Shown: piece by piece, positions 1 to 64,000 of the stretch | Position numbering within the stretch: the stretch's first letter is position 1 | How the letters are laid out: every line of letters starts with the position of its first letter | Assembly (NCBI RefSeq): GCF_030028105.1 | Contig: NC_092382.1 | Location: 806,001-870,000, forward strand | Direction: 5' to 3' | From: Mobula birostris | Taxonomy: Eukaryota | DNA length: 64,000 nt | The notes under the pieces: model-generated | What the model saw: the letters and a program-made list of their open reading frames with translations, nothing else | The model's database searches: none | Told to the model about the DNA's origin: nothing | Position numbers and translations under genes: made by a program

Positions 1-803
1 TTCAGCAACACTTGCGTACAGATTTATCAATCACAGGCACTATTTTGTTTTATAGAATTCGAAGGTAATGGACGAGGACTTAACGCACTGACCCGCCAAG
101 ATTCACTTTCAACTGGATAAGGTCAACACATTCAGTTGTGCTTCCCCAATGCACCTCCACGGAGAGTAAATAAACATCCTCTTGTCTGAAAATAAACAGC
201 GATAATATCTCACAGTTACTGACTTCGTGTAACGTGAATGCAATGGAAGACAAAATGATGTTTGCTGTAGTCTTGCCTGAATATCATTGTACTTACTGCC
301 CTGAGGCCGGTTGTGAGACAGTTTGGCCAGTGAATCCCCTAAAATCTGCAGTGTCCCCTCTGTAATTTCTTGGCACTGAGTTGAAGCAGGGCAGCAAATT
401 ACACAGCATGCACACAGACTGGGTTCGGTTTGGGACAGTCGTCTCCATCTCGCGGGTTCGGCGGGCCGGAATGTGACTTCCCTGGACTTAGTCAGCCACA
501 TAATGTTGCACAATTATGAATAGAATACATGAGTTCTGCAGTGCTTACCATTTTTTTTCCCCGTAACGGCTTTATCCTAATGTGCAGGGCCAGTGCAAGG
601 CTAACTGTAACTGTATGCAATGTCGTATTTCTTTTTCATTTGATTTTTGTGCAATCTGTCAGATTGGTTTAATGATCGGTAGGAGGTGGAGTTCGTGAGC
701 TGCGGGTTCCCGTGCTGTGTCTCTCGGGCTCTAAACCACGTCCTCTGTTGACCGTCATTTCTGCAGTGTCAAGATGGAGAACACTGCGTTGGTCTCTGAG
801 AAC

Positions 804-1714
804 TTAGATAATTCCTATATGAATTAATTGAATAATTGACACGAGTGGATATTTCGCTGCGTTGACGAACTGCTCTCTGAATTTGGACTGAGTTACCCCA
901 TAAATAAAAGTGTTTGTGCAGCAAGTTAATATCATCAGCATGTATCCGGTGTGTTGAAAAATGTATTGAGAGTCATTGTACTTAGTTTGATCCAATCCGG
1001 CAATGACGCTATAAAGGAATTCGGCAACACTCACCGACCACAGGATGATGAAGCTGCCGGAGCTGGTGAGAAGTAAGATCACAGACCTCCTCCTGCTCTC
1101 CATCTCCGGGTCACTGCGGTTCTCCGCCTTGCTCTGACCCCTCAGCCCCTTACGGACGCGACTGGTCACTAGGATGTGTCTGACTGTCAGAGCGTTGAGC
1201 ATTAGTATAAATACGAACGGGAGCAATGGCGTTAGAACTGTCGAAAGCCACCTATATCCCAGCCACCCAGGACCTGTATAGTAATCCGACTTTGTAATAC
1301 AGTCCCAGGGTACATTGTCAATCACTTTCACAGGAAAATATACAAAGGCGTTGGGCACATTTTTAAAACCAAGCAAAACACCGATTGTTGTCAGAATCAC
1401 AGCCGCAGTTTTCCCGGTGCAATACTTTGCTTTCTGCTTCTGGCAACAGATGGCGACAAACCGATCAAATGTAAAAGTGACAGTGAACCAGACAGAACAG
1501 TCAGTGGCTGTCTGTCCCAGGGCAGAGATCACACTGCATACGGGGGTGATGTCCAGGAAAGTCCCAGGGAAGTAATAATAACTGACCCGCCACAATATCA
1601 CCGCAAAGACGATGGTCATTAGATCCGCCGTTGCCATGGCCACCAGGTAGTGAGTGGTGCAGGTAGAGAGACCGCACTTTCCCCGGAACAGGATCACAAT
1701 CGCCACAATATTCA
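804..1714 (-). CDS. GPR139/GPR142-like class A GPCR, gene A, exon 2 (325 aa when spliced to 3114-3180)
   Basis: 7-TM ORF with N in TM1, LVAMATADL (TM2), FTFDRFVAIC (DRY variant), LLPF (TM5), FIILW (TM6) and CCTNTFIY (TM7). Acceptor ccgcag|TG at 1715/1714, stop at 804-806. Confidence 0.92.
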
Positions 1715-3113
1715 CTGCGGGAATAGCAAAAGGAATGAGTGAATTATTATCTCGCCAGTCCATGGTTCTCAGTGTAGAGATTAGCTGTAAATTGAGAACA
1801 TTAACACTTTCCAGACAACTGGCTTCTGGAACTTTCTAAGGTGTAATGCGGGGTTGGCAGAAGCCTCACACACGTGCACTCTGGTGAAAAGGGTGCAGTA
1901 CTCGAGGAGGAGCAGAATTTGGGAAGGAGGCTCTGTCAACTGATCGCTCAGGGTGCTTTGCGGGTATCAATTTCCAACACCCACCAATAGGTTTTCGACT
2001 GATTTCTAATGCTTGGTCGCTCGGCAACTTGCTCAGCGATTCTGATTGCCACGATACCGTCACCTGTGTTCCGGCATTCTCCGCATGCGCAAAACCCCGC
2101 TCCCACACCGCTGCCTATTTACAAATTTCCCAGCAAAGTTCATTCTCCCGTTGTATTATCTTCCTATCCTCCTCGACATCTGTTTGTCACCCGCCCACTG
2201 TGGCCTCCCTTGGCTAGCTACTTATAAGTTCGGTAGCCACTCTTGCGGGTGTTCCTTCACGTTGTTTTCAAGGAATCTGAAGAGAAAGTTCAATTTTCGC
2301 TTTTAAACGTTTTGCCTGACTCGCTGAACGTTTCAAATATGTTACTAGTTAGTGTTTAATCCATCCAATTTCCAAAGGAGAAAACACAATATGTACATCA
2401 AAGCATGTGCCTCTGTTAGGGTTTGCTCCAAATTACTGCAGCGTTATTCTAAATATTTTGATGTTTGTTCTTTCAGATCGGAGAATTGCATGAAACTTAT
2501 CCCGTCTGAACTCTAACTGACACCAGCAGGGCTCTCTCTTAATTCCCTCTTCATTTCTCTGATAATGGGACGTGGAAAAATTCCTGGTTCACTATATCGC
2601 GTGCAGACCCTAATTTGAATCGTGGAAACTCCCGATGGTTCGAGGTGATAGCTACCGTGCTCTCCTGAATCTCACCGGGGATTCGCTTCTCAAGTTCCCT
2701 TCAAACTTGCAGTAATTTCTTAAAACACAAAGCAATACCTTTAAATGTGTATTTAACGCATGTTGCGCTATTGATTCGGGATAACACAAAGCAGCCGGTG
2801 AAGGTGCCGAGCGCACCGGATTATCGGAGGTTATTTTAACAACAGCTTTGCAATGATAATCCAAAACTGCTTGTCATGATTCAGCAAAATGTAGCCTTTT
2901 CCCCGATATCCCACTCTATATCAGTTTCAGCTGCCGGTTTATTTTCAGCGGAGGCCACAGCTGAAACTTCAAGGGAACTTCTGAACGAACACAAAGTTTT
3001 TGTCACAACGTCTGCAGCGCACTCACTGATACACCCGCGATCATGTCGGGAAAGGAACAAGTCCAAAGACCGCGCACACAGAACTGCAAATATTAGTTCG
3101 CCTATGTTCTTAC

Positions 3114-3180
3114 CAGGAACACCAATAACGGCAATGACCATGTACCATATCTTTCTCACACTGTAAAATGTTTCAAGCAT
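3114..3180 (-). CDS. Gene A exon 1 (MLETFYSVRKIWYMVIAVIGVP, phase 1)
   Basis: ATG at 3180, donor G|GTAAGA at 3114/3113. The same 67-nt exon precedes all four intact paralogs and completes TM1 (IGVP-VN). Confidence 0.9.
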
Positions 3181-3420
3181 TCTGTGAAAGATTCAGCCTG
3201 ACTCCCAGCTGCCCGCGATCTCGCTGAAGAAACTCTGAGCTGATGAATCTCCACGCTCATTCATTTCTACTCGCTCCAGCACGCTGAATATTCAATACTA
3301 CACAAGGCTGACGTATCTTACAACAGCCGGGGTAAAAAATAAACATGATGTCAGTCAAGTAAAGTCCCAATTGTGATGAGGTGTGACTAGCTTGATGCGA
3401 AATTGCAACATCGCAAAGAC
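3181..3420 (-). promoter_or_regulatory. Conserved 5' UTR/proximal promoter of gene A
   Basis: About 240-bp block alignable with the same region of genes B, C and D. The TATA position reads TAGAAAT (3263-3269). Confidence 0.6.
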
Positions 3421-4475
3421 GGAGAAATGACGATGTGAAAAGTCAGTGAATGTTGTTGTGAAACACTGCAGGGCCGCCTCTCGGGTTATTGATTATTATT
3501 GCTGAACCGGCTGCCATCAAGGCCTCGTAGCAGTATGAAGCAAAGTAATTCCATCACCGTGCACAGGACCCTGGAATGGGCGCAAGTACTTAAACGGGCC
3601 GAGCATCTGCGTTCATTACATTTATACCAACACAGACAATTGCTTCGCGGATGAACAGAATTGGGAGCGTTGTTGACGGTGGGGTAGACAGCGATATTTA
3701 CATATTTCACCATCTGAACTGCACTTCCACTGTAGATAAAACACAATATCGGGTATTCTGCTTTTTTTTTCTTGTCGTGTTACATCGATGTGCTTATGTA
3801 TTGAATGGTCTGGACTGATTGGCTTTAACATCCTTTGACTGTCTGTACACTCGGTGCAGTAATCAGCTCACAGGCCGTCGGTTATGTGCTGAAATTGATC
3901 AGTTTGACAGATGGTCAGCAAAGGGCAGATTGGGGTCAATATTGCGGTACAGTACGTGTTGGTTTCCTTCCATTGATGAGTAGGGCACGGATATTCACGA
4001 AGAGTGACGGGGTTCTCGAGTGTGATGATGTGGAGACGGACAAGGAAATGGAAGTCCAAGCATCAGCGAAAGCAGCGCTACGGATTGATAATGTGGTGTT
4101 CGGTACATACCGAATACCCGCGTTCACTGACGGGAAAGGTCATGATACAATAATATCTAATATTGGCCTGATTGATGTATCGTAACCTTTCTGTTCTCCG
4201 TAAGTAAAGTGTGTGCTGCGGTGGAGACGATGCAAAAGCATTTCACCAGAAAGTTGCCCAACGTGGAATATTTTAGATATCAGCGGTGAATCTTTCATTC
4301 TCTCCTTGATCCGGAGGAGGAACAGATGCTTCATTCATAGTTTAATAATTATTAGAAACCTGCATGTGTTCACTAGTTATAACCATTTCTCCATATCATG
4401 GAAATCTCATACGAAGAACATAGGATTATTTGATGTGTACATTGTGGCATAAATTAGCGTGAGGTGTTATCTTTA

Positions 4476-4970
4476 TCAGAATCAGAATCAGAATCCTTTA
4501 TTATCGCCAAGTATGTGGACACATACAGGGAATTTGATGTCGGTTACCCTGAGCTCTCGCTGTACAGAATCAAAAAGCAAACAAAACAATAGTGCAAATA
4601 ATCGTGAACTGTATACAATGAGGTATACCTGTGTATGTGCAGCTGGAATTGATTTATAATAGACTAAAATTCAATTGTTCACAAGACTGATGGCATATGG
4701 AAAGAAACTGAGCGGTCATCAGAAGGAAGGAGTTGGAACAGGTGATGTCCAGGGTGTGACGGGTCTACAATGATGCTGCTTGCTCGCTCCCTGACTCTAG
4801 ATGCATATAAGTCCTGGATCGAGGGCAGCTTCACACCAATAATCCTTTCCGCAGCCCTGACGGTTCTTTGGAGTCTATTCTTGTCTTGTTTGGTAGCTGA
4901 TCCAAACCAGACAGTGATGGATGAACAGAGAACAGATTGGATTATTCCTGAATAGAATTGAATCAGCAGC
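4476..4970 (-). mobile_element. Rex1/Babar-type LINE 3' fragment
   Basis: (GATTCT)n tail after AATAAA on the minus strand, plus decayed C-terminal ORF resembling the other Rex/Babar copies. Confidence 0.65.
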
Positions 4971-5616
4971 TTTATTCGTTTGATGTCGATGTAAGTAATT
5001 GACGCTGCGATTTAGACGCGTACCTGCCGACCTAGGCTACTGCACTTTCAGTGGTGACATTGACGTCTCCACTAAATCAGAGAGAGAAAAAAACAAAACA
5101 ACCGAGTTTGGGTGCTCGTTCTGCAGAATTCGGGCACACGGTCGGCCTGACTGATCCTGAGCGGTTGCCCATCACAATTTACTGCTTAATACACTGACAT
5201 TCGGATATTTTACTCTGACTTTTCCACGGCCATAGTTCGGCAAAACAGGGAAGGGAGGACGGACATCCCATCTTCCAACCGGACACCTGAAATAAGCTGT
5301 GTTCCTTTGTCTTACATCGTCTAAACTGACCTCTCGTTGTTGCTATGATGATGCCCGTGTCAGTTTCTCGCTCTGATACGACGGAACCCTAAAGAACGGC
5401 TAGGATTTCACGCTTCGGAGAGAACGAATAAAGCTCCGTGTTTAACCTTTTTTTTTTCTTTCACCACCACGCAATCTTCAAGTTGGAAATAGTCACGTTA
5501 ATAATCTTGACCCATTTCCGAGGGTGAGTGACAGCTAGATTTTCTTTCCACGCAGACTGTTTCACTGGATAAGTCCTGTTGGTCTATGTTTCTGTTTTAG
5601 ACTTTGGGACATGTAG

Positions 5617-6773
5617 ACATAGTCATACTCATAGTCATAGTCATACTTTATTGATCCCGGGGGAAATTGGTTTTCGTTACAGTTGCACCATAAATAATTA
5701 AATAGTAATAAAACCATAAACAGTTAAATAGCGATATGTAAATTATGCCAGGAAATAAGTCCAGGACCAGCCTATTGGCTCAGGGTGTCTGACCCTCCAA
5801 GGGAGGAGTTGTAAAGTTTGATGGCCACAGGCAGGAATGACTTCCTATGACGCTCTGTGTTGCATCTCGGTGGAATGAGTCTCTGGCTGAATGTACTCCT
5901 GTGCCCAACCAGTACATTATGTAGTGGATGGGAGACATTGACCAAGATGGCATGCAACCTGGACAGCATCCTCTTTTCAGACACCACCGTCAGAGAGTCC
6001 AGTTCCATCCCCACAACATCACTGGCCTTACGAATCAGTTTGTTGATTCTGTTGGTGTCTGCTACCCTCAGCCTGCTGCCCCAGCACACAACAGCAAACA
6101 TGATAGCACTGGCCACCACAGACTCGTAGAATATTCTCAGCATCGTCCGGCAGATGTTAAAGGACCTCAGTCTCCTCAGGAAATAGAGACGGCTCTGACC
6201 CTTCTTGTAGACAGCCTCAGTGTTCTTTGACCAGTCCCGTTTATTGTGAATTCGTATCCCCAGGTATTTGTAATCCTCCACCATGTCCACACTGACCCCC
6301 TGGATGGAAACAGGGGTCACCAGTACCTTAGCTCTTCTCAGGTCTACCACCAGCTTCTTAGTCTTTTTCACATTAAGCTGCAGATAATTCTTCTCACACC
6401 ATGTGACAAAGTTTCCTACCGTAGCCCAGTACTCAGCCTCATCTCCCCCGCTGATGCATCCAACTATGGCAGAGTCACCAGAAAACTTCTGAAGATGACA
6501 AGACTCTGTGCAGTGGTTGAAGTCCGAGGTGTAAATGGTGAAGAGAAAGGGAGACAAGACGGTCCCCTGTGGAGCCCCAGTGCTGCTGATCACTTTGTCG
6601 GACAGACAGTGTTGCAAGCACACGTACTGTGGTCTGCCAGTCAGGTAATCAAGAACCCATGACGCCAGGAAAGCATCCACCTGCATCGCTGTCAGCTTCT
6701 CCCCCAGCAGAGCAGGGCGGATGGTGTTGAAAGGACTGGAGAAGTCAAAAAACATGACCCTTACAGTGCTTGC
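5617..6773 (-). mobile_element. Young 5'-truncated Rex1/Babar LINE (RT and C-terminus)
   Basis: ORF 5772-6812 has [29 protein letters not shown] (decayed YADD-type motif) and YKYLG. AATAAA plus (TATGAC)n tail. Absent at the paralogous site upstream of gene C (~32570). Confidence 0.9.
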
Positions 6774-6824
6774 TGTCATGCGACTCACGCTGGGGGAAAA
6801 ATAATGGATCATAAAGTATCAAAT

Positions 6825-7996
6825 GACCACCTGAACAAAACAAACATCTACTTTAGGATGCTTTTCGTCGACTATAGCTCGGCATTTAATACCATCATTC
6901 GCACTAACCTGATTGAGAAGTTGCAGAACCTGGGCCTCTGTACCTCGCTCTGCAATTGGATCTTCGACTTCCTAACCGTAAGACCACAGTCTGTGAGGAT
7001 TGGTGATAACATGTCCTCTTCGCTGACGATCAACACTGGACACTCGGGGGGTGTGCTTAGCCCACTGCTCTGCTCTTTATATACACATGACTGTATGGCT
7101 AGGCATAGCTCAAATATCATCTATAAATTTGCTGACGATACCACAATTGTTGATAGAATCTCAGGGTGTGACGAGCGGGCGTACAGGAGTGAGATATGCC
7201 AACATGAGGAATGGTGCCGCAGCACAGCCCGGCACTCAACGTCGGTAAGACGAAAGAGCTCGTTGAAGACGGAACACATACAAATCCTCACAGAGGGATC
7301 AGAAGTGGTGAGAGTGAGCAGTTTCAAGTTCCTGGGTACCAAGATCTCTGAGATCTAACCTGGTCCCAACATATCGATGTAGTTATGAAGAAGGCAAGAC
7401 AGCGGCTGTAGTTTAGTAGGAGTTTGGACAGACTTTGCATGTCAACAAATACACTCAAAAACTTCTATAGCTGTACCGTGGAGAGCATTCTGACAGGCTG
7501 CATCAATGTCTGGTATGGAAGGGCTACGGCAGAGGACCGAAAGAAGCTGCAAAGAGTTGTAAATCTAGTCCGCTCCATCTTGGGTACTAACCTGCAAAGT
7601 ACCCAGGGCATCTTTAGGGAGCGGTGTCTCAGAAAGTCACCATTATTAAGGACCTCCAGCACCCAGGGCATGTCCTTTTCTCACAGTTACCATCAGGTCG
7701 GAGGTACAGACGCCTGAAGGCACCCACTCAGCGATTCAGGAACAGCTTCGTCCGCACTGCCATCCGTTTCCTAAATGGACATTGAATCTTTGGACAATAC
7801 CTCATTTCTGTTTTTCTGTTTCTGCACATTTTTATCTATTCAATACGTATATGTATACCATAATTGATTTACTTATTAAGTATTGTGTATTTATTTATCA
7901 TTGTTTTTTCTCTTTGCTAGATTATGTCCTGCATTAAACTGCTGCTGCTAAGTTCACATCACATGCCGGTGATAATAAAGCTGATTCTGATTTTGA
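6825..7996 (+). mobile_element. 5'-truncated Rex1/Babar LINE, second subfamily, frameshifted
   Basis: [24 protein letters not shown] and FKFLG. Ends in gataataaagctgattctgattttga. Confidence 0.88.
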
Positions 7997-9456
7997 TGTG
8001 TGTGGCCAAAACAGGCCAATCCATGGAAGTGAACAAAGTAGAGGTATTTGTTGATGTGGTGGTCTGATATCCGCGTCACTTCTCAAACACGTGCAGGATT
8101 AAATATCCCATGCTTGAGTTGGCCGCGAAATGCGTGTAGACTAAATATCTGCTAGATTCCTCTCACTCTCCAAAAACATTAAAAAAGGAAAGGTAACACA
8201 CCGGGAAAAGTGGCCTACGCTGGCCAGATGTTTCACTTGATCCCGATGCACGTTTCTGACTTGAGGTCATCACTTCTCCGATTGTTGGTCCCCACAGAGT
8301 TGCCTGTACTCCTGAAACCCTCTATTGCTAGCCTTTTCCTTATCATATCAATCTCTTATGTTTTGAATGCTATGACGCAGGCGCATCTGACTGACGTTTG
8401 TCAGCTTCTCACTGGATCTGACACAAAGCTGCAAACAGTGTTGTTTTGTGGTTCTTTCCCACAGATGTGATCCGGGCAATTTACTTTGTCCTTTCCACCT
8501 AGACTGGTTCAAACCAGATCAACCAGGGTAGCCAGACAGCTGGCCCAGGTGACCAGATCACAGACTGTTCCTTCCGGAAGCCTGTCATTTAACAATGCAA
8601 GCAGCGGCTTATATGAACATGGTCTCAGGTTCAGAAGGTCGTCAGCACAAATAATAAAACAAAGGTTCAGTTGCTCTAATTAATTCTTCACTGAGCAAGA
8701 AATAGTTCACCAAATGGCGGCTGCAAGAGCAGCCTCACAAAATGGAAGATTCAATTCTGGCAACTACCTGCCAAGATCAAAGACTGTTTCTTTCTTTATT
8801 TCCATTGCTCTTGCAGGGTGCAGCTGCTACTGGACAACATCCCTATCTGTCTACCCGTCCATCCGTATATCTGTGTGTCTGTCTATCCGTCTGTCTGTTT
8901 CCCACCATCTGATATGTTATATATTGTGACTTTGATGGAATGGATTACACAATGAGATGAAGAACGAGAAGCAGTTTTGGAGACAGAAAAGCTTCGCCCG
9001 CAATCCAACTGGACAGATATGTTTTGACATGGGTACGATGTCAGTCTACAAATCAGAGGTCACTTCAAGGCCATTTGTAATGACCGAATGGATTTCATAA
9101 TCCATTAACTGGCGAGTCGACAGAGTGCAACTACTCAGCTGCTGTCGCAATTGGAGGCTGCATTGATGACGTATTCACAAGTGGACATAGAGTGCAAAAC
9201 GTCAGTGAAGGTTCACGAGCAATGGCTGAGTACAGTGAGTGGACAATCAACTCAAATGAACATAATCAAGTTGGAAACTGTCACTGACAGACAATGGGAT
9301 AATATAACAAAAGAATATTTCCAGACAGGATGAAGATTAACATTGTATCCTGCACTCCACAATCTGGAAGGACTTCACAAAGATCATCAGGCTCCTACGT
9401 CCCCGTGACGTTCGTCTGAAAACTGATGCAATATTTAACAAGGAAGAAGACGATGT

Positions 9457-10998
9457 TTAGACCATAAGACCATAAGACAAAGGAGCAGAAGTCGGCTATT
9501 CGGCCCATCGAGTCTGCTCCGCCATTTTATCATGAGCTGATCCATTCTCCTATTTAGTCCCACTCCCCCGCCTTCTCACCATAACCTTTGATGCCCTGGC
9601 TACTCAGATACCTATCAATCTCTGACTTAAATACACCCAATGAATTGGCCTCCACTGTTGCCCGTGGCAACAACTTCCATAGATTCACTACCCCCTGGCA
9701 AAAAAAAAAAATCTTCGCATCTCTGTTCTGAATGGGTGCCCTTCAATCCTTAAGTCATGCCCTCTCGTACTAGACTCCCCCATCATGGGAAACAACTTTG
9801 CCACATCAATTCTGTCCATGCCTTTCAACATTCGAAATGTTTCTATGAGGTCTCCCCTCACTCTTTTAAACTCCAAGGAATACAGTCCAACAGCGGACAA
9901 ACGATCCTCATATGTTAACCCTCTCATTCGCGGAATTATTCTAGTGAATCCTCTCTGTACTCTCTCCAACGTCAGCACATCCTTTCTTAAATAAGGAGAC
10001 CAAAACTGCCCACAGTACTCCAAGTGAGGTCTCACCAGCGCCTTATAGAGCCTCAACATCACATCCCTGCTCCTATACTCTATTCCTCTAGAAATGAATG
10101 CCAACATTGCATTCGCCTTCTTCACCACCAGCTCAACCTGGAGTTTAACCTTACGGGTATCCTGTACGAGGACTCCCAAGTCCGTTGCACCTCAGAACTT
10201 TGAATTCTCTCCCTATTTAAATAATAGTCTGCCCGTTTATTTTTTTCTGCCAAAGTGCATAACCATACACTTTCCAACATTGTACTTCATTTGCCACTTC
10301 TCTGCCCATTCTTCCAATCTATCCAAGTCTCTCTGCAGACTCTCCGTTTCCTCAGCACTACCGGCCCCTCCACCTATCTTCGTATCGTCAGCAAACTTAG
10401 CTACAAAGCCATCTATTCCATAATCCAAATCGTTGATGTACAATGTAAAAAGAAGCGGCCCCAACACTGATCCCTGTGGAACACCACTGGTAACCGGCAG
10501 CCAACCAGAATAGGATCCCTTTATTCCCACTCTCTGTTTCCTGCCAATTAGCCAACGCTCTATCCACGTATGTAACTTTCCTGTAATTCCATGGGCTCTT
10601 ATCTTGTTAAGTAGCCTCATGTGTGGCACCTTGTCAAAGGCCCTCTGAAAATCCAAATATGCAACATCCACTGCATCTCCCTTGTCTAGCCTACTGGTAA
10701 TTTCCTCAAAAAATTGTAATAGGTTTGTCAGGCAGGATTTTCCTTTAAGGAAATCATGCTGAGTTCTGCCTATCTTGTCATATGCCTCCAGGTACTCTGT
10801 AACCTCATCCTTGACAATCGACTCCAAGAACTTCCCAACCACCGATGTCAAGCTAACAGGTCTATAATTTCCTTTTTGATTCCTTGCCCCCTTCTTAAAT
10901 AGCGGAGTGACATTTGCAATCTTCCAGCCCTCCGGAACCATGCCAGAATCTATCGACTTTTGAAAGATCATTGTTAATGCCTCCGCAATCTCCGCTGC
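9457..10998 (-). mobile_element. CR1 LINE, 5'-truncated, relatively young
   Basis: ORFs 10237-10971 and 9688-10179 carry NYRPVSLTS, YLDFQRAFDKVPH, SGVPQGSVLGP, KFADDTK and LVRPHLEYC. Short tandem 3' tail near 9460-9478. Confidence 0.93.
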
Positions 10999-11199
10999 TA
11001 AGTATGTGCGGAACAGCGGATGTGTTCAAGCTCACCTGTCAATCACACTTCCTTCTGCTCTTGCAGTGCACCGCTCCGTGACTATTGTGTTACTCTACCG
11101 ATGAGCGGCCCTCGCCTTATCGGAGAGAGTCCCATCACTCTGATTCTATTATGGAACTTGTACTAATGTGCGGCTCTCGGTTGACTAAAGCAAGTAATA

Positions 11200-12365
11200 C
11201 CTCTGCCTTCAAATCCATTCTCCCAAAGTGAACCATTTCGTACGTTTCGGGTTGAACTCCATCTGTAACTGCTCAGCGCTGCTCTGCGTCCTGTCACTGT
11301 CCTGTTGTAATCTGTGACAAACTTCTATACTATCCATAATTCCACCAACCTCCACATCATTGTAAATACAATAATACACCCTCCACTTCCTCAGCCAAAT
11401 CATTCATAAAAACACAAAAAGCGGGGGTCTCAAACTACTCACTGCAGGATTCCACTGGTCACCGACATCCAGGGAGAAAACGCTCCATCCACAACTACAG
11501 TCTGGCTTCTGTGGGCGTCAGTCCTGAATCCACCGGCCAGCTCTCCCTGGATACCAAGCCTCTGACGCTATGCACGGTCCTACCATGGTTAACCATAGCA
11601 AATGCCTTATTAAAATCTATTTATACCAGATCAACTTTTCTACTTTAACCAATGTGCTTTGCCACGTCCTCACAGAATTGAACTAGGCAGTGAGCCATGA
11701 CCTGCCCCTCCCAAAGCCATTCTGACTCTCCCAAATCTTGTTCTTCAAAACCTCGCAAATTCGGTTTCTAAGAATGTTCTCCAGTAATTTGCCCATGACT
11801 GAAGTAGGACTCGCTAGGCTATAATTTACAAGGGTATCCTTATTCCCTTTCCTGAGCAAAGGAATCATATTTCCATTTCCGATCCCCTGATACTGCATGT
11901 GCGGCAGTGATGACGCAAAGATAATCGCCAAGGGCGCAGCAATCTCTCCCTCCGCTTCCCCCAGTAACCTGGGGTTTCTCGCAACTTCACAAGAGGACTT
12001 ATCTCTCCGAATGATTCTCAGAAGTTCCTGAACATCCTCTGTTTTAACCTCGTCCTGTTGCCGCACATAAGCCCTGTTAACGCTTCCTCACGAACGCCAG
12101 GAACTCTCACTGGTGAAAATTGAAGTAAACTCCTCATTAAGGACTTGTCCCACCTCCACCAACTCCAGCCGTATGTTTCATCTCTATCCCTGACCTGTCC
12201 TACTCTCACTCTAGTCATCCTCTTCTTCACATTCATCTAGAATGTCGTCGGGTTTTCCTTAATCCTCCTGTAGGCCTTCTGTAGAGGTTTCTTGTTCTCC
12301 TAATTCCATTCTTCAGTTCGCCCCTGGCTGCCTTGTAACTCTACAGCCGTGTCCGATCCTAACTT
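11200..12365 (-). mobile_element. Old decayed CR1 LINE
   Basis: Fragments EIAAPLAIIFASSL, NYSLASPTSVMGKLLE and LQQDSDRTQSSAEQLQMEFNP. Confidence 0.75.
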
Positions 12366-12379
12366 TATAAACCTGGGCG

Positions 12380-12565
12380 CGAGGATATCTGCAGATGCTG
12401 GAATTTCAAGCAACCCACACAAAAATTGCTGGTGAACGCAGCAGGCCAGGCAACATCTATAGGAAGAGGTCCTGACGAAGGGTCTCGGCCCGAAACGTCG
12501 ACTGTACCTCTTCCTACAGATGCTGCTTGGCCTGCTGCATTCCCCGGCAATTTTTGTGTGTGTTT
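12380..12565. mobile_element. Penelope-like element terminal repeat (inverted/hairpin remnant)
   Basis: Same terminal sequence as the GIY-YIG-bearing copy at 41.7-42.2 kb. The two halves are inverted complements around a hammerhead motif. Confidence 0.75.
12468..12503 (+). ncRNA. Minimal type-I hammerhead ribozyme motif (Penelope-associated)
   Basis: GGTC-CTGACGA-AGGG tctcgg CCC-GAAA-CG-TC-GACT: stem I, core, stem II, palindromic ACGT stem III, GUC triplet. Confidence 0.65.
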
Positions 12566-12764
12566 CTAAACCTGGTCAGCTTTTTCTCCCCCTGTTGATT
12601 AGTTGATCTACATCTCTTGCCAAACTATTCACCTATCCTGCACCCTATGTAGGTGCTGCCTAAAACAACTTCTCATTTCCGTTATGCATTTTCCAGAGCG
12701 CACCCGTTCCCTGTTTTAGCTCGGATATTCCAGCCTAATAGGATCATAATTACATTTAGCCAAT

Positions 12765-13060
12765 TAATGTCTTTGGAGACTGACACGGGGGTGTGGGGAG
12801 AGAGCAGGGCAGTGTGATTAGTTCAGGGACTGACATAGGTTCGTAGAGAGAGATCGCGGTGAAGTGAATCGTTTGGGGACTGACACGGGGGTGTGGGGAG
12901 AGAGCGGGGCAGAGGGATTAGTTTAAGGACTGACACAATGCTGTGTGGAATAAGCTGGGACTTAACAGGGCAGTGGGGTTAGTTTGGGGTGACACGAGGC
13001 TGGGGCGACATAGCGAGATGGTGGCATTATTTTGGTACCGGCACGAGTCTCTGGGATTAG
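12765..13060 (+). repeat. Degenerate ~50-bp G-rich minisatellite
   Basis: About 5-6 recurring units like gactgacacgggggtgtggggagagagcggggcagtgggattagtttggg. Confidence 0.75.
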
Positions 13061-14149
13061 TGTGTGTCCCCGTTTACGAAAGGCAGGTGCCAGTGCAGAG
13101 TGACGTACACTAAAATACGATTTTTTTCTCTATTTTTCACAAGTGTTAGGTTTGTGTTGTTCCATAAATAGTTAAAATGACAAATCGAGATCACCCACCC
13201 CATCCCTCCATCCAGTAGCTCCCCCTACCGGCCGAACTCCGCAATCCCATGCTGTCATTCCACCCTTCCTTTGACCTCCAGGCTACGGAATCACCGAGCC
13301 CAGGAGCACCGCCAAACCCACGAGTGCCGGGACTTCTGATCACACACCTACCGGGCCGGCTCTCCCCCATGGATCACGGGGTTGAGGTAAATCTTCAACC
13401 TTCTCTCAGCTTCCAACAGCCTCTTCGGCCTCAGGACCTATCGACCCGAAACGCCTCGCAAGCGAGGCCCATCTGCGCACACACTCGGGACGCCCCTGCG
13501 CCCTCAGCACCCTTATAGCCTGGGACAGAGGCAGGAGGTCGGGGGCGTTTTGTGCTCGGATGAGGGTCGGCACCGGCGAATCACCGTATTGAATAGGGAG
13601 TAGAAGGGAGCGGGAGGGTGGAGGAGGAATCCGGCTACTTCACGGTACAAGGACAGCGACACAGGCCGGATTCTCCCTACACACTTCCAGTCCGGCCCGG
13701 CTCTGGGCTGCATGCGCTTCGGCTGCGACTCTAAATCCGACTGCAGACTGGAAAGAGGGCTGCCTGTATCCCGTCTGCGTCCTCCCCGGGGCACTCCGTC
13801 TCTCGCCGGCAGGCAGGCACCGTCCCGTTCGGGAAGGACAAGGGGCGCCACAGAGGGCAGGGAAGGCGATTTCTGCGGTTGGCCGGAGAGGAGGAGAGAG
13901 TGAAGGATAGGTCGGAGGACGGGATGCAGGTGGGGGTGTTCAGGAGAGAAAGAGTGGGTGGTCGCGAAGATGGAGATCGCGAAAAGGGGTGGAGAGTGTG
14001 ATCAATGTGACAGGGAGGGAGTGGTCAGACCGAGGCGGAAAGGGCTGGATGGATGTTTTAGAGTGATTTTGCAATGGAAGCTGTAAAATCCTAAAAGGAC
14101 GTGCTGGTATGAAAACTCTCTAATGACTCACGGTACATAAGCCTTTTCT

Positions 14150-16790
14150 CTGACTCACAATGTCCTATCTTCCCTCATCCCAGTCTCTCACTCAGCCCCC
14201 AGTCTCTCTATCTCCCTCCTCCAGTCTCTTGCTCTGCCGGCTCCTTCTAACATCTAGTCTCTCGCCTCATCTCCACCAGGCTTTCTCCTAGTCTCTATCA
14301 CCTCCCAGTCAGTCACCTGCGTCCCTCTCCAGACCTGAGGTCTCTCTCCAACTGTCTCAACAACCCCCGACAAATCACTCCCTCCGGCCTCCCTCTCGTG
14401 TTCTATCGATATTCTCTCTCCCCGTCTCACTCTCTCTCCAGTCCGCCTTTCCTACGCGCGTCTCTCTCTCTCTCTCTCTTTCTTTCTTCTCTCCCCCTCT
14501 CCCCACACTTTTCCTCTGGCTGCCTCTACCGTCCCACTATCCGTCGCTTTTGACATCTGATCTCTCTCCTTCCAGTGCCTTTCCCACCCCAATTTCCTTC
14601 CACACTCCGATCTTTCGAACCATCTGTCCTGCAGGTCTCTCTCCTCAGCCCGATCTCTGTCCCCGTTCAAGTCCACCGTCTCTCTCCCCTGCTCTTTCTC
14701 TCAATCCACAGTCTCTCTCTGCGTCTCACTCTCCCTCCCTACTTTCACTTTCCTCAGCATCCCGGACCCTCTGTCCCCCAAATTCCTTCTTTCTCCCAGT
14801 CTCCTCGTTGAGTCTCCACCTCTCTCTCTCTCGCTGTTCTCTGTACGTTCACCCCCTCCCGTTTCTTCCTGCAGTGCCCTCCATCTCTTTCGCCTCCAGC
14901 TCTCTCTCTCCTTCCACATCTTATCTTCCCCGACCCTTTGTGTCCCTCGTTTTTCTCTCACGCCTTCTGCCCTGGCTCTTGTGCTCCCCAATGTCGCTCC
15001 CCTCGACTCCCGTTCCGCGTTCTCTTTCCCCAAGTCTCTTCCTGCCCAGTTTGTCTGAATCCGCAGTCATTCCCTCTATCCCTCTCTCTCTCTCTCTCTC
15101 TCTCTCTGACCCCTCAGTCTCTCTCTCTCTCTCACCCCCCAGTCTCTCTCTCTCTCTCTCACCCCTCAGTCTCTCTCTCTTGCTCTCTCACCCCAGGATC
15201 TCTGTGTCCCTCACGCCACTGGCACTCTTATGTCGTCTTTCTCCTCCAATTTCTTTCTCCCCAGTCTATGTCTCCCCAAAATTTCTCTCTCCGCAGTTTC
15301 TCTCCCCGCTGTCTTATCTCCTAGTATTTCACGTCCCCCACTGTCTCTTTACATTCTACCTCACTCTGCCTACTCTCTTTCTCTTTCTCTCTCTCTCTCT
15401 CTCCCTCCCTCCCTCTCTCTGTCTCTCTCAGCATCTCCCGGAACTCACAATGTCTGTCATCCGACTCTATCTATCCCCGCAACCTTCCTCGGCTAGTGTC
15501 TCTCTCTGCCCTGTCTCTCTACCCGGTCTCCCTCTCTCCTAGTCTCTCTATCCACCAGACCAACGCTCCCTACTCTCTCTACGTCAGTCTCCCTCTACCC
15601 AGTCTTTCTCACTTTCGTCTCTCTGCCCTGTGTCTCTCTACCCAGTCTTTCTCACTTCCCTGTCTTTCTCTCTCTCCCACAGTTTCTCTCGCATCATATT
15701 CTCCCTCTGCCTATCTCGACTGTCTCTCTCCCCCGCTTTCTCTCTACCCCGCTTTCTCTTCCCATTTACCTCATCGTTCTTCTGTGCCCCAGACTATAAC
15801 CTCCAGTGTGTCTCTCCATCCGTCTTTCTCTAATCCCTAGTTTCTTCGCCATCTCACCAGTCTCTTTTTCGCACCGTCACTTCTACTGACTCTCTCTTTC
15901 CAGCTCATTCTGTCTCTTTCTCACTCATTCCCAACCCCTACCTATTCCCACCCATCTCTCTGTCCTCCAGACTCTCTATACTCTAGTCGCTTTCTCCCCT
16001 CAATTTCCATCCCAGGTTTCAAGCTCTCTTGCTTCTCTCCCTGTCCCGGTCTCTCTCCTCATCCTGGTCTCTCCTCAACTCAATTTCCATCCCCACTCCG
16101 AACTCTCTTCTCAAGTCAAAGCTTCTTCCACACCTAACATCTCTACCCACCCCAATCTCTTTGCTCACCATGGCCACTATCTGCATTTAAGGTCCCTCTC
16201 AATCTCCTCATGCTCTCTCCCACACCGCCCCCCCCACTCCCCAACATACTTTCTCTCGTCGCCACACCCAGCCCCGGTCTCACTCTCTTCAGCACTCCAG
16301 TCACCCAGTCAGTTTCTTCCTGACGTTCTCCGTCCTCAGTCTCTCCCGCTCTCCAGTCCCTCTCTCCCGCTGCTCCCAGGTACTCTCTACTTGGCCACTC
16401 CGTCTCTCCTACACTCTCTCTCCGTGACGTATCCACTCCCAGTATCTCTCTCCTCGTGTCTCTCCCTTCGGCTCTCTTTCTCAGTCTCCTTTCCCACTAG
16501 CATCTCCACCCCGTTCGTCATACTCTTTCCAAAGTCTCTCTGTCGCCCGTGTCTGTGCTGCCAGGCTCTCACATATCCCCGACTATGTCTGCGTCGGTCT
16601 CTCTCTCACTGCAGACTCCTTTTCGCCTCCGAATCTGTCCATTCCTCAGTTTCTCTCTCCATTGCCCCAGTCTCTCTTTCCCTTGTCTCACCAACTCATC
16701 GGTCCTTCTCCCCAGTCTTTCTCTCCCTCGTCCCACCGATTCATTGGCTCCTCTCCCTAGTCTTTCTCGCTCTCTGCGCGCCATTGCTGC
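14150..16790 (+). repeat. About 2.6-kb polypyrimidine (CT-rich) low-complexity tract
   Basis: Strong C/T bias on the plus strand, pure (CT)n runs at ~15080-15180 and ~15380-15430, recurring ccccagtctctct motif. Confidence 0.9.
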
Positions 16791-17319
16791 TCTGCTGAAA
16801 TGCCTGCCAGCTGCTCCTTCCAGTTTACTTTGGCCAGCTCCTCTTTCATACCACTGTAATTTCCCTTACTCCACTGAAAGACTGCTACATCAGACTTTAC
16901 TTTCCACTATGAAATTTCAAGTTGAACTCAATCATATTGGGTCTGGAATATGCACATATATATTTGTCTCGTTGTGTTTTGTAAATGCGAGGACTGGGCC
17001 TCAAAGCCACAGATTCGCCTGGTAGGAATCGGTCGTCTAGGTAACAGTCTACAGATGATATCGGTAGACTGGGGATTCCAATGTTAAACTGCATCTATCC
17101 TGCGTCGTTGTGTGTTTTACTGATATTCTATACGGGGTTGAGACTCTCATTACGTGATAATGATCTTGTGTGGGCTTACTGTGAGTGAGTGTTGGTAACG
17201 TGTGCTCGCACCTTGACCCCGTGGCAAAGCTGTCTCTTTTGGCTGTATTCATGAGTATTAATATACGGATAAATGACAATTAGACTTAAATTGAACTGAA
17301 TTGAATTAAGAAGTCTGTG

Positions 17320-17830
17320 AGGGATCAAAGGATCTTGCAACAGTTTAGTTCAATCTGATTACTTACACAGGCAGAACCAAGTGACAAGCATCATTCACCA
17401 AAGTCTTGCTTTAAAAGACAAACTCATAAAGGATGCTATACTATAAATGCAATCCTCATTCAGTTTGAGAGCCCGGGTGTATATTGATATGACGACAGAT
17501 CCATTATTTCATATTCATAATAACCGTCCCGATAGAATGTCACAAGACAAACAAAAAAAAACACAACTTCCTTAATGGATCCATTCCAAACATACTCAAC
17601 ATTCCGAAATCCAGAAGTGAAATCAGCAGAACGATGCTGACGTAAAGGAGAAAGTTGATAGACTATGGTATGAACAGCGTATACATTGTACCGACAGTAA
17701 TATCTACAAAATCAATGCACAATAGTGACGGCAATATTTATGTAAAAGTCCAAAACGCACCAGTACTAAACCCCACTAGAATAATCGGAAAGCTTTTGCC
17801 AATTGAGAAGTCATTAAAAGTTATGACCGT
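17320..17830 (+). mobile_element. R4/Dong-type non-LTR retrotransposon 3' fragment (restriction-like endonuclease region)
   Basis: Decayed translation GSCNSLVQSDYLHRQNQV..IIHQSLALK, HNNRPD, VYIVPTVIST and VQNAPVLNPTRIIGKLL. Confidence 0.7.
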
Positions 17831-18514
17831 TTTTTTGTTACCCACCCCTCCCCGCCAGGCACCCTGGGAAATGAGGAAGAAACGTGCTTTTCTCACACAG
17901 TAATTCCAGTCATCTTTAGAAATAGACTTTTTGCAGATGATAATTGGACCTAGTGCAGGCATTCCCTGGGCAGGTGCACACATCGGGAAATTGATACAAA
18001 CTCACTCATTGGATACAGGTAAGCACGAATGTTGAAATTTAAATATCTGTAAATGTGAGCGTTGTCTGCTCGTAGCGTGTGGAGGGACGTGCCGATCAGA
18101 TACCGGATGCAATCAGTTAAATCTCACCGCGGTGTTGTCTACTGACTGCGAGCACGGAGCAGTCCCGAGCTGATCCTCGGTGCGCTCAGTGTGAATTGCG
18201 CCCGGTCTCCTTGTGACGGCAGTATTTCCGTTCGGTGCTCCATTTCCTCACCGTCAACGACAAGCCGGTGAGGAGAGCGGGATTTGTTATCGATTAACGT
18301 GTGGCGGTAACGGCAGCGGAAATATAGTTAAAAATACAAATAAAAGGTAGTTTGAGTTTAATAATTGGTAGGAGGTGGAAGTCGCAGGCTGCAGTTGCCG
18401 AAGTGTCTGTTCCGGATCTGGGTTTCGATCGGGCTCTCAACCACTCTCGCAGCTGCCGCGCTCTCCGCTGAGCGCCAGTTCCGTAGTGTCGAGACGAAAA
18501 AAAGAACTGCGAGC

Positions 18515-19425
18515 TTAGATGTGTTGTTTATTAATTAGTTGAATAATTGACGAGAGCGGATATTTCGCTGTGCTGATGAACTGCTCTCTGAACTTGGACT
18601 GAGTCACCCCATAAATAAACGTGTTTGTGCAGCAACTTAATATCATCAGCATGTATCCGGAGTGTTGAAATATATATTCCGAATCGTTGTAACTATTTTG
18701 ATCCAATCCAGCAATGGTGTAATAAAGGAATTCGGCAACTTTTACTGACCACAGGGTGATGAAGCTTCCGGAGATGGTGAGAAGTAAGATCACAGACCTC
18801 CTCCTGCTCTCCATCTCCGGGTCACTGCGGTTCTCCGCCTTGTTCTGACCCCTCAGCCCCTTACGGACCCGACTGGCCACCAAAATGTGTCTGACTGTCA
18901 GAGCGTTGAACAGCAGTATTAACACGAAGGGGAGCAATGGCGCTAGAACGGTAGAAAGCCAGCTATATCCCACCCACCTGCGATCCGTATAGTAACTCGA
19001 TTTACGAATGCAGCCCCAGGGTATATTATCAATTACTTTCATTGGTCGATACATAAAGAAGTAGGGCACATTTTTAAAACAGAAAAGAACGCCGGTTGTT
19101 GTCAAAACTACAGCCGCAGTTTTCCCCGTGCAATATTTTGTTTTCAGCTTCTGGCAACAGATGGCGACAAACCGATCAAACGTAAAGGTGACAGTGAACC
19201 AGACAGAACAGTCTGTGGCAGCCCTTAAGGGGACATAGTTCACACTGCATACGGCGGTGATGTCCAGAAACGTCCCGGGCAAGTAATAATTAAAGACCCG
19301 CCCCAATATAACCTGAAAGATGATGGTCAGTAGATCCGCCGTTGCCATGGCCACCAGGTAGCGAGTGGTGCAGGTGGAGAGGCCGCACTTTCCCCGGGAC
19401 AGGATCACAATCGCCACTAAATTCA
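18515..19425 (-). CDS. GPR139/GPR142-like GPCR, gene B, exon 2 (325 aa when spliced to 20762-20828)
   Basis: Intact 911-nt exon, acceptor tctccag|TG, same motifs as gene A. Confidence 0.92.
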
Positions 19426-20761
19426 CTGGAGAAACAGCAGAAATAATGAGCGAATTACTATCCCGCCGCCACACGGGTCTCAGCGCAAGAGAAGTGCATA
19501 AAAATTGAGAACAATCAAAGTTTGGAGACAACGCATTTCTGGAGTTTAACAGGTGTAAAGTGGGACTCGTAGATGCCCCGTACAATTACATGCTGGGTGA
19601 ATGGTAACAGTACTCGGTCCAGGAAGAGGAGCAGGGTTTGGGAAGGAGGCATTGTAAACGAATCGGGAAATATTCTTTGGTTAGGAGAAATCATTACAAA
19701 TCTCCAAACATCAAGTTTTTGACATCTATGAAGCTTGGATACATCGGAAATTTCTGATCGACGATGTTTGCTACGTTTCTGTCACATACATTCTGGAATC
19801 ACCCCATGCAGCGAAGCCCCGTTCCCTCCACCTCTGTCTCCCGTTCACATGTCTTCTCTTCCTCCCCAACTCCCGTTTGCCATCCGCGTACAGCGACCTC
19901 TGTTGCTTCGCTTCTTTAAAATTCTGCAACTACGCTTGACTGCGGTCGATTGCAATCAGGAAGTTCTAATTCCCGATTTGAAATGATTTTCATGTATTTT
20001 GAACGCTAGTGCTTAAACCATCCAGTTTCCATAGGAAAGCCAATGTATATTTTTCAAAATATTCGCTCTTTGAGGGGTTGCTCCAGAATTACTGCAGCAT
20101 TATTGTAAATGCCGCAAGGGTTATCGTTCCAGAGCGGAGTATCGTATGTACCTTACCCCGTTCGACCTCCAACAGACACTGCTGGGTTGGCTCTTAACTC
20201 CCTCTTCACTACACGTATCATAGGACATGGAAAGAAACTCTGGTGCACTAAAACGCAAACAGACCCTTGTTTGAATTTTGGAATTTCACGATGGCTGGGA
20301 GTCTAACTCACAAGTGATGTCTACCGTTCTCCGCTGAATCTCGCCGGCGACCCGCTTCCGCGATCCCGTCCAACTTGAAGCAAGTTTTTGAAAACGCAGC
20401 GCAATAGGATAAATCTGAATGTGAAGCATGTTACGCTATTGATTCAGAGTATCACCAAGTAGCCCGTAAAAATGCCGAGCGCGCTGGATTATCGGAGTTT
20501 ACTTTGACAGAGGCTTTGCATTGATAAATCACAAATGTCGGTCATGAATCTGCAAAATGGATCTACCTATTCTATCTTCCGCACTACAGCCGTTTCAGCT
20601 GCCGGTTTATTTTCAGCCGAGGTCACGGATTGAACACAGAGTTCTTTACAATGTCCGCATCGCACTCACTGATACACCGGTATCACAACGCTGTCGGTAA
20701 CTGAAAGAGTCCAACGACCGCGCACACAGGACAGCAAATGTCAGTTCGCCTCTGTTCTTAC

Positions 20762-20828
20762 CTGGAACACCAATAACGGCAATGATCAAGAAGTATATCT
20801 TTCTCACACGGAAAAATGTTTCAAGCAT
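20762..20828 (-). CDS. Gene B exon 1 (MLETFFRVRKIYFLIIAVIGVP)
   Basis: Donor G|GTAAGA at 20762/20761. An in-frame ATG 12 nt upstream (20840) is not shared with the paralogs. Confidence 0.88.
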
Positions 20829-21065
20829 ATTGTGTGACATTCAGCCTGTCTTCCAGCTGCCCGCGATCTCGCTGAAGGAAATTCTGAGCTGATGAATCTC
20901 CACTCTCATTCATTTATATTCGCTCCAGCACACCGAATATTCAATATTACACAAGGCTGACATGTCTTCCAACAGCTGGGATAAAAGTAATCATGATGTC
21001 ATTCAAGTAAATTCCCAATTGTGATGAGGTATGGATAGCTTGACAAGGAATTGCAAAATCTCAAA
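20829..21065 (-). promoter_or_regulatory. Conserved proximal promoter of gene B with TATA box
   Basis: TATAAAT at 20912-20918 (minus) and CAGCTG. Aligns to the A, C and D promoters. Confidence 0.6.
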
Positions 21066-21364
21066 GACGATTCAGAGTCGGTGAATGTTCCCGCGAGAAA
21101 CGCTCAGACTCACCTCTCAGATTCATGATTGTTATTGTTGATCGTGTCATTGCTTGTCTCTATGGACACAGACATCAGAGACCAATGTTGTATTGACATT
21201 GGCTGTTCTGTTTCACTCTGAGAATTGTTACGGTGATAGATCTTACAATAAAATTATATAAAACAGATTAAGTTGTTTGCATGTCCGTGTAATATAGTGA
21301 AGGGTCTCAAACTAATATCGCATCCAGGCTTACGAAGATAGTCAACCCACCAAACCGTTCATCG

Positions 21365-22035
21365 AATGAATTGCAACACATACAAAATACTGGATGAAGT
21401 TAACAGGTCAGGCACCGTCTGTGGCAATATATGAACAGTCGTCACTCTGGCCGACTGTCGGCACATCAGCTCCAACGACAAAGTATTCCAGTAGCCAACC
21501 GTTTCCATTTCTATCCCCATTGCCGGGCTGACAGGTCTATAACCTCCTCTTCTGCCACGATATGACCAATCTCTCATTGGAGGAGTAACACGTTTTATTC
21601 CGTCAAAATAGCCTCCTGTCTTATGGCATGGACATGGATATCTCCATCTTCCGGTATTTCCGTCTCTCCCTTCCCTCTCCTGCAATTCTCCACTCTGTAC
21701 TCTTACTCTCCTCCTCGTCTGTCTTTCCTCTCTCCCGGATGCCTCTCCTCCTTCTCTTTCTCCCATGGTCCGCTCTCCTCTCCTGTCAGGTTTATTCTTC
21801 TCACGCGCTTTGCCTTTTCCGCCAATTACCTCCCAGCCCCTGACTTCCTCACGCTACTCCAATCACCTGACTTCACCTATCACCTTCCGGCTTGTCCTCC
21901 TCCCGCTACCCCAAACATTCTTTTTCTGGCACCTTCCTCCTTTTTTTTCTTTATCCAGCTTTGTTCTAGGTTCGCACCAGCAACCTCAACTGCTTATTCA
22001 TTTCCTGACTGGCTGTGTTCCTCCAGCTCTGGTGC
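21365..22035 (+). mobile_element. Decayed Penelope-like element
   Basis: Degenerate GIY-YIG C-terminus near 21540-21655, then a pyrimidine-rich 3' region. Inverted terminal piece near 21370-21450. Confidence 0.6.
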
Positions 22036-22534
22036 AACCCGTCACATGTCCGCGCCGGTATGAAGCAAAGTAATTCAATCACCGCACACATGACCCTCGT
22101 AATGGCGAAAATGCTTAAACCGGCAGAGCATCGGCATTCATTACGTTTGCACCAACAATGACAATTGTTTTGTAGATGAAAAGCGATGGTAGCGTTGTTG
22201 ATACTGAGGTAGGTAGACGGATTTACATATTTGACGAACCGACAAGCACTTCCATTGGGAATACTACACAGTATTCTATATTCTGTGGCTTGTTTCTGAC
22301 GAAGTACTTATTTATTAAGTGGTCTCAACTGAGTGGCACACAAGAAAAGACTTCCACTGTGAGTAGATACTCGTTGCAGTAATAAATCAATGGGCTGTGG
22401 GCTATGGGACAAATTTCATTAGATGGATACTGAACGACAGATCGGGATCAATATTGAGGTATGTGGTGATTATGTCCATGGGAGAGTAGTGCTAGGATAT
22501 TCACAGAGAGTGACGGGGTTCTCGTGAGTGCTGA

Positions 22535-22935
22535 TTCAGAATCAGAATCAGAATGAGAATCAGAATCGGGTTTATTATCACGGGCAGGTGACGTGAAATT
22601 TGTTAACTTAGCAGCAGCTGTTCAATGTAATACATAATATAGCAGAGAGAAAAAACAAATAACAAAAAAAAGTAAATAAACAGGTAAATCAGTTGCGTAT
22701 ATTGAATAGATTCTAAACAACGTGCAAAAACAGAAATGCTGTATATTAAAAACACTGAGGTATTGCCCAAAGATTGTCCATTTAGGAATTGGATGGCAGA
22801 GGGGGAAAAGCTGTTGCTGAGTCGACGAATGTGTGCCTTCAGGCTCCTGTACCTTCTCCCTAATGGTAACGGTGAGAAAAGGGCACGCCCTGAGTGTAGG
22901 AGGTCCGTAATATTGGACGCTGCCTTTCTGAGACG
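22535..22935 (-). mobile_element. Rex1/Babar LINE 3' end
   Basis: (GATTCT)n tail and LRKAASNITD..LFSPLPLGRRYRSLKA. Absent from the paralogous site upstream of gene A (~4030). Confidence 0.85.
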
Positions 22936-23152
22936 GACAAGGTAATGGAATTTCAAACATCAATGACGGTAGTGATGCGGATTGATAATGTGAGTTCACT
23001 GACGGGAAAGGTCATGGTGCAGTAGGGTATAATATATACTATTGCATGATTAGCATATGGTAATTTTCTGCTCCCCGTCGGTCAAGGATGTGATTGCAGT
23101 GGAGCTGATGCAGAGGTGTGTCGCCAGGAAAATGGAGCTGTTCAGATAGCAG

Positions 23153-25300
23153 TGTCCATATAACCCCAATTCTCATCCACAGTCCCTGTTCACTCATCCA
23201 ACCAGCCGGCTTGAATCAGTTGCTCCGAGCTTTCACCCTCCCTGCCTAAAGATGACCCTGTTGCATGTTGTACTTAGTTTCTGTTCTCCCTTGCTTCGTG
23301 GCCCTTCGTGGCTCGTTATGATGCGGTTTCTGATTAATCTTATCGATCAGTGCTGAATCCTCTCCGCTGTTCTGCTTTACGCCAAAACTCCTCTTCATTT
23401 CCTGACAGGATGAGAGAAACATCGATTGACCTAAAAGTATCGTTGCCTAAAAGAAATCGTCCGCCGACGTGAACACACGATCAGAAGCAGCAGGAAACCG
23501 ATAACTACAGTCCACCGCTCTCAGCGAAGTCTCCGCTCGATGTATCAGCTCCGCGTTCGTCAGCGTTCATCCTCTGAACCGAGGATTCTGCTGCCCGAAA
23601 GCTTTGACGGATCTCTAACCCGATGCTGCAATTTCCCGTCCCAGAGCGGCTTACACTTCGAGCTCCCATTTCTCTATATTCAATACGCCGTGTCAAGGTC
23701 GTCTTCCTTGTCCACCTCTTGGATGCACGAGCTCTGACCTGGGCTACCGCTTATGAAGACAGCATTTGCAATACATATGAGAATTTCACCGCTGACATGC
23801 GCTGCGTCTTCGAAACTTCCGAGATGTGCAGAGGAGGAAGCAGATCTGATACCTCACCTGCGACATGGATTGTGCCGTGCAGTCCAGGAGCCTCGCCCCG
23901 GGGTTCGGCTAGAATGGCGGAAGAGCCGCTTGTCCATTCCCATCACAGCCTCTCGGAGCAATTGAAATATGATCTGTTTGCCTGGGAGCTGCCCAATGAA
24001 CTGCGAAACCTCATCAATCGGACTCTCCGTATTGACAGCGATCTTACGGAGCAAGCCTCATCACCAATGGCTCCAGGACCCACGTTGTTAGGGAGAGATT
24101 CTTTAACACCCCCAAGAGTCCGAGCGTTGGTGGAGGAAACAAAAACCTGCGTAGCTAATATTGTGGAGCCGACCACCACCGCATCAAATATCAACCGACT
24201 CGGCTCTTCCCAGCTCCTCATTCCATTACCAGAGCCCGTCTCACTCCTTCTGTCCTTGCCCACAGTCCGTCGGCTCTACAGGCGAAGAAGTCTCTGCTGG
24301 ATACCGGCGCAGCAGATTACTTTCTGGATCGGACTGTGCGTATGCAGCTTGGACGCCCAACCGAATCTGTCCCTCACGCCATCGACATCGCGGCCATTGA
24401 CGAACCGTCCTTGGGATCTGAGACAGCCCGGGCGCCCACACAGCTTGTTCACCACGATTCATTCAATTCCTCACCCAACACTCCTTTCACCTTGTGTTAC
24501 TCTTGGATCCCCACTCAAGACCCTCACTTTGCCCGTGGAGTTGGAGACCCACCTGCCGGAATCCCGGCCTGCAACATCAGTTGACTCCACCCAATAAATC
24601 CGTGGAAACGGAGTGGACCCTGGCCGTCACCAATCCTGCACAGGACTATCACAACTTAGCCATTGCTTTCGGTAACAGAGAAGCAAACGCCCTGTCACCT
24701 CACAGACATGACCTCCTTCTGGACATCTCCCATTCCCGCGGCACTCTGTTCTCCCTCACACCTTCGCTGACTGAAACTATCGATGACGGCATGGCCGAAG
24801 CGGTAAAGCGCGGCTTCATCTGCCCAGCCGATTGTCCGAACGGTGCAGTATCTTCGTCTCTGCAGTGACAACGGTGGACTCACCAGGATCACCGTAACGA
24901 TACACAAACCTATGCCCCCATGGACAGCAAATTCACACACACACCGTGTGGTCCAGATCTGCAGAAATCCGATCAACATCCCCCAGGTGGTGGTGTGAAG
25001 GGCGGTGTATAGGGGTGGAGTTGGTGGGGGGTGGTGCTGCTGGGGGCTGGTGAATATGGAACACAGCGTTCATAACATCCACTGGGCACAAGGTGATGCA
25101 CTTCCGACTTTCCAACATTCTAGCCTTTTTCCACGCCTTCATTAATGATTCACTCCGCGATATGCTGCGCAGCTATGATTCCATCTACATCGACAACGTT
25201 GTCATCTACTCCAATAACAGAAAGGATAAAGTCATTCAGGTATGTTCAGTTCTACAGCTTCTCCTCTAAAAACCCCTTGTTCGACTAGAAAACCATCTTT
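23153..25300 (+). mobile_element. Decayed Gypsy (Sushi-like) LTR retrotransposon: 5' LTR, gag, protease, RT; 3'-truncated
   Basis: TG...CA LTR-like segment ~23153-23407. gag LLDARALTWATAY..YENFTADMRCVF, protease LLDTGAADYFLD (~24295), RT NTAFITSTGH..FINDSLRDML..IYIDNVVIYS (~25040-25210). Confidence 0.82.
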
Positions 25301-25559
25301 TGTGTGAGATGGTGCAGGTGGAACACAGAGACGTGTTGCGGCAGCTGACAGAACTTGTAAGTACACATCTGAACCAATCTCACGACAGACGGCAGCCGCA
25401 AATTCCCTTCAGTTAACACACTGTACTTTTCAACCATCTTAACGAACTAGCGATTTCACGATTTTCTGAATGATTTGGTTCGTTTAACTGTGAGCCTTGC
25501 AGGTACCACACCTTTAAGCTATCCAAGGTACGTCGCCATAAGCCTAAGGGGGGGGCTGG

Positions 25560-27215
25560 GGGGTGATGACTGTAACCCAGGAAGAAAAGCAAAGGAATGA
25601 AGCTCCTCTAACCTGCATCTTCTCAGCAAATGTACTGACCGACGAACACGATTAACTACCTTATAGATAGATCGTTGTGTCGGAGAGAAATGAGAATTTG
25701 CTGCATTTCCCGCTTAACGAAGACACGGCTTACTCAAGACCCGCCGTTTCCGTCGGTAAGACTGAAGGTTTCTCGATACACAGTATGGAATGGACTGCTG
25801 ATTCGGAGAAGAACGAAGGTCAGGGTTTGTGGTTCAGTACAAACTCTTTGAGTTGCTAAGACGCAGCTGTCTTGTCGCACTCGTGTTTCCCAAAGCTGAT
25901 ACATTTGATGACCAATTACCAAGAGAGTTCTTCTTGCTGTTCCAGTTTACATGCGGACAAATGTCTGCCTCAGGCAAGCACTCGAGGTATTGAATGATAT
26001 CATCAGCAAACAAGAAGCAGCGGAGCACGAACCTTTCAAATCATTCGTTCGCTTCAATCAGTCTTTAAAATTATTGTCGCCGACTTTAATCAGACTTGTT
26101 TGAATAAATTATCCTGCCAATTATCTCCAAAATGTAACCTGCAACTCCAAGGGTCACAACAGATCCAGGTATTGCTATACCACGATTAGCGATACCAACT
26201 GTTCCTGGACCACACTTCGGGAAATCTGATCACTTGGCTGTACATCTCCTCCCTGCGTTCAGGAATAAGGAAATCAGAAAGGCTCCGGTGATTAGACAAC
26301 AGAAGCGTGGACCCGGGCGGTACACGAACAGCTGTAGGATTGGTTCGAGTCGGTGAACTTGGCCGTGTTTAAGGCGTCATCAAAGGATCGGAATGATCAT
26401 CACCGTGGTTGTCACGGACTTTATAAAAACAGTCGTAGACGAGTGTGTCCCCACCAAGTCATTCATATTCTTCCCCAGTCAGAACCATAAGATTCGCAAG
26501 CTGCTGCGGCCAAATCTGAATCACTGACAGATGCTCGGCAGTATGGCAGGGCCTGAATGCAATCACTTCCTGCAAAGTGAAGCCAAGCGACATAGATGAA
26601 AACAAGGCATTGCTTCCAGATGATCCTAATGCCTTCTAGACATGCCCTCTGGCCGTCAAGACATGCAGGAACCTTCAAGAACACTCACAGCCCCCGATGA
26701 ACCTGTCACTGCTGACATGACAGAATCATTCTGGAAGGTGAACCAACGGTAAGCATCCGGCCCAGATTGAGTACCTGGACGAGTACGAATGGCGTGTGTT
26801 GAGCAACTGTCTGGACTTTTCATCGATATCTTTAATCTCTCGCATAGGCAGTCTGAGGAGCATACCTGCTTCAAGCAGGCTTATACCGGTGCCTAGGAGA
26901 ATCCCTTTCCGACCATTGAGCACATCCGCACGGAGCACTGTCGCAGGAAAGCAGCATCTACCATCAGTGACCCACACCATCAAGGCCTTTCTCTCTTCCT
27001 GCTGCCTCTGTATGGAAAAAGGTATAGGAGCTTCAGAGCCTCCTGCAGCAGGTTCTTACCCCTCAACCATTAGGCCCTTGAACAAGTGGGGATTATTTCA
27101 GCCAACTTCCCTCACCCCATCTCCGAACTGTTCCCAGAGGCTGTGGACTGACTTTCAAGAACTCTGTATCTGCTTTTCTTCATATGTATTGCTTATTTAT
27201 TATTTATTCTTATGT
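25560..27215 (+). mobile_element. Old Rex1/Babar LINE (APE endonuclease to 3' end, internally deleted)
   Basis: Decayed endonuclease motifs (EGFSIH.., PHFGKSDH), WFESVN..VF and 3'-end sequence. Its 3' UTR appears to resume at ~27950-28005 and ~28570-28605. Confidence 0.65.
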
Positions 27216-27219
27216 TTTC

Positions 27220-27945
27220 AAAGTTCAGAACCTGTGGTACATGGGCATAGCCAAGCACACTCGTTTCTCAAATGCTAGGAACCTCCGGACTATTCTAGTG
27301 TTGCTTAGTTTAGTAGCTTTCTGAATACTTACACAGATATTGTTGTGTAGCCCTAATTGTTTAGTGCTAGCGTGCAGGGTCTTTTGGTGTGAAACCACTT
27401 GTGGGTATTTCTATTGGGACAGAATTTGTCCTGTTCTTGCCCATAGTCTTTCAATTTCTCCTTTTAATTCGACATGTCTCCGGTGTTTTTCACTTATTGA
27501 TTTCTGAATGTTATATGTTTTTAGAATGGCTATATCTGTTAAGTACGTTGTTCCTGCGTGTTTATGCAGTAATATTACATCTGGACGATTATTATGGATT
27601 CTGCTCTCTATGATCCGTCGTGGTATAATGAGTAGGACTCTGACACTAAAAGTGGAACAGATTGTGTTTATAGTAAGGTATGGTGTCTTTTAATGAGTTT
27701 ATATTTTAAACCAGCATTTTGGTGAATAATGTTTTTAATTTGATTTTGCCTGTGTATGTCATCAGATTGAGTTAAACTGCTCCAGGGTCATGGAGTGTGT
27801 TCAACTGTTTCTAGTTTCTTTTAGAATTTCCGGCATTTACCTTGAATTTTTTGGTATTTTGTTATGTATTTTCAATAATATTCTACATCTACATCTACAT
27901 CTCAGAGCCAGAATTTCGACGCTTCCATGTCGACGTCTAGACATT
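27220..27945 (-). mobile_element. R4/Dong-type non-LTR retrotransposon 3' fragment
   Basis: Minus-strand translation IIHNRPDV..YLTDIAI..EIERLW and VPIEIPTSGFTPK..IQKATKLSNTRIVRRFL. Confidence 0.72.
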
Positions 27946-28007
27946 GATTACGTTTACTGGGTTCATTGTTTATGAAATTCAGAAAATGAATCTCAGTCCT
28001 GTACGTA

Positions 28008-28567
28008 CAATGAAACCCCGTTATAACGCGATCGTTTGGCGTTTGGCTTTTAGACCTGCTTCTTCTTCAACTTTGCAAAGCGACGCTCGTAACTTTTCTT
28101 CGTGAGATTTCCAGCCACGGAGTGTTGGTTCAGGCCTCGTGCATCTTGAGTATGACTTTCAGTCTTGATCGCGTCAAGTGCGTGAAGCTTATCTTTCACA
28201 GAAAAAGGTTTTCTTTTTCTAGCAGTTTGTTTCTGCTAGAAAAAGGTCCAGTGACTCACACAAACTGCTGGTGGAACGCAGCAGGTCAGGCAGCATCTGG
28301 TCGAGACCCTTCGTCAGGAGTACCGGAAAAAAGAGATAGTAAGGGATTTGAAAATTGGGGAGGGGGAAGGACAGACCGAAAATGATAGAAGACAGGAGGG
28401 TGAGGGAAGAAGCCAAGAGCCGGGAAGTTGATTGGCAAAAGGGATACAAGGATGGAGAAGGGGGACTGTGGATTGACATGGACATGGATGGACATGGAGT
28501 CCAATGACACATCGTGTTATATCCGAATTCGCGTTAAATCGGGGCGTGCAAAATCGGGGTTTCACTG
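28008..28567. mobile_element. pogo/Tigger-like non-autonomous DNA transposon containing a Penelope fragment (~28255-28470)
   Basis: Imperfect TIRs CAATGAAACCCCGTTATAACGCG / CAGTGAAACCCCGATTTTGCACG, flanked by TA at 28006-7 and 28568-9. Confidence 0.75.
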
Positions 28568-29305
28568 TATACGGTGACATATAGCTGCTTTGATAATAAA
28601 TTTACACATCTACTTCAAAGTGACCATTCTGGTTTAAATTTCTCCGAGAAGACCAATTGGTTGCTTACTCCAGAACGATATCCTCCCTATGAAGTGCGGT
28701 GATGTTCTCCATTCTCTATCGTACAAACCTTTCCCTCACAAAATGAACTCTTTATCAGCGCATTCGTAGCCTGGAAGCTGGAGATGACAATCAACCCATG
28801 CATCGGTCATATGTCTATATGCAAGTTTCCATAATAATTACTATTCACAGCCACCTGCACATATCAAATGATTTGTTGTTCCAACTATCTCAGTGATGAA
28901 GAAAATTACGTTAGTAGTTTTAGTAAGGTCAGTAAGTGGAAGAATGTTTACGAAGGACGATTGCTTGATATCGCTTTGCTTAACAATACACTCTATAAAG
29001 CACGTTCTCGTTAAAAATGAACTTTGTAATTGAAACGAGATGATAATAAATACATTTTCCGGTCACGTTAGACGAAGTGACTAACTAGGAGGTCGCAGTA
29101 ACTTATATTGTTTTAGACGCGGGACTCTCCATGGACCTGTGTCGTAGTAGAAAACGGAATCCATGGAGGTACCTGTCTGGCAGTGAAGCACGTTCTCATT
29201 ACATTTAGATTCTTTAAACAAAAACATTGATTTGATGCGCGAAATTGCAGTTAAATAAGCAAAACATCTTCAAGTACAACAATTAAAGCAGAAATCGATT
29301 CCATT

Positions 29306-29496
29306 NNNNNNNNNNNNNNNNNNNNNNNNNNNNNNNNNNNNNNNNNNNNNNNNNNNNNNNNNNNNNNNNNNNNNNNNNNNNNNNNNNNNNNNNNNNNNNN
29401 NNNNNNNNNNNNNNNNNNNNNNNNNNNNNNNNNNNNNNNNNNNNNNNNNNNNNNNNNNNNNNNNNNNNNNNNNNNNNNNNNNNNNNNNNNNNNNNN
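29306..29496. other. Assembly gap (N run)
   Basis: Run of Ns. Confidence 0.99.
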
Positions 29497-30109
29497 GAGT
29501 ATTAACGACAAAAAAATAATGCAATTGCAAATGGAGACGAGGTGTCGCGGCGTTAAAAAATGCGACCACATAGTTTCAATGGTCATATTAGATAATGATC
29601 TCTGTCTTTCCCCATGTATCATGTTCGACGTGCCACAGTCTGTGTTACCCAATTGCGTTGCACTTTTCTCCAAAATTCAAAAGATATGCGGGGGATCAGT
29701 CAAGGTTCGTTCGTTCTCGTCCACAAATCAGCTTGTTGGTCGAATTCCATTCAAAAGTCCTTCACTTCCTGATCAAGTGTTGTTTCATTTGCAGGATGAA
29801 CGTCACAAGGATCTTGTGATTGGGTAACATATGCAAGCCTGATAATCTTGTGGATGTAGCGAAAAAACTATGGATGGTGGTGGCGCGAAATGCAGAGTAA
29901 GGTGGAGAATGAACTCAGACTCGCAATCCAGATAAACAAGACGACCAAACGCAACCGAAAGGCGAAATAACAAACTGTACTACTAACGCTGGAACTCTTA
30001 CGATTAAGCACTGAGTGCTCAGCCTGTCTTCCTGTCCTCTGGCTGCCTGGTCCTCTGTCTATCTGTCTAAGTGTCTCTTGCTCGGCATTTGGCCCATATC
30101 TGAACTTGG

Positions 30110-30965
30110 AGACACAGTTCCTTGGTCTTATTGATATTTAGTGAGAGGTTGATGGCACCACTCAGCCAGGATTTCAATCTCCTTCTGTCTGGTGATTCAT
30201 CACTCAATTTGATACAGATCACGCCGGTGGTGTCATCGGCAAACTTGAATATGGTGTTGGAGCTGTGCTTAGCCACACAGTCATAATTGTAAAGCGAGAA
30301 AAGAAGGAGGCTAATTACACATTGCCGCTGCTGTGCTGATGGAGATCGTGGAGGTGATGATTTTGCAAATCCGTGCTGACTATGTTATATAGGTGAGGAC
30401 ATTAATGATCGATTTGCACAAGCAGGTATTGAGACCCAGATCCTGGTGTTACTGATCGTTGAGAAGAGGGTAATAGTGTTAAATTCCGAGCTGCATTCGG
30501 TAAACGGCATCATGATGTAAGCCTCTTTGGTGTCCAGATGTTCCAGGGTTGCATGAAGAGAGAAGGAGATGGCATCTGCTGTAGACCTGTTGCTGCGGCA
30601 GACGAACTGGAGCGGATACATAGTCATTCAAACAAGAGCTGACATGTTTCAACACCAGTCTCTCAAAATTCTTTTATTGTGGAAGTAAGTGCTACTGGAC
30701 GATAATATTTTGACACGTTACCGTGCTCTTCTTCGGCACTGGTATAATTAAAGCCTGCTTAAAGCAGTTGGGTACCACATACCGTGCAGAGAGAGGTTGA
30801 GGTTTCCGTAAATGCAACAGCCAGACCTTTTTTCGGAAAAGGTCATCAGTACTCGGCCAAGTGTTTCGTCCGAAACGGATGCTTACCTTGTATTCACTTG
30901 CTTGAGGACAGCCTCCTCGTCATTTTCGGATACTGAGACCAAAGGAGCATCGGGAGACAAGGGTG
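30110..30965 (-). mobile_element. Old Rex1/Babar LINE RT fragment
   Basis: PLQFVCRSNRSTADAISFSLHATLEHLD and IFKFADDTT. Confidence 0.8.
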
Positions 30966-33688
30966 TGCGCGACGGTTTCTTCCTGTTCTGGTGAGCGAAG
31001 CGATTAGAGAACGGACAGCGGCATCTACCACACTGCGGGGTACTGGAGTGCCGGAACCCGAATGCTAGTCGCTGATCAGTTGGGACAACCACAGTGGAGC
31101 TCTTCCCTGTAAATGGACTGCAGGGTTCTTGGTGTTAATCTTCATCTTCCCTTGAATCATTCTGTTTACGTTATTCCGTTGTATGTCCAGCCAACACATT
31201 GGGACTGAGAACTTATATTTTCATCTGAGTTCATTGTCCATCACTGCGCTTCATTTTCTCAGCCAGTTCGCGTGAACCTTCACTTACTTTTGCCACCCTA
31301 TATCCACCAAACCATATATCATCAATGCAGTTACACCTGGAACACCAAGTGAGAGATTGCACACTACCGAATCGCTGGCTGATGGATCATGGAATTCAGT
31401 CCGACTTTGTAAATGCCTTGAAGCGGCAATGGACTGGTGAACTGACGTTATTCCCACAGCACAACATTTCCATCTTGTGGACATCGATCCAGTAAGATTG
31501 AGAAAAGAGGCATTTCCATCTCCATAGCAGTCAATCAAAGTCCATCTCCTTGCGATCAAAGCTGCAATTTCTGGTGCAGCAACAGATGAACAAAATACGG
31601 TTAGACAGTTCGAGAGAGGAGCAATCGGGCAGGGAACAAGAAGAGGGAGATACAGGTAGATAGACAGACGGATAGATAGATAGATAGATATAGATACTGT
31701 AAATAGATGGATGAATAGACATACAGACAGATGCCTTCTCCAGAAAGAACTGTAATCTGCAGATCAGTAAGCAGGAGCGAGGCAAAGGCAGTGGAACTAG
31801 GCAATGGGGAAAAAAAAACAAATATTTATTGTCACTCAGTGAAGACTTAATCAGAGCTATTACAGGTGGACACATTGAGTTTTGTTTAGTCATATTATCC
31901 TAATAGTTTTCTCATTGCTTCTGATCTGCTAAACCAGAGACTATTTTCAGATGAGAAGAAAAAAATAAGAAACAAACTAGCCGAAGGAACAGCATGTGAC
32001 CTGGTGGTCTGAGCCAAGTGTTTGGCTAACCTAGTTGGTCTCGTTTAAAATAGATTGACAGGAGAAAAATTAATTACTTGGATCACAAGCGTGGGGGGAA
32101 AGCCCTACAGATAGAGTCAACGAAAATTAATCTTAACAGATTTACCTGATAAGGAAATGAATACAAATATTTGATTTCAGGAGTACCAGTAGCAACAACT
32201 CTGAGAATAGCAACCGTCGCAGAAGATGATGACCCCAGGTCGGAAACACGAAGATTTCATCAGGATCAAGAGGGACGCCTTGTCTGTGTAAAACTATTTT
32301 CCCGGTTATTCCCTTCCCTATTCTATGACTGTTCGTGGAGTGTAAGGAACACGCTGTCGGTGTACACATAGGTGATTTCTCTGCCGCTTTTCACAATGTG
32401 CATTTCATCCTGGAGGTAATCTCGCACAGTTTTAGATGTCATTCACCTGCCACTACACCCCGTCAAGCAATGCCTCCACATTACTCGCTGCCATAGATCG
32501 GCTTGCTCTGACCATAGACATTTGGCAAATTATGACCCATTATCTTTTCCAGCGTGAATCGCGAAACAGATGTTGTTTCAAGGTCTGAAACAGAAACATA
32601 GACTGGTAGAACTTATCCATTGGAAAAGTCTCCGTAGTAAGCAAAACTAGTTAACACTCACCTTTGGAAATGGGTCAAGCGTGTAAATGTACCAAGTTCC
32701 AACATGAAGATTGCAGGGCGGTGAGCAATTAATTAGAACACGGAGCGGTTCTTTAGGATTTTATCTTGCCGGGGCAAGAGGGGGACCTGGACATCACCAT
32801 AGAAACAATCAGAGGGGAGTTCTGCCAGCGGAAGAAAACAAAGTACAGCGCATTCCCGATCGTCGCAATGTGTCCATTTGGAAGATGAGCTGCCGATCCT
32901 GGAATGTAACTGCTGCCTCGTGATGGCAGTGGAGAGAGTTGGAGACAGAGACAAAACGTTTGTGTATCAGTGGATTAATTAATATAGTGCAAATAAACAG
33001 GGAACAGACCAAGTACACACAGCCGCTCTCTTTTTTTTCTTGTGTAGGGGAGACATCACTGTGACCACTGTAAGTACAGTAGCCTAGGTCGGTACAGATA
33101 CATTGAAGTTGCTGTGTCATTTCCTCACATCAGAATGAAATCAGGAAAGTCAACAACTTACGCTAACTTAGCATAAACTTCCACTTCCGCTGAACCTATT
33201 CCCTTCATATTCGATGCATCTGATATAGAGAATGTTTACTACTACTGAACACATGAATGTCGCTAATAATTCTCTATGAAACACCTGTTCCTCCTCCATT
33301 TTAAGAAGAGTCTGATCCCTGAATATCTGAAATGTTCCGCTTTCTGCAGCTTCCTGGCGAAATCCCTCTGCATCGGCTCCCCTGCTATCACACCCTTCAC
33401 TGAAGAAACATTAATGTTCTAATCAGACCAATATTATATATTATGATTGCTATCGTCACTGAAGGCAGGTTTTCGGAATGTACTGAACACCACATTATCA
33501 AACCGTATGCCTATTTTCACTGATGTTTGAACTTCCATTTCTTTGTCCGTCTCTACATCAGCACTCTTGAGAACCCCATCACTCTTTGAGAATATCCCAG
33601 CCCTACTCACCCATGGGACTTAATCACCACGTATCACCACCCCTTATCAGCCCTTCGATGACCATCTGACAAATTTATACATTTTTTC

Positions 33689-34625
33689 TGTGACGGGGTC
33701 CTGAGTTACCCCTATCAACTGTGCTTTTGAAAAGAGAGAGAATGAGGTGCCATACACCAGACACCTTGTTAAAAAGACAGAGAAAGAAAGGGAAAGAGAG
33801 AGAGAGAGAGAGAGAGACGGATGAAGACCGCTCACAGTTTACTTATACTTTCTACAAGGACATTGCCTGCTTGTACGTTCTTACGGAGAGGGAAGAGAGG
33901 AGCTGTTTGAGAGACAGTTGGTATTCAGCGCAGTGAGATAAATAGATGGTCAGATGATAGACCTACGGGCACATGGTTTTGGACACTGAATGAACTTTGT
34001 TGTGCCCACAGAAAGGGAGAGTTTTGGAGGATGGATCAGGCGGATCGATCAGTTGTTCTTGCAGTATGGAAAGGGTGTGACCGGTGGGCAGTTATTCGTG
34101 TGTCCAATCCTCACCTGGGTTGACAATTTAACCACAGAAGAACGGTCCCCTTTGTTGTGGTCACGGTCGTTGACTTCTAAAGAATTTCGGAGGACAACGG
34201 GAAGATCGACGGCATCAGCTCACCTGAAGATTCAAATCTCTCCCTCTCTTTCTCTCCAGCAGTACTCAGCACAATACCAGGAACTGAACTGAACTTTACT
34301 CATCATCTTAAGACTACTTGTTTACCCCAAGAGCTGAAGAANNNNNNNNNNNNNNNNNNNNNNNNNNNNNNNNNNNNNNNNNNNNNNNNNNNNNNNNNNN
34401 NNNNNNNNNNNNNNNNNNNNNNNNNNNNNNNNNNNNNNNNNNNNNNNNNNNNNNNNNNNNNNNNNNNNNNNNNNNNNNNNNNNNNNNNNNNNNNNNNNNN
34501 NNACCTGCATTTAAATTACTGTATTGCGTAGTTACTAATAAATAGTATTAGTTAATAGCAATACTGGACTCCAAAGTGTTTTCTATTTCTTCTGGTTCTT
34601 TAACCCGTCACGGGGTACGTGACAT
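33689..34625 (+). mobile_element. Solo LTR-like insertion (spans a gap)
   Basis: Begins TGTGACGGGG and ends ...CACGGGGTACGTGACA. Interrupts upstream sequence that is contiguous in gene A. No clear TSD seen. Confidence 0.45.
34342..34502. other. Assembly gap (N run)
   Basis: Run of Ns. Confidence 0.99.
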
Positions 34626-34888
34626 TACCCACGGGGTATGTAACACCTCCCTCCCAAAAAAAAGTTGGTCTGTCACGTGACACTACCCATAACCAACGAC
34701 CCACTACCTTATTAATTCAACAATTATACAGACACAGCGAGCGCCCTTCTTATGTGCTATTCAACTCAGATCATTCAATACACAGGTACAGAGAGGTAGC
34801 ACGTCACGAAATACGAATATACAATGTCGTATTATCTTTAGAGTGAAAGTGCGATTCAAAATGTCAAATAAGTTAATATGTCTAAGTA

Positions 34889-35455
34889 CAGTGGCTTGTG
34901 AACCCTGTAGAACTTTCTCTCTTTCTACATAAATATGGCCGAAAATGTGATCAGATCTTCACACAGGTCCCTAACTAGATAAAGAGAACCCAATTAAATA
35001 AATAACACAAAAAGGCATTAGACTTATACAATTATTTATTGAGGCAAATGATCCAATATTAATGCAATTGTTGGGAAATCATGTGAACCTTTGCTTTCAG
35101 TAACACGTGTGACCTCCTTGCACAGCAGTACCTTCCAACAAACGTTCCCAGCAGCAATTGCTCATTCCAAAAAATTGACCTGGAGGAAATTTAACTGATC
35201 CCTCCTTACAAAGTGGCTTCAGCTGTGGGGCGTTGCTAGGTTTCCTTGCAAGGACTACTTGCTTCATGTCCATCCACAGCATTTCTACCGATTAATTTCC
35301 GAACTTTGACTCCGCCATTAAAAAAAAATTTTCTTCTTTTTAAATCTTTCCATTTTTGAATTACTCTTATCTTTCGGATCAATGCTTGCTGCATTACTCA
35401 ACTTCTATTAAGCCTCAGGTGATGCATTGCTACCTGAACATTCCTCTGAAAACTG
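34889..35455 (-). mobile_element. Tc1 transposon 3' remnant (TIR plus transposase C-terminus)
   Basis: TA|CAGTGG..TTGTGAACCCTGTAGAA terminus and LWMDMKQVVLARKPSNAPQLKPLCKEG. Same insertion site as the 56126-58050 copy. Confidence 0.85.
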
Positions 35456-35669
35456 TTTTGACACGTACAAGTCGCATGAGGAGCTCCGCAGACCAGGTAG
35501 CATTTATGGAAATGAATAACTAAATAGTCGATGCTTCGGGCCGAGACGCTCCTCAGAGCTGGAGAGGAAAGGGTTAGCTGCTTCCACAACAGCCATTATG
35601 AAACCGAGAGTTCAGCCTGAGAGGGTTTCACAACTATATTCACTGACTGCTCCGTTATGTCGTGTCGTC

Positions 35670-35904
35670 ATTGAGATTTTGCAATTTCGTGTCAAGCTAT
35701 TCCTACATCATCGCAATTGGGATTTCACTTGAATTACATTATTTTTATTTTTATCCCAGCTGTTGGAGACACGTCAGCCTTGTGTAGTATTGAATATTCA
35801 GTGTGCTGGAGCGAGTATAAATGAACGGCCGTGGAGATTCATCAGCTCAGAGTTTCTTCAGCGAGATCGCGAGCAGCTGGAAGACAGGCTGAATCTCACA
35901 CAGC
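35670..35904 (+). promoter_or_regulatory. Conserved proximal promoter/5' UTR of gene C
   Basis: CAGCTG 35757-62, ACGTCA 35771-76, palindrome TGAATATTCA 35791-800, TATAAAT 35816-22. Confidence 0.62.
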
Positions 35905-35971
35905 ATGCTTGAAACATTTTACCTTGTGAGGAAGATATGTCACATGATCATTGCCGTTATTGGTGTTCCTG
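35905..35971 (+). CDS. Gene C exon 1 (MLETFYLVRKICHMIIAVIGVP)
   Basis: ATG at 35905, donor G|GTGAGA. Confidence 0.9.
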
Positions 35972-37051
35972 GTGAGAACATAGGCGAATTAACTTTTGCA
36001 GTTCTGTGTGTACAGTCTTTGGACTCGTTCATTTACCGACAGCGTTGTCATGCCGCTGTGAATGTAAACCCCCTAATCCAGCGCGCTCGGTAGCTTTATG
36101 CGCTACCTGGTATAATTCTATATCAATAGTGCAACCTGCTTTAAATTCAAATGTAAAGACATTGCTCTGTGCTTTATGAAATCGCTGTAAGTGTGAAGGA
36201 AACGCGGGAAGCGACTCGCCAGTGAGCTTCAGGGGAGAGAGGTAGACAGCACTTATGACTTAGACTCCAAACTATCGGGAGTTTCCAACATTTAAATCAG
36301 GGTCTATGCGCGATTTTAGTGCACCAGGGATTGTTTCCATGAACTGTTCCGTGAAGCGATTGGAGTTAGGAGCCAATACAGCGATTTCCGTCAGGGGCTC
36401 TGGAACAATAAGCTTCGCATTCAGAAAAACACTGCAGTGATTTGGAGCGACATCTAAGACAGGAAGATGATTCGAAGTAAGTATATAGTCTATGCTTTAG
36501 AAATTGGATATTTTAAGCACTAACAAGCAAAATATCTGAAATGTTCATCCGGTCAGACACAATATTTAAAAGCGAAAATTGGAACTTTCTGATCCGACAT
36601 ACTGACACCGATCAGAAAAGAATTGGTGTAGGAACCCCAACAAATATTACTTGCAGAATTTAAAAGAAGCGAGGCAGCCGAGGCCCCGTGTGCAACGGGA
36701 ACTGAGGGGGAAGCGAAGACAATCGAACTAGAAAACTAAATTTATCTGAAATTCTTAAATGGAATGAGAAGGAAGGACCGGGATTCTCGATATGCCAAGA
36801 ATGGCAGAACATAGCTAACGGGAAGGCGGCGATCACTACCGCTGAGAATGCGGCCGAGGTATCCAACCGTCAGTAGAAAAGGTAATGATGGGAGAATGAT
36901 ATTGATTTCTACAAAGCACCCTTGGTGATCAGTTAACGATTCCAAAACAAAGTTCCTATTCCAGTACCGAGTATTCTTCTCAATTTCCAACTAATCTAGC
37001 ACATGGAGTGGCGAGACAGTAATTTACTCATTATTTTTGCTGTTCCCCCAG

Positions 37052-37962
37052 TGAATTTAGTGGCGATTGTGATCCTGTCCCGGGGAAAGTGCGGCATCTC
37101 CACCTGCACCACTCGCTACCTGGTGGCCATGGCTACGGCGGATCTACTAACCATCGCCTTTCAGGTCATATTGTGGCGAGTCAGTTATTATTACTTCCCC
37201 GGGACTTTCCTGGACATCACCCCCGTATGCAGTGTGATCTACGCCGTGGGTTTGGCTGCCACAGACTGCTCTGTCTGGTTCACCGTCACTTTCACGTTTG
37301 ATCGGTTTGTCGCCATCTGTAGGCAGAAGCTGGAAGCTGAGTATTGCACCGGGAAAACTGCGGCTGTGATTCTGATAACAAGCGGTGTTTTGTTCTTTTT
37401 TAAAAATGTGCCCATCTTCTTTATATTTCGTCCTGTTAACGTGATTGACAATATACCCTGGGACTGTATTCGAAAGCCTGCCTACTTTGCGGATCCCGGG
37501 TGGGTGGGATATAGAATGTTTTCCACCGTCCTAACGCCATTACTCCCGTTCGTGTTAATACTCCTGTTCAACGCTCTGACAGTCAGACACATCCTAGTGA
37601 CAAGTCGCGTCCGTAAGGGCCTGAGGGGCCATACCAAGGGAGATAACCGCAGTGACCCGGAGATGGAGAGCAGGAGGAGGTCTGTGATCTTACTTCTCAC
37701 CATCTCGGGCAGCTTCATCATCCTGTGGTCGGTGAGAGTTGCCGAATTCCTTTATAACACCATTGCCGTATTGGACCCATTTAATTACAACGTTACGGAA
37801 TACATAGTTGAACACTCCAGTTACATACTGATGTTATTAAGTTGCTGCACAAACTCGTTTATTTATGGGGTGACGCAGACAAAGTTCAGGGAGCAATTCA
37901 TCAGCGCAGCGAAATATCCTCTCACGTCAATTACTCAAATAATTAACAAATGCAATATCTAA
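37052..37962 (+). CDS. GPR139/GPR142-like GPCR, gene C, exon 2 (325 aa spliced)
   Basis: Acceptor ccccag|TG at 37051/37052, intact 911-nt exon ending in TAA. Confidence 0.92.
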
Positions 37963-38713
37963 TGCCTCTCAGAGGCGGTCGCTGATTTCTTTCTGTCTTG
38001 ACGTTACAGAACTGGCGGTCACCGAAGATCGTGCCACATGGGAAAATAAAATTGGTTTAGATCCCGAGAGAGACGCAGCTCGGAAACATCCCCTCCCGCA
38101 CCCACAGCCCACCACGTAACCCTTCTATCAATTATTAAACTCAACCTACCTTTTATTTCTTTTATTGTTTTATTGTCTTTCGCTATATTCCGGCTGCTGT
38201 CACCGCCACGCCACTTTCGATAACGAATCCCACCCTCCGGTGTAAATACTCACCGGTCGAGTGGCCTAAAAGCCGTTGCACTCGGTGACGGAGAGGAAAC
38301 GGAGCAACTGGAAACTAGCGGGAATACTGCTGTCACTAGGAGAACGGGCGGAATCCACACTGAGCGCTCCGGAAATCAGATGGAGCCTGGCCCGTACGCA
38401 GACTGAACAGACAGCGCCACAAAGAGACTTAGCTGACTGTCTCCAACATCGGCCCGTTCTTTGAAACGCTATGAGCAGACAACACTGGCGTGTACAGAGA
38501 TCCTCACTTCAGCTGTGAGTGTCCCTGCCCAGTCAGTTGGTATCAACTTTGTGATGTGTCCACCTGCACAGGCAGTGTCTCTCCAGCGTCCAAATATCAC
38601 CTGCAGAAAGTCTGTAGCTGATGGTGGCTTGCATGACGTTGTGTGTTTTCCTTCCTCATTTCCCTGGGTGTCTTTTAGCAGGTAACAAGACCGTTATTGA
38701 ACGCAAAGCGATC

Positions 38714-49106: not shown

Positions 49107-51764
49107 CTGGAGAAAGAGAATGGAATGACATAAACATTATGATTCGCAATCCGGCACCCCCAACTTAATCGCCCTCCACTATCCGTCAAGGGTAAGGTTG
49201 AGTTACTGTTAACCTCAGATTCACAGCTATCGGAATCCAATGATTCACCAATCACGAGCATTAAAGAATTTCGTCTGATATCCATCGTGAACAGTGTATT
49301 TATTCTTCTGAAATGTTGCCTCATCGTCTTGGACTGCATGGTGCAGGATACATATTTCCAGTACCCAGACTGTCAATCATAGAATCATAGAAATCTACAG
49401 CGCATTACAGGCCCCTCGGCCCACAATGTTGTACCAACCATGTGGACTCAGATGGAGATTATCTGCAACATTTGCAAATCCTTTATCTTGTTCAGTGTGA
49501 ATGAATGCTCAGGTCATTGTTTGAATGAAGCAACTTCGTGACAAAGCGTCCAGTCCACTTAATCCAATTCCCGTCACAGTCCCGCCACATCAGAAGCCAA
49601 GAGGGTGAACATTCCTCTATTGCGAGTAGGTGTTTCTTAAGCAAGGAGCACAAGTTGCACACGATACACCAATTTTTGCCTCATAATGTCGAGACGAAAC
49701 TGGAGTAGGAAAACATTACTCTGACAGTGGCAAAAAGTTACTTGCTGAGAATATCAACTGACCATCTCTGAATCTAACTGGTTGCCCTATTTACACGTGA
49801 ACAATGAATAGTGTTCCAGGTGACCTGGGAATTGGCACACGAGGAATTTCCAATATATTATGCAAATCGCTATTTTGGTAGCATTTCGCTTTTAACTTTG
49901 CCCCATACATTACAGTTGTCTCATTTGTGACCAATAAACATCAACCTAATTGTTCACAGGTTGTTAGAGGGAAAAGATGGAATAGACGTTGAAGTCAAAG
50001 ATCTAAATATTTCGAACACTAATTCTGGTGGCATAAGGCAGGAAGTTGCAAATGTTATATTAGTAAATGACACCGCACAAGTGTGAAGCTTTTGAGAAGA
50101 CATCGGTGGCAGAATGATCAGGTTAGAGTAAAGGGCTGCGCTGGAATAAGCAGGCAAGCTCTTTTGCCAATGGCCATTAAGGGCAATATCAGGAACAATA
50201 CGGAGATGAGGCATCTGCCGGATATACGCAACCGGGATCAATCAGTTCCTTGTTCAGTATAGGGATCATGACAGTGCCTGAGTAGGACAAGGGTTGGCCA
50301 AGAAATACTCCTTACTGAAAAGATAACAGAGAAACCGAAACGATTGATTTTAAAAGTGTGGCTGCAGGGAATAGAGACCGTCCGCATAAATGGTGATCTA
50401 TCTGTAGAACCACAGGAAATGGTGGAACTGTTAAATGAACGCATCTCATCTACAATTACACGTGAGACGGACATTGTGAGTTCACTGCAGGGTTCATTGT
50501 CTGTGAGAGCAGATCAACACTGGAAGAGTTGAAGTTCTGGAGATCTTCATGAATATGGTCTCCAAATTTGAGGAAGGACATTCTTACTACTGAGAGAGTG
50601 CAGCATAGGTTCACGAGGTTAATTCCCGGGATGGCGGGACTGTCATATGTTGAAAGATTGGAGTGATTGGGCTTGTGTACGCTGGAATTTAGTAGGATGA
50701 GAAGGGATCTGATTGAAACATATAAGATTGTTAAGGGATTGGACACGCTAGAGGCAGGAAACATGCTCCCGATTGAGGGGAAGTCCAGAACCAGAGGCCA
50801 CAATTTGAGAATAAGGGATAGGCCATTTAGAACGGTGTTGAGGAAAACTTTTTCACCCAGAGAGCTGTGGATCTGTGGAATGCTCTGCCTCAGAAGGCAG
50901 TGGAGGCCAATTCTCTGGATGCTTTCAGGAAAGAGTTAGATAGAGCTCTTAAAGATAGTGGAGTGAAGGGATATGGGGAGAAGGCAGGAACGGGGTAAAG
51001 ATTGTGCATGATAAGCCATGGTCACAGTGAATGGCGGTGCTGGCTCGAAGGGCCGAATGGCCTACTGCTGCGCCTATGGTCTATTGTATATTGTCTATCC
51101 TGATATCCTCGCCTCCTCGATCCTCTGGGGGAACAAAGCAGAGACTGCTGTGCCCTTGGAAGCGATCTTTGTGTCCTCGTTATCAAACAGTGATGAATGG
51201 GAAGGATGGCGGATGGACAATGTTGTGTCGCAATGTAAGACACAGATAAGCCGGGAACTACTGTAGATGAGCTTCACAACAGTGCAGGGTCAGACAATGG
51301 ATGGGATTCAGATGGACAGGATTTACCTGAAGAGACAAGTGGTGTCGCCGGCGGGGGGTCAGTTTGACCGGGTGGGCAATGCAGTGACAGGTGGAATACA
51401 GTGTATGAAGGTGTGGGGTAGCACTTAGGAAAGAAAGATTAATGCGCAGAGAAGTTTCTAATTGCGGAGGTAATTCAGAAAAAAAGAGATTCATATGAAG
51501 TGACGAGTCGCAGCTCTGGATTTACTGAAGGCTAACGTGCAGGGCAATTGCTTAGTAAAGAAGCGAATGCAATGCCGGCAGAGGAGTCGCATTTGATGCC
51601 ACCGATGGCGTGGAGGACCGGTACGAGGGTGAAGTTAAAGAAAACAGTTTGATTGTTAATTCGTTAGTGGGTTCACAGTTTCTTGGTGAATAGACTTGGG
51701 TTGAGAAAGAGATTACCTGAGAAAGAACAGCAGAAGAGCTCGATGGAGCGAATGAGCCGATTGT

Positions 51765-51965
51765 GCTTCTGTATCCTGTGGTTTAATGTTCTGATTCCGA
51801 GTCGTTCGACCGTCTGTATTGACCATCGGGCCTTTGCCCAAAGTTTTAATAAACTGTATATCGACAGCTTCTGCATCCTGTGGGTTAATGCCGTTTCATT
51901 CGACCGTCAGTATTAACCATCGGGCCTTCGACCGAAGCCTCAATAAACTGTCTATCGACAGCTTC
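51765..51965 (-). repeat. Tandem repeat, ~100-bp unit x2 (mirror of 38714-39020)
   Basis: Same unit as the left arm, one copy fewer. Confidence 0.8.
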
Positions 51966-52715
51966 GATCGCTTTGCGTTCATTAACGGTCTTGTTACCTG
52001 CTAAAAGACACCAAGGTAAATGAGGAAGGAAGACTTCCTTCCTCACAACATCATGCAAGCCACCATCAGCTACAGACTTTCTGCAGGTGATATTTGGACG
52101 CTGGAGAGACACTGCCTGTGCAGGGGGACACATCACAAAGTTGATACCAACTGACTGGGCAGGGACACTCACAGCTGAAGTGAGGATCTCTGTACACGCC
52201 AATGTTGTCTGCTCATAGCGTTTCAAAGAACGGGCCGATGTTGGAGGCAATCAGCTAAGTCTCTTTCTGGCGCTGATTGTTCTGTCTGCGTACGGGCCAG
52301 GCTCCATCTGATTTCCGGAGCGCTCAGTGTGGATTCCGCCCGTTCTCCTAGTGACGGCAGTATTTCCGCTAGTTTCCAGTTGCTCCGTTTCCTCTCCGTC
52401 ACCGAGTGCAACGACTTTTAGGCCACTCGACCGGTGAGTATTTACACCGGAGGGTGGGATTCGTTATCGAAAGTGGCGTGGCGGTGACAGCAGCCGGAAT
52501 ATAGCGAAAGACAATAAAACAATAAAAGGCAGGTTTAGTTTAATAATTGATAGAAGGGTTACGTGGTGGGCTGTGGGTGCGGGAGGGGATGTTTCCGAGC
52601 TGCGTCTCTCTCGGGATCTAAACCAATTTTATTCTCGCATGTGCCACGATCTTCGGTGACCGCCTGCTCTATAACGTCAAGACAGAAAGAAAACAGCGAC
52701 CGCCACTGAGAGGCA

Positions 52716-53626
52716 TTAGATATTGCGTTTGTTAATCATTTGAATAATTGACGTGAGAGGATATTTCGCTGCGCTGATGAACTGCTCTCTGAACTTTGTC
52801 TGCGTTACCCCATAAATAAAAGTGTTTGTACAACAACTTAATAACATCAGCATGTAACCGGTGTGTTCAACTATGTATTCCGTAACGTTGTAATTATTCT
52901 GATCCAATCCGGCGATGGTGTAATAAAGGAATTCGGCAACACTCACCGACCACAGGATGATGAAGCTGCCGGAGATGGTGAGAAGTAAGATCACAGACCT
53001 CCTCCTGCTCTCCATCTCCGGGTCACTGCGGTTATCTCCCTTGTTCTGACCCCTCAGGCCCTTACGGACGCGACTTGTCACTAGGATGTGTCTGACTGTC
53101 AGAGCGTTGAACAGTACTATTAACACGAACGGGAGTAATGGCATTAAAACGGTAGAAAACATTCTATATCCCACCCACCCGGGATCCTCAAAGTAAGCGG
53201 GCTTTCGAATGCAGTCCCAGGGTATGTTGTTAATCACGTTAACAGGACGAAATATAAAGAAGATGGGCATATTTTTAAAACAGAGCAGAACGCCGATTGT
53301 TATCAGAACCACAGCCGCAGTTTTCCCGGTGCAATACTTTGCTTTCAGCTTCTGGCAACAGATGGCGACAAACCGATCAAACGTGAAAGTGACGGTGAAC
53401 CAGACAGAACAGTCTGTGGCAGCCAGACCTACGGCGTAGATCACACTGCATACTGGGGTGATGTCCAGGAAAGTCCCGGGGAAGTAATAATAACTGACCC
53501 GCCACAATACGACCTGAAAGATGATGGTTAGTAGATCGGCCGTTGCCATGGCCACCAGGTAGCGAGTGGTGCAGGTGGAGAGGCCGCACTTTCCCCGGGA
53601 CAGGATCACAGTCGCCACTAAATTCA
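52716..53626 (-). CDS. GPR139/GPR142-like GPCR, gene D, exon 2 (325 aa when spliced to 54935-55001)
   Basis: Acceptor ccccag|TG at 53627/53626, intact 911-nt exon. Confidence 0.92.
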
Positions 53627-54700
53627 CTGGGGGAACGGCAAAAAAGAATGAGTGAATTGCTGTCTTGCCCCTCCATGGGCTGGATTAGCTGAAAATTGAC
53701 AACAATAAAACATTGCGAACAACTCATTTCTGGAGTTTTAAAAGTTGTAAAACGGTACGGTGCTCGGTACTGGAATAGGAACACTGTTTTGGAAGTAGGC
53801 ATTGCCAACTGATCACGGAGGGCGCTTTGTAGAAATCAATATCATTCTCCCATCATCGACTGATTTGTAAAGCCTGGATACCTCGTCCGCTTTCTCAGCA
53901 ATGGTGATCGCCACGTTCTCGTCAGCTAAACTCTGCCACTCTCCGCGTACCGAGAAGCTCGGTCCCTCCACTTCTTTCCATTGACAAATTTCAATGTAAA
54001 TTTAGTTTTCTATTTCGACTGCCTTCGCTTCCCCCTCGGTTTCAGTTTGCACACAGGAGCCTCGGCTGGCATGGTTCTTTTAAATTCTGCAAGTAATATT
54101 TATCGGGGCTCCTATACCCATTCCTTTCTGATCGGTGACAATGTGTCCGATCAGAAAGTTCCAATCTTCTCTGACCGGATGAACGTTTCAGATATTTTGC
54201 TCGTTAGTGCTTAAAACAACCAATTCCTAAAGCGCAGTTACATCGAAACATCTGCCTGTTTTAGATGTCGCTCCAAATCACTGCAGTGTTTCTCTAAATG
54301 ATTCGATGCTTATTGTTCCAGAGCCGCCTATGGCCTTTACCTTACCCTGTCTGACCTCTAACGGAAACCGCTGTATTGGCTCAAAACTCCCGCATCACTT
54401 CACGGAACAGGACATGGAAACAAACCCTGGTGCGCTAAAGCGCGCACAGACCCTGACTTAAAGTTGGAAACTCCGGATGGTTTGGAATCTAAGTCACGTG
54501 ATCTCTACCTCTCTCCCCTGAATCTCACCGGCGATCCGCTTCCCGCGTTTCTTTCACATTTGCAGCAATTTCTTAAAGCACAGCGTAATGCCTTTAGATT
54601 TGAATTTAAAGCAAGTTACACTATTAATATGGAATAATACCAAGTAGCCCATAAAGCTACCGTGCGATTATAAAGGATTACATTAACAGTGGCATCACAA

Positions 54701-54851
54701 GGCATCCGTTAGTCTTGCGAGACCATGGATCTGCGACTGGAAAATCTTCACTCTCCAGGTTGCAGACCTGGGCAAGGTTGTATGGAAGACCAGCAGCTGC
54801 CCATGCTGCAAGTCTCCCCTCTCCACGACACCAGTGTTGTCCAAGGGAAGC
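54701..54851 (-). mobile_element. Short retroposon (RTE-related SINE-like) in the gene D intron
   Basis: 10-bp TSD GGCATCACAA at 54691-54700 and 54852-54861. Empty site in the gene C intron (~36045). Family and orientation are tentative. Confidence 0.75.
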
Positions 54852-54934
54852 GGCATCACAACGCTGTCAGTAACTGAACGAGTCCAAACACTGTATACAC
54901 AGAACAGCAAAAGATAGTTCTCCTAAGTTCTTAC

Positions 54935-55001
54935 CAGGAACACCAATAACGGCAATGATCATGTGCCATATCTTTCTCACGCGGTAGAATGTGTCAAGCA
55001 T
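54935..55001 (-). CDS. Gene D exon 1 (MLDTFYRVRKIWHMIIAVIGVP), not in the ORF track
   Basis: ATG at 55001, donor G|GTAAGA at 54935/54934. Confidence 0.9.
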
Positions 55002-55235
55002 GCTGTGTGAGATTCAGTCCGTCTCCCAGCTGCCCGCGATCTCGCTGAAGAAACTCTGAGCTGATGAATCTCCACGCTCATTCATTTATACTCGCTCCGG
55101 CACACTGAATATTCAATACTACACATAGGGAGACGTGTCTTCCAACAGCTGGGTAAAAATAAACATGATGTAATTCAAGTAAAATCCCAATTGTGATGAG
55201 GTACGGATAGCTTGAAACAAAATTGCAAAATCTAA
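55002..55235 (-). promoter_or_regulatory. Conserved proximal promoter of gene D with TATA box
   Basis: TATAAAT at 55084-55090 (minus), TGAATATTCA and CAGCTG. Confidence 0.6.
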
Positions 55236-55480
55236 CTGATGAAATAATTCGATCCGAGAAGACAGTAAATATGGTTGTGAAACACTCTCAGGCTAAACTC
55301 TCGGTTTCATAATTGCTGTTGTGGGTGTAGTTAACCCATTCCTCTCCAGCTCTGAGGAACGTCTCGGCCCGAAAGGTCGACTGTTTGTTTGCTGATTTCC
55401 ATAGATGCTACCTGATATGCTGAGCTCCTCAATCATATTGTACGTGCATCAAATTAATACAACCCCTGACATGGTAAATC

Positions 55481-55938
55481 TTCCTCTTCTTCTTGCGCCC
55501 TTAACTCCTGGTGGAGTCGTCGGGGCGCCGTCATGACAAGCTTTGCACCAGCTTTTCGGTGTGCTCATCATGAGGCGTGTCTTGCGCATCCGAAACCTGG
55601 CGGAGCCCATCCCTCTCCAGGTTTAACCACAGCCGATTTCCCCCAGCTAGGTGGCTCGCCTTGGTCGTGAGCACTTGGCCGTTATAGTTCATCTGTGAAC
55701 CTCTCCGTCCCGGCCGGGAACTTTATCATGGAAGCCCAGTGGTGCCTGTTAACACCACCCCTCACGTGGTTTAGCCCGCCAGCTGAAGCGGTTTACCGGG
55801 GTATGGCGCTTGGAGCCAACACGTGAGAGATTTAGGAGATGGATGAGGACCAGTGATACCCGTCCACCCTGTCTGGTAGGGAGCAGCATGCCAGATATCA
55901 AAGGTACCACCTCTGTCCAGAGCCGCCTGTACCCCTAT
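55481..55938 (-). mobile_element. Non-autonomous ~460-bp retroposon (RTE/Vingi-like) with (GAA)n tail
   Basis: 10-bp TSD ATGGTAAATC at 55471-80 and 55939-48, 3' tail AAGAAGAAGAGGAAG on the minus strand, no long ORF. Confidence 0.8.
55761..55935 (-). ncRNA. HDV-like (double-pseudoknot) self-cleaving ribozyme motif
   Basis: P1 GGGGTAC (55935-29)/ATACCCC; P2 CTCACGTGTT/ACCACGTGAG; P3 GGC/GCC with L3 TCCAAGC; GG for P1.1; P4 CCGC/GCGG; J4/2 GCTAA. Confidence 0.75.
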
Positions 55939-56125
55939 ATGGTAAATCAGCTCCCATGAAATTTCACATCCTAATAACGCATAGTAATTCAATGCCCATC
56001 CACATGGCTCCCGAAATGATGCAAATGCTTAAACCGACAGAGAATCTACATTGATTACAGTTGTACCAACAGTGACAATTGTTTTGCGGCTGTACTGAAT
56101 CGGTAGCGTTGTTGACCGCGAGGTA

Positions 56126-58050
56126 CAGCGGTGATAGCAAGTGTGTGAAACCTGTAGAATTTTCTCTATTGCAGCACAAATATGACCTAAAATGTGTACA
56201 GACTTTCATGTACGTTCTAAAACTAGACTAAGCGAACACAATTAAATAAATAACACAAAAACATTGTACTTGTTAATTTATTTACCGTGACTAATGATCC
56301 AATTTTACATGTATTTGCTGGAAAGGTATGTGAACCTCTGGGTGAACGCGTCCTACAAAAGCTATTTGAAATCAAGTGTTCCAATCAATGAGATAGGACT
56401 GGAGGTGTCGGTTGTGGAAATTGCCTGCCCTATTAAAAACGAAACACAAAATCAGGTTACTGATAGAGCCCGCTCTTCTCAAAGAGGATCTGTTTATCGA
56501 CATCATGCTTCGATCGAAACGAATTTCAGAGAACCTTAGAAGAAGAATTGTAGAGATACATGACGCTGGAAATGGCTACAGAAGTATTTCTAATTACCTG
56601 AGTGTTCAGAAGTCCACAAATAGAGAAACTGTCAACAAGCAGAGGAAAGTCGGTGCTGTTGCTACTGTACCTGCGGGTGTGCATTCTGCAAAGGTCACGC
56701 CAAGCGAACAGCGTGCAGTGCTGAAGGAGGTGAGAAAAAACACAAGGGTAACAGCAAAAGATCTGCAGAAACCTACAACTTGCGACTCTGTCCATGTGAC
56801 TACTACAAGAAAAACGCTGAATATGAATGATGCTTATTGAAAGCACCACGGGGGAAACCACTGCTCTCCAAACAAAAAAACTAATAACATTGCTGCACGT
56901 CTCAAGTTTGCAAAAGGCGACCTCGATGTTCTACAATGCCTCCGGGACAATCTTCGGTGGATAGATGAGAAAAAAAAGAGGTGAACATTTTGGTGACGGA
57001 GGATGAGAGGTGACCTGACAGAGGTGTATAAGATGATGAGAGGCATTGATCGTGTGGATAGTCAGAGAGTTTTCCTCGGGCTGAAATGGCTAACACGAAG
57101 GGGCATAGCTTCAGGGTGCCTGGACACAGGATAGGGTTATCACACAGAGAGCGGTGAGTGCGCGGAATGCACTGCCTGCGACGGTGCTGGAGGCGATACA
57201 ATGGGGCCTTTTAAGGGACTGTTAGATAGGCACAAGTTGCTTAGAAAAAGTGCTATGCAGTTGGGTAATTCTAAGCAGGTTACATGGTCGGCACAATACT
57301 GTGGGCCTATGGGCCTGGAATCTGCTGTAGATTTCTATGTAAATGCTCATTGCATGTCTGGAGGGAAAAGGGCCCTGCACACCAACGCCAATACACCGTC
57401 CCAGGTTTGGTGCCGCAGGGCCTAGACAGCCTGCAACCACAGAGGGAAAAACGAATTCAAAATTGTACCAAGACATTTTGCAGAGGGACTCTAGTGTCGT
57501 AATCCATCACCTGAGGCTTAATAGAAGTTGAACAATGTAACAAGCATTGATCCGAAAGATATGAGTAATTCAACAACAGCATGGTATACAAAGAAGAAAA
57601 TTCTTGTCCTGTAATGGCCGAGTCAAAGTTCTGAACTTAATCCGTAGAAATGTTGTGGATGGACGTGAAGTAAGTAGTCATGCAAGGAGGCCTAGCAACG
57701 CCCCAGAGTTGAAGCGGCTTTGTCGGGAGGAATGACCTAAAATTCCTCCAGGTCAATGTGCAGGACTGTTCAATTGCTACCGGAAACGTTTGTTTAAAGG
57801 TATTGCTGTACAAGGTGGTCACACCTGTATTGAAATCAAAGGTTCACATACTTTTTTTTCCCAACAAATATATGTAACGTTAGATAATATTTTCCTTAAA
57901 TAAATGAACAAGTATAATATTTTATGTTTTTATTTAATTGGGTTCTCTTTATCGAGTTTTAGGACCTATGTGAAGATCGGATCAAATTTTCGGTCATATT
58001 TATGTAGAAAGAGATCAAATTGAACAGGGTTCACAAACTTTCCAGCACCG
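56126..58050 (+). mobile_element. Decayed near-full-length Tc1 transposon (IR/DR-type long TIRs)
   Basis: TA TSDs at 56124-5 and 58051-2. ~210-bp TIRs with an internal repeat (GTGAACC). Transposase N-terminus MLRSKRISENLRRRIVEIHDAGNGYRSIS and WPSQSSELNP near 57615. Empty site upstream of gene B (~22210). Confidence 0.9.
56993..57340 (+). mobile_element. CR1 3' fragment nested in the Tc1 transposase
   Basis: RRMRGDLTEVYKMMRGIDRVDSQ plus CR1 3' UTR. Confidence 0.8.
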
Positions 58051-58376
58051 TAGGTAGTCATATGTACCTATTTGATATTCTGAATTGCACTTTTTCTGCA
58101 AAGATAACACGACATTGTATTTTCAAGGTTAAATCAGTGAAACTGGCCCCATCCGGAACTGGATCGCTGTTGTTCCCGACGATTACCCACATCTCGTCAT
58201 ATCTCCACAGCGGGGAAGGCAGGTCTGAGACAGTGTGACCCGTGCTTGGTGATAGATAAGCAGCTGCTCACCGCCTCTGGCGCTCATGGCCATTGGCGGA
58301 AACCCGAACCCGTGTCCATTCCCGGAGTATGTGTTCAATAATTCCCAGTGTCTGTTCTCTGTCTCTCTCCCTGCAG

Positions 58377-59280
58377 TGAACTTAGTGGCGATTGTGATCC
58401 TGTCCCGGGGAAAGTGTGGCCTCTCTACCTGTACCACCCGCTACCTGGTGGCCACGGCAGCGGCGGATCTACTGACCGTTGTCACCGAGGTCTTTGTGCG
58501 TCAAGTCATAAATTATTACTTTCCGTGGAATTTTTTGAACACTACCCCGATGTGCAGAGTTGTCGAGGTACTGAGGTTCACAGCCACATACTGTTCTGTC
58601 TGGTTCACCGTCATGTTCACTGTTGATCGCTTTGTCGCTATTTGCTGTCAGAAACTAAAAACAAAATATTGCACCGGGAAAACTGCGGCTGTGGTTCTAA
58701 CAACAACCGCCGTGCTGTCCTTTCTGAAAAAATGTTCCCCGTTACTTCCTCTGGGAACCCAGAGAGATCATCGAGAATGTAACATGGTTCTGCAAGCTCA
58801 TGGAATATACTTTCACTGACCCCGGATGGGTAGTATACGATTAGCTTGATATAGTTTTGAATCCGTTCATTCGTTGTGATCCTGTTACTCAACGCTCTGA
58901 CATTCAGGCACATTTTAGTGGCCAGTCGGGTCCGTAAGGGACTGAGAGGTCAGGGCAAAGGCGAGAATCGCAGTGACCCGGAGATGGAGAGCAGGAGGAG
59001 GTCTGTGATCTTACTCCTCGCCATCTCCGGAAGCTTCATCACCCTGTGGCTGACACTAGTTGTAAATTTCATGTATTATGAGATCAAAGGAATTGGATTC
59101 GATTTCAATGATTCTGAGGTGATCTTTCACAACGCCAGGATTTTGCTGAAGAATTTCAGCTGCTGCACGAGCACATTTATTTACGCTGTGACTCAGTCGA
59201 AATTCAGGGAGCAGGTGATCAGCGCGGTGAAATATTCGTTCAACTGGGTGCGACAGGTCATTAATAAAGCCGCGTCCTGA
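58377..59280 (+). pseudogene. GPR139-like GPCR pseudogene (exon 2 only, second subfamily)
   Basis: Acceptor ctgcag|TG, +1 A in the run at 58727-32, TGG>TAG at 58842-44 and a small deletion near 58870. No exon 1 found upstream. Confidence 0.88.
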
Positions 59281-59518
59281 GCACAACCCAGATTCACCGC
59301 CCGATCCCAGGTGTTATTCCCGGGCGAACTGTCCCATCGACCGGCAGCTCCGGGAAATTAGTAACAACAGTAATGTGGACCGTAAAAATAGGAAATGAGG
59401 GGAAATAGAGGTAGGGAGACAGGGACGCGAGTGTGAGGGAGAGACGTGAGAGAGTGGCTGAATGAGGTGATGAAACGAGAGCGGTGCACGCGTGGGGTTG
59501 GGAGAACAGGAGAGATAT

Positions 59519-59562
59519 TGTGTTTGTGTGTGTGTGTATATATGTGCGCGCCTGTCTGTCTG

Positions 59563-59596
<34 letters not shown>
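59519..59596 (+). repeat. (TG)n microsatellite
   Basis: Interrupted TG run. Confidence 0.9.
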
Positions 59597-60409
59597 AAAA
59601 AGAGCGGACTGTGGTTAGACCGGGAGGAATGTAGAAAAGATATTTAAGGATGTTGCTTGGACATTGGGGCTCTTTTATGGGGAGAGTTTGCCAGGATGGG
59701 TATTTATCTCTTGGATCTTCGAAGAGTGAGAGGCAACCAAATGGAAACGATTAAAGTTGCCATCGGTTCTGGGAAGCTGGACAATGAGAGTTCAGGTTCC
59801 CGCTGATATAGCTCCACTGGAGTGTCCCATCCTGTTGGTAAGTTCTACCCACAGTCACTGTGTGGCTGGAGGTGAGGGAGGGGAGGCAATTCACATGCAT
59901 TTTCTTAGTTATGCTGTCAGTACTGTGGGCTGCAGGCGCGGGTTCAAATTCTGGAATCAGAGCTCATTTACTGCGAGCTCGTAAGATTTGCGAACAAAAC
60001 ATGCCCCGTTCGTGTGCCTTTACTTCCATTATGAGGAAACCTAAAAATAATCCCCTCAGACTCTGGTCATTACGTCACGCACCACCTCTCATTGCGAGCA
60101 CAACAACTCAATGACGGTGTTTGTGAATTACGTCACACCGCTTCCATTATAGGCCAGTTGTGCCATTTGCCACCATTAACGTCACCTACAATTGAATCTG
60201 AGGGTAGGGTCGGGGAGGATAATCGGTGCTGCATCGCCCTCGGTGTTGGGATCATTGCACAGTCACTGTACCGTCTCCTTTTGATTCGAGTCCTCCGGTC
60301 CCAGCAAACAAATTCGTGAGTCATTTCTGCGCCTTTCTAGATTAAACACGTCCTCCCTGAGGCGGGCGACCAGAAATGCGCACAGTTACTCCGCTGTGGT
60401 CTCGCCTGC

Positions 60410-63260
60410 ATGGAAAAGTACAGCAGGGGAACAGGCCCTCCTGCTCACTGCGTTGTTCTGAACTAATCGAACGGACAATTTCATGACTAACTACAGCCAT
60501 TCCTTCTGCCTACACAAGGTGCACATCCTTCCATGTTTACGCATTCATGTGGTATCTGATAACCTCCATGGAATCGGCCTCCACCATCACATTCGGCAAT
60601 CCTTCCAGACACCCGCCACGATGAGAATGAAAAAAAAAACGTAAAGAACATCTCCTTTAAACATTCTGAATCATGTTTAACATCACTGTCTTACATAAGT
60701 TGTTTTATTACAACAGGAGTGGTTGGAAATGATACAAAATTACACTAAATTTAAATAAGTAAACAAACAAACAAATGAACAAACAAATAAATAAATGCTG
60801 CGAAAAAGGACTGTAAGGTTCCCGACCAGAAATGTCGACTGGACTTTTATTTTTCATCGATGCTGCCGAGCCTGCTGAGTCCCTGCAGCAATTTGTGTGC
60901 GTTGCTTGGATTTCCAGCATCGGAAGATTTTCTGTTGTTTGTAATGAGATGCTGTTTCCCCCATTCACCTTAAATACATTCCCTCTGGTATCAGACATTT
61001 CTTCCTCAAGGAAAAAAGGAAGCGGCTATCCACTCTGTCTGCGACTCTCATATACCCATACTCCTCGGTGTGGCCTTCCTCAGCCTCTACTGTTCCCGAG
61101 CAAATATCCCTCGATTGCTCAATCTCTCCTTATCCAGGCAGCGTCATGTTTACCCTCTTCTACTCACTGTCCAAAGCATCGACATTTTCCCGGTAATATA
61201 ATGCAATATGCCAGATGCGGTTCATCAAGAGATTTAGTAAACTGCAACCCAGCTACCTGACATTGGGGCTCACTGCCACGCTTATTAAAAGTAAACAGAC
61301 CGTACGCCTTCTTTACCATCTCATTGTCCCATGCAGCCACTTTCCGGGAGCGATGAACTGGATCCTGGGATCCTTCTGCACATTAACACTGGACTTCAAC
61401 ACAATCCAATCTCACCCCATGACACGTATCCCAGAGTCCCGGTAAACCTCCTCTGCATTCTCCCAGCACAAGACATCTTCTCGACTGAATGTTGACCAGA
61501 ACGGGATGCAAAAAATTCAAGAAACTTAGCAGGTCAGGCAGCATCTATTGAAAGATACAGAAACAATGTCTCGGAAGAGATCCATCCCTTTCAACATTGG
61601 CACGGGTCCTTCAACACAGCCCTTCCATGCCGACCAGGTGAGCACCTAAACTAGTTCTGTCTGTCTGCGTCTGACCCATTCCCCCTGAAACTGGAATTAA
61701 ATCGAATGCAGATCTCGGTCGCTTTGGCACATGGGCTGAAGGGTATTTTTCCTGCTGTAAATACCGCACCAGTAAGGAGGTCTTGTCCACTGACTTAAAG
61801 AGAATTAAGTTCGAGAACCTTCCAGAGCCTGGGGGGCTACACTGCACATTATTGTGAGATGGAGTAGATGACATTACTGGGGACTTCAGCAATACATTTG
61901 TCCTCTCTCTAGCCACAAGCAAGATCCCAGAAAGCCAGGGATAAATGTTATTATATTATTTAGGAAGCCGGATGAATAATATTGGAATACAATGACCCAC
62001 CTCACGTCAGGATATGTAAATTACTGGAGAGCATTCTTTGGGATGGGCTGTACTTATTGAACAAAACATACATAAACATACACCTTGTTTCTTCCAAACT
62101 GTTCTGACCTGTTCCCTGCTCTAGTCCCATCGGCCTGCACCCGGAAAAGAGTCTTTCCTACTATCCACCCCTCCCCCCCCAATCCATGTAGCTGTCCAAG
62201 TGGCTACAGAATGTTGCAATTGAACCTACGTTCTCCACTTCCCCAGACAACTCATTCCACACTCCCACCGACATCTGAGTGAACTTCCCTCTCCTCTGAC
62301 CCTTAAGTATTTCATCTTTTACCCTTAACCTATGATCTCCTCTAGAGTCATCCAACCTGAAGTGGTAAAGCCTCATTTGGGCAAGACCCAACCTATTGAA
62401 TATTACCCTATAACGCAGATCCCAAAGTCCTGGGAACATCATTGAAATTTTCTCTGCAATCTTTCAAATTATCCACATATTTCCTGTAGATTGTTGATCA
62501 GAACGACAAACAATAGAAGTTTGTCCTCACTGACGTCACATTCAACTGCAATATAACGTCACAATTCTTGTACTCAGTAGTTTGATTTATGAAGGCCAAG
62601 GTGTCGAAAGCTTTTTTGTGACCCTGTCTCGGGATTATGGGACTGTATTCCCAGATCTCTCTGTTCCCCCGCACGCCACAATTCACTACCGTTTACTGTG
62701 TAATTCCTACCGGGGTTGGAGCTCCCAAAGCGCAACACCTTACACTTTCCTGCATTGAATCACATCTGCAAAGTTTTCAGCCCATTTTCCAGTAGCTCCA
62801 CTCATGCTGGTCGGCACAACTTTGTGGGCCGAGTGGCCGGTTCCTGTGCTGCACAGTGCTATGGTCAATGTTGTACGTTTAGGACTGAGCACAATACTCT
62901 AAATGTATTCTAACCATAGTTTTGTAGACCTGCAACACCATGTCACGGAATTTGGTTTGGCTCTAGAGGTTGTACCGAGGAATTGATTATAGTGATGACG
63001 GGGTTAAGCCTATGTGTCTCCTGGGAGTAAACTGACTGTACTTCAGAAGAAAGAGAGGGGATCGGACTGAAATGAACCAAGTAATGAAAGAGGGATGGGT
63101 AAATCAGAGGCAGGGAAATCATTACCACTGGCGGGTGAGACTACACTTGGGGATCACAGCCTCAAGATTCGGGAATTAGATTTAGGACGGAGATGAGGGG
63201 GAAGTGCATTTCCCATAAGGTGGTGAACCTGTTGACTCCTCAGCAGTTGAAGCTACTTCA
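60410..63260. mobile_element. Patchwork of old CR1 and Penelope fragments
   Basis: CR1-like pieces (SDTRGNVFKV, SRGDHRLRVK, KKAFDTLAFINQTTEYKNCDVILQL) and a Penelope terminus at ~60810-60935. Boundaries not resolved. Confidence 0.6.
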
Positions 63261-63265
63261 GTAAA

Positions 63266-63665
63266 CACCCACTCAGTGGCCGGGTTGTCGGGTACAGGAG
63301 TGGAAGCCGGTGCCGCCTTTTGCCGCTGCAGCCCATCCTCTACAAGGCTCGACGTGTTGTACGGTCCGAGATGCTCTTCCGCACGCCGCTGTGGCAACGT
63401 GTGGTTATTTGATTCACTGATGTGCGTGAAAATCCCAGAAGATTAGTCGCTTGGGAAATTCTCAAACCATTCCGTCTGTCAGCAATAATTATCCCATGTT
63501 CAACGTCAGTTCGATCACATTTCTTCCTTTGTCTGACGTTTGGACTCAACAGGGACTGAACCTCGTCATCATATCTGCACAATGTTTATGTGTTGAGATG
63601 CTGCCGCATGATTGGCTGATTCGCTATTTGCATCAACGCACAGGTATACAGGTGTACCAAATGTT
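63266..63665 (-). mobile_element. Internally deleted Tc1-family element
   Basis: KKCDRTDVEHGIIIADRRNGLRISQATNLLGFSRTSV..KSISDRTTRRAL (Tc1 HTH region). CACTCAGTGGCC terminus remnant. Confidence 0.75.
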
Positions 63666-64000
63666 GCGTGTAGTTCAGACACGGGCAGGTTTCTGCACAG
63701 CAGGGAATTTATGAGTGCAGGGTGAAAGGCAGATAGTGTTACTGTGGTCAACGGCAGGACATTGGAGAAATGGCAGACTTTGTCCCGGTGAGCGGTGACC
63801 ACAACTCAACACAGGTTTGGGGGAATATAAGATCCCCCGTCGACACAGAAACAAAGGAATAGAAAGACAGCATCAGAGGCGTTACTAAACGGCAGCGCGA
63901 GGAAAATAATTCTTCCAGACACAACAACGTTTGCACGATATTTTTCTCTGTGAACATTTGGTGTTTGATAGTCTTTTTTTCACTTTGATTTGCCGAGAGT

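Follow-up and report, generated by a model that had tools for sequence, protein, structure and literature searches.

At one end of a 64,000-nucleotide stretch of manta ray DNA (Mobula birostris, NC_092382.1, positions 806,001 to 870,000; the window) lies a receptor gene, here gene A, which carries the automatic label 'GPR139' and has several paralogues nearby. The first-pass annotation had proposed that the ligand pocket of these receptors is hypervariable and their intracellular face near-invariant, so that ligand specificity is diversifying while one transduction pathway is retained. The question raised by this locus is what kind of family it belongs to, and whether the contrast between the two faces reflects changing ligands, relaxed constraint or an artefact.

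Gene A and its copies

The product of gene A is a 325-residue class A GPCR with two coding exons (Table 1). Positions 804-1714, to which the first-pass annotation referred, cover exon 2 only; exon 1, at 3114-3180, encodes a very short N-terminus and the outer half of TM1, matches the N-terminus of P0001 at 100% and has a GT donor directly 3'. Exon 2 is identical in protein to P0001, whose source name is 'probable G-protein coupled receptor 139 [Mobula birostris]'. In run X3, from a related organism, one contig connects 1714 with 3114, with CT..AC ends at the predicted splice sites. Such an exon-joining contig was found in 1/8 runs, which were guessed to be RNA, came from other organisms at 80% likeness and had no tissue labels; in several others the contigs were unspliced and continued past the acceptor.

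The Pfam 7tm_1 profile scored 74 bits on gene A (cut-off 30.5) and was above cut-off in all four intact paralogues. The AlphaFold model (pLDDT 77, pTM 0.74; chosen among five, the other four scoring 40-69) has seven TM helices followed by helix 8 and a hairpin in ECL2, and in a Foldseek search it resembled peptide receptors with a TM-score of about 0.7. By sequence, the best solved-structure match was GPR139 (E=2e-5). Among paralogues, D2.50, D3.49, R3.50, W6.48 and N7.49 were present in 55/55, Y7.53 in 54/55 and both disulfide cysteines in 53/55, with P6.50 kept in 7/55 and P7.50 in 0/55.

Table 1. Positions of gene A, its parts and its copies in the window.
Feature	Positions	Strand	Details
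Gene A exon 1	3114..3180	-	ATG at 3180, 22 codons + 1 base
Gene A intron	1715..3113	-	phase 1, in TM1, 1399 bases
Gene A exon 2	804..1714	-	residues 23-325
Conserved ICL1 RGKCGLSTCTT	1653..1685	-	dN 0.27
Variable TM3 segment SVISALGQTATDC	1497..1535	-	includes S86 (3.29), G89 (3.32), Q90 (3.33)
Conserved DRFVAIC	1446..1466	-	dN 0.14
ICL2 Q116 and A118	1428..1436	-	fast intracellular sites; 116 partly CpG-driven
TM4 top and ECL2 hairpin	1293..1352	-	fast sites N144, V147, F149, T163
Conserved SDPEMESRRRSVILL	1071..1115	-	residues 223-237, ICL3 end and cytoplasmic TM6 start
S251 (6.51)	1029..1031	-	counterpart of GPR139 R244; N/S/K/R/D in main clade
TM7 pocket face	930..956	-	Q276 (7.35), Y280 (7.39), I284 (7.43)
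Conserved helix 8 start TQSKFREQ	870..893	-	dN 0.24
Paralogue B, intact	18515..20828	-	exon 1 20762-20828, exon 2 18515-19425
Paralogue C, intact	35905..37962	+	exon 1 35905-35971, exon 2 37052-37962
Pseudogene	48235..49119	-	a stop and frameshifts
Paralogue D, intact	52716..55001	-	exon 1 54935-55001, exon 2 52716-53626
Pseudogene	58334..59280	+	frameshifts and a stop; 11 near-identical copies sampled, this one included

The A-B-C block (window 804-37962) is repeated at G000:C17:19.16-19.20 Mb with gene order and strands unchanged and with matching spacing (17.7 and 18.5 kb). Gene A itself exists in six copies in the genome at 98-100% identity, the five besides A being at 98-99%; this and the repeated block represent recent segmental duplication. 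Remains of mobile elements lie at 5772-7358, 9688-11025, 23608-24597 and 56397-56840, comprising fragments of reverse transcriptase, a weakly matching DUF4939 domain and the HTH of a Sleeping-Beauty-type transposase.

Upstream regions of the family keep a TATA box together with CRE-like and E-box motifs. At the TATA position of gene A (3264-3269, minus strand, ~85 bases 5' of the ATG) the sequence reads TAGAAA, as against TATAAA in 37 intact records, and in the close copies of gene A sequence coverage stops short of this position. To judge from this altered box, expression of gene A may be weak.

A shark and ray family separate from GPR139

The genome was screened with two independent DNA patterns, which matched 539 places in one case and 813 in the other, with 0 control matches. 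From the overlap of the two patterns (TM3 and ICL3), the copy number is estimated at 1,270-1,380, or about 1,300, which is probably low. The overlap was taken from the first listed places rather than from random samples: 39/100 TM3-pattern loci had the other pattern and 64/100 ICL3-pattern loci had the TM3 pattern. Exon 2 was intact in 59/100 and 58/100 sampled loci (read-through locus L170 excluded), so about 40% are broken. Large clusters of the family lie on C17 and C24; at G000:C24:54-68 Mb there is a second young one, which has >100 copies and shows a signal of recombination.

In a 46-row tree, 27 shark and ray proteins formed a single clade (support 99/96), within which subfamilies are common to sharks and rays, and the sister of this clade was formed by amphibian and sturgeon proteins (support 100/98). 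Manta GPR139 is a separate gene elsewhere in the genome (a single pattern match, on C11) and falls outside the family clade, as do two single manta relatives. The family is thus a relative of GPR139 and not GPR139 itself, and orthology of gene A with GPR139 is ruled out both by this placement and by its differing pocket residues. Membership of the broad GPR139/142-related group is indicated by GPR139 being the nearest solved relative and by a common splice position in TM1, the intron acceptor lying at the equivalent place before N1.50 in manta GPR139 and in the two other single relatives.

GPR139 is, with GPR142, an orphan receptor of class A; it responds to L-Trp and L-Phe and couples mainly to Gq/11 (PMC8807744). 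It resembles the family in the TM1 acceptor position, the lack of P7.50 and the short N-terminus, and is the source of the automatic name of gene A. The two differ, however, in C3.25 and an ECL2 cysteine, which occur in the family but not in GPR139, and in P6.50, which the family mostly lacks. At the positions of GPR139 E3.32/F3.33/R6.51/N7.39, gene A has G/Q/S/Y, and these positions vary across paralogues. Other relatives of GPR139/142 are the orphan subtypes GPR210A and GPR210B of coelacanth, gar and fishes (Rinne et al., PMC6504862), the passages of that paper on these subtypes making no mention of sharks. L211 (G000:C18:55.2 Mb) and L212 (G000:C3:115.3 Mb), each a single gene in manta, fall in clades with GPR139-like proteins of coelacanth, teleosts and anchovy. 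To go by this grouping, their clades are probably the GPR210 subtypes. Unlike the family, these candidate clades are single matches in manta, and they fall outside both the family and the amphibian sister.

The sister gene, which appears to be undescribed, is exemplified by Xenopus tropicalis XP_031757816.1 and Pleurodeles XP_069092602.1 and is also auto-named 'probable GPR139'. The 20 amphibian matches form one cluster per named species (protein matches, not genome copy counts), and no amniote or teleost members were found among 25 matches. Position 2.50 is N in its proteins (P0228, P0299-P0318) and position 1.50 is S in the amphibian ones, which is unusual for class A. A DPE-x-RR core, an ICL2 YCT motif and both cysteines are common to the family and its sister.

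Variation across the receptor and tests of selection

The two halves of the receptor differ in their rate of change. Genes A and B differ at 36/123 outer positions and at 14/138 inner positions (Fisher p=1.2e-4). In 84 paralogues, dN scaled by the dS of the whole gene was 0.66 (0.63-0.70) in the outer half and 0.22 (0.20-0.24) in the inner half, and a replicate with 54 genes from a protein search gave 0.64 and 0.20. The 84 are all distinct, have an intact exon 2 and come from 103 places, with 9 duplicate records left out; the inner-half total omits the nine codons that the search pattern itself fixes, and the custom codon-model code reproduces the IQ-TREE M0 likelihood. The contrast of a variable outer with a steady inner half, on which the first-pass annotation was built, thus exceeds chance. 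All five TM3 strings that it quoted were found among the six paralogues (A-D and two broken copies), and the variability it reported in ECL2 and ECL3/TM7 is borne out by fast sites in both loops and by varying residues on the TM7 pocket face.

The claim of near-invariant intracellular motifs held, with two corrections. All four motifs were found as quoted, and their variants are few (RGKCGISTCTT in C, TQTKFREQ in C and D, SDPEMESRNRSVVLL in the 48-kb pseudogene), but ICL2, which was not among the listed motifs, has a dN of 0.50 in the 84 paralogues, with residues 116 and 118 fast. The motif assigned to ICL3 is conserved as claimed, the preceding loop being more variable than SDPEMESRRRSVILL, but most of it belongs, in the model, to the cytoplasmic start of TM6: predicted helix 6 begins at residue 225, where model pLDDT is only about 50-67.

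Synonymous change tracks dN along the gene (dS 0.85 inner, 1.23 outer; in TM3-pattern loci 0.5-0.7 at the TM6 start and 1.5-1.6 in ECL2 and ECL3). The contrast between halves is 3-fold in dN and 1.4-fold in dS. A low synonymous rate (0.26-0.55) was also observed at 1686-1712, just past the splice acceptor, and at 1071-1115 the rate was 0.12 in two clades and 0.5-0.7 family-wide. Splicing enhancers or conversion are possible causes at both places. A DNA-level element at SDPEMESRR, suggested by the dS of 0.12, was dropped, as the 0.5-0.7 of TM3-pattern loci lies on the general dS-dN trend.

Seventeen ligand contacts of GPR139 are named in PMC8807744. The 14 in helices were mapped onto the family by alignment, the 3 in ECL2, which is not alignable, being omitted; on manta GPR139 the named residue was reached at 12/14 positions. 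Omega averaged 1.10 at the 14 contact positions, as against 0.55 at 81 further positions in the outer TM segments (p=0.0005 by permutation). In 50 non-redundant of 114 proteins, residue-class entropy was 1.42 in the pocket vs 0.75 and the charged fraction 0.27 vs 0.07. The peaks of entropy, at 2.57, 2.61, 2.64, 3.29, 3.32, 3.33, 5.39, 5.42, 6.51, 6.54, 7.35 and 7.39, lie on one face of each helix, and charge swaps are frequent there. Variability is concentrated at predicted pocket-facing positions and not on the lipid face, with facing taken from the GPR139 alignment. Set against their own dS, the 14 pocket sites have a pooled omega of 0.78, so release from constraint, which is evident at the pocket, explains much of the pattern.

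The comparison with amphibians is the strongest and clearest test of pocket diversification. Pocket entropy was 0.11 in 20 amphibian proteins (77% mean identity) and 1.29 in 28 manta main-clade proteins (79%). N3.29, Y3.32, F3.33, T4.61, D5.39, K6.51, E6.58, R7.35, N7.39 and V7.43 are identical in 20/20 amphibians. Moreover, variation in the amphibian proteins is greater in the inner half, opposite to manta (outer/inner entropy 0.36/0.56 in amphibians, 0.81/0.37 in the manta main clade). The sister thus differs from the family in a nearly invariant pocket with F3.33, K6.51 and N7.39, and the positions predicted to line it, frozen where the ligand is presumably fixed, are those that vary among ray paralogues.

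The M7/M8 type of check proposed in the first-pass annotation returned omega>1. Comparison of M8a with M8 gave 2dL 85.7 in 84 genes (with 5.6% of sites at omega 2.4), 67.4 in 57 main-clade genes and 36.6 in 55 TM3-pattern genes; the signal withstood CpG modelling alone (2dL 81.8) and double-base changes alone at their best-fitting rate (39.6 and 51.9). However, neutral simulations with codon-rate variation also pass the uncorrected test (9/9, 2dL 13-119), so the positive M8 result is not decisive here. Variation of this kind is a known mechanism of false positives (PMC7403620). With dN and dS rates fully coupled per codon, 2dL fell to 0.1, 3.3 and 5.0, and to 0.1-0.5 with CpG added. A free-coupling model was the best fit (exponent about 0.4), retaining omega 1.5-1.7 at 6-7% of sites with 2dL 5.3-10.9. 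In its calibration the observed 2dL was 6.7, as against 0-1.1 in 8 null simulations and 3.0-20.4 in five alternative ones. A 2dL of 7.2 in the C24 clade was set aside because of recombination (PHI p=0.001; main clade p=0.92). Positive selection on the family is therefore supported but modest, and a plain M7/M8 result on the manta family should not count as proof of it.

Fast sites that recurred were Q90 (3.33), T163, S251 (6.51), V147, F149, N144 and, in ICL2, A118 and Q116; C-tail residues 318-319 were also fast. A FUBAR-like grid gave posterior >0.9 at 163, 251, 147, 116, 118 and 86, and not at 90, 144 or 265. T163, two residues past the ECL2 cysteine, was the sole site remaining under free coupling in the TM3-pattern set. 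In 33 near-identical pseudogene copies (8 families, of 69 broken), 99 differences were spread evenly over codon positions and halves. Changes numbered 39 in the outer half (41.0 expected), 45 in the inner half (43.2 expected) and 2 at the nine top sites (3.0 expected). Given these counts, a 2-2.5-fold hot spot at the top sites has P=0.02-0.06. Mutational hot spots are therefore an unlikely cause of the fast sites, although the count is small.

A hydrophobic ICL2 residue matters for G-protein coupling. Residue 116 is L in 18/20 amphibians and R, W, Q or L in the manta main clade. Coupling may therefore differ between copies. The R to W and R to Q changes are CpG changes, and the posterior of the site falls to 0.68 with CpG modelled. 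Elsewhere, purifying selection on the inner face fits shared coupling, and is common in receptor families.

Origin and role of the family

Repertoires of OR, TAAR and V1R/ORA receptors arise by clustered birth and death, with many pseudogenes, a variable pocket and a conserved cytoplasmic face. The manta family matches them in each respect, its pocket being a predicted one; the pattern is that of known receptor repertoires. It differs from them in belonging to another lineage, in its two coding exons and in that no olfactory-type promoter signature was found. In 24 upstream regions (400 bases before the ATG), the strict Ebf palindrome occurred in 0/24 and TAATTR-type sites were not enriched (14 upstream vs 13 in introns), so that odorant-receptor-type regulation by Ebf and homeodomain sites was not seen within that distance.

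The best explanation, to which we give a probability of about 0.55, is that these two-exon class A GPCRs are a large family evolving by birth and death, and that its copies likely have different ligands and a shared G-protein pathway and form a chemosensory repertoire. The ancestor would have had a GPR139-like pocket (F3.33, a basic residue at 6.51, N7.39 and W6.48, as kept in amphibians), with an aromatic amino acid or a peptide-like molecule as its ligand. Once the family had expanded in cartilaginous fishes, the pocket contacts would have been released and partly driven to change, the cytoplasmic face being held by purifying selection as predicted pocket-lining residues came to vary between copies. 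Copies would then recognise different ligands, likely through the shared pathway, as a putative chemosensory repertoire. That ligand specificity is diversifying, as first proposed, is thus favoured by pocket-face residues that vary here and are nearly invariant in the amphibian sister, and less so by the corrected evidence for omega>1. Counting against the best explanation are the loss of omega>1 under coupled rates, the fast ICL2 and C-tail sites, the missing Ebf/TAATTR signature, the ~40% of broken copies and the absence of any GPCR among the top-50 catshark 'brain & olfactory epithelium' genes as given in the relevant passage of PMC11979771.

It is unlikely, on present evidence, that a relaxed pocket and genomic drift account for the family by themselves, with segmental duplication, a pocket omega near 1 and selection acting only on fold and cytoplasmic face (ligand-free or redundant signalling). 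Coupled-rate models need no omega>1 class, and the repeated A-B-C block, the near-identical gene A copies and the many broken ones all suit such drift. However, the omega 1.5-1.7 class stays in the best-fitting, simulation-calibrated model, pseudogenes lack a hot spot at the top sites, W6.48 and the disulfide cysteines are retained (55/55 and 53/55), and subfamilies are common to sharks and rays.

Formyl-peptide and Mas-related receptors offer an analogy for an immune or surveillance repertoire, whose receptors would sit on leukocytes or skin and sense peptides or metabolites of microbes or parasites. The peptide-receptor-like predicted fold with its ECL2 hairpin and the fast ECL2 and ECL3 agree with such a role, which we nonetheless consider improbable: an arms race would be expected to leave stronger positive selection, and NF-kB and IRF motifs are not enriched upstream (2 and 1 of 24 regions, vs 4 and 2 in introns). 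Finally, an artefact in which gene conversion homogenises conserved segments and outer segments mutate faster would suit the tracking of dN by dS and the recombining C24 clade, but is largely refuted and very improbable given the larger contrast in dN, even mutation in pseudogenes, the main-clade PHI result and variability that alternates along one helix face on a scale finer than a conversion tract.

The chemosensory reading bears on a group described as having few class A chemoreceptors (PMC6368271; GPCR paucity, PMC8455134), catshark having only 5-8 genes in each of the OR, TAAR and V1R/ORA families (PMC6368271). No published description of the shark and ray family was found in the open-access literature, the relevant passages of PMC12208981 dealing with invertebrate relatives only. 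New here are the frozen-pocket sister gene of amphibians and sturgeon, the calibration of the selection tests and the ICL2 exception. More tentatively, sharks and rays could possess an undescribed chemosensory family the size of a mammalian odorant-receptor repertoire, derived from a GPR139-related ancestor that left one fixed-pocket sister gene in amphibians and sturgeon. If sensory, the roughly one thousand variable-pocket receptors under the 'GPR139' label would change the picture of few chemoreceptors in these fishes; if immune, the manta family would be a new surveillance system. Through the sister gene of Xenopus and axolotl (XP_069461538.1), the ancestral ligand and tissue could be approached in laboratory animals.

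Follow-up and report, generated by a model that had tools for sequence, protein, structure and literature searches.

What are the receptors encoded at this locus of Mobula birostris? Are they GPR139, as the automatic RefSeq name of their family members, 'probable G-protein coupled receptor 139', implies, or a separate family with another use? The window, i.e. the whole 64,000-nt stretch of DNA that was analysed, contains six class-A G-protein coupled receptor (GPCR) copies, four intact and two pseudogenes, which together span 59 kb. Exactly six loci, here c1 to c6, were returned by tblastn with the 319-aa ORF at 37003-37962 as query against the window. These matches and the intergenic features between them are as follows.

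804-1763, minus strand, c1 tblastn match
18515-19465, minus strand, c2 tblastn match
37003-37962, plus strand, c3 tblastn match
48232-49119, minus strand, c4 tblastn match
52716-53675, minus strand, c5 tblastn match
58334-59271, plus strand, c6 tblastn match
5772-6812, 6804-7358 and 10237-10971 (within 5772-10971), no strand assigned, LINE reverse-transcriptase fragments in intergenic space
29306-29496, 34342-34502, 43837-43987 and 44004-44704, four N runs, all intergenic
38808-40863, no strand assigned, 3' flank of c3, 96.6% identical over 2057 nt, inverted, to 49920-51965 beside c5

Since all four N runs are intergenic, the reading frames are independent of the gaps. No N was found in the exons, introns or proximal promoters of any of the six copies, and no copy touches an assembly gap. 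The spacing and order of c2/c3 and c3/c4 are given as in the scaffold, and the assembly gaps may hide further copies. Long 'ORFs' at 43672-44827 are X runs across N and were discarded as not real. From its alignment to 49920-51965, the 3' flank of c3 is, with that segment, the outer part of a c3/c5 inverted duplication.

The intact copies c1, c2, c3 and c5 share one gene structure: coding exons of 67 and 911 nt flank an intron of 1080-1399 nt with GT..AG ends, and the product has 325 aa. An ATG and a GT donor mark the 67-nt first coding exon, which lies upstream in four of the six loci, and exon 2 is free of internal stops in all four intact copies. The last base of exon 1 (G) and the first bases of exon 2 (TG) form one codon, giving 22+1+302 = 325 aa, and the coding part of exon 1 encodes the outer half of TM1. 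The parts of each copy are located as follows.

804-1714, minus strand, c1 exon 2, 911 nt, residues 23/24-325 plus stop, 100% to RefSeq P0021
1715-3113, minus strand, c1 intron, 1399 nt, GT..AG
3114-3180, minus strand, c1 exon 1 coding part, 67 nt
18515-19425, minus strand, c2 exon 2, 911 nt, 100% to RefSeq P0423
20762-20828, minus strand, c2 exon 1 coding part, 67 nt, with an intron of 1336 nt between it and exon 2
35905-35971, plus strand, c3 exon 1 coding part, 67 nt, with an intron of 1080 nt between it and exon 2
37052-37962, plus strand, c3 exon 2, 911 nt
48232-49119, minus strand, c4 pseudogene, three frame changes and one stop in frame, with about 60% identity to any member of the family
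52716-53626, minus strand, c5 exon 2, 911 nt, 100% to RefSeq P0002
53627-54934, minus strand, c5 intron, 1308 nt, with a very abundant repeat at 54699-54850
54935-55001, minus strand, c5 exon 1 coding part, 67 nt
58286-59271, plus strand, c6 pseudogene, two frame changes and at least one premature stop

For c1, c2 and c5, three of the four intact copies, exon 2 is fully identical (100%) to 325-aa RefSeq models; an exact model for c3 was absent among the proteins retrieved. The preliminary description of the locus, which had six paralogs, four of 67+911 nt and 325 aa and two dead, is thus borne out by tblastn and exon mapping. In the last 49 nt of the c1 intron, an in-frame ATG and a TM1-like peptide provide an alternative 319-aa single-exon ORF (804-1763), and c3 has an alternative 319-aa form from the contiguous ORF at 37003-37962. 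No exon-1-like sequence was found near c4 or c6; c6 has its own ATG and a longer N-terminus, contiguous with TM1.

Splicing of c5 is supported by one run contig that joins 53626 to 54935 exactly, skipping the intron (GT..AG on the gene strand), while two run contigs diverge from the window sequence within 3 nt of the acceptor. Six sequencing runs, each presumed RNA, match the cluster, with at most 0.05 of words present. As the run contigs are about 85-95% alike, they derive from relatives or paralogs, and exon-only run coverage could partly reflect conservation. In the available part of a catshark sensory study (PMC11979771), the 50 genes that are most abundant in and specific to the 'brain & olfactory epithelium' library include no GPCR.

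Upstream of the ATG, about 240 nt are 86-90% identical among the intact copies, against 71-74% for the introns (86% for the c3/c5 intron). The conserved proximal promoter/5'UTR segments are these.

3181-3420, minus strand, c1, with TAGAAA in place of TATAAA
20829-21070, minus strand, c2, TATAAA at -90
35665-35904, plus strand, c3, TATAAA at -89
55002-55241, minus strand, c5, TATAAA at -89

Odorant receptor (OR) genes have a single coding exon and promoters with O/E and homeodomain sites. The O/E site (TCCCNNGGGA) was found in none of the four promoters and a TAATTR site in one, at -314. With two coding exons as well, an odorant receptor gene type was rejected.

The products of the cluster are, by sequence and predicted fold, class A (rhodopsin-like) GPCRs. 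Pfam 7tm_1 is matched by c1, c2, c3 and c5 at 68.3-78 bits (cut-off 30.5), and no other Pfam family was matched. The AlphaFold model (pLDDT 83.2, pTM 0.81) has seven helices and helix 8, at residues 2-33, 40-70, 79-112, 123-147, 171-214, 225-261, 270-297 and 299-324. TM1 begins at residue 2 of this model, with its Asn (1.50) at residue 24; the N-terminus is therefore shorter than the roughly 10 aa first proposed. Foldseek returned at least 500 matches, those listed being class-A receptors throughout, at a TM-score of about 0.7 and of peptide type, with GPR139 at rank 3. Class-A microswitches comprise N1.50, D2.50, D/E-R-Y, W6.48 and NPxxY. They are kept here as N24, D53, DRF at 106-108, W248 (75 of 75 members) and NTFIY/NSFIY at 290-294, Phe replacing Tyr in DRY and Thr or Ser replacing Pro in NPxxY. 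Almost no variation is seen on the cytoplasmic face (ICL1 GKCGLS, DRF, ICL3 RVRKGLRG..DPEMESRRRS, NTxxY and helix 8), and two conserved Cys suggest a disulfide between an ECL2 hairpin and TM3.

The family to which the cluster belongs comprises at least 1788 distinct proteins (E<=1e-5), not the few copies genome-wide that, by the preliminary description, would speak against its reading. All 120 of the best matches listed are elasmobranch, from 11 species, and 117 clusters are formed at 50% identity (E<=1e-30). By a rough estimate there may be about 100 or more genes per genome. Intact 325-aa members are present in sharks and rays. Each intact copy has its own counterpart in M. hypostoma at 92-96% identity, the same chromosome carries further, almost identical copies (97.7-99.7%) at other places, and shark copies cluster by species or order with clade support of 97-100. 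Together with the two dead copies of six, these last observations support the birth-and-death evolution proposed earlier. No paper describing this elasmobranch receptor expansion was found.

The relation to GPR139 is one of kinship. Human GPR139 matches a cluster protein at 33 bits (E 3e-7), with low identity over the aligned region. Against solved structures the family profile scores GPR139 at 100.9 bits (6.8e-28), followed by neurotensin receptor 1 at 72.5 bits (2.9e-19); GPR139 is also the top match for P0232, P0257 and P0262. On these scores GPR139 stands closest to the family among the characterised receptors compared (GPR142 not being one of them), and by a clear margin. In a careful tree, built without true elasmobranch GPR139 and GPR142 sequences, the elasmobranch family has support of 98/94, an amphibian and sturgeon group 100/100 and a second orthogroup 97/99; the node that joins the first two of these has 100/98. 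By these comparisons the family is lineage-expanded and separate from GPR139 orthologs, as had been proposed, with the match at E 3e-7, the 1788 proteins and the clade of its own (98/94) all in agreement.

The sister gene in amphibians and sturgeon, likewise named 'probable GPR139' (P0226 group), resembles the family in its short N-terminus, DRF/DRY, ICL3 RVRxGL..DPEM..RRR motif and W6.48, at 32-34% identity. It looks single-copy, because each species occurs once among the 25 matches listed. Unlike that of the family, its pocket is invariant in frogs, salamanders and a caecilian (0.06 bits). The coelacanth P0232 group shares with the family the GPR139-related superclade, a short N-terminus and similar length, but has a conserved pocket and is single-copy in gnathostomes. 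It has shark orthologs of its own (catshark P0277, 66%, and sawshark P0284), and is thus a separate paralog outside the elasmobranch family. The available part of PMC6504862 names orphan relatives of GPR139/142 outside the mammals, with coelacanth, gar and further fishes as their sources, and the P0232 group is possibly one of its 'GPR210A/B' orphans.

GPR139, an orphan class-A receptor that responds to L-Trp/L-Phe, is single-copy in mammals, where GPR142 is an internal amino-acid sensor. GPR139 is likewise an internal amino-acid sensor in mammals according to the available text of PMC6443882, and available text describes it as a highly conserved gene. Like the family, GPR139 lacks the Pro of the TM7 NPxxY and keeps W6.48. 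It differs in copy number, single-copy against more than 1000 proteins, and the family's N-terminal tail is practically absent. The ligand contacts differ too. Of the agonist contacts mapped in GPR139 (F3x33, H5x43, W6x48, R6x51 and N7x38, in the available part of PMC5430874), W6x48 alone is retained in the family. The other four are replaced and hypervariable, with at least seven residue types per site; c1/c2/c3/c5 have Q/R/L/L at 3x33 and S/K/R/S at 6x51, and all four have Y at 7x38 and S at 5x43. In the single-copy groups, most GPR139 contact positions are identical in 73-75 of 75 and 18 of 18 sequences.

The same contrast extends over the pocket as a whole. Among 75 family members, entropy is 1.29 bits in the outer half versus 0.56 in the inner half (p=4e-16). 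It is 1.68 bits at 25 pocket positions, which we take to be the canonical ligand-pocket list and which were settled once the entropy track had first been viewed, versus 0.76 at the other 206 TM positions (p=1.5e-6). In both single-copy controls the pocket is the more conserved part, at 0.75 versus 1.13 bits in the P0232 group and 0.06 versus 0.50 bits in the amphibian/sturgeon group. Between intact copies dN/dS is 0.31-0.44 at dS 0.15-0.33 in all six pairs, which shows purifying selection on the intact paralogs. At the 51 most variable codons pairwise omega is 0.30-1.10 versus 0.20-0.38 elsewhere, from four sequences with codons chosen by variability and with uneven dS; such values fit relaxed constraint as well as positive selection. 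As dS is higher in the outer half (0.20-0.45) than in the inner half (0.12-0.29), omega shows no consistent difference between the halves.

Pocket residues that differ from copy to copy on a nearly invariant cytoplasmic face lead to the reading that the family is a repertoire of many ligands and one pathway. The measured pocket diversification fits such a repertoire, and the family probably does serve as a set of sensors for many different small ligands. The absent ectodomain and deep pocket suggest a small-molecule ligand, and a common downstream coupling of all paralogs is likewise inferred. The window itself carries a single cluster, with copies in tandem and inverted arrangement, from a very large family of shark and ray receptors. 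An ancient orphan GPCR gene of jawed vertebrates, a relative of GPR139/GPR142 that has stayed single-copy in amphibians and sturgeon, would have been duplicated over and over to give rise to this family. Each intact gene has a conserved promoter of about 240 bp, the 5'UTR and 67 coding nt in exon 1 and, beyond an intron of some 1.1-1.4 kb, a 911-nt exon 2. It encodes a class-A receptor of 325 aa in which the N-terminal tail is all but missing and an ECL2 hairpin is probably bound to TM3. Whatever their pockets, the paralogs would all signal through a common G-protein or arrestin pathway; local duplication would add copies, and others would decay to pseudogenes, as c4 and c6 have done. Among possible uses, exteroceptive chemosensation in olfactory, taste or solitary chemosensory cells would tentatively rank first. 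The two coding exons, the promoters free of O/E sites and the catshark library speak against it.

A diversified pocket with a common signalling face equally supports a repertoire for internal or immune sensing, in which receptors on leukocytes, gut or other internal cells would respond to chemoattractants or to metabolites from microbes, the diet or the host. To our knowledge no vertebrate immune GPCR family exceeds 100 copies, which counts against this reading; CCR1 and CCR5 (about 1e-17) among the next-best solved relatives of the family profile, promoters without O/E sites (0/4) and the internal amino-acid sensing of mammalian GPR142 and, in the available text of PMC6443882, GPR139 speak for it, and on balance we regard it as unlikely.

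Alternatively, the copies could have spread neutrally on segmental duplications in a repeat-rich region, with a relaxed pocket and most of them having little or no function. Two dead copies of six, spacers filled with LINE fragments, near-identical copies elsewhere on the chromosome and an omega near 1 in some pairs at the most variable codons (up to 1.10) are as such an expansion would leave them. However, dN/dS of 0.31-0.44 at dS 0.15-0.33 in all six intact pairs, cytoplasmic motifs, splice sites and promoter far better conserved than introns, and intact 325-aa members persisting in sharks and rays make it quite improbable.

The nearest folds and profiles are peptide receptors (neurotensin, opioid, somatostatin), Atlas neighbours include 'putative FMRFamide receptor' clusters, and GPR139 is linked to FMRFamide and allatostatin-B receptors in the available part of a review (PMC12208981). 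This kinship would favour a role in binding endogenous neuropeptides, of which there would be an enlarged set, yet the protein has almost no N-terminal tail and the species- and order-specific clades would require matching turnover of peptide genes, so that such a role is more doubtful still. That the cluster represents the ray's GPR139 (or GPR142) genes, as the RefSeq name and the best solved-structure match would have it, is contradicted by the weak human match (33 bits, E 3e-7), the huge copy count, the separate clade with its own single-copy relatives and the lost agonist-contact residues, and hardly deserves credence.

Few odorant receptors have been reported in sharks and rays, and OR, TAAR, T2R and V1R genes have a single coding exon. 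In behaviour the family resembles those repertoires: it has many copies, its genes are compact and lie in tandem beside dead ones, its clades are specific to lineages, and its pocket varies while the cytoplasmic face is conserved. It differs from them in matching Pfam 7tm_1 alone, in its two coding exons and in the absence of O/E sites from all four promoters. The cluster may belong to a previously unrecognised vertebrate chemoreceptor family of about 100 or more genes, of GPR139-related origin, with distinct waterborne ligands and one cytoplasmic interface, a reading to which we assign a probability of about 0.4. If it is true, sharks and rays may have built a class-A chemoreceptor repertoire from a GPR139-related orphan gene.

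Six class-A GPCR loci of one family, and no more, were found in the window by tblastn with the 319-aa ORF at 37003-37962 as query.

Family loci in the window (window positions)
c1: 804-1763, minus strand, intact copy, tblastn match to the 319-aa c3 ORF
c2: 18515-19465, minus strand, intact copy, tblastn match to the 319-aa c3 ORF
c3: 37003-37962, plus strand, intact copy, source of the 319-aa query ORF
c4: 48232-49119, minus strand, pseudogene, tblastn match
c5: 52716-53675, minus strand, intact copy, tblastn match to the 319-aa c3 ORF
c6: 58334-59271, plus strand, pseudogene, tblastn match

The intact copies score 68-78 bits with Pfam 7tm_1 (cut-off 30.5). Database models of their relatives are 325 aa long and start with a peptide absent from the long ORF. 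A search for this N-terminal peptide located a 67-nt coding exon, with ATG and GT donor, upstream of all four. Exon 2 is 911 nt in each, without internal stops and preceded by a pyrimidine tract and CAG; the introns measure 1399 (c1), 1336 (c2), 1080 (c3) and 1308 nt (c5). The 67 nt leave one base, the codon being completed by the first two of exon 2, and the product is thus 22+1+302 = 325 aa, a length based on this arithmetic and on the identity of exon-2 translations to RefSeq proteins. These translations are 100% identical to Mobula birostris RefSeq models for c1 (P0021), c2 (P0423) and c5 (P0002); an exact model for c3 was not found among the matches listed. Reading c4 requires three frame changes and meets a stop, and c6 is broken by two frame changes and one or more premature stops. 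Each is ~60-64% identical to any family member, indicating old, dead lineages. Six paralogs, four of them with a 67+911 nt, 325-aa architecture and two dead, had been claimed in the preliminary description, and tblastn, exon mapping and the frame breaks confirm this. Four N runs are all intergenic, the exons, introns and proximal promoters of every copy being free of N, so that the reading frames are independent of gaps; how c2, c3 and c4 are ordered and spaced is taken from the scaffold. The 300-aa "ORFs" at 43672-44827 are translated N and were rejected as genes.

A 319-aa single-exon ORF starts in c1 and c3 from an in-frame ATG that lies 49 nt before the acceptor, and this start is used by two M. 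hypostoma RefSeq models (P0001, P0420). The upstream ATG is put out of frame in c5 by a 1-nt insertion and is replaced by GTG in c2. The single-exon reading was set aside because the 67-nt exon 1 and its GT donor are common to all four intact copies. The two-exon structure is taken as the common model, with the ATG near the intron end as a possible alternative start in c1 and c3. The final 49 nt of the intron are coding-like (c1 1715-1763, c3 37003-37051, c5 53627-53681, c2 19426-19474), and the c1 and c3 intron-end peptides (beginning MDWRD and MEWRD) match outer TM1 of human GPR139 in a HMMER alignment. The N-terminus of c6 runs contiguously into TM1. The coding-like intron end may be what is left of an older N-terminus that had no intron, or an alternative start.

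Evidence on splicing comes from the c5 gene. No sequencing run on record as RNA was found to contain its sequence, and six runs of guessed kind contain at most 0.05 of its words. Four of the six were aligned to the gene at ≥85% likeness; coverage by their contigs takes in exon 2, exon 1 and 100 nt upstream of exon 1, and leaves the intron bare except for a repeat at 54699-54850. One 282-nt contig, from run X3, has 83 letters on its shorter side and connects 53626 to 54935 exactly, which is the predicted intron, with GT..AG on the gene strand. Two more contigs, from runs X3 and X6, diverge within 3 nt of the acceptor. Being ~85-95% alike, the contigs derive from relatives or paralogs, and the exon-only coverage could be partly due to conservation. 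The exact X3 joint shows that the predicted splice takes place, whether the source was mRNA or a processed copy derived from it. Long contigs carrying 20-nt "joints" were left out, being most simply paralogous DNA or unspliced RNA matching conserved blocks. The intronic element at 54699-54850 is 152 nt long, occurs once in the window and reaches a summed contig depth of ~88,750. It is a very high-copy repeat or an abundant RNA; ARAGORN found no tRNA in it and Rfam nothing.

Upstream of the genes, ~240 nt just before the ATG are 86-90% identical between intact copies; the introns are 71-74% identical (c3/c5 86%). The promoters carry TATAAA at -89/-90 in three of the four genes and two E-boxes in all four. 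A search with consensus motifs (O/E, homeodomain, CRE, E-box) found O/E sites in none of the four promoters and no tissue-diagnostic motif of these kinds, only the conserved E-boxes and TATA box.

By self-comparison of the window, the duplication units span 2.6-5.4 kb and comprise the gene, ~300-450 nt upstream and part of the 3' flank. c3 and c5 are paired in inverted orientation, and their outer 3' flanks are 96.6% identical over 2057 nt (38808-40863 and 49920-51965). The genes themselves fall below this at 86.4% overall (exon 2 93%, intron 86%), and the likeness of the flanks could stem from recent gene conversion or from a later partial flank duplication. The spacers hold LINE reverse-transcriptase fragments and nothing else recognised by Pfam, and Rfam gave no match at gathering score in the whole window, nor any at E≤1 in 55500-56200. 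Between c1 and c2, the region at 14550-17025 is C/T-rich and of low complexity (GC skew -0.57 at 14001-16000), and this simple repeat yields long spurious Ser/Leu/Pro ORFs.

Beyond the window the family is large. The c3 ORF is matched by 1788 proteins at E≤1e-5. All 120 matches listed are elasmobranch, from 11 species (51 Heterodontus, 21 Pristiophorus, 16 M. birostris, 14 M. hypostoma, the rest others), and nearly all of these 120 carry the automatic name "probable G-protein coupled receptor 139"; by length, 41 of the 120 have exactly 325 aa and 57 lie within 323-326 aa. Exhaustive phmmer of P0002 (the c5 protein) against 1.84 billion representatives returned 117 clusters at E≤1e-30, and an Atlas search returned automatic names only. 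A 71-row tree was built from 59 of the 120 matches (300-360 aa, Heterodontus randomly thinned to ~35% and Pristiophorus to ~50%), four window rows and eight outgroups. In it the ray sequences form one clade (95), and copies group by species in Pristiophorus (100), Cetorhinus (99) and Heptranchias (97). c3 and c5 are each other's nearest relatives; the other window genes are not mutually closest. Each of the four intact window genes has its own M. hypostoma counterpart (c1 92.5%, c2 96%, c3 95%), and near-identical copies lie elsewhere on the same chromosome, at 99.7% to c5 and at 99.3, 98.7 and 97.7% to c1. Duplicates both old and very recent, alongside two dead copies, give the pattern of birth-and-death evolution that had been proposed for this cluster.

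The family's likeness to GPR139 is distant. Human GPR139 is the best solved-structure match, a weak one (33 bits, E 3e-7), and the cholecystokinin-B and mu-opioid receptors score little lower. A profile built from the family together with its closest relatives scores 100.9 bits against GPR139 versus 72.5 bits against neurotensin receptor 1. Foldseek against the PDB gave no discrimination within class A. Relatives outside elasmobranchs fall into two single-copy groups. Group one, represented by the coelacanth protein P0232, has orthologs in catshark, sawshark, sturgeon, bichir, teleosts, amphibians, turtles and squamates. Group two, represented by Pleurodeles P0226, includes frogs, salamanders and a caecilian at 66-74% and a sturgeon relative at 46%; the next matches to P0226 after its own group are the elasmobranch family, at 32-33%. 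IQ-TREE, run on 38 hand-picked rows in which true GPR139 and GPR142 were not included, supports the elasmobranch family at 98/94, the amphibian and sturgeon group at 100/100 and the P0232 group at 97/99, with the split joining the elasmobranch family to the amphibian group at 100/98. In the alignment an ICL3 motif is common to these last two and is lacking from the P0232 group. The tree and the common motif indicate that the family is the elasmobranch co-ortholog of a single ancient gnathostome orphan gene. The automatic GPR139 label is contradicted as a statement of orthology, the family being its own clade beside a single-copy amphibian gene; with the weak human match, this bears out the preliminary view of a lineage-expanded family distinct from the GPR139 ortholog. 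A 2019 survey named non-mammalian GPR139/142-related orphans GPR210A/B (PMC6504862); a literature search found no follow-up to that naming. Some P0232-group RefSeq models (P0280, P0378) bear the name "transmembrane protein 183A isoform"; read-through between adjacent genes probably produced these fused models, and the naming hints at conserved linkage with TMEM183A.

An AlphaFold model from a 48-row alignment has seven helices, an ECL2 hairpin and helix 8 (pLDDT 83.2, pTM 0.81). TM1 starts at residue 2 and its Asn is residue 24; the N-terminal tail is therefore essentially absent, as in all three related groups in the alignment. The part of TM1 encoded by exon 1 is its outer half. In ECL3, at the top of TM7, there is a conserved N-x-S/T sequon, either NVT or NDS, at residues 268-271 of P0002 and likewise in c1-c3. 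It may substitute for the N-terminal glycosylation site that is impossible without such a tail.

Variation in the protein is concentrated on its outer side. Among the six pairs of intact copies dN/dS is 0.31-0.44 with dS 0.15-0.33 (Nei-Gojobori), which points to purifying selection, though loose. Across 75 members (those of the 120 matches with 315-335 aa) entropy is 1.29 bits in the outer half and 0.56 in the inner half (p=4e-16), with ICL1, DRF, ICL3, NTxxY and helix 8 nearly invariant. Mean entropy at 25 generic pocket positions is 1.68 bits versus 0.76 for the other 206 TM positions (p=1.5e-6), a comparison weakened by a pocket list that was fixed only after a first view of the entropy track. 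Four of six consensus contact positions reach at least 2 bits (p=0.0012). The single-copy groups show the opposite contrast, with pockets less variable than the remaining helix positions: 0.75 versus 1.13 bits in the P0232 group (75 of 119 rows, 315-370 aa), which is more divergent overall, and 0.06 versus 0.50 in the amphibian group (18 of 18). Agonist contacts of GPR139 have been mapped by mutagenesis (PMC5430874). At most of the equivalent positions the single-copy groups are identical in 73-75 of 75 and in 18 of 18, with an aromatic residue retained at 3x33 and a basic residue at 6x51, and the family has seven or more residue types; in c1, c2, c3 and c5, 3x33 is Q, R, L and L and 6x51 is S, K, R and S.

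Relaxed constraint or patchy gene conversion, instead of adaptation, may also account for the variable pocket. On the side of this explanation, omega is 0.30-1.10 at the 51 most variable codons (pairwise Nei-Gojobori, four sequences, codons picked by variability) and does not differ consistently between halves. The latter arises because dS itself is higher in the outer half (0.20-0.45 versus 0.12-0.29 for inner-half codons, exon 2 of c1, c2, c3 and c5). The uneven dS points to gene conversion, or to constraint at the nucleotide level on the segments encoding the invariant loops.

Many intact, selected paralogs thus share one conserved promoter type and one conserved cytoplasmic face, with a pocket that differs between copies. 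Each receptor would bind its own different small ligand, and all would couple to the same transducer. A role in external chemosensation is the leading candidate, held tentatively at a probability of about 0.4. Two features stand against a sensory role, namely the two coding exons of the family genes and the lack of O/E sites in the promoters, and an internal or immune sensor is conceivable, if rather unlikely. A largely neutral expansion is improbable for a family of so many intact paralogs under apparent selection. Receptors for endogenous peptides are slightly more doubtful still. Chemoreceptors are usually scarce in bulk RNA, and for this reason a further result, from the catshark, counts weakly against the sensory reading. 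That study reports no GPCR in its set of the 50 genes most specific to "brain & olfactory epithelium" (PMC11979771). The literature search found no paper on an elasmobranch GPR139-like expansion, and supplementary expression tables, e.g. those of PMC11979771, may bear on it. The sequences are already annotated automatically; the novelty lies in the family itself, in its descent from a single-copy gene and in the diversification of its pocket.

The acute chemical senses of cartilaginous fishes are credited mainly to V2R-type receptors. These fishes are described as having few GPCRs and odorant receptors (PMC8455134, the whale shark paper; PMC6368271). If the family is truly sensory, a class-A family of more than 1000 distinct elasmobranch proteins would alter this receptor-poor picture. 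The pocket diversifies at positions that are frozen in the single-copy relatives, and the family would be a clean example of a conserved orphan receptor becoming a repertoire. The single-copy amphibian and sturgeon sister genes, together with the GPR139 structure, offer a ready frame for deorphanisation. Even if its role is internal or immune, the family ranks among the largest lineage-specific GPCR expansions in a vertebrate.

Follow-up and report, generated by a model that had tools for sequence, protein, structure and literature searches.

A predicted HDV-like ribozyme at the 5' end of a short RTE-type LINE derivative in Mobula birostris

A short retroposon lies upstream of gene D, a rhodopsin-family GPCR gene, in the 64-kb stretch analyzed here (the window) of the 4.0-Gb genome of Mobula birostris, and its first nucleotides, read on the minus strand, resemble an HDV-like ribozyme. 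The locus raises the question of what this element is, whether a ribozyme sets its 5' end, and whether gene D is affected. We consider it very likely that the element derives from an RTE-type LINE by internal deletion and that its first ~180 nt are the HDV-like ribozyme of that LINE, with a predicted cut before G+1 that likely sets the 5' end of the copied RNA.

The fold and its class features

The whole short element (458 nt, 55938-55481; all features described here are on the minus strand) is flanked by a perfect 10-bp TSD, the 5' copy of which (55939..55948) includes a 6-nt stretch complementary to the GGUAAA of the ribozyme and is repeated exactly at 55471..55480. In agreement with an earlier note on this DNA, which had read an HDV-type fold with a cut site 3 nt from the TSD, all five helices, the L3 U·G, and C55774 were found in their places, and 3 extra nt (55936..55938), likely added at insertion, separated the TSD from G55935. 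The fold is a nested double pseudoknot with P1, P1.1, P2, P3, and P4 in order. The 5' strand of P1 (55929..55935) begins at G55935, which is G+1, with the predicted cut immediately 5' of it, and the opposite strand, P1' (55798-55804), is followed by the two P1.1 G's (55796-55797). J1/2 (55830..55928; 99 nt to the extended P2) is predicted to be a self-contained P1.2-like hairpin domain and leads to the 5' strand of P2 (55818..55829), which can form up to 12 bp, with one U-C mismatch, with P2' (55759..55770). P3 (55815-55817), L3 UCCAAGC (55808-55814), and P3' (55805-55807) come next in the 5'-to-3' direction, and P4 (55776..55791) is a 16-nt stem-loop of 5 bp followed by J4/2 GCUAA (55771..55775), in which the predicted catalytic C, at 55774, was kept in 63/65 copies of the family. 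P3, L3, P3', P1', the P1.1 G's, and P2' were placed from the sequence and the alignment of copies.

The HDV descriptor or covariance check that the earlier note proposed gave a divided result: a strict descriptor, built from canonical features after the element had been seen, matched the core, but Rfam scans of the element returned no HDV-type family at E<=5 or E<=10. This core was the only one detected by the strict descriptor in the 64-kb window, and 60 dinucleotide-resampled control windows contained 0.05 strict cores per window and 0 with CC/GG P1.1. A looser first descriptor gave several chance matches besides the core. The nested MFE of nt 55935-55755 was ordinary (z -0.63), as expected because the ribozyme stretch is a pseudoknot.

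Features of the class were mostly retained in the copies. The two L3 C's were able to form the P1.1 C-G pairs with the two G's after P1' in 57/64 and 61/65 copies, and the L3 U and G, which form a reverse wobble in HDV-like ribozymes as described in PMC3386971, were kept (UCCAAGC in 49/65 copies and UCCAAGU in 9/65). The P2 U-C mismatch belongs to the family consensus (61/65 copies), and J1/2 is predicted to be one hairpin in the consensuses of both this family and a sister family described below (z -2.3 and -3.8). In the consensus, P1 has 7/7 pairs with G1-C at its base, whereas the window copy has 6/7 with a terminal C-A. The mismatch had been attributed to CpG decay, which did not hold, as only one of the 64 copies that have a letter at this P1' position lacked the A; the pair at P1 nt 7 was the consensus U-A in 52/64 copies and the minority variant C-A in 8/64, and the mismatch of the window copy arose by U-to-C change in the 5' strand of P1. 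We rejected the C at P1 nt 7 as the mark of a subfamily; seven carriers, both short and long, had no other diagnostic site in common.

Two features depart from a published HDV descriptor given in PMC6326823. The nucleotide before the L3 G is A in both family consensuses, whereas the descriptor fixes U-C-G there, that is, a C before this G. In an inactive sow-bug R2 ribozyme, a C-to-A change in L3 is accompanied by loss of the G, according to PMC3774820. In J4/2, GCUAA (57/65 copies) has the catalytic C and the final A, but U follows the C, so that the second letter falls outside the CRRA of the descriptor (PMC6326823); GCUAA is also the J4/2 described for the active drz-Agam-2-1 (PMC4513843 and PMC4908430). 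Because the descriptor-fixed L3 C is stably A, we file the fold as a variant that, judged from the sequence, likely works like an HDV-like ribozyme rather than as a formal member.

Copies of the family, their common start, and a sister family

A DNA search, in which 40 of 1332 candidates were scored and 30 loci were fetched, contributed 29 copies that are biased towards full length, other copy sets being less so. The pooled fetched loci contained 116 core-covering matches, of which 89 were left after removal of flank duplicates (66 of this family and 23 of the sister family), and one tandem second match was dropped, leaving 65 family copies for analysis. As the reading of the earlier note requires, the family begins at this G, the common sequence starting abruptly at G55935: it started at nt 1-3 in 57/65 copies, at nt 4-10 in 5 more, and beyond that in the remaining 3. 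Upstream of G55935 nothing was common among the 65 copies, in which the majority base share was 0.26-0.52 at positions -12 to -1 vs 0.74-0.95 at +1 to +12. All 18 copies anchored only on the core started at nt 1-3, and among 30 protein-anchored LINE loci, 16 started at nt 1-2 and 20 within nt 1-9, the other 10 being 5' truncated. A clear TSD was present in 30 of 39 short copies examined and ended 3 nt or less from G+1 in 23 of these. A repeat of the first bases was seen upstream in 3/65 copies. TSDs, a simple-repeat tail, and many dispersed copies are all present in the short family.

A degenerate core pattern had 78 genomic matches, about 66 of them in this family, and recovered 12/29 and 5/18 known copies; roughly 150 to 250 copies may therefore keep the 5' end. 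Divergence from the consensus was 4.0% in 40 short copies and 5.4% in 23 long copies, and 25/65 copies, the window copy included, were scored here as having an intact core. Change within the family amounted to 15.9% at CpG sites and, at non-CpG sites, to 2.9% in the core, 4.0% in J1/2, and 2.7% downstream, rates which include 18 copies chosen on an exact core. These changes look like neutral decay, with no sign of selection after insertion. Near-identical copies were clustered on one contig (G000:C24; L109-L115, L119-L122, and L126-L127) and have likely multiplied through segmental duplication, not through retrotransposition.

The test of covariation proposed by the earlier note came out in favor of the fold, as the consensus has the pairings and the sister family carries compensated changes in P1, P3, and P2. 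The sister LINE shares about 55-60% endonuclease identity with the LINE of this family, and its consensus differs from ours at 18/200 positions. P1 pair 6 is changed on both sides from A-U to G-C, the middle P3 pair is changed on both sides from G-C to C-G, and a P2 pair is changed from G-C to C-G together with a 1-nt deletion of the mismatched U. No change in the sister consensus disrupts a pair, except at nt 1, which is eroded (G-C in only 7/23 copies), and the sister L3 is changed only at the pyrimidine that ends it. By a rough estimate, two clean compensated pairs would arise by chance with p 1e-4. In an alignment of 34/88 copies (20 + 14), selected because their 5' ends are intact, 90.2% of cells paired, whereas slid partners gave 37-53%; the covariation score was 0.176 vs at most 0.116. 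As only two related clades are present, shuffle counts of this alignment are not probabilities, and the covariation support amounts to one split between two related families. A pattern fixing P3 to P1' but leaving the 5' strands of P1 and P2 unconstrained had found 17/23 sister copies, and a pattern freeing most of P3' and all of P1' gave the same family split. Between the two families, J1/2 (~99 nt) has undergone 9 changes.

In contigs of four other organisms (four studies), the match was confined to 55747-55870, with diverging flanks, and no other letter was listed in P3, L3, or the catalytic C. These came from 20 small-share runs found by shared 31-mers, a procedure that favors the best-kept stretch, and such contigs cannot show starts; no RNA run was among those listed. 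As seen in the aligned sequences, both the compensated changes and the retention of the catalytic C speak for selection acting on the fold itself.

The sister family (L200-L217, L160-L168, and L179) is older, its copies differing by 11% from their own consensus, and apparently has a short form of its own, which differs in its 3' end and tail. Two of its copies (L160 and L163) have the 5' UTR inverted relative to the ORF, which we take to resemble the 5' inversions of twin priming.

The parent LINE and the short form

Several core matches continued not as the short form but as ~3.4-kb LINE copies in the same genome, and the short form joins 393 nt from the start of this RTE-type LINE to 66 nt from its end. 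The two LINE ends correspond to consensus nt 1-393 and 394-453 and are separated by about 2.9 kb that holds endonuclease and RT frames, where an RVT_1 domain was also found; both ends lay at the ~2.9-kb spacing in 8/13 fetched stretches, and a ninth has an insertion. In the window copy, the remainder of the LINE 5' UTR and the first ~20 ORF codons, with the likely start ATG at 55610, occupy 55551..55758. The deletion junction (55551/55550) was placed by the match to long LINE copies and is followed by the LINE 3' end (55495..55550), which comprises the last codons, the 3' UTR, and a small stem-loop (55516-55505) of a type common to other RTE 3' ends. The sequence ends in an (AAG)n-like tail (55481..55494). 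Among 40 short copies, two types of deletion junction dominated (25 and 12 copies), and 3 copies had others. The short form leaves the LINE ORF frame about 20 codons after the likely ATG; an in-frame deletion relative to the LINE ORF was rejected, the endonuclease being in a different frame.

The earlier note had spoken of a SINE family, a designation that has to be given up. The head of the short form is identical with the LINE 5' end and is no small-RNA head; a tRNA search of the element found none, and the consensus had no match to an A or B box. The short form is instead an internal-deletion derivative of a ribozyme-bearing RTE-type LINE and is a bipartite non-autonomous LINE in the sense in which PMC5786205 describes these. 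Because the short form consists of the two ends of the LINE, the predicted ribozyme is the LINE's own.

Elements of the RTE clade have one ~1000-aa ORF with AP endonuclease and RT and a short 3' UTR ending in a microsatellite. The LINE found here has a single ~1000-aa ORF with AP endonuclease and RT, a short 3' UTR, and a microsatellite tail, and we call it RTE-type on this anatomy (single ORF, short 3' UTR, 3' stem-loop, and microsatellite tail). Full-length relatives of its protein were ~1000-aa proteins with EN and RT, the best at 55-67% identity. A PDB search returned L1 and R2 proteins only, and the 9 loci returned by a metagenome scan were distant (32-44% identity) and neither carried the fold nor matched at the DNA level. 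Among named relatives of the protein, the best (P0001 and P0007) is from a crab (67% identity) and raises the idea of horizontal transfer among marine animals. LINEs of the same genome found by DUF6451 were rejected as the parent; they belong to other RTE-type families with only 25-38% identity to this LINE, and their loci (L031-L070) had no match to the consensus and shared only similar 3' stem-loops. The tails of the two forms differ, long copies (L117, L118, L121-L124, and L126-L128) ending in (CAAGG)n or (GGAA)n and short copies in (AAG)n.

Other RTE-type families were encountered in this genome. A second short family (L071-L085), found by a 3'-end pattern, combines an RTE-type 3' end with a ~250-nt body, and the strict descriptor detected no HDV fold in it. 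Three more RTE-type families (L170-L199), two of them with sharp G-rich 5' ends, likewise had no HDV fold under the descriptor, which also missed decayed copies of the sister family; these families may use a promoter or another ribozyme.

Proposed mechanism, gene D, and known ribozymes

In the mechanism that we propose, a copy would be transcribed from upstream host signals or from its own, and the ribozyme would cut at G+1, removing the flank and any untemplated bases. By analogy with the known HDV-like ribozymes described in PMC8495972, the J4/2 C would act as general acid together with Mg2+. The stable J1/2 hairpin and the 12-bp P2 may pinch P1 and P2 together, as for drz-Agam-2-1, a stable J1/2 plus a long P2 having been described to speed cleavage (PMC4908430). 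The LINE protein would then bind the retained 3' stem-loop and tail in trans, and target-primed reverse transcription would insert a new copy, leaving a TSD of ~6-15 bp. Release from longer transcripts and mobilization in trans are proposed by analogy with R2 SIDEs and NARTc, as described in PMC3414825 and PMC3185411.

As to gene D (52716..55090; TATA-like box 55090-55084, coding part of exon 1 55001-54935, end of exon 2 52716), the earlier note had suggested that the element, being co-oriented with the gene, could cleave read-through RNA. Co-orientation stands, but an effect is unsupported, as the element lies upstream of the TATA-like box, the paralogues lack it, and predictions make this a weakened copy. 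Between the end of the element and the TATA-like box lie ~390 nt, and 480 nt separate the element from exon 1 and its start codon downstream; being upstream of this box, the element is likely outside the gene D mRNA, and no other copy lay alongside the paralogous GPCR genes in the window. The predicted J1/2 energy was -33.0 kcal/mol (z -0.5) in the window copy vs -40.9 (z -2.3) in the consensus. In a nested model of RNA cut after P4, the TSD is predicted to pair with GGUAAA and so to extend P1 over the P1.1 G's, with a pair probability of about 0.8; such flank pairing is a known inhibitory pairing in the account of PMC8495972. Mismatches in P1 have been linked to poor cleavage, as reported in PMC3774820, although that of the window copy is at the distal end. 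The window copy was 4% diverged in nt 1-200, similar to the family mean. The copy is old (about 4-6% diverged) and, on these models, probably weakened, and it likely does nothing to gene D.

The window contains several two-exon rhodopsin-family GPCR paralogues or fragments (796-3467, 17857-21070, 35457-38917, 48251-49128, 51765-55453, and 58364-59242) and an inverted duplication within this cluster (36042-40863 / 49920-54703). Window positions 49920-57914 and 38808-42857 are duplicated at about 21.77 Mb of contig G000:C17 (L002 and L129) at 98.5% and 97.0% identity, respectively, the element included.

Other explanations of these data differ in how well they fare. The earlier note had inferred a promoter-less family; a promoter may also lie in the 5' UTR. 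An internal RNA polymerase II promoter at +1 might set the 5' end, with the fold coming second, as a backup, in a translation-related role (as in L1Tc Pr77), or as a ribozyme slowed by the L3 change. The 5' boundary data are compatible with either initiation or cleavage, L1Tc has a promoter and a ribozyme within one 77-nt stretch as described in PMC3185411, and the J1/2 sequence is kept between the families beyond the need of a plain spacer. We nevertheless regard this explanation as unlikely, since the compensated P1, P3, and P2 changes and the kept catalytic C suggest that the fold itself has been selected and the stretch kept in other organisms is centered on the core. That a G-rich repeat end reads as this fold by chance, as the missing Rfam match and the ordinary nested folding energy might suggest, seems extremely unlikely to us; the descriptor control, the exact coincidence with the 5' end of the family, and the compensated changes have largely refuted it already.

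Domestication of the window copy, which would regulate gene D through cleavage of its read-through or 5'-extended transcripts, appears highly improbable. Its orientation and its position 480 nt upstream of the start codon, its intact core (a property it shares with the other copies among the 25/65), and its retention in the 98.5% segmental duplicate would fit such a role, but it is upstream of the TATA-like box and likely outside the mRNA, the GPCR paralogues in the window do without it, its divergence is that of the family with no sign of selection after insertion, and the P1 mismatch, the weaker J1/2, and the flank predicted to pair with the P1.1 G's all argue against it. A wider reading, which we put forward tentatively and think somewhat less probable than not, is that an active L3-A ribozyme variant heads a wide RTE lineage in jawed vertebrates and other animals, shares an ancestor with drz-Agam-2, and alone defines the 5' end; two sister LINEs would therefore each have spawned a promoter-less short form. 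Such a variant would be invisible to standard screens because A replaces the descriptor-fixed L3 C.

The ribozyme drz-Agam-2-1 of Anopheles gambiae is linked to RTE elements. Compared by eye with its descriptions in PMC4908430 and PMC4513843, it appears to be the closest characterized RNA to the fold predicted here. Both have P1.1 GG followed by UAA (GGUAA), J4/2 GCUAA, a P2 of ~12 bp, and a large stable J1/2 hairpin; L3 begins with UCCA and ends in G-pyrimidine in both, the L3 of the sister family being one letter apart, and in both the 3' arm of J1/2 has, in matching order, the motifs GUCCUCAU and CUCCUA (seen by eye). In contrast to drz-Agam-2-1 as described there, L3 nt 5 is A here and C there, the sequences of P1, P2, and P3 differ, and J1/2 has 99 nt here. 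The P4 of drz-Agam-2-1 is a long branched domain, that of the present fold a 16-nt stem-loop. drz-Agam-2-1 is reported as a fast-cleaving ribozyme (PMC4908430), and the likeness drawn here is one of sequence and predicted fold.

HDV-like ribozymes of the RTE clade go back to Ruminski et al. 2011, as cited in PMC6765202 and PMC5786205, and, as in those, the predicted ribozyme is at the 5' end of an RTE-type LINE. Like RTESINE1/2, WALLSI3, and Bov-A as described in PMC5786205, the short form joins the 5' and 3' ends of its parent LINE, lacks a small-RNA head, and has a microsatellite tail. That paper proposes a ribozyme as the reason why bipartite RTEs keep the LINE 5' end; whereas the ribozyme is a proposal there, a fold, boundary, and covariation are seen in copies here. 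R2 SIDEs (PMC3414825) and NARTc (PMC3185411) are likewise described as short internally deleted LINE derivatives retaining an HDV-like ribozyme, and theirs cleave in vitro, whereas that of the present family is predicted. Unlike R2, which is rDNA specific, and L1Tc, which is from trypanosomes, the element here is a dispersed RTE-type element of a jawed vertebrate. A literature search by title and abstract found nothing on this family or on RTE ribozymes of cartilaginous fish; earlier supplements (e.g., that of Ruminski 2011) and Repbase may hold it.

Ribozyme-headed RTEs and ribozyme-headed short LINE derivatives are thus already in print, as described in PMC6765202 and PMC5786205, and R2, L1Tc, and the short forms of both already exemplify the mechanism. 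The present family adds copy-level support (the boundary, the TSD offset, and compensated pairs) to the ribozyme proposal made for RTE short forms in PMC5786205 and likely extends such ribozymes to cartilaginous fish. The family amounts to dozens of natural variants of the predicted ribozyme, and if the L3 variant cleaves, descriptor searches would have missed a class of vertebrate ribozymes.
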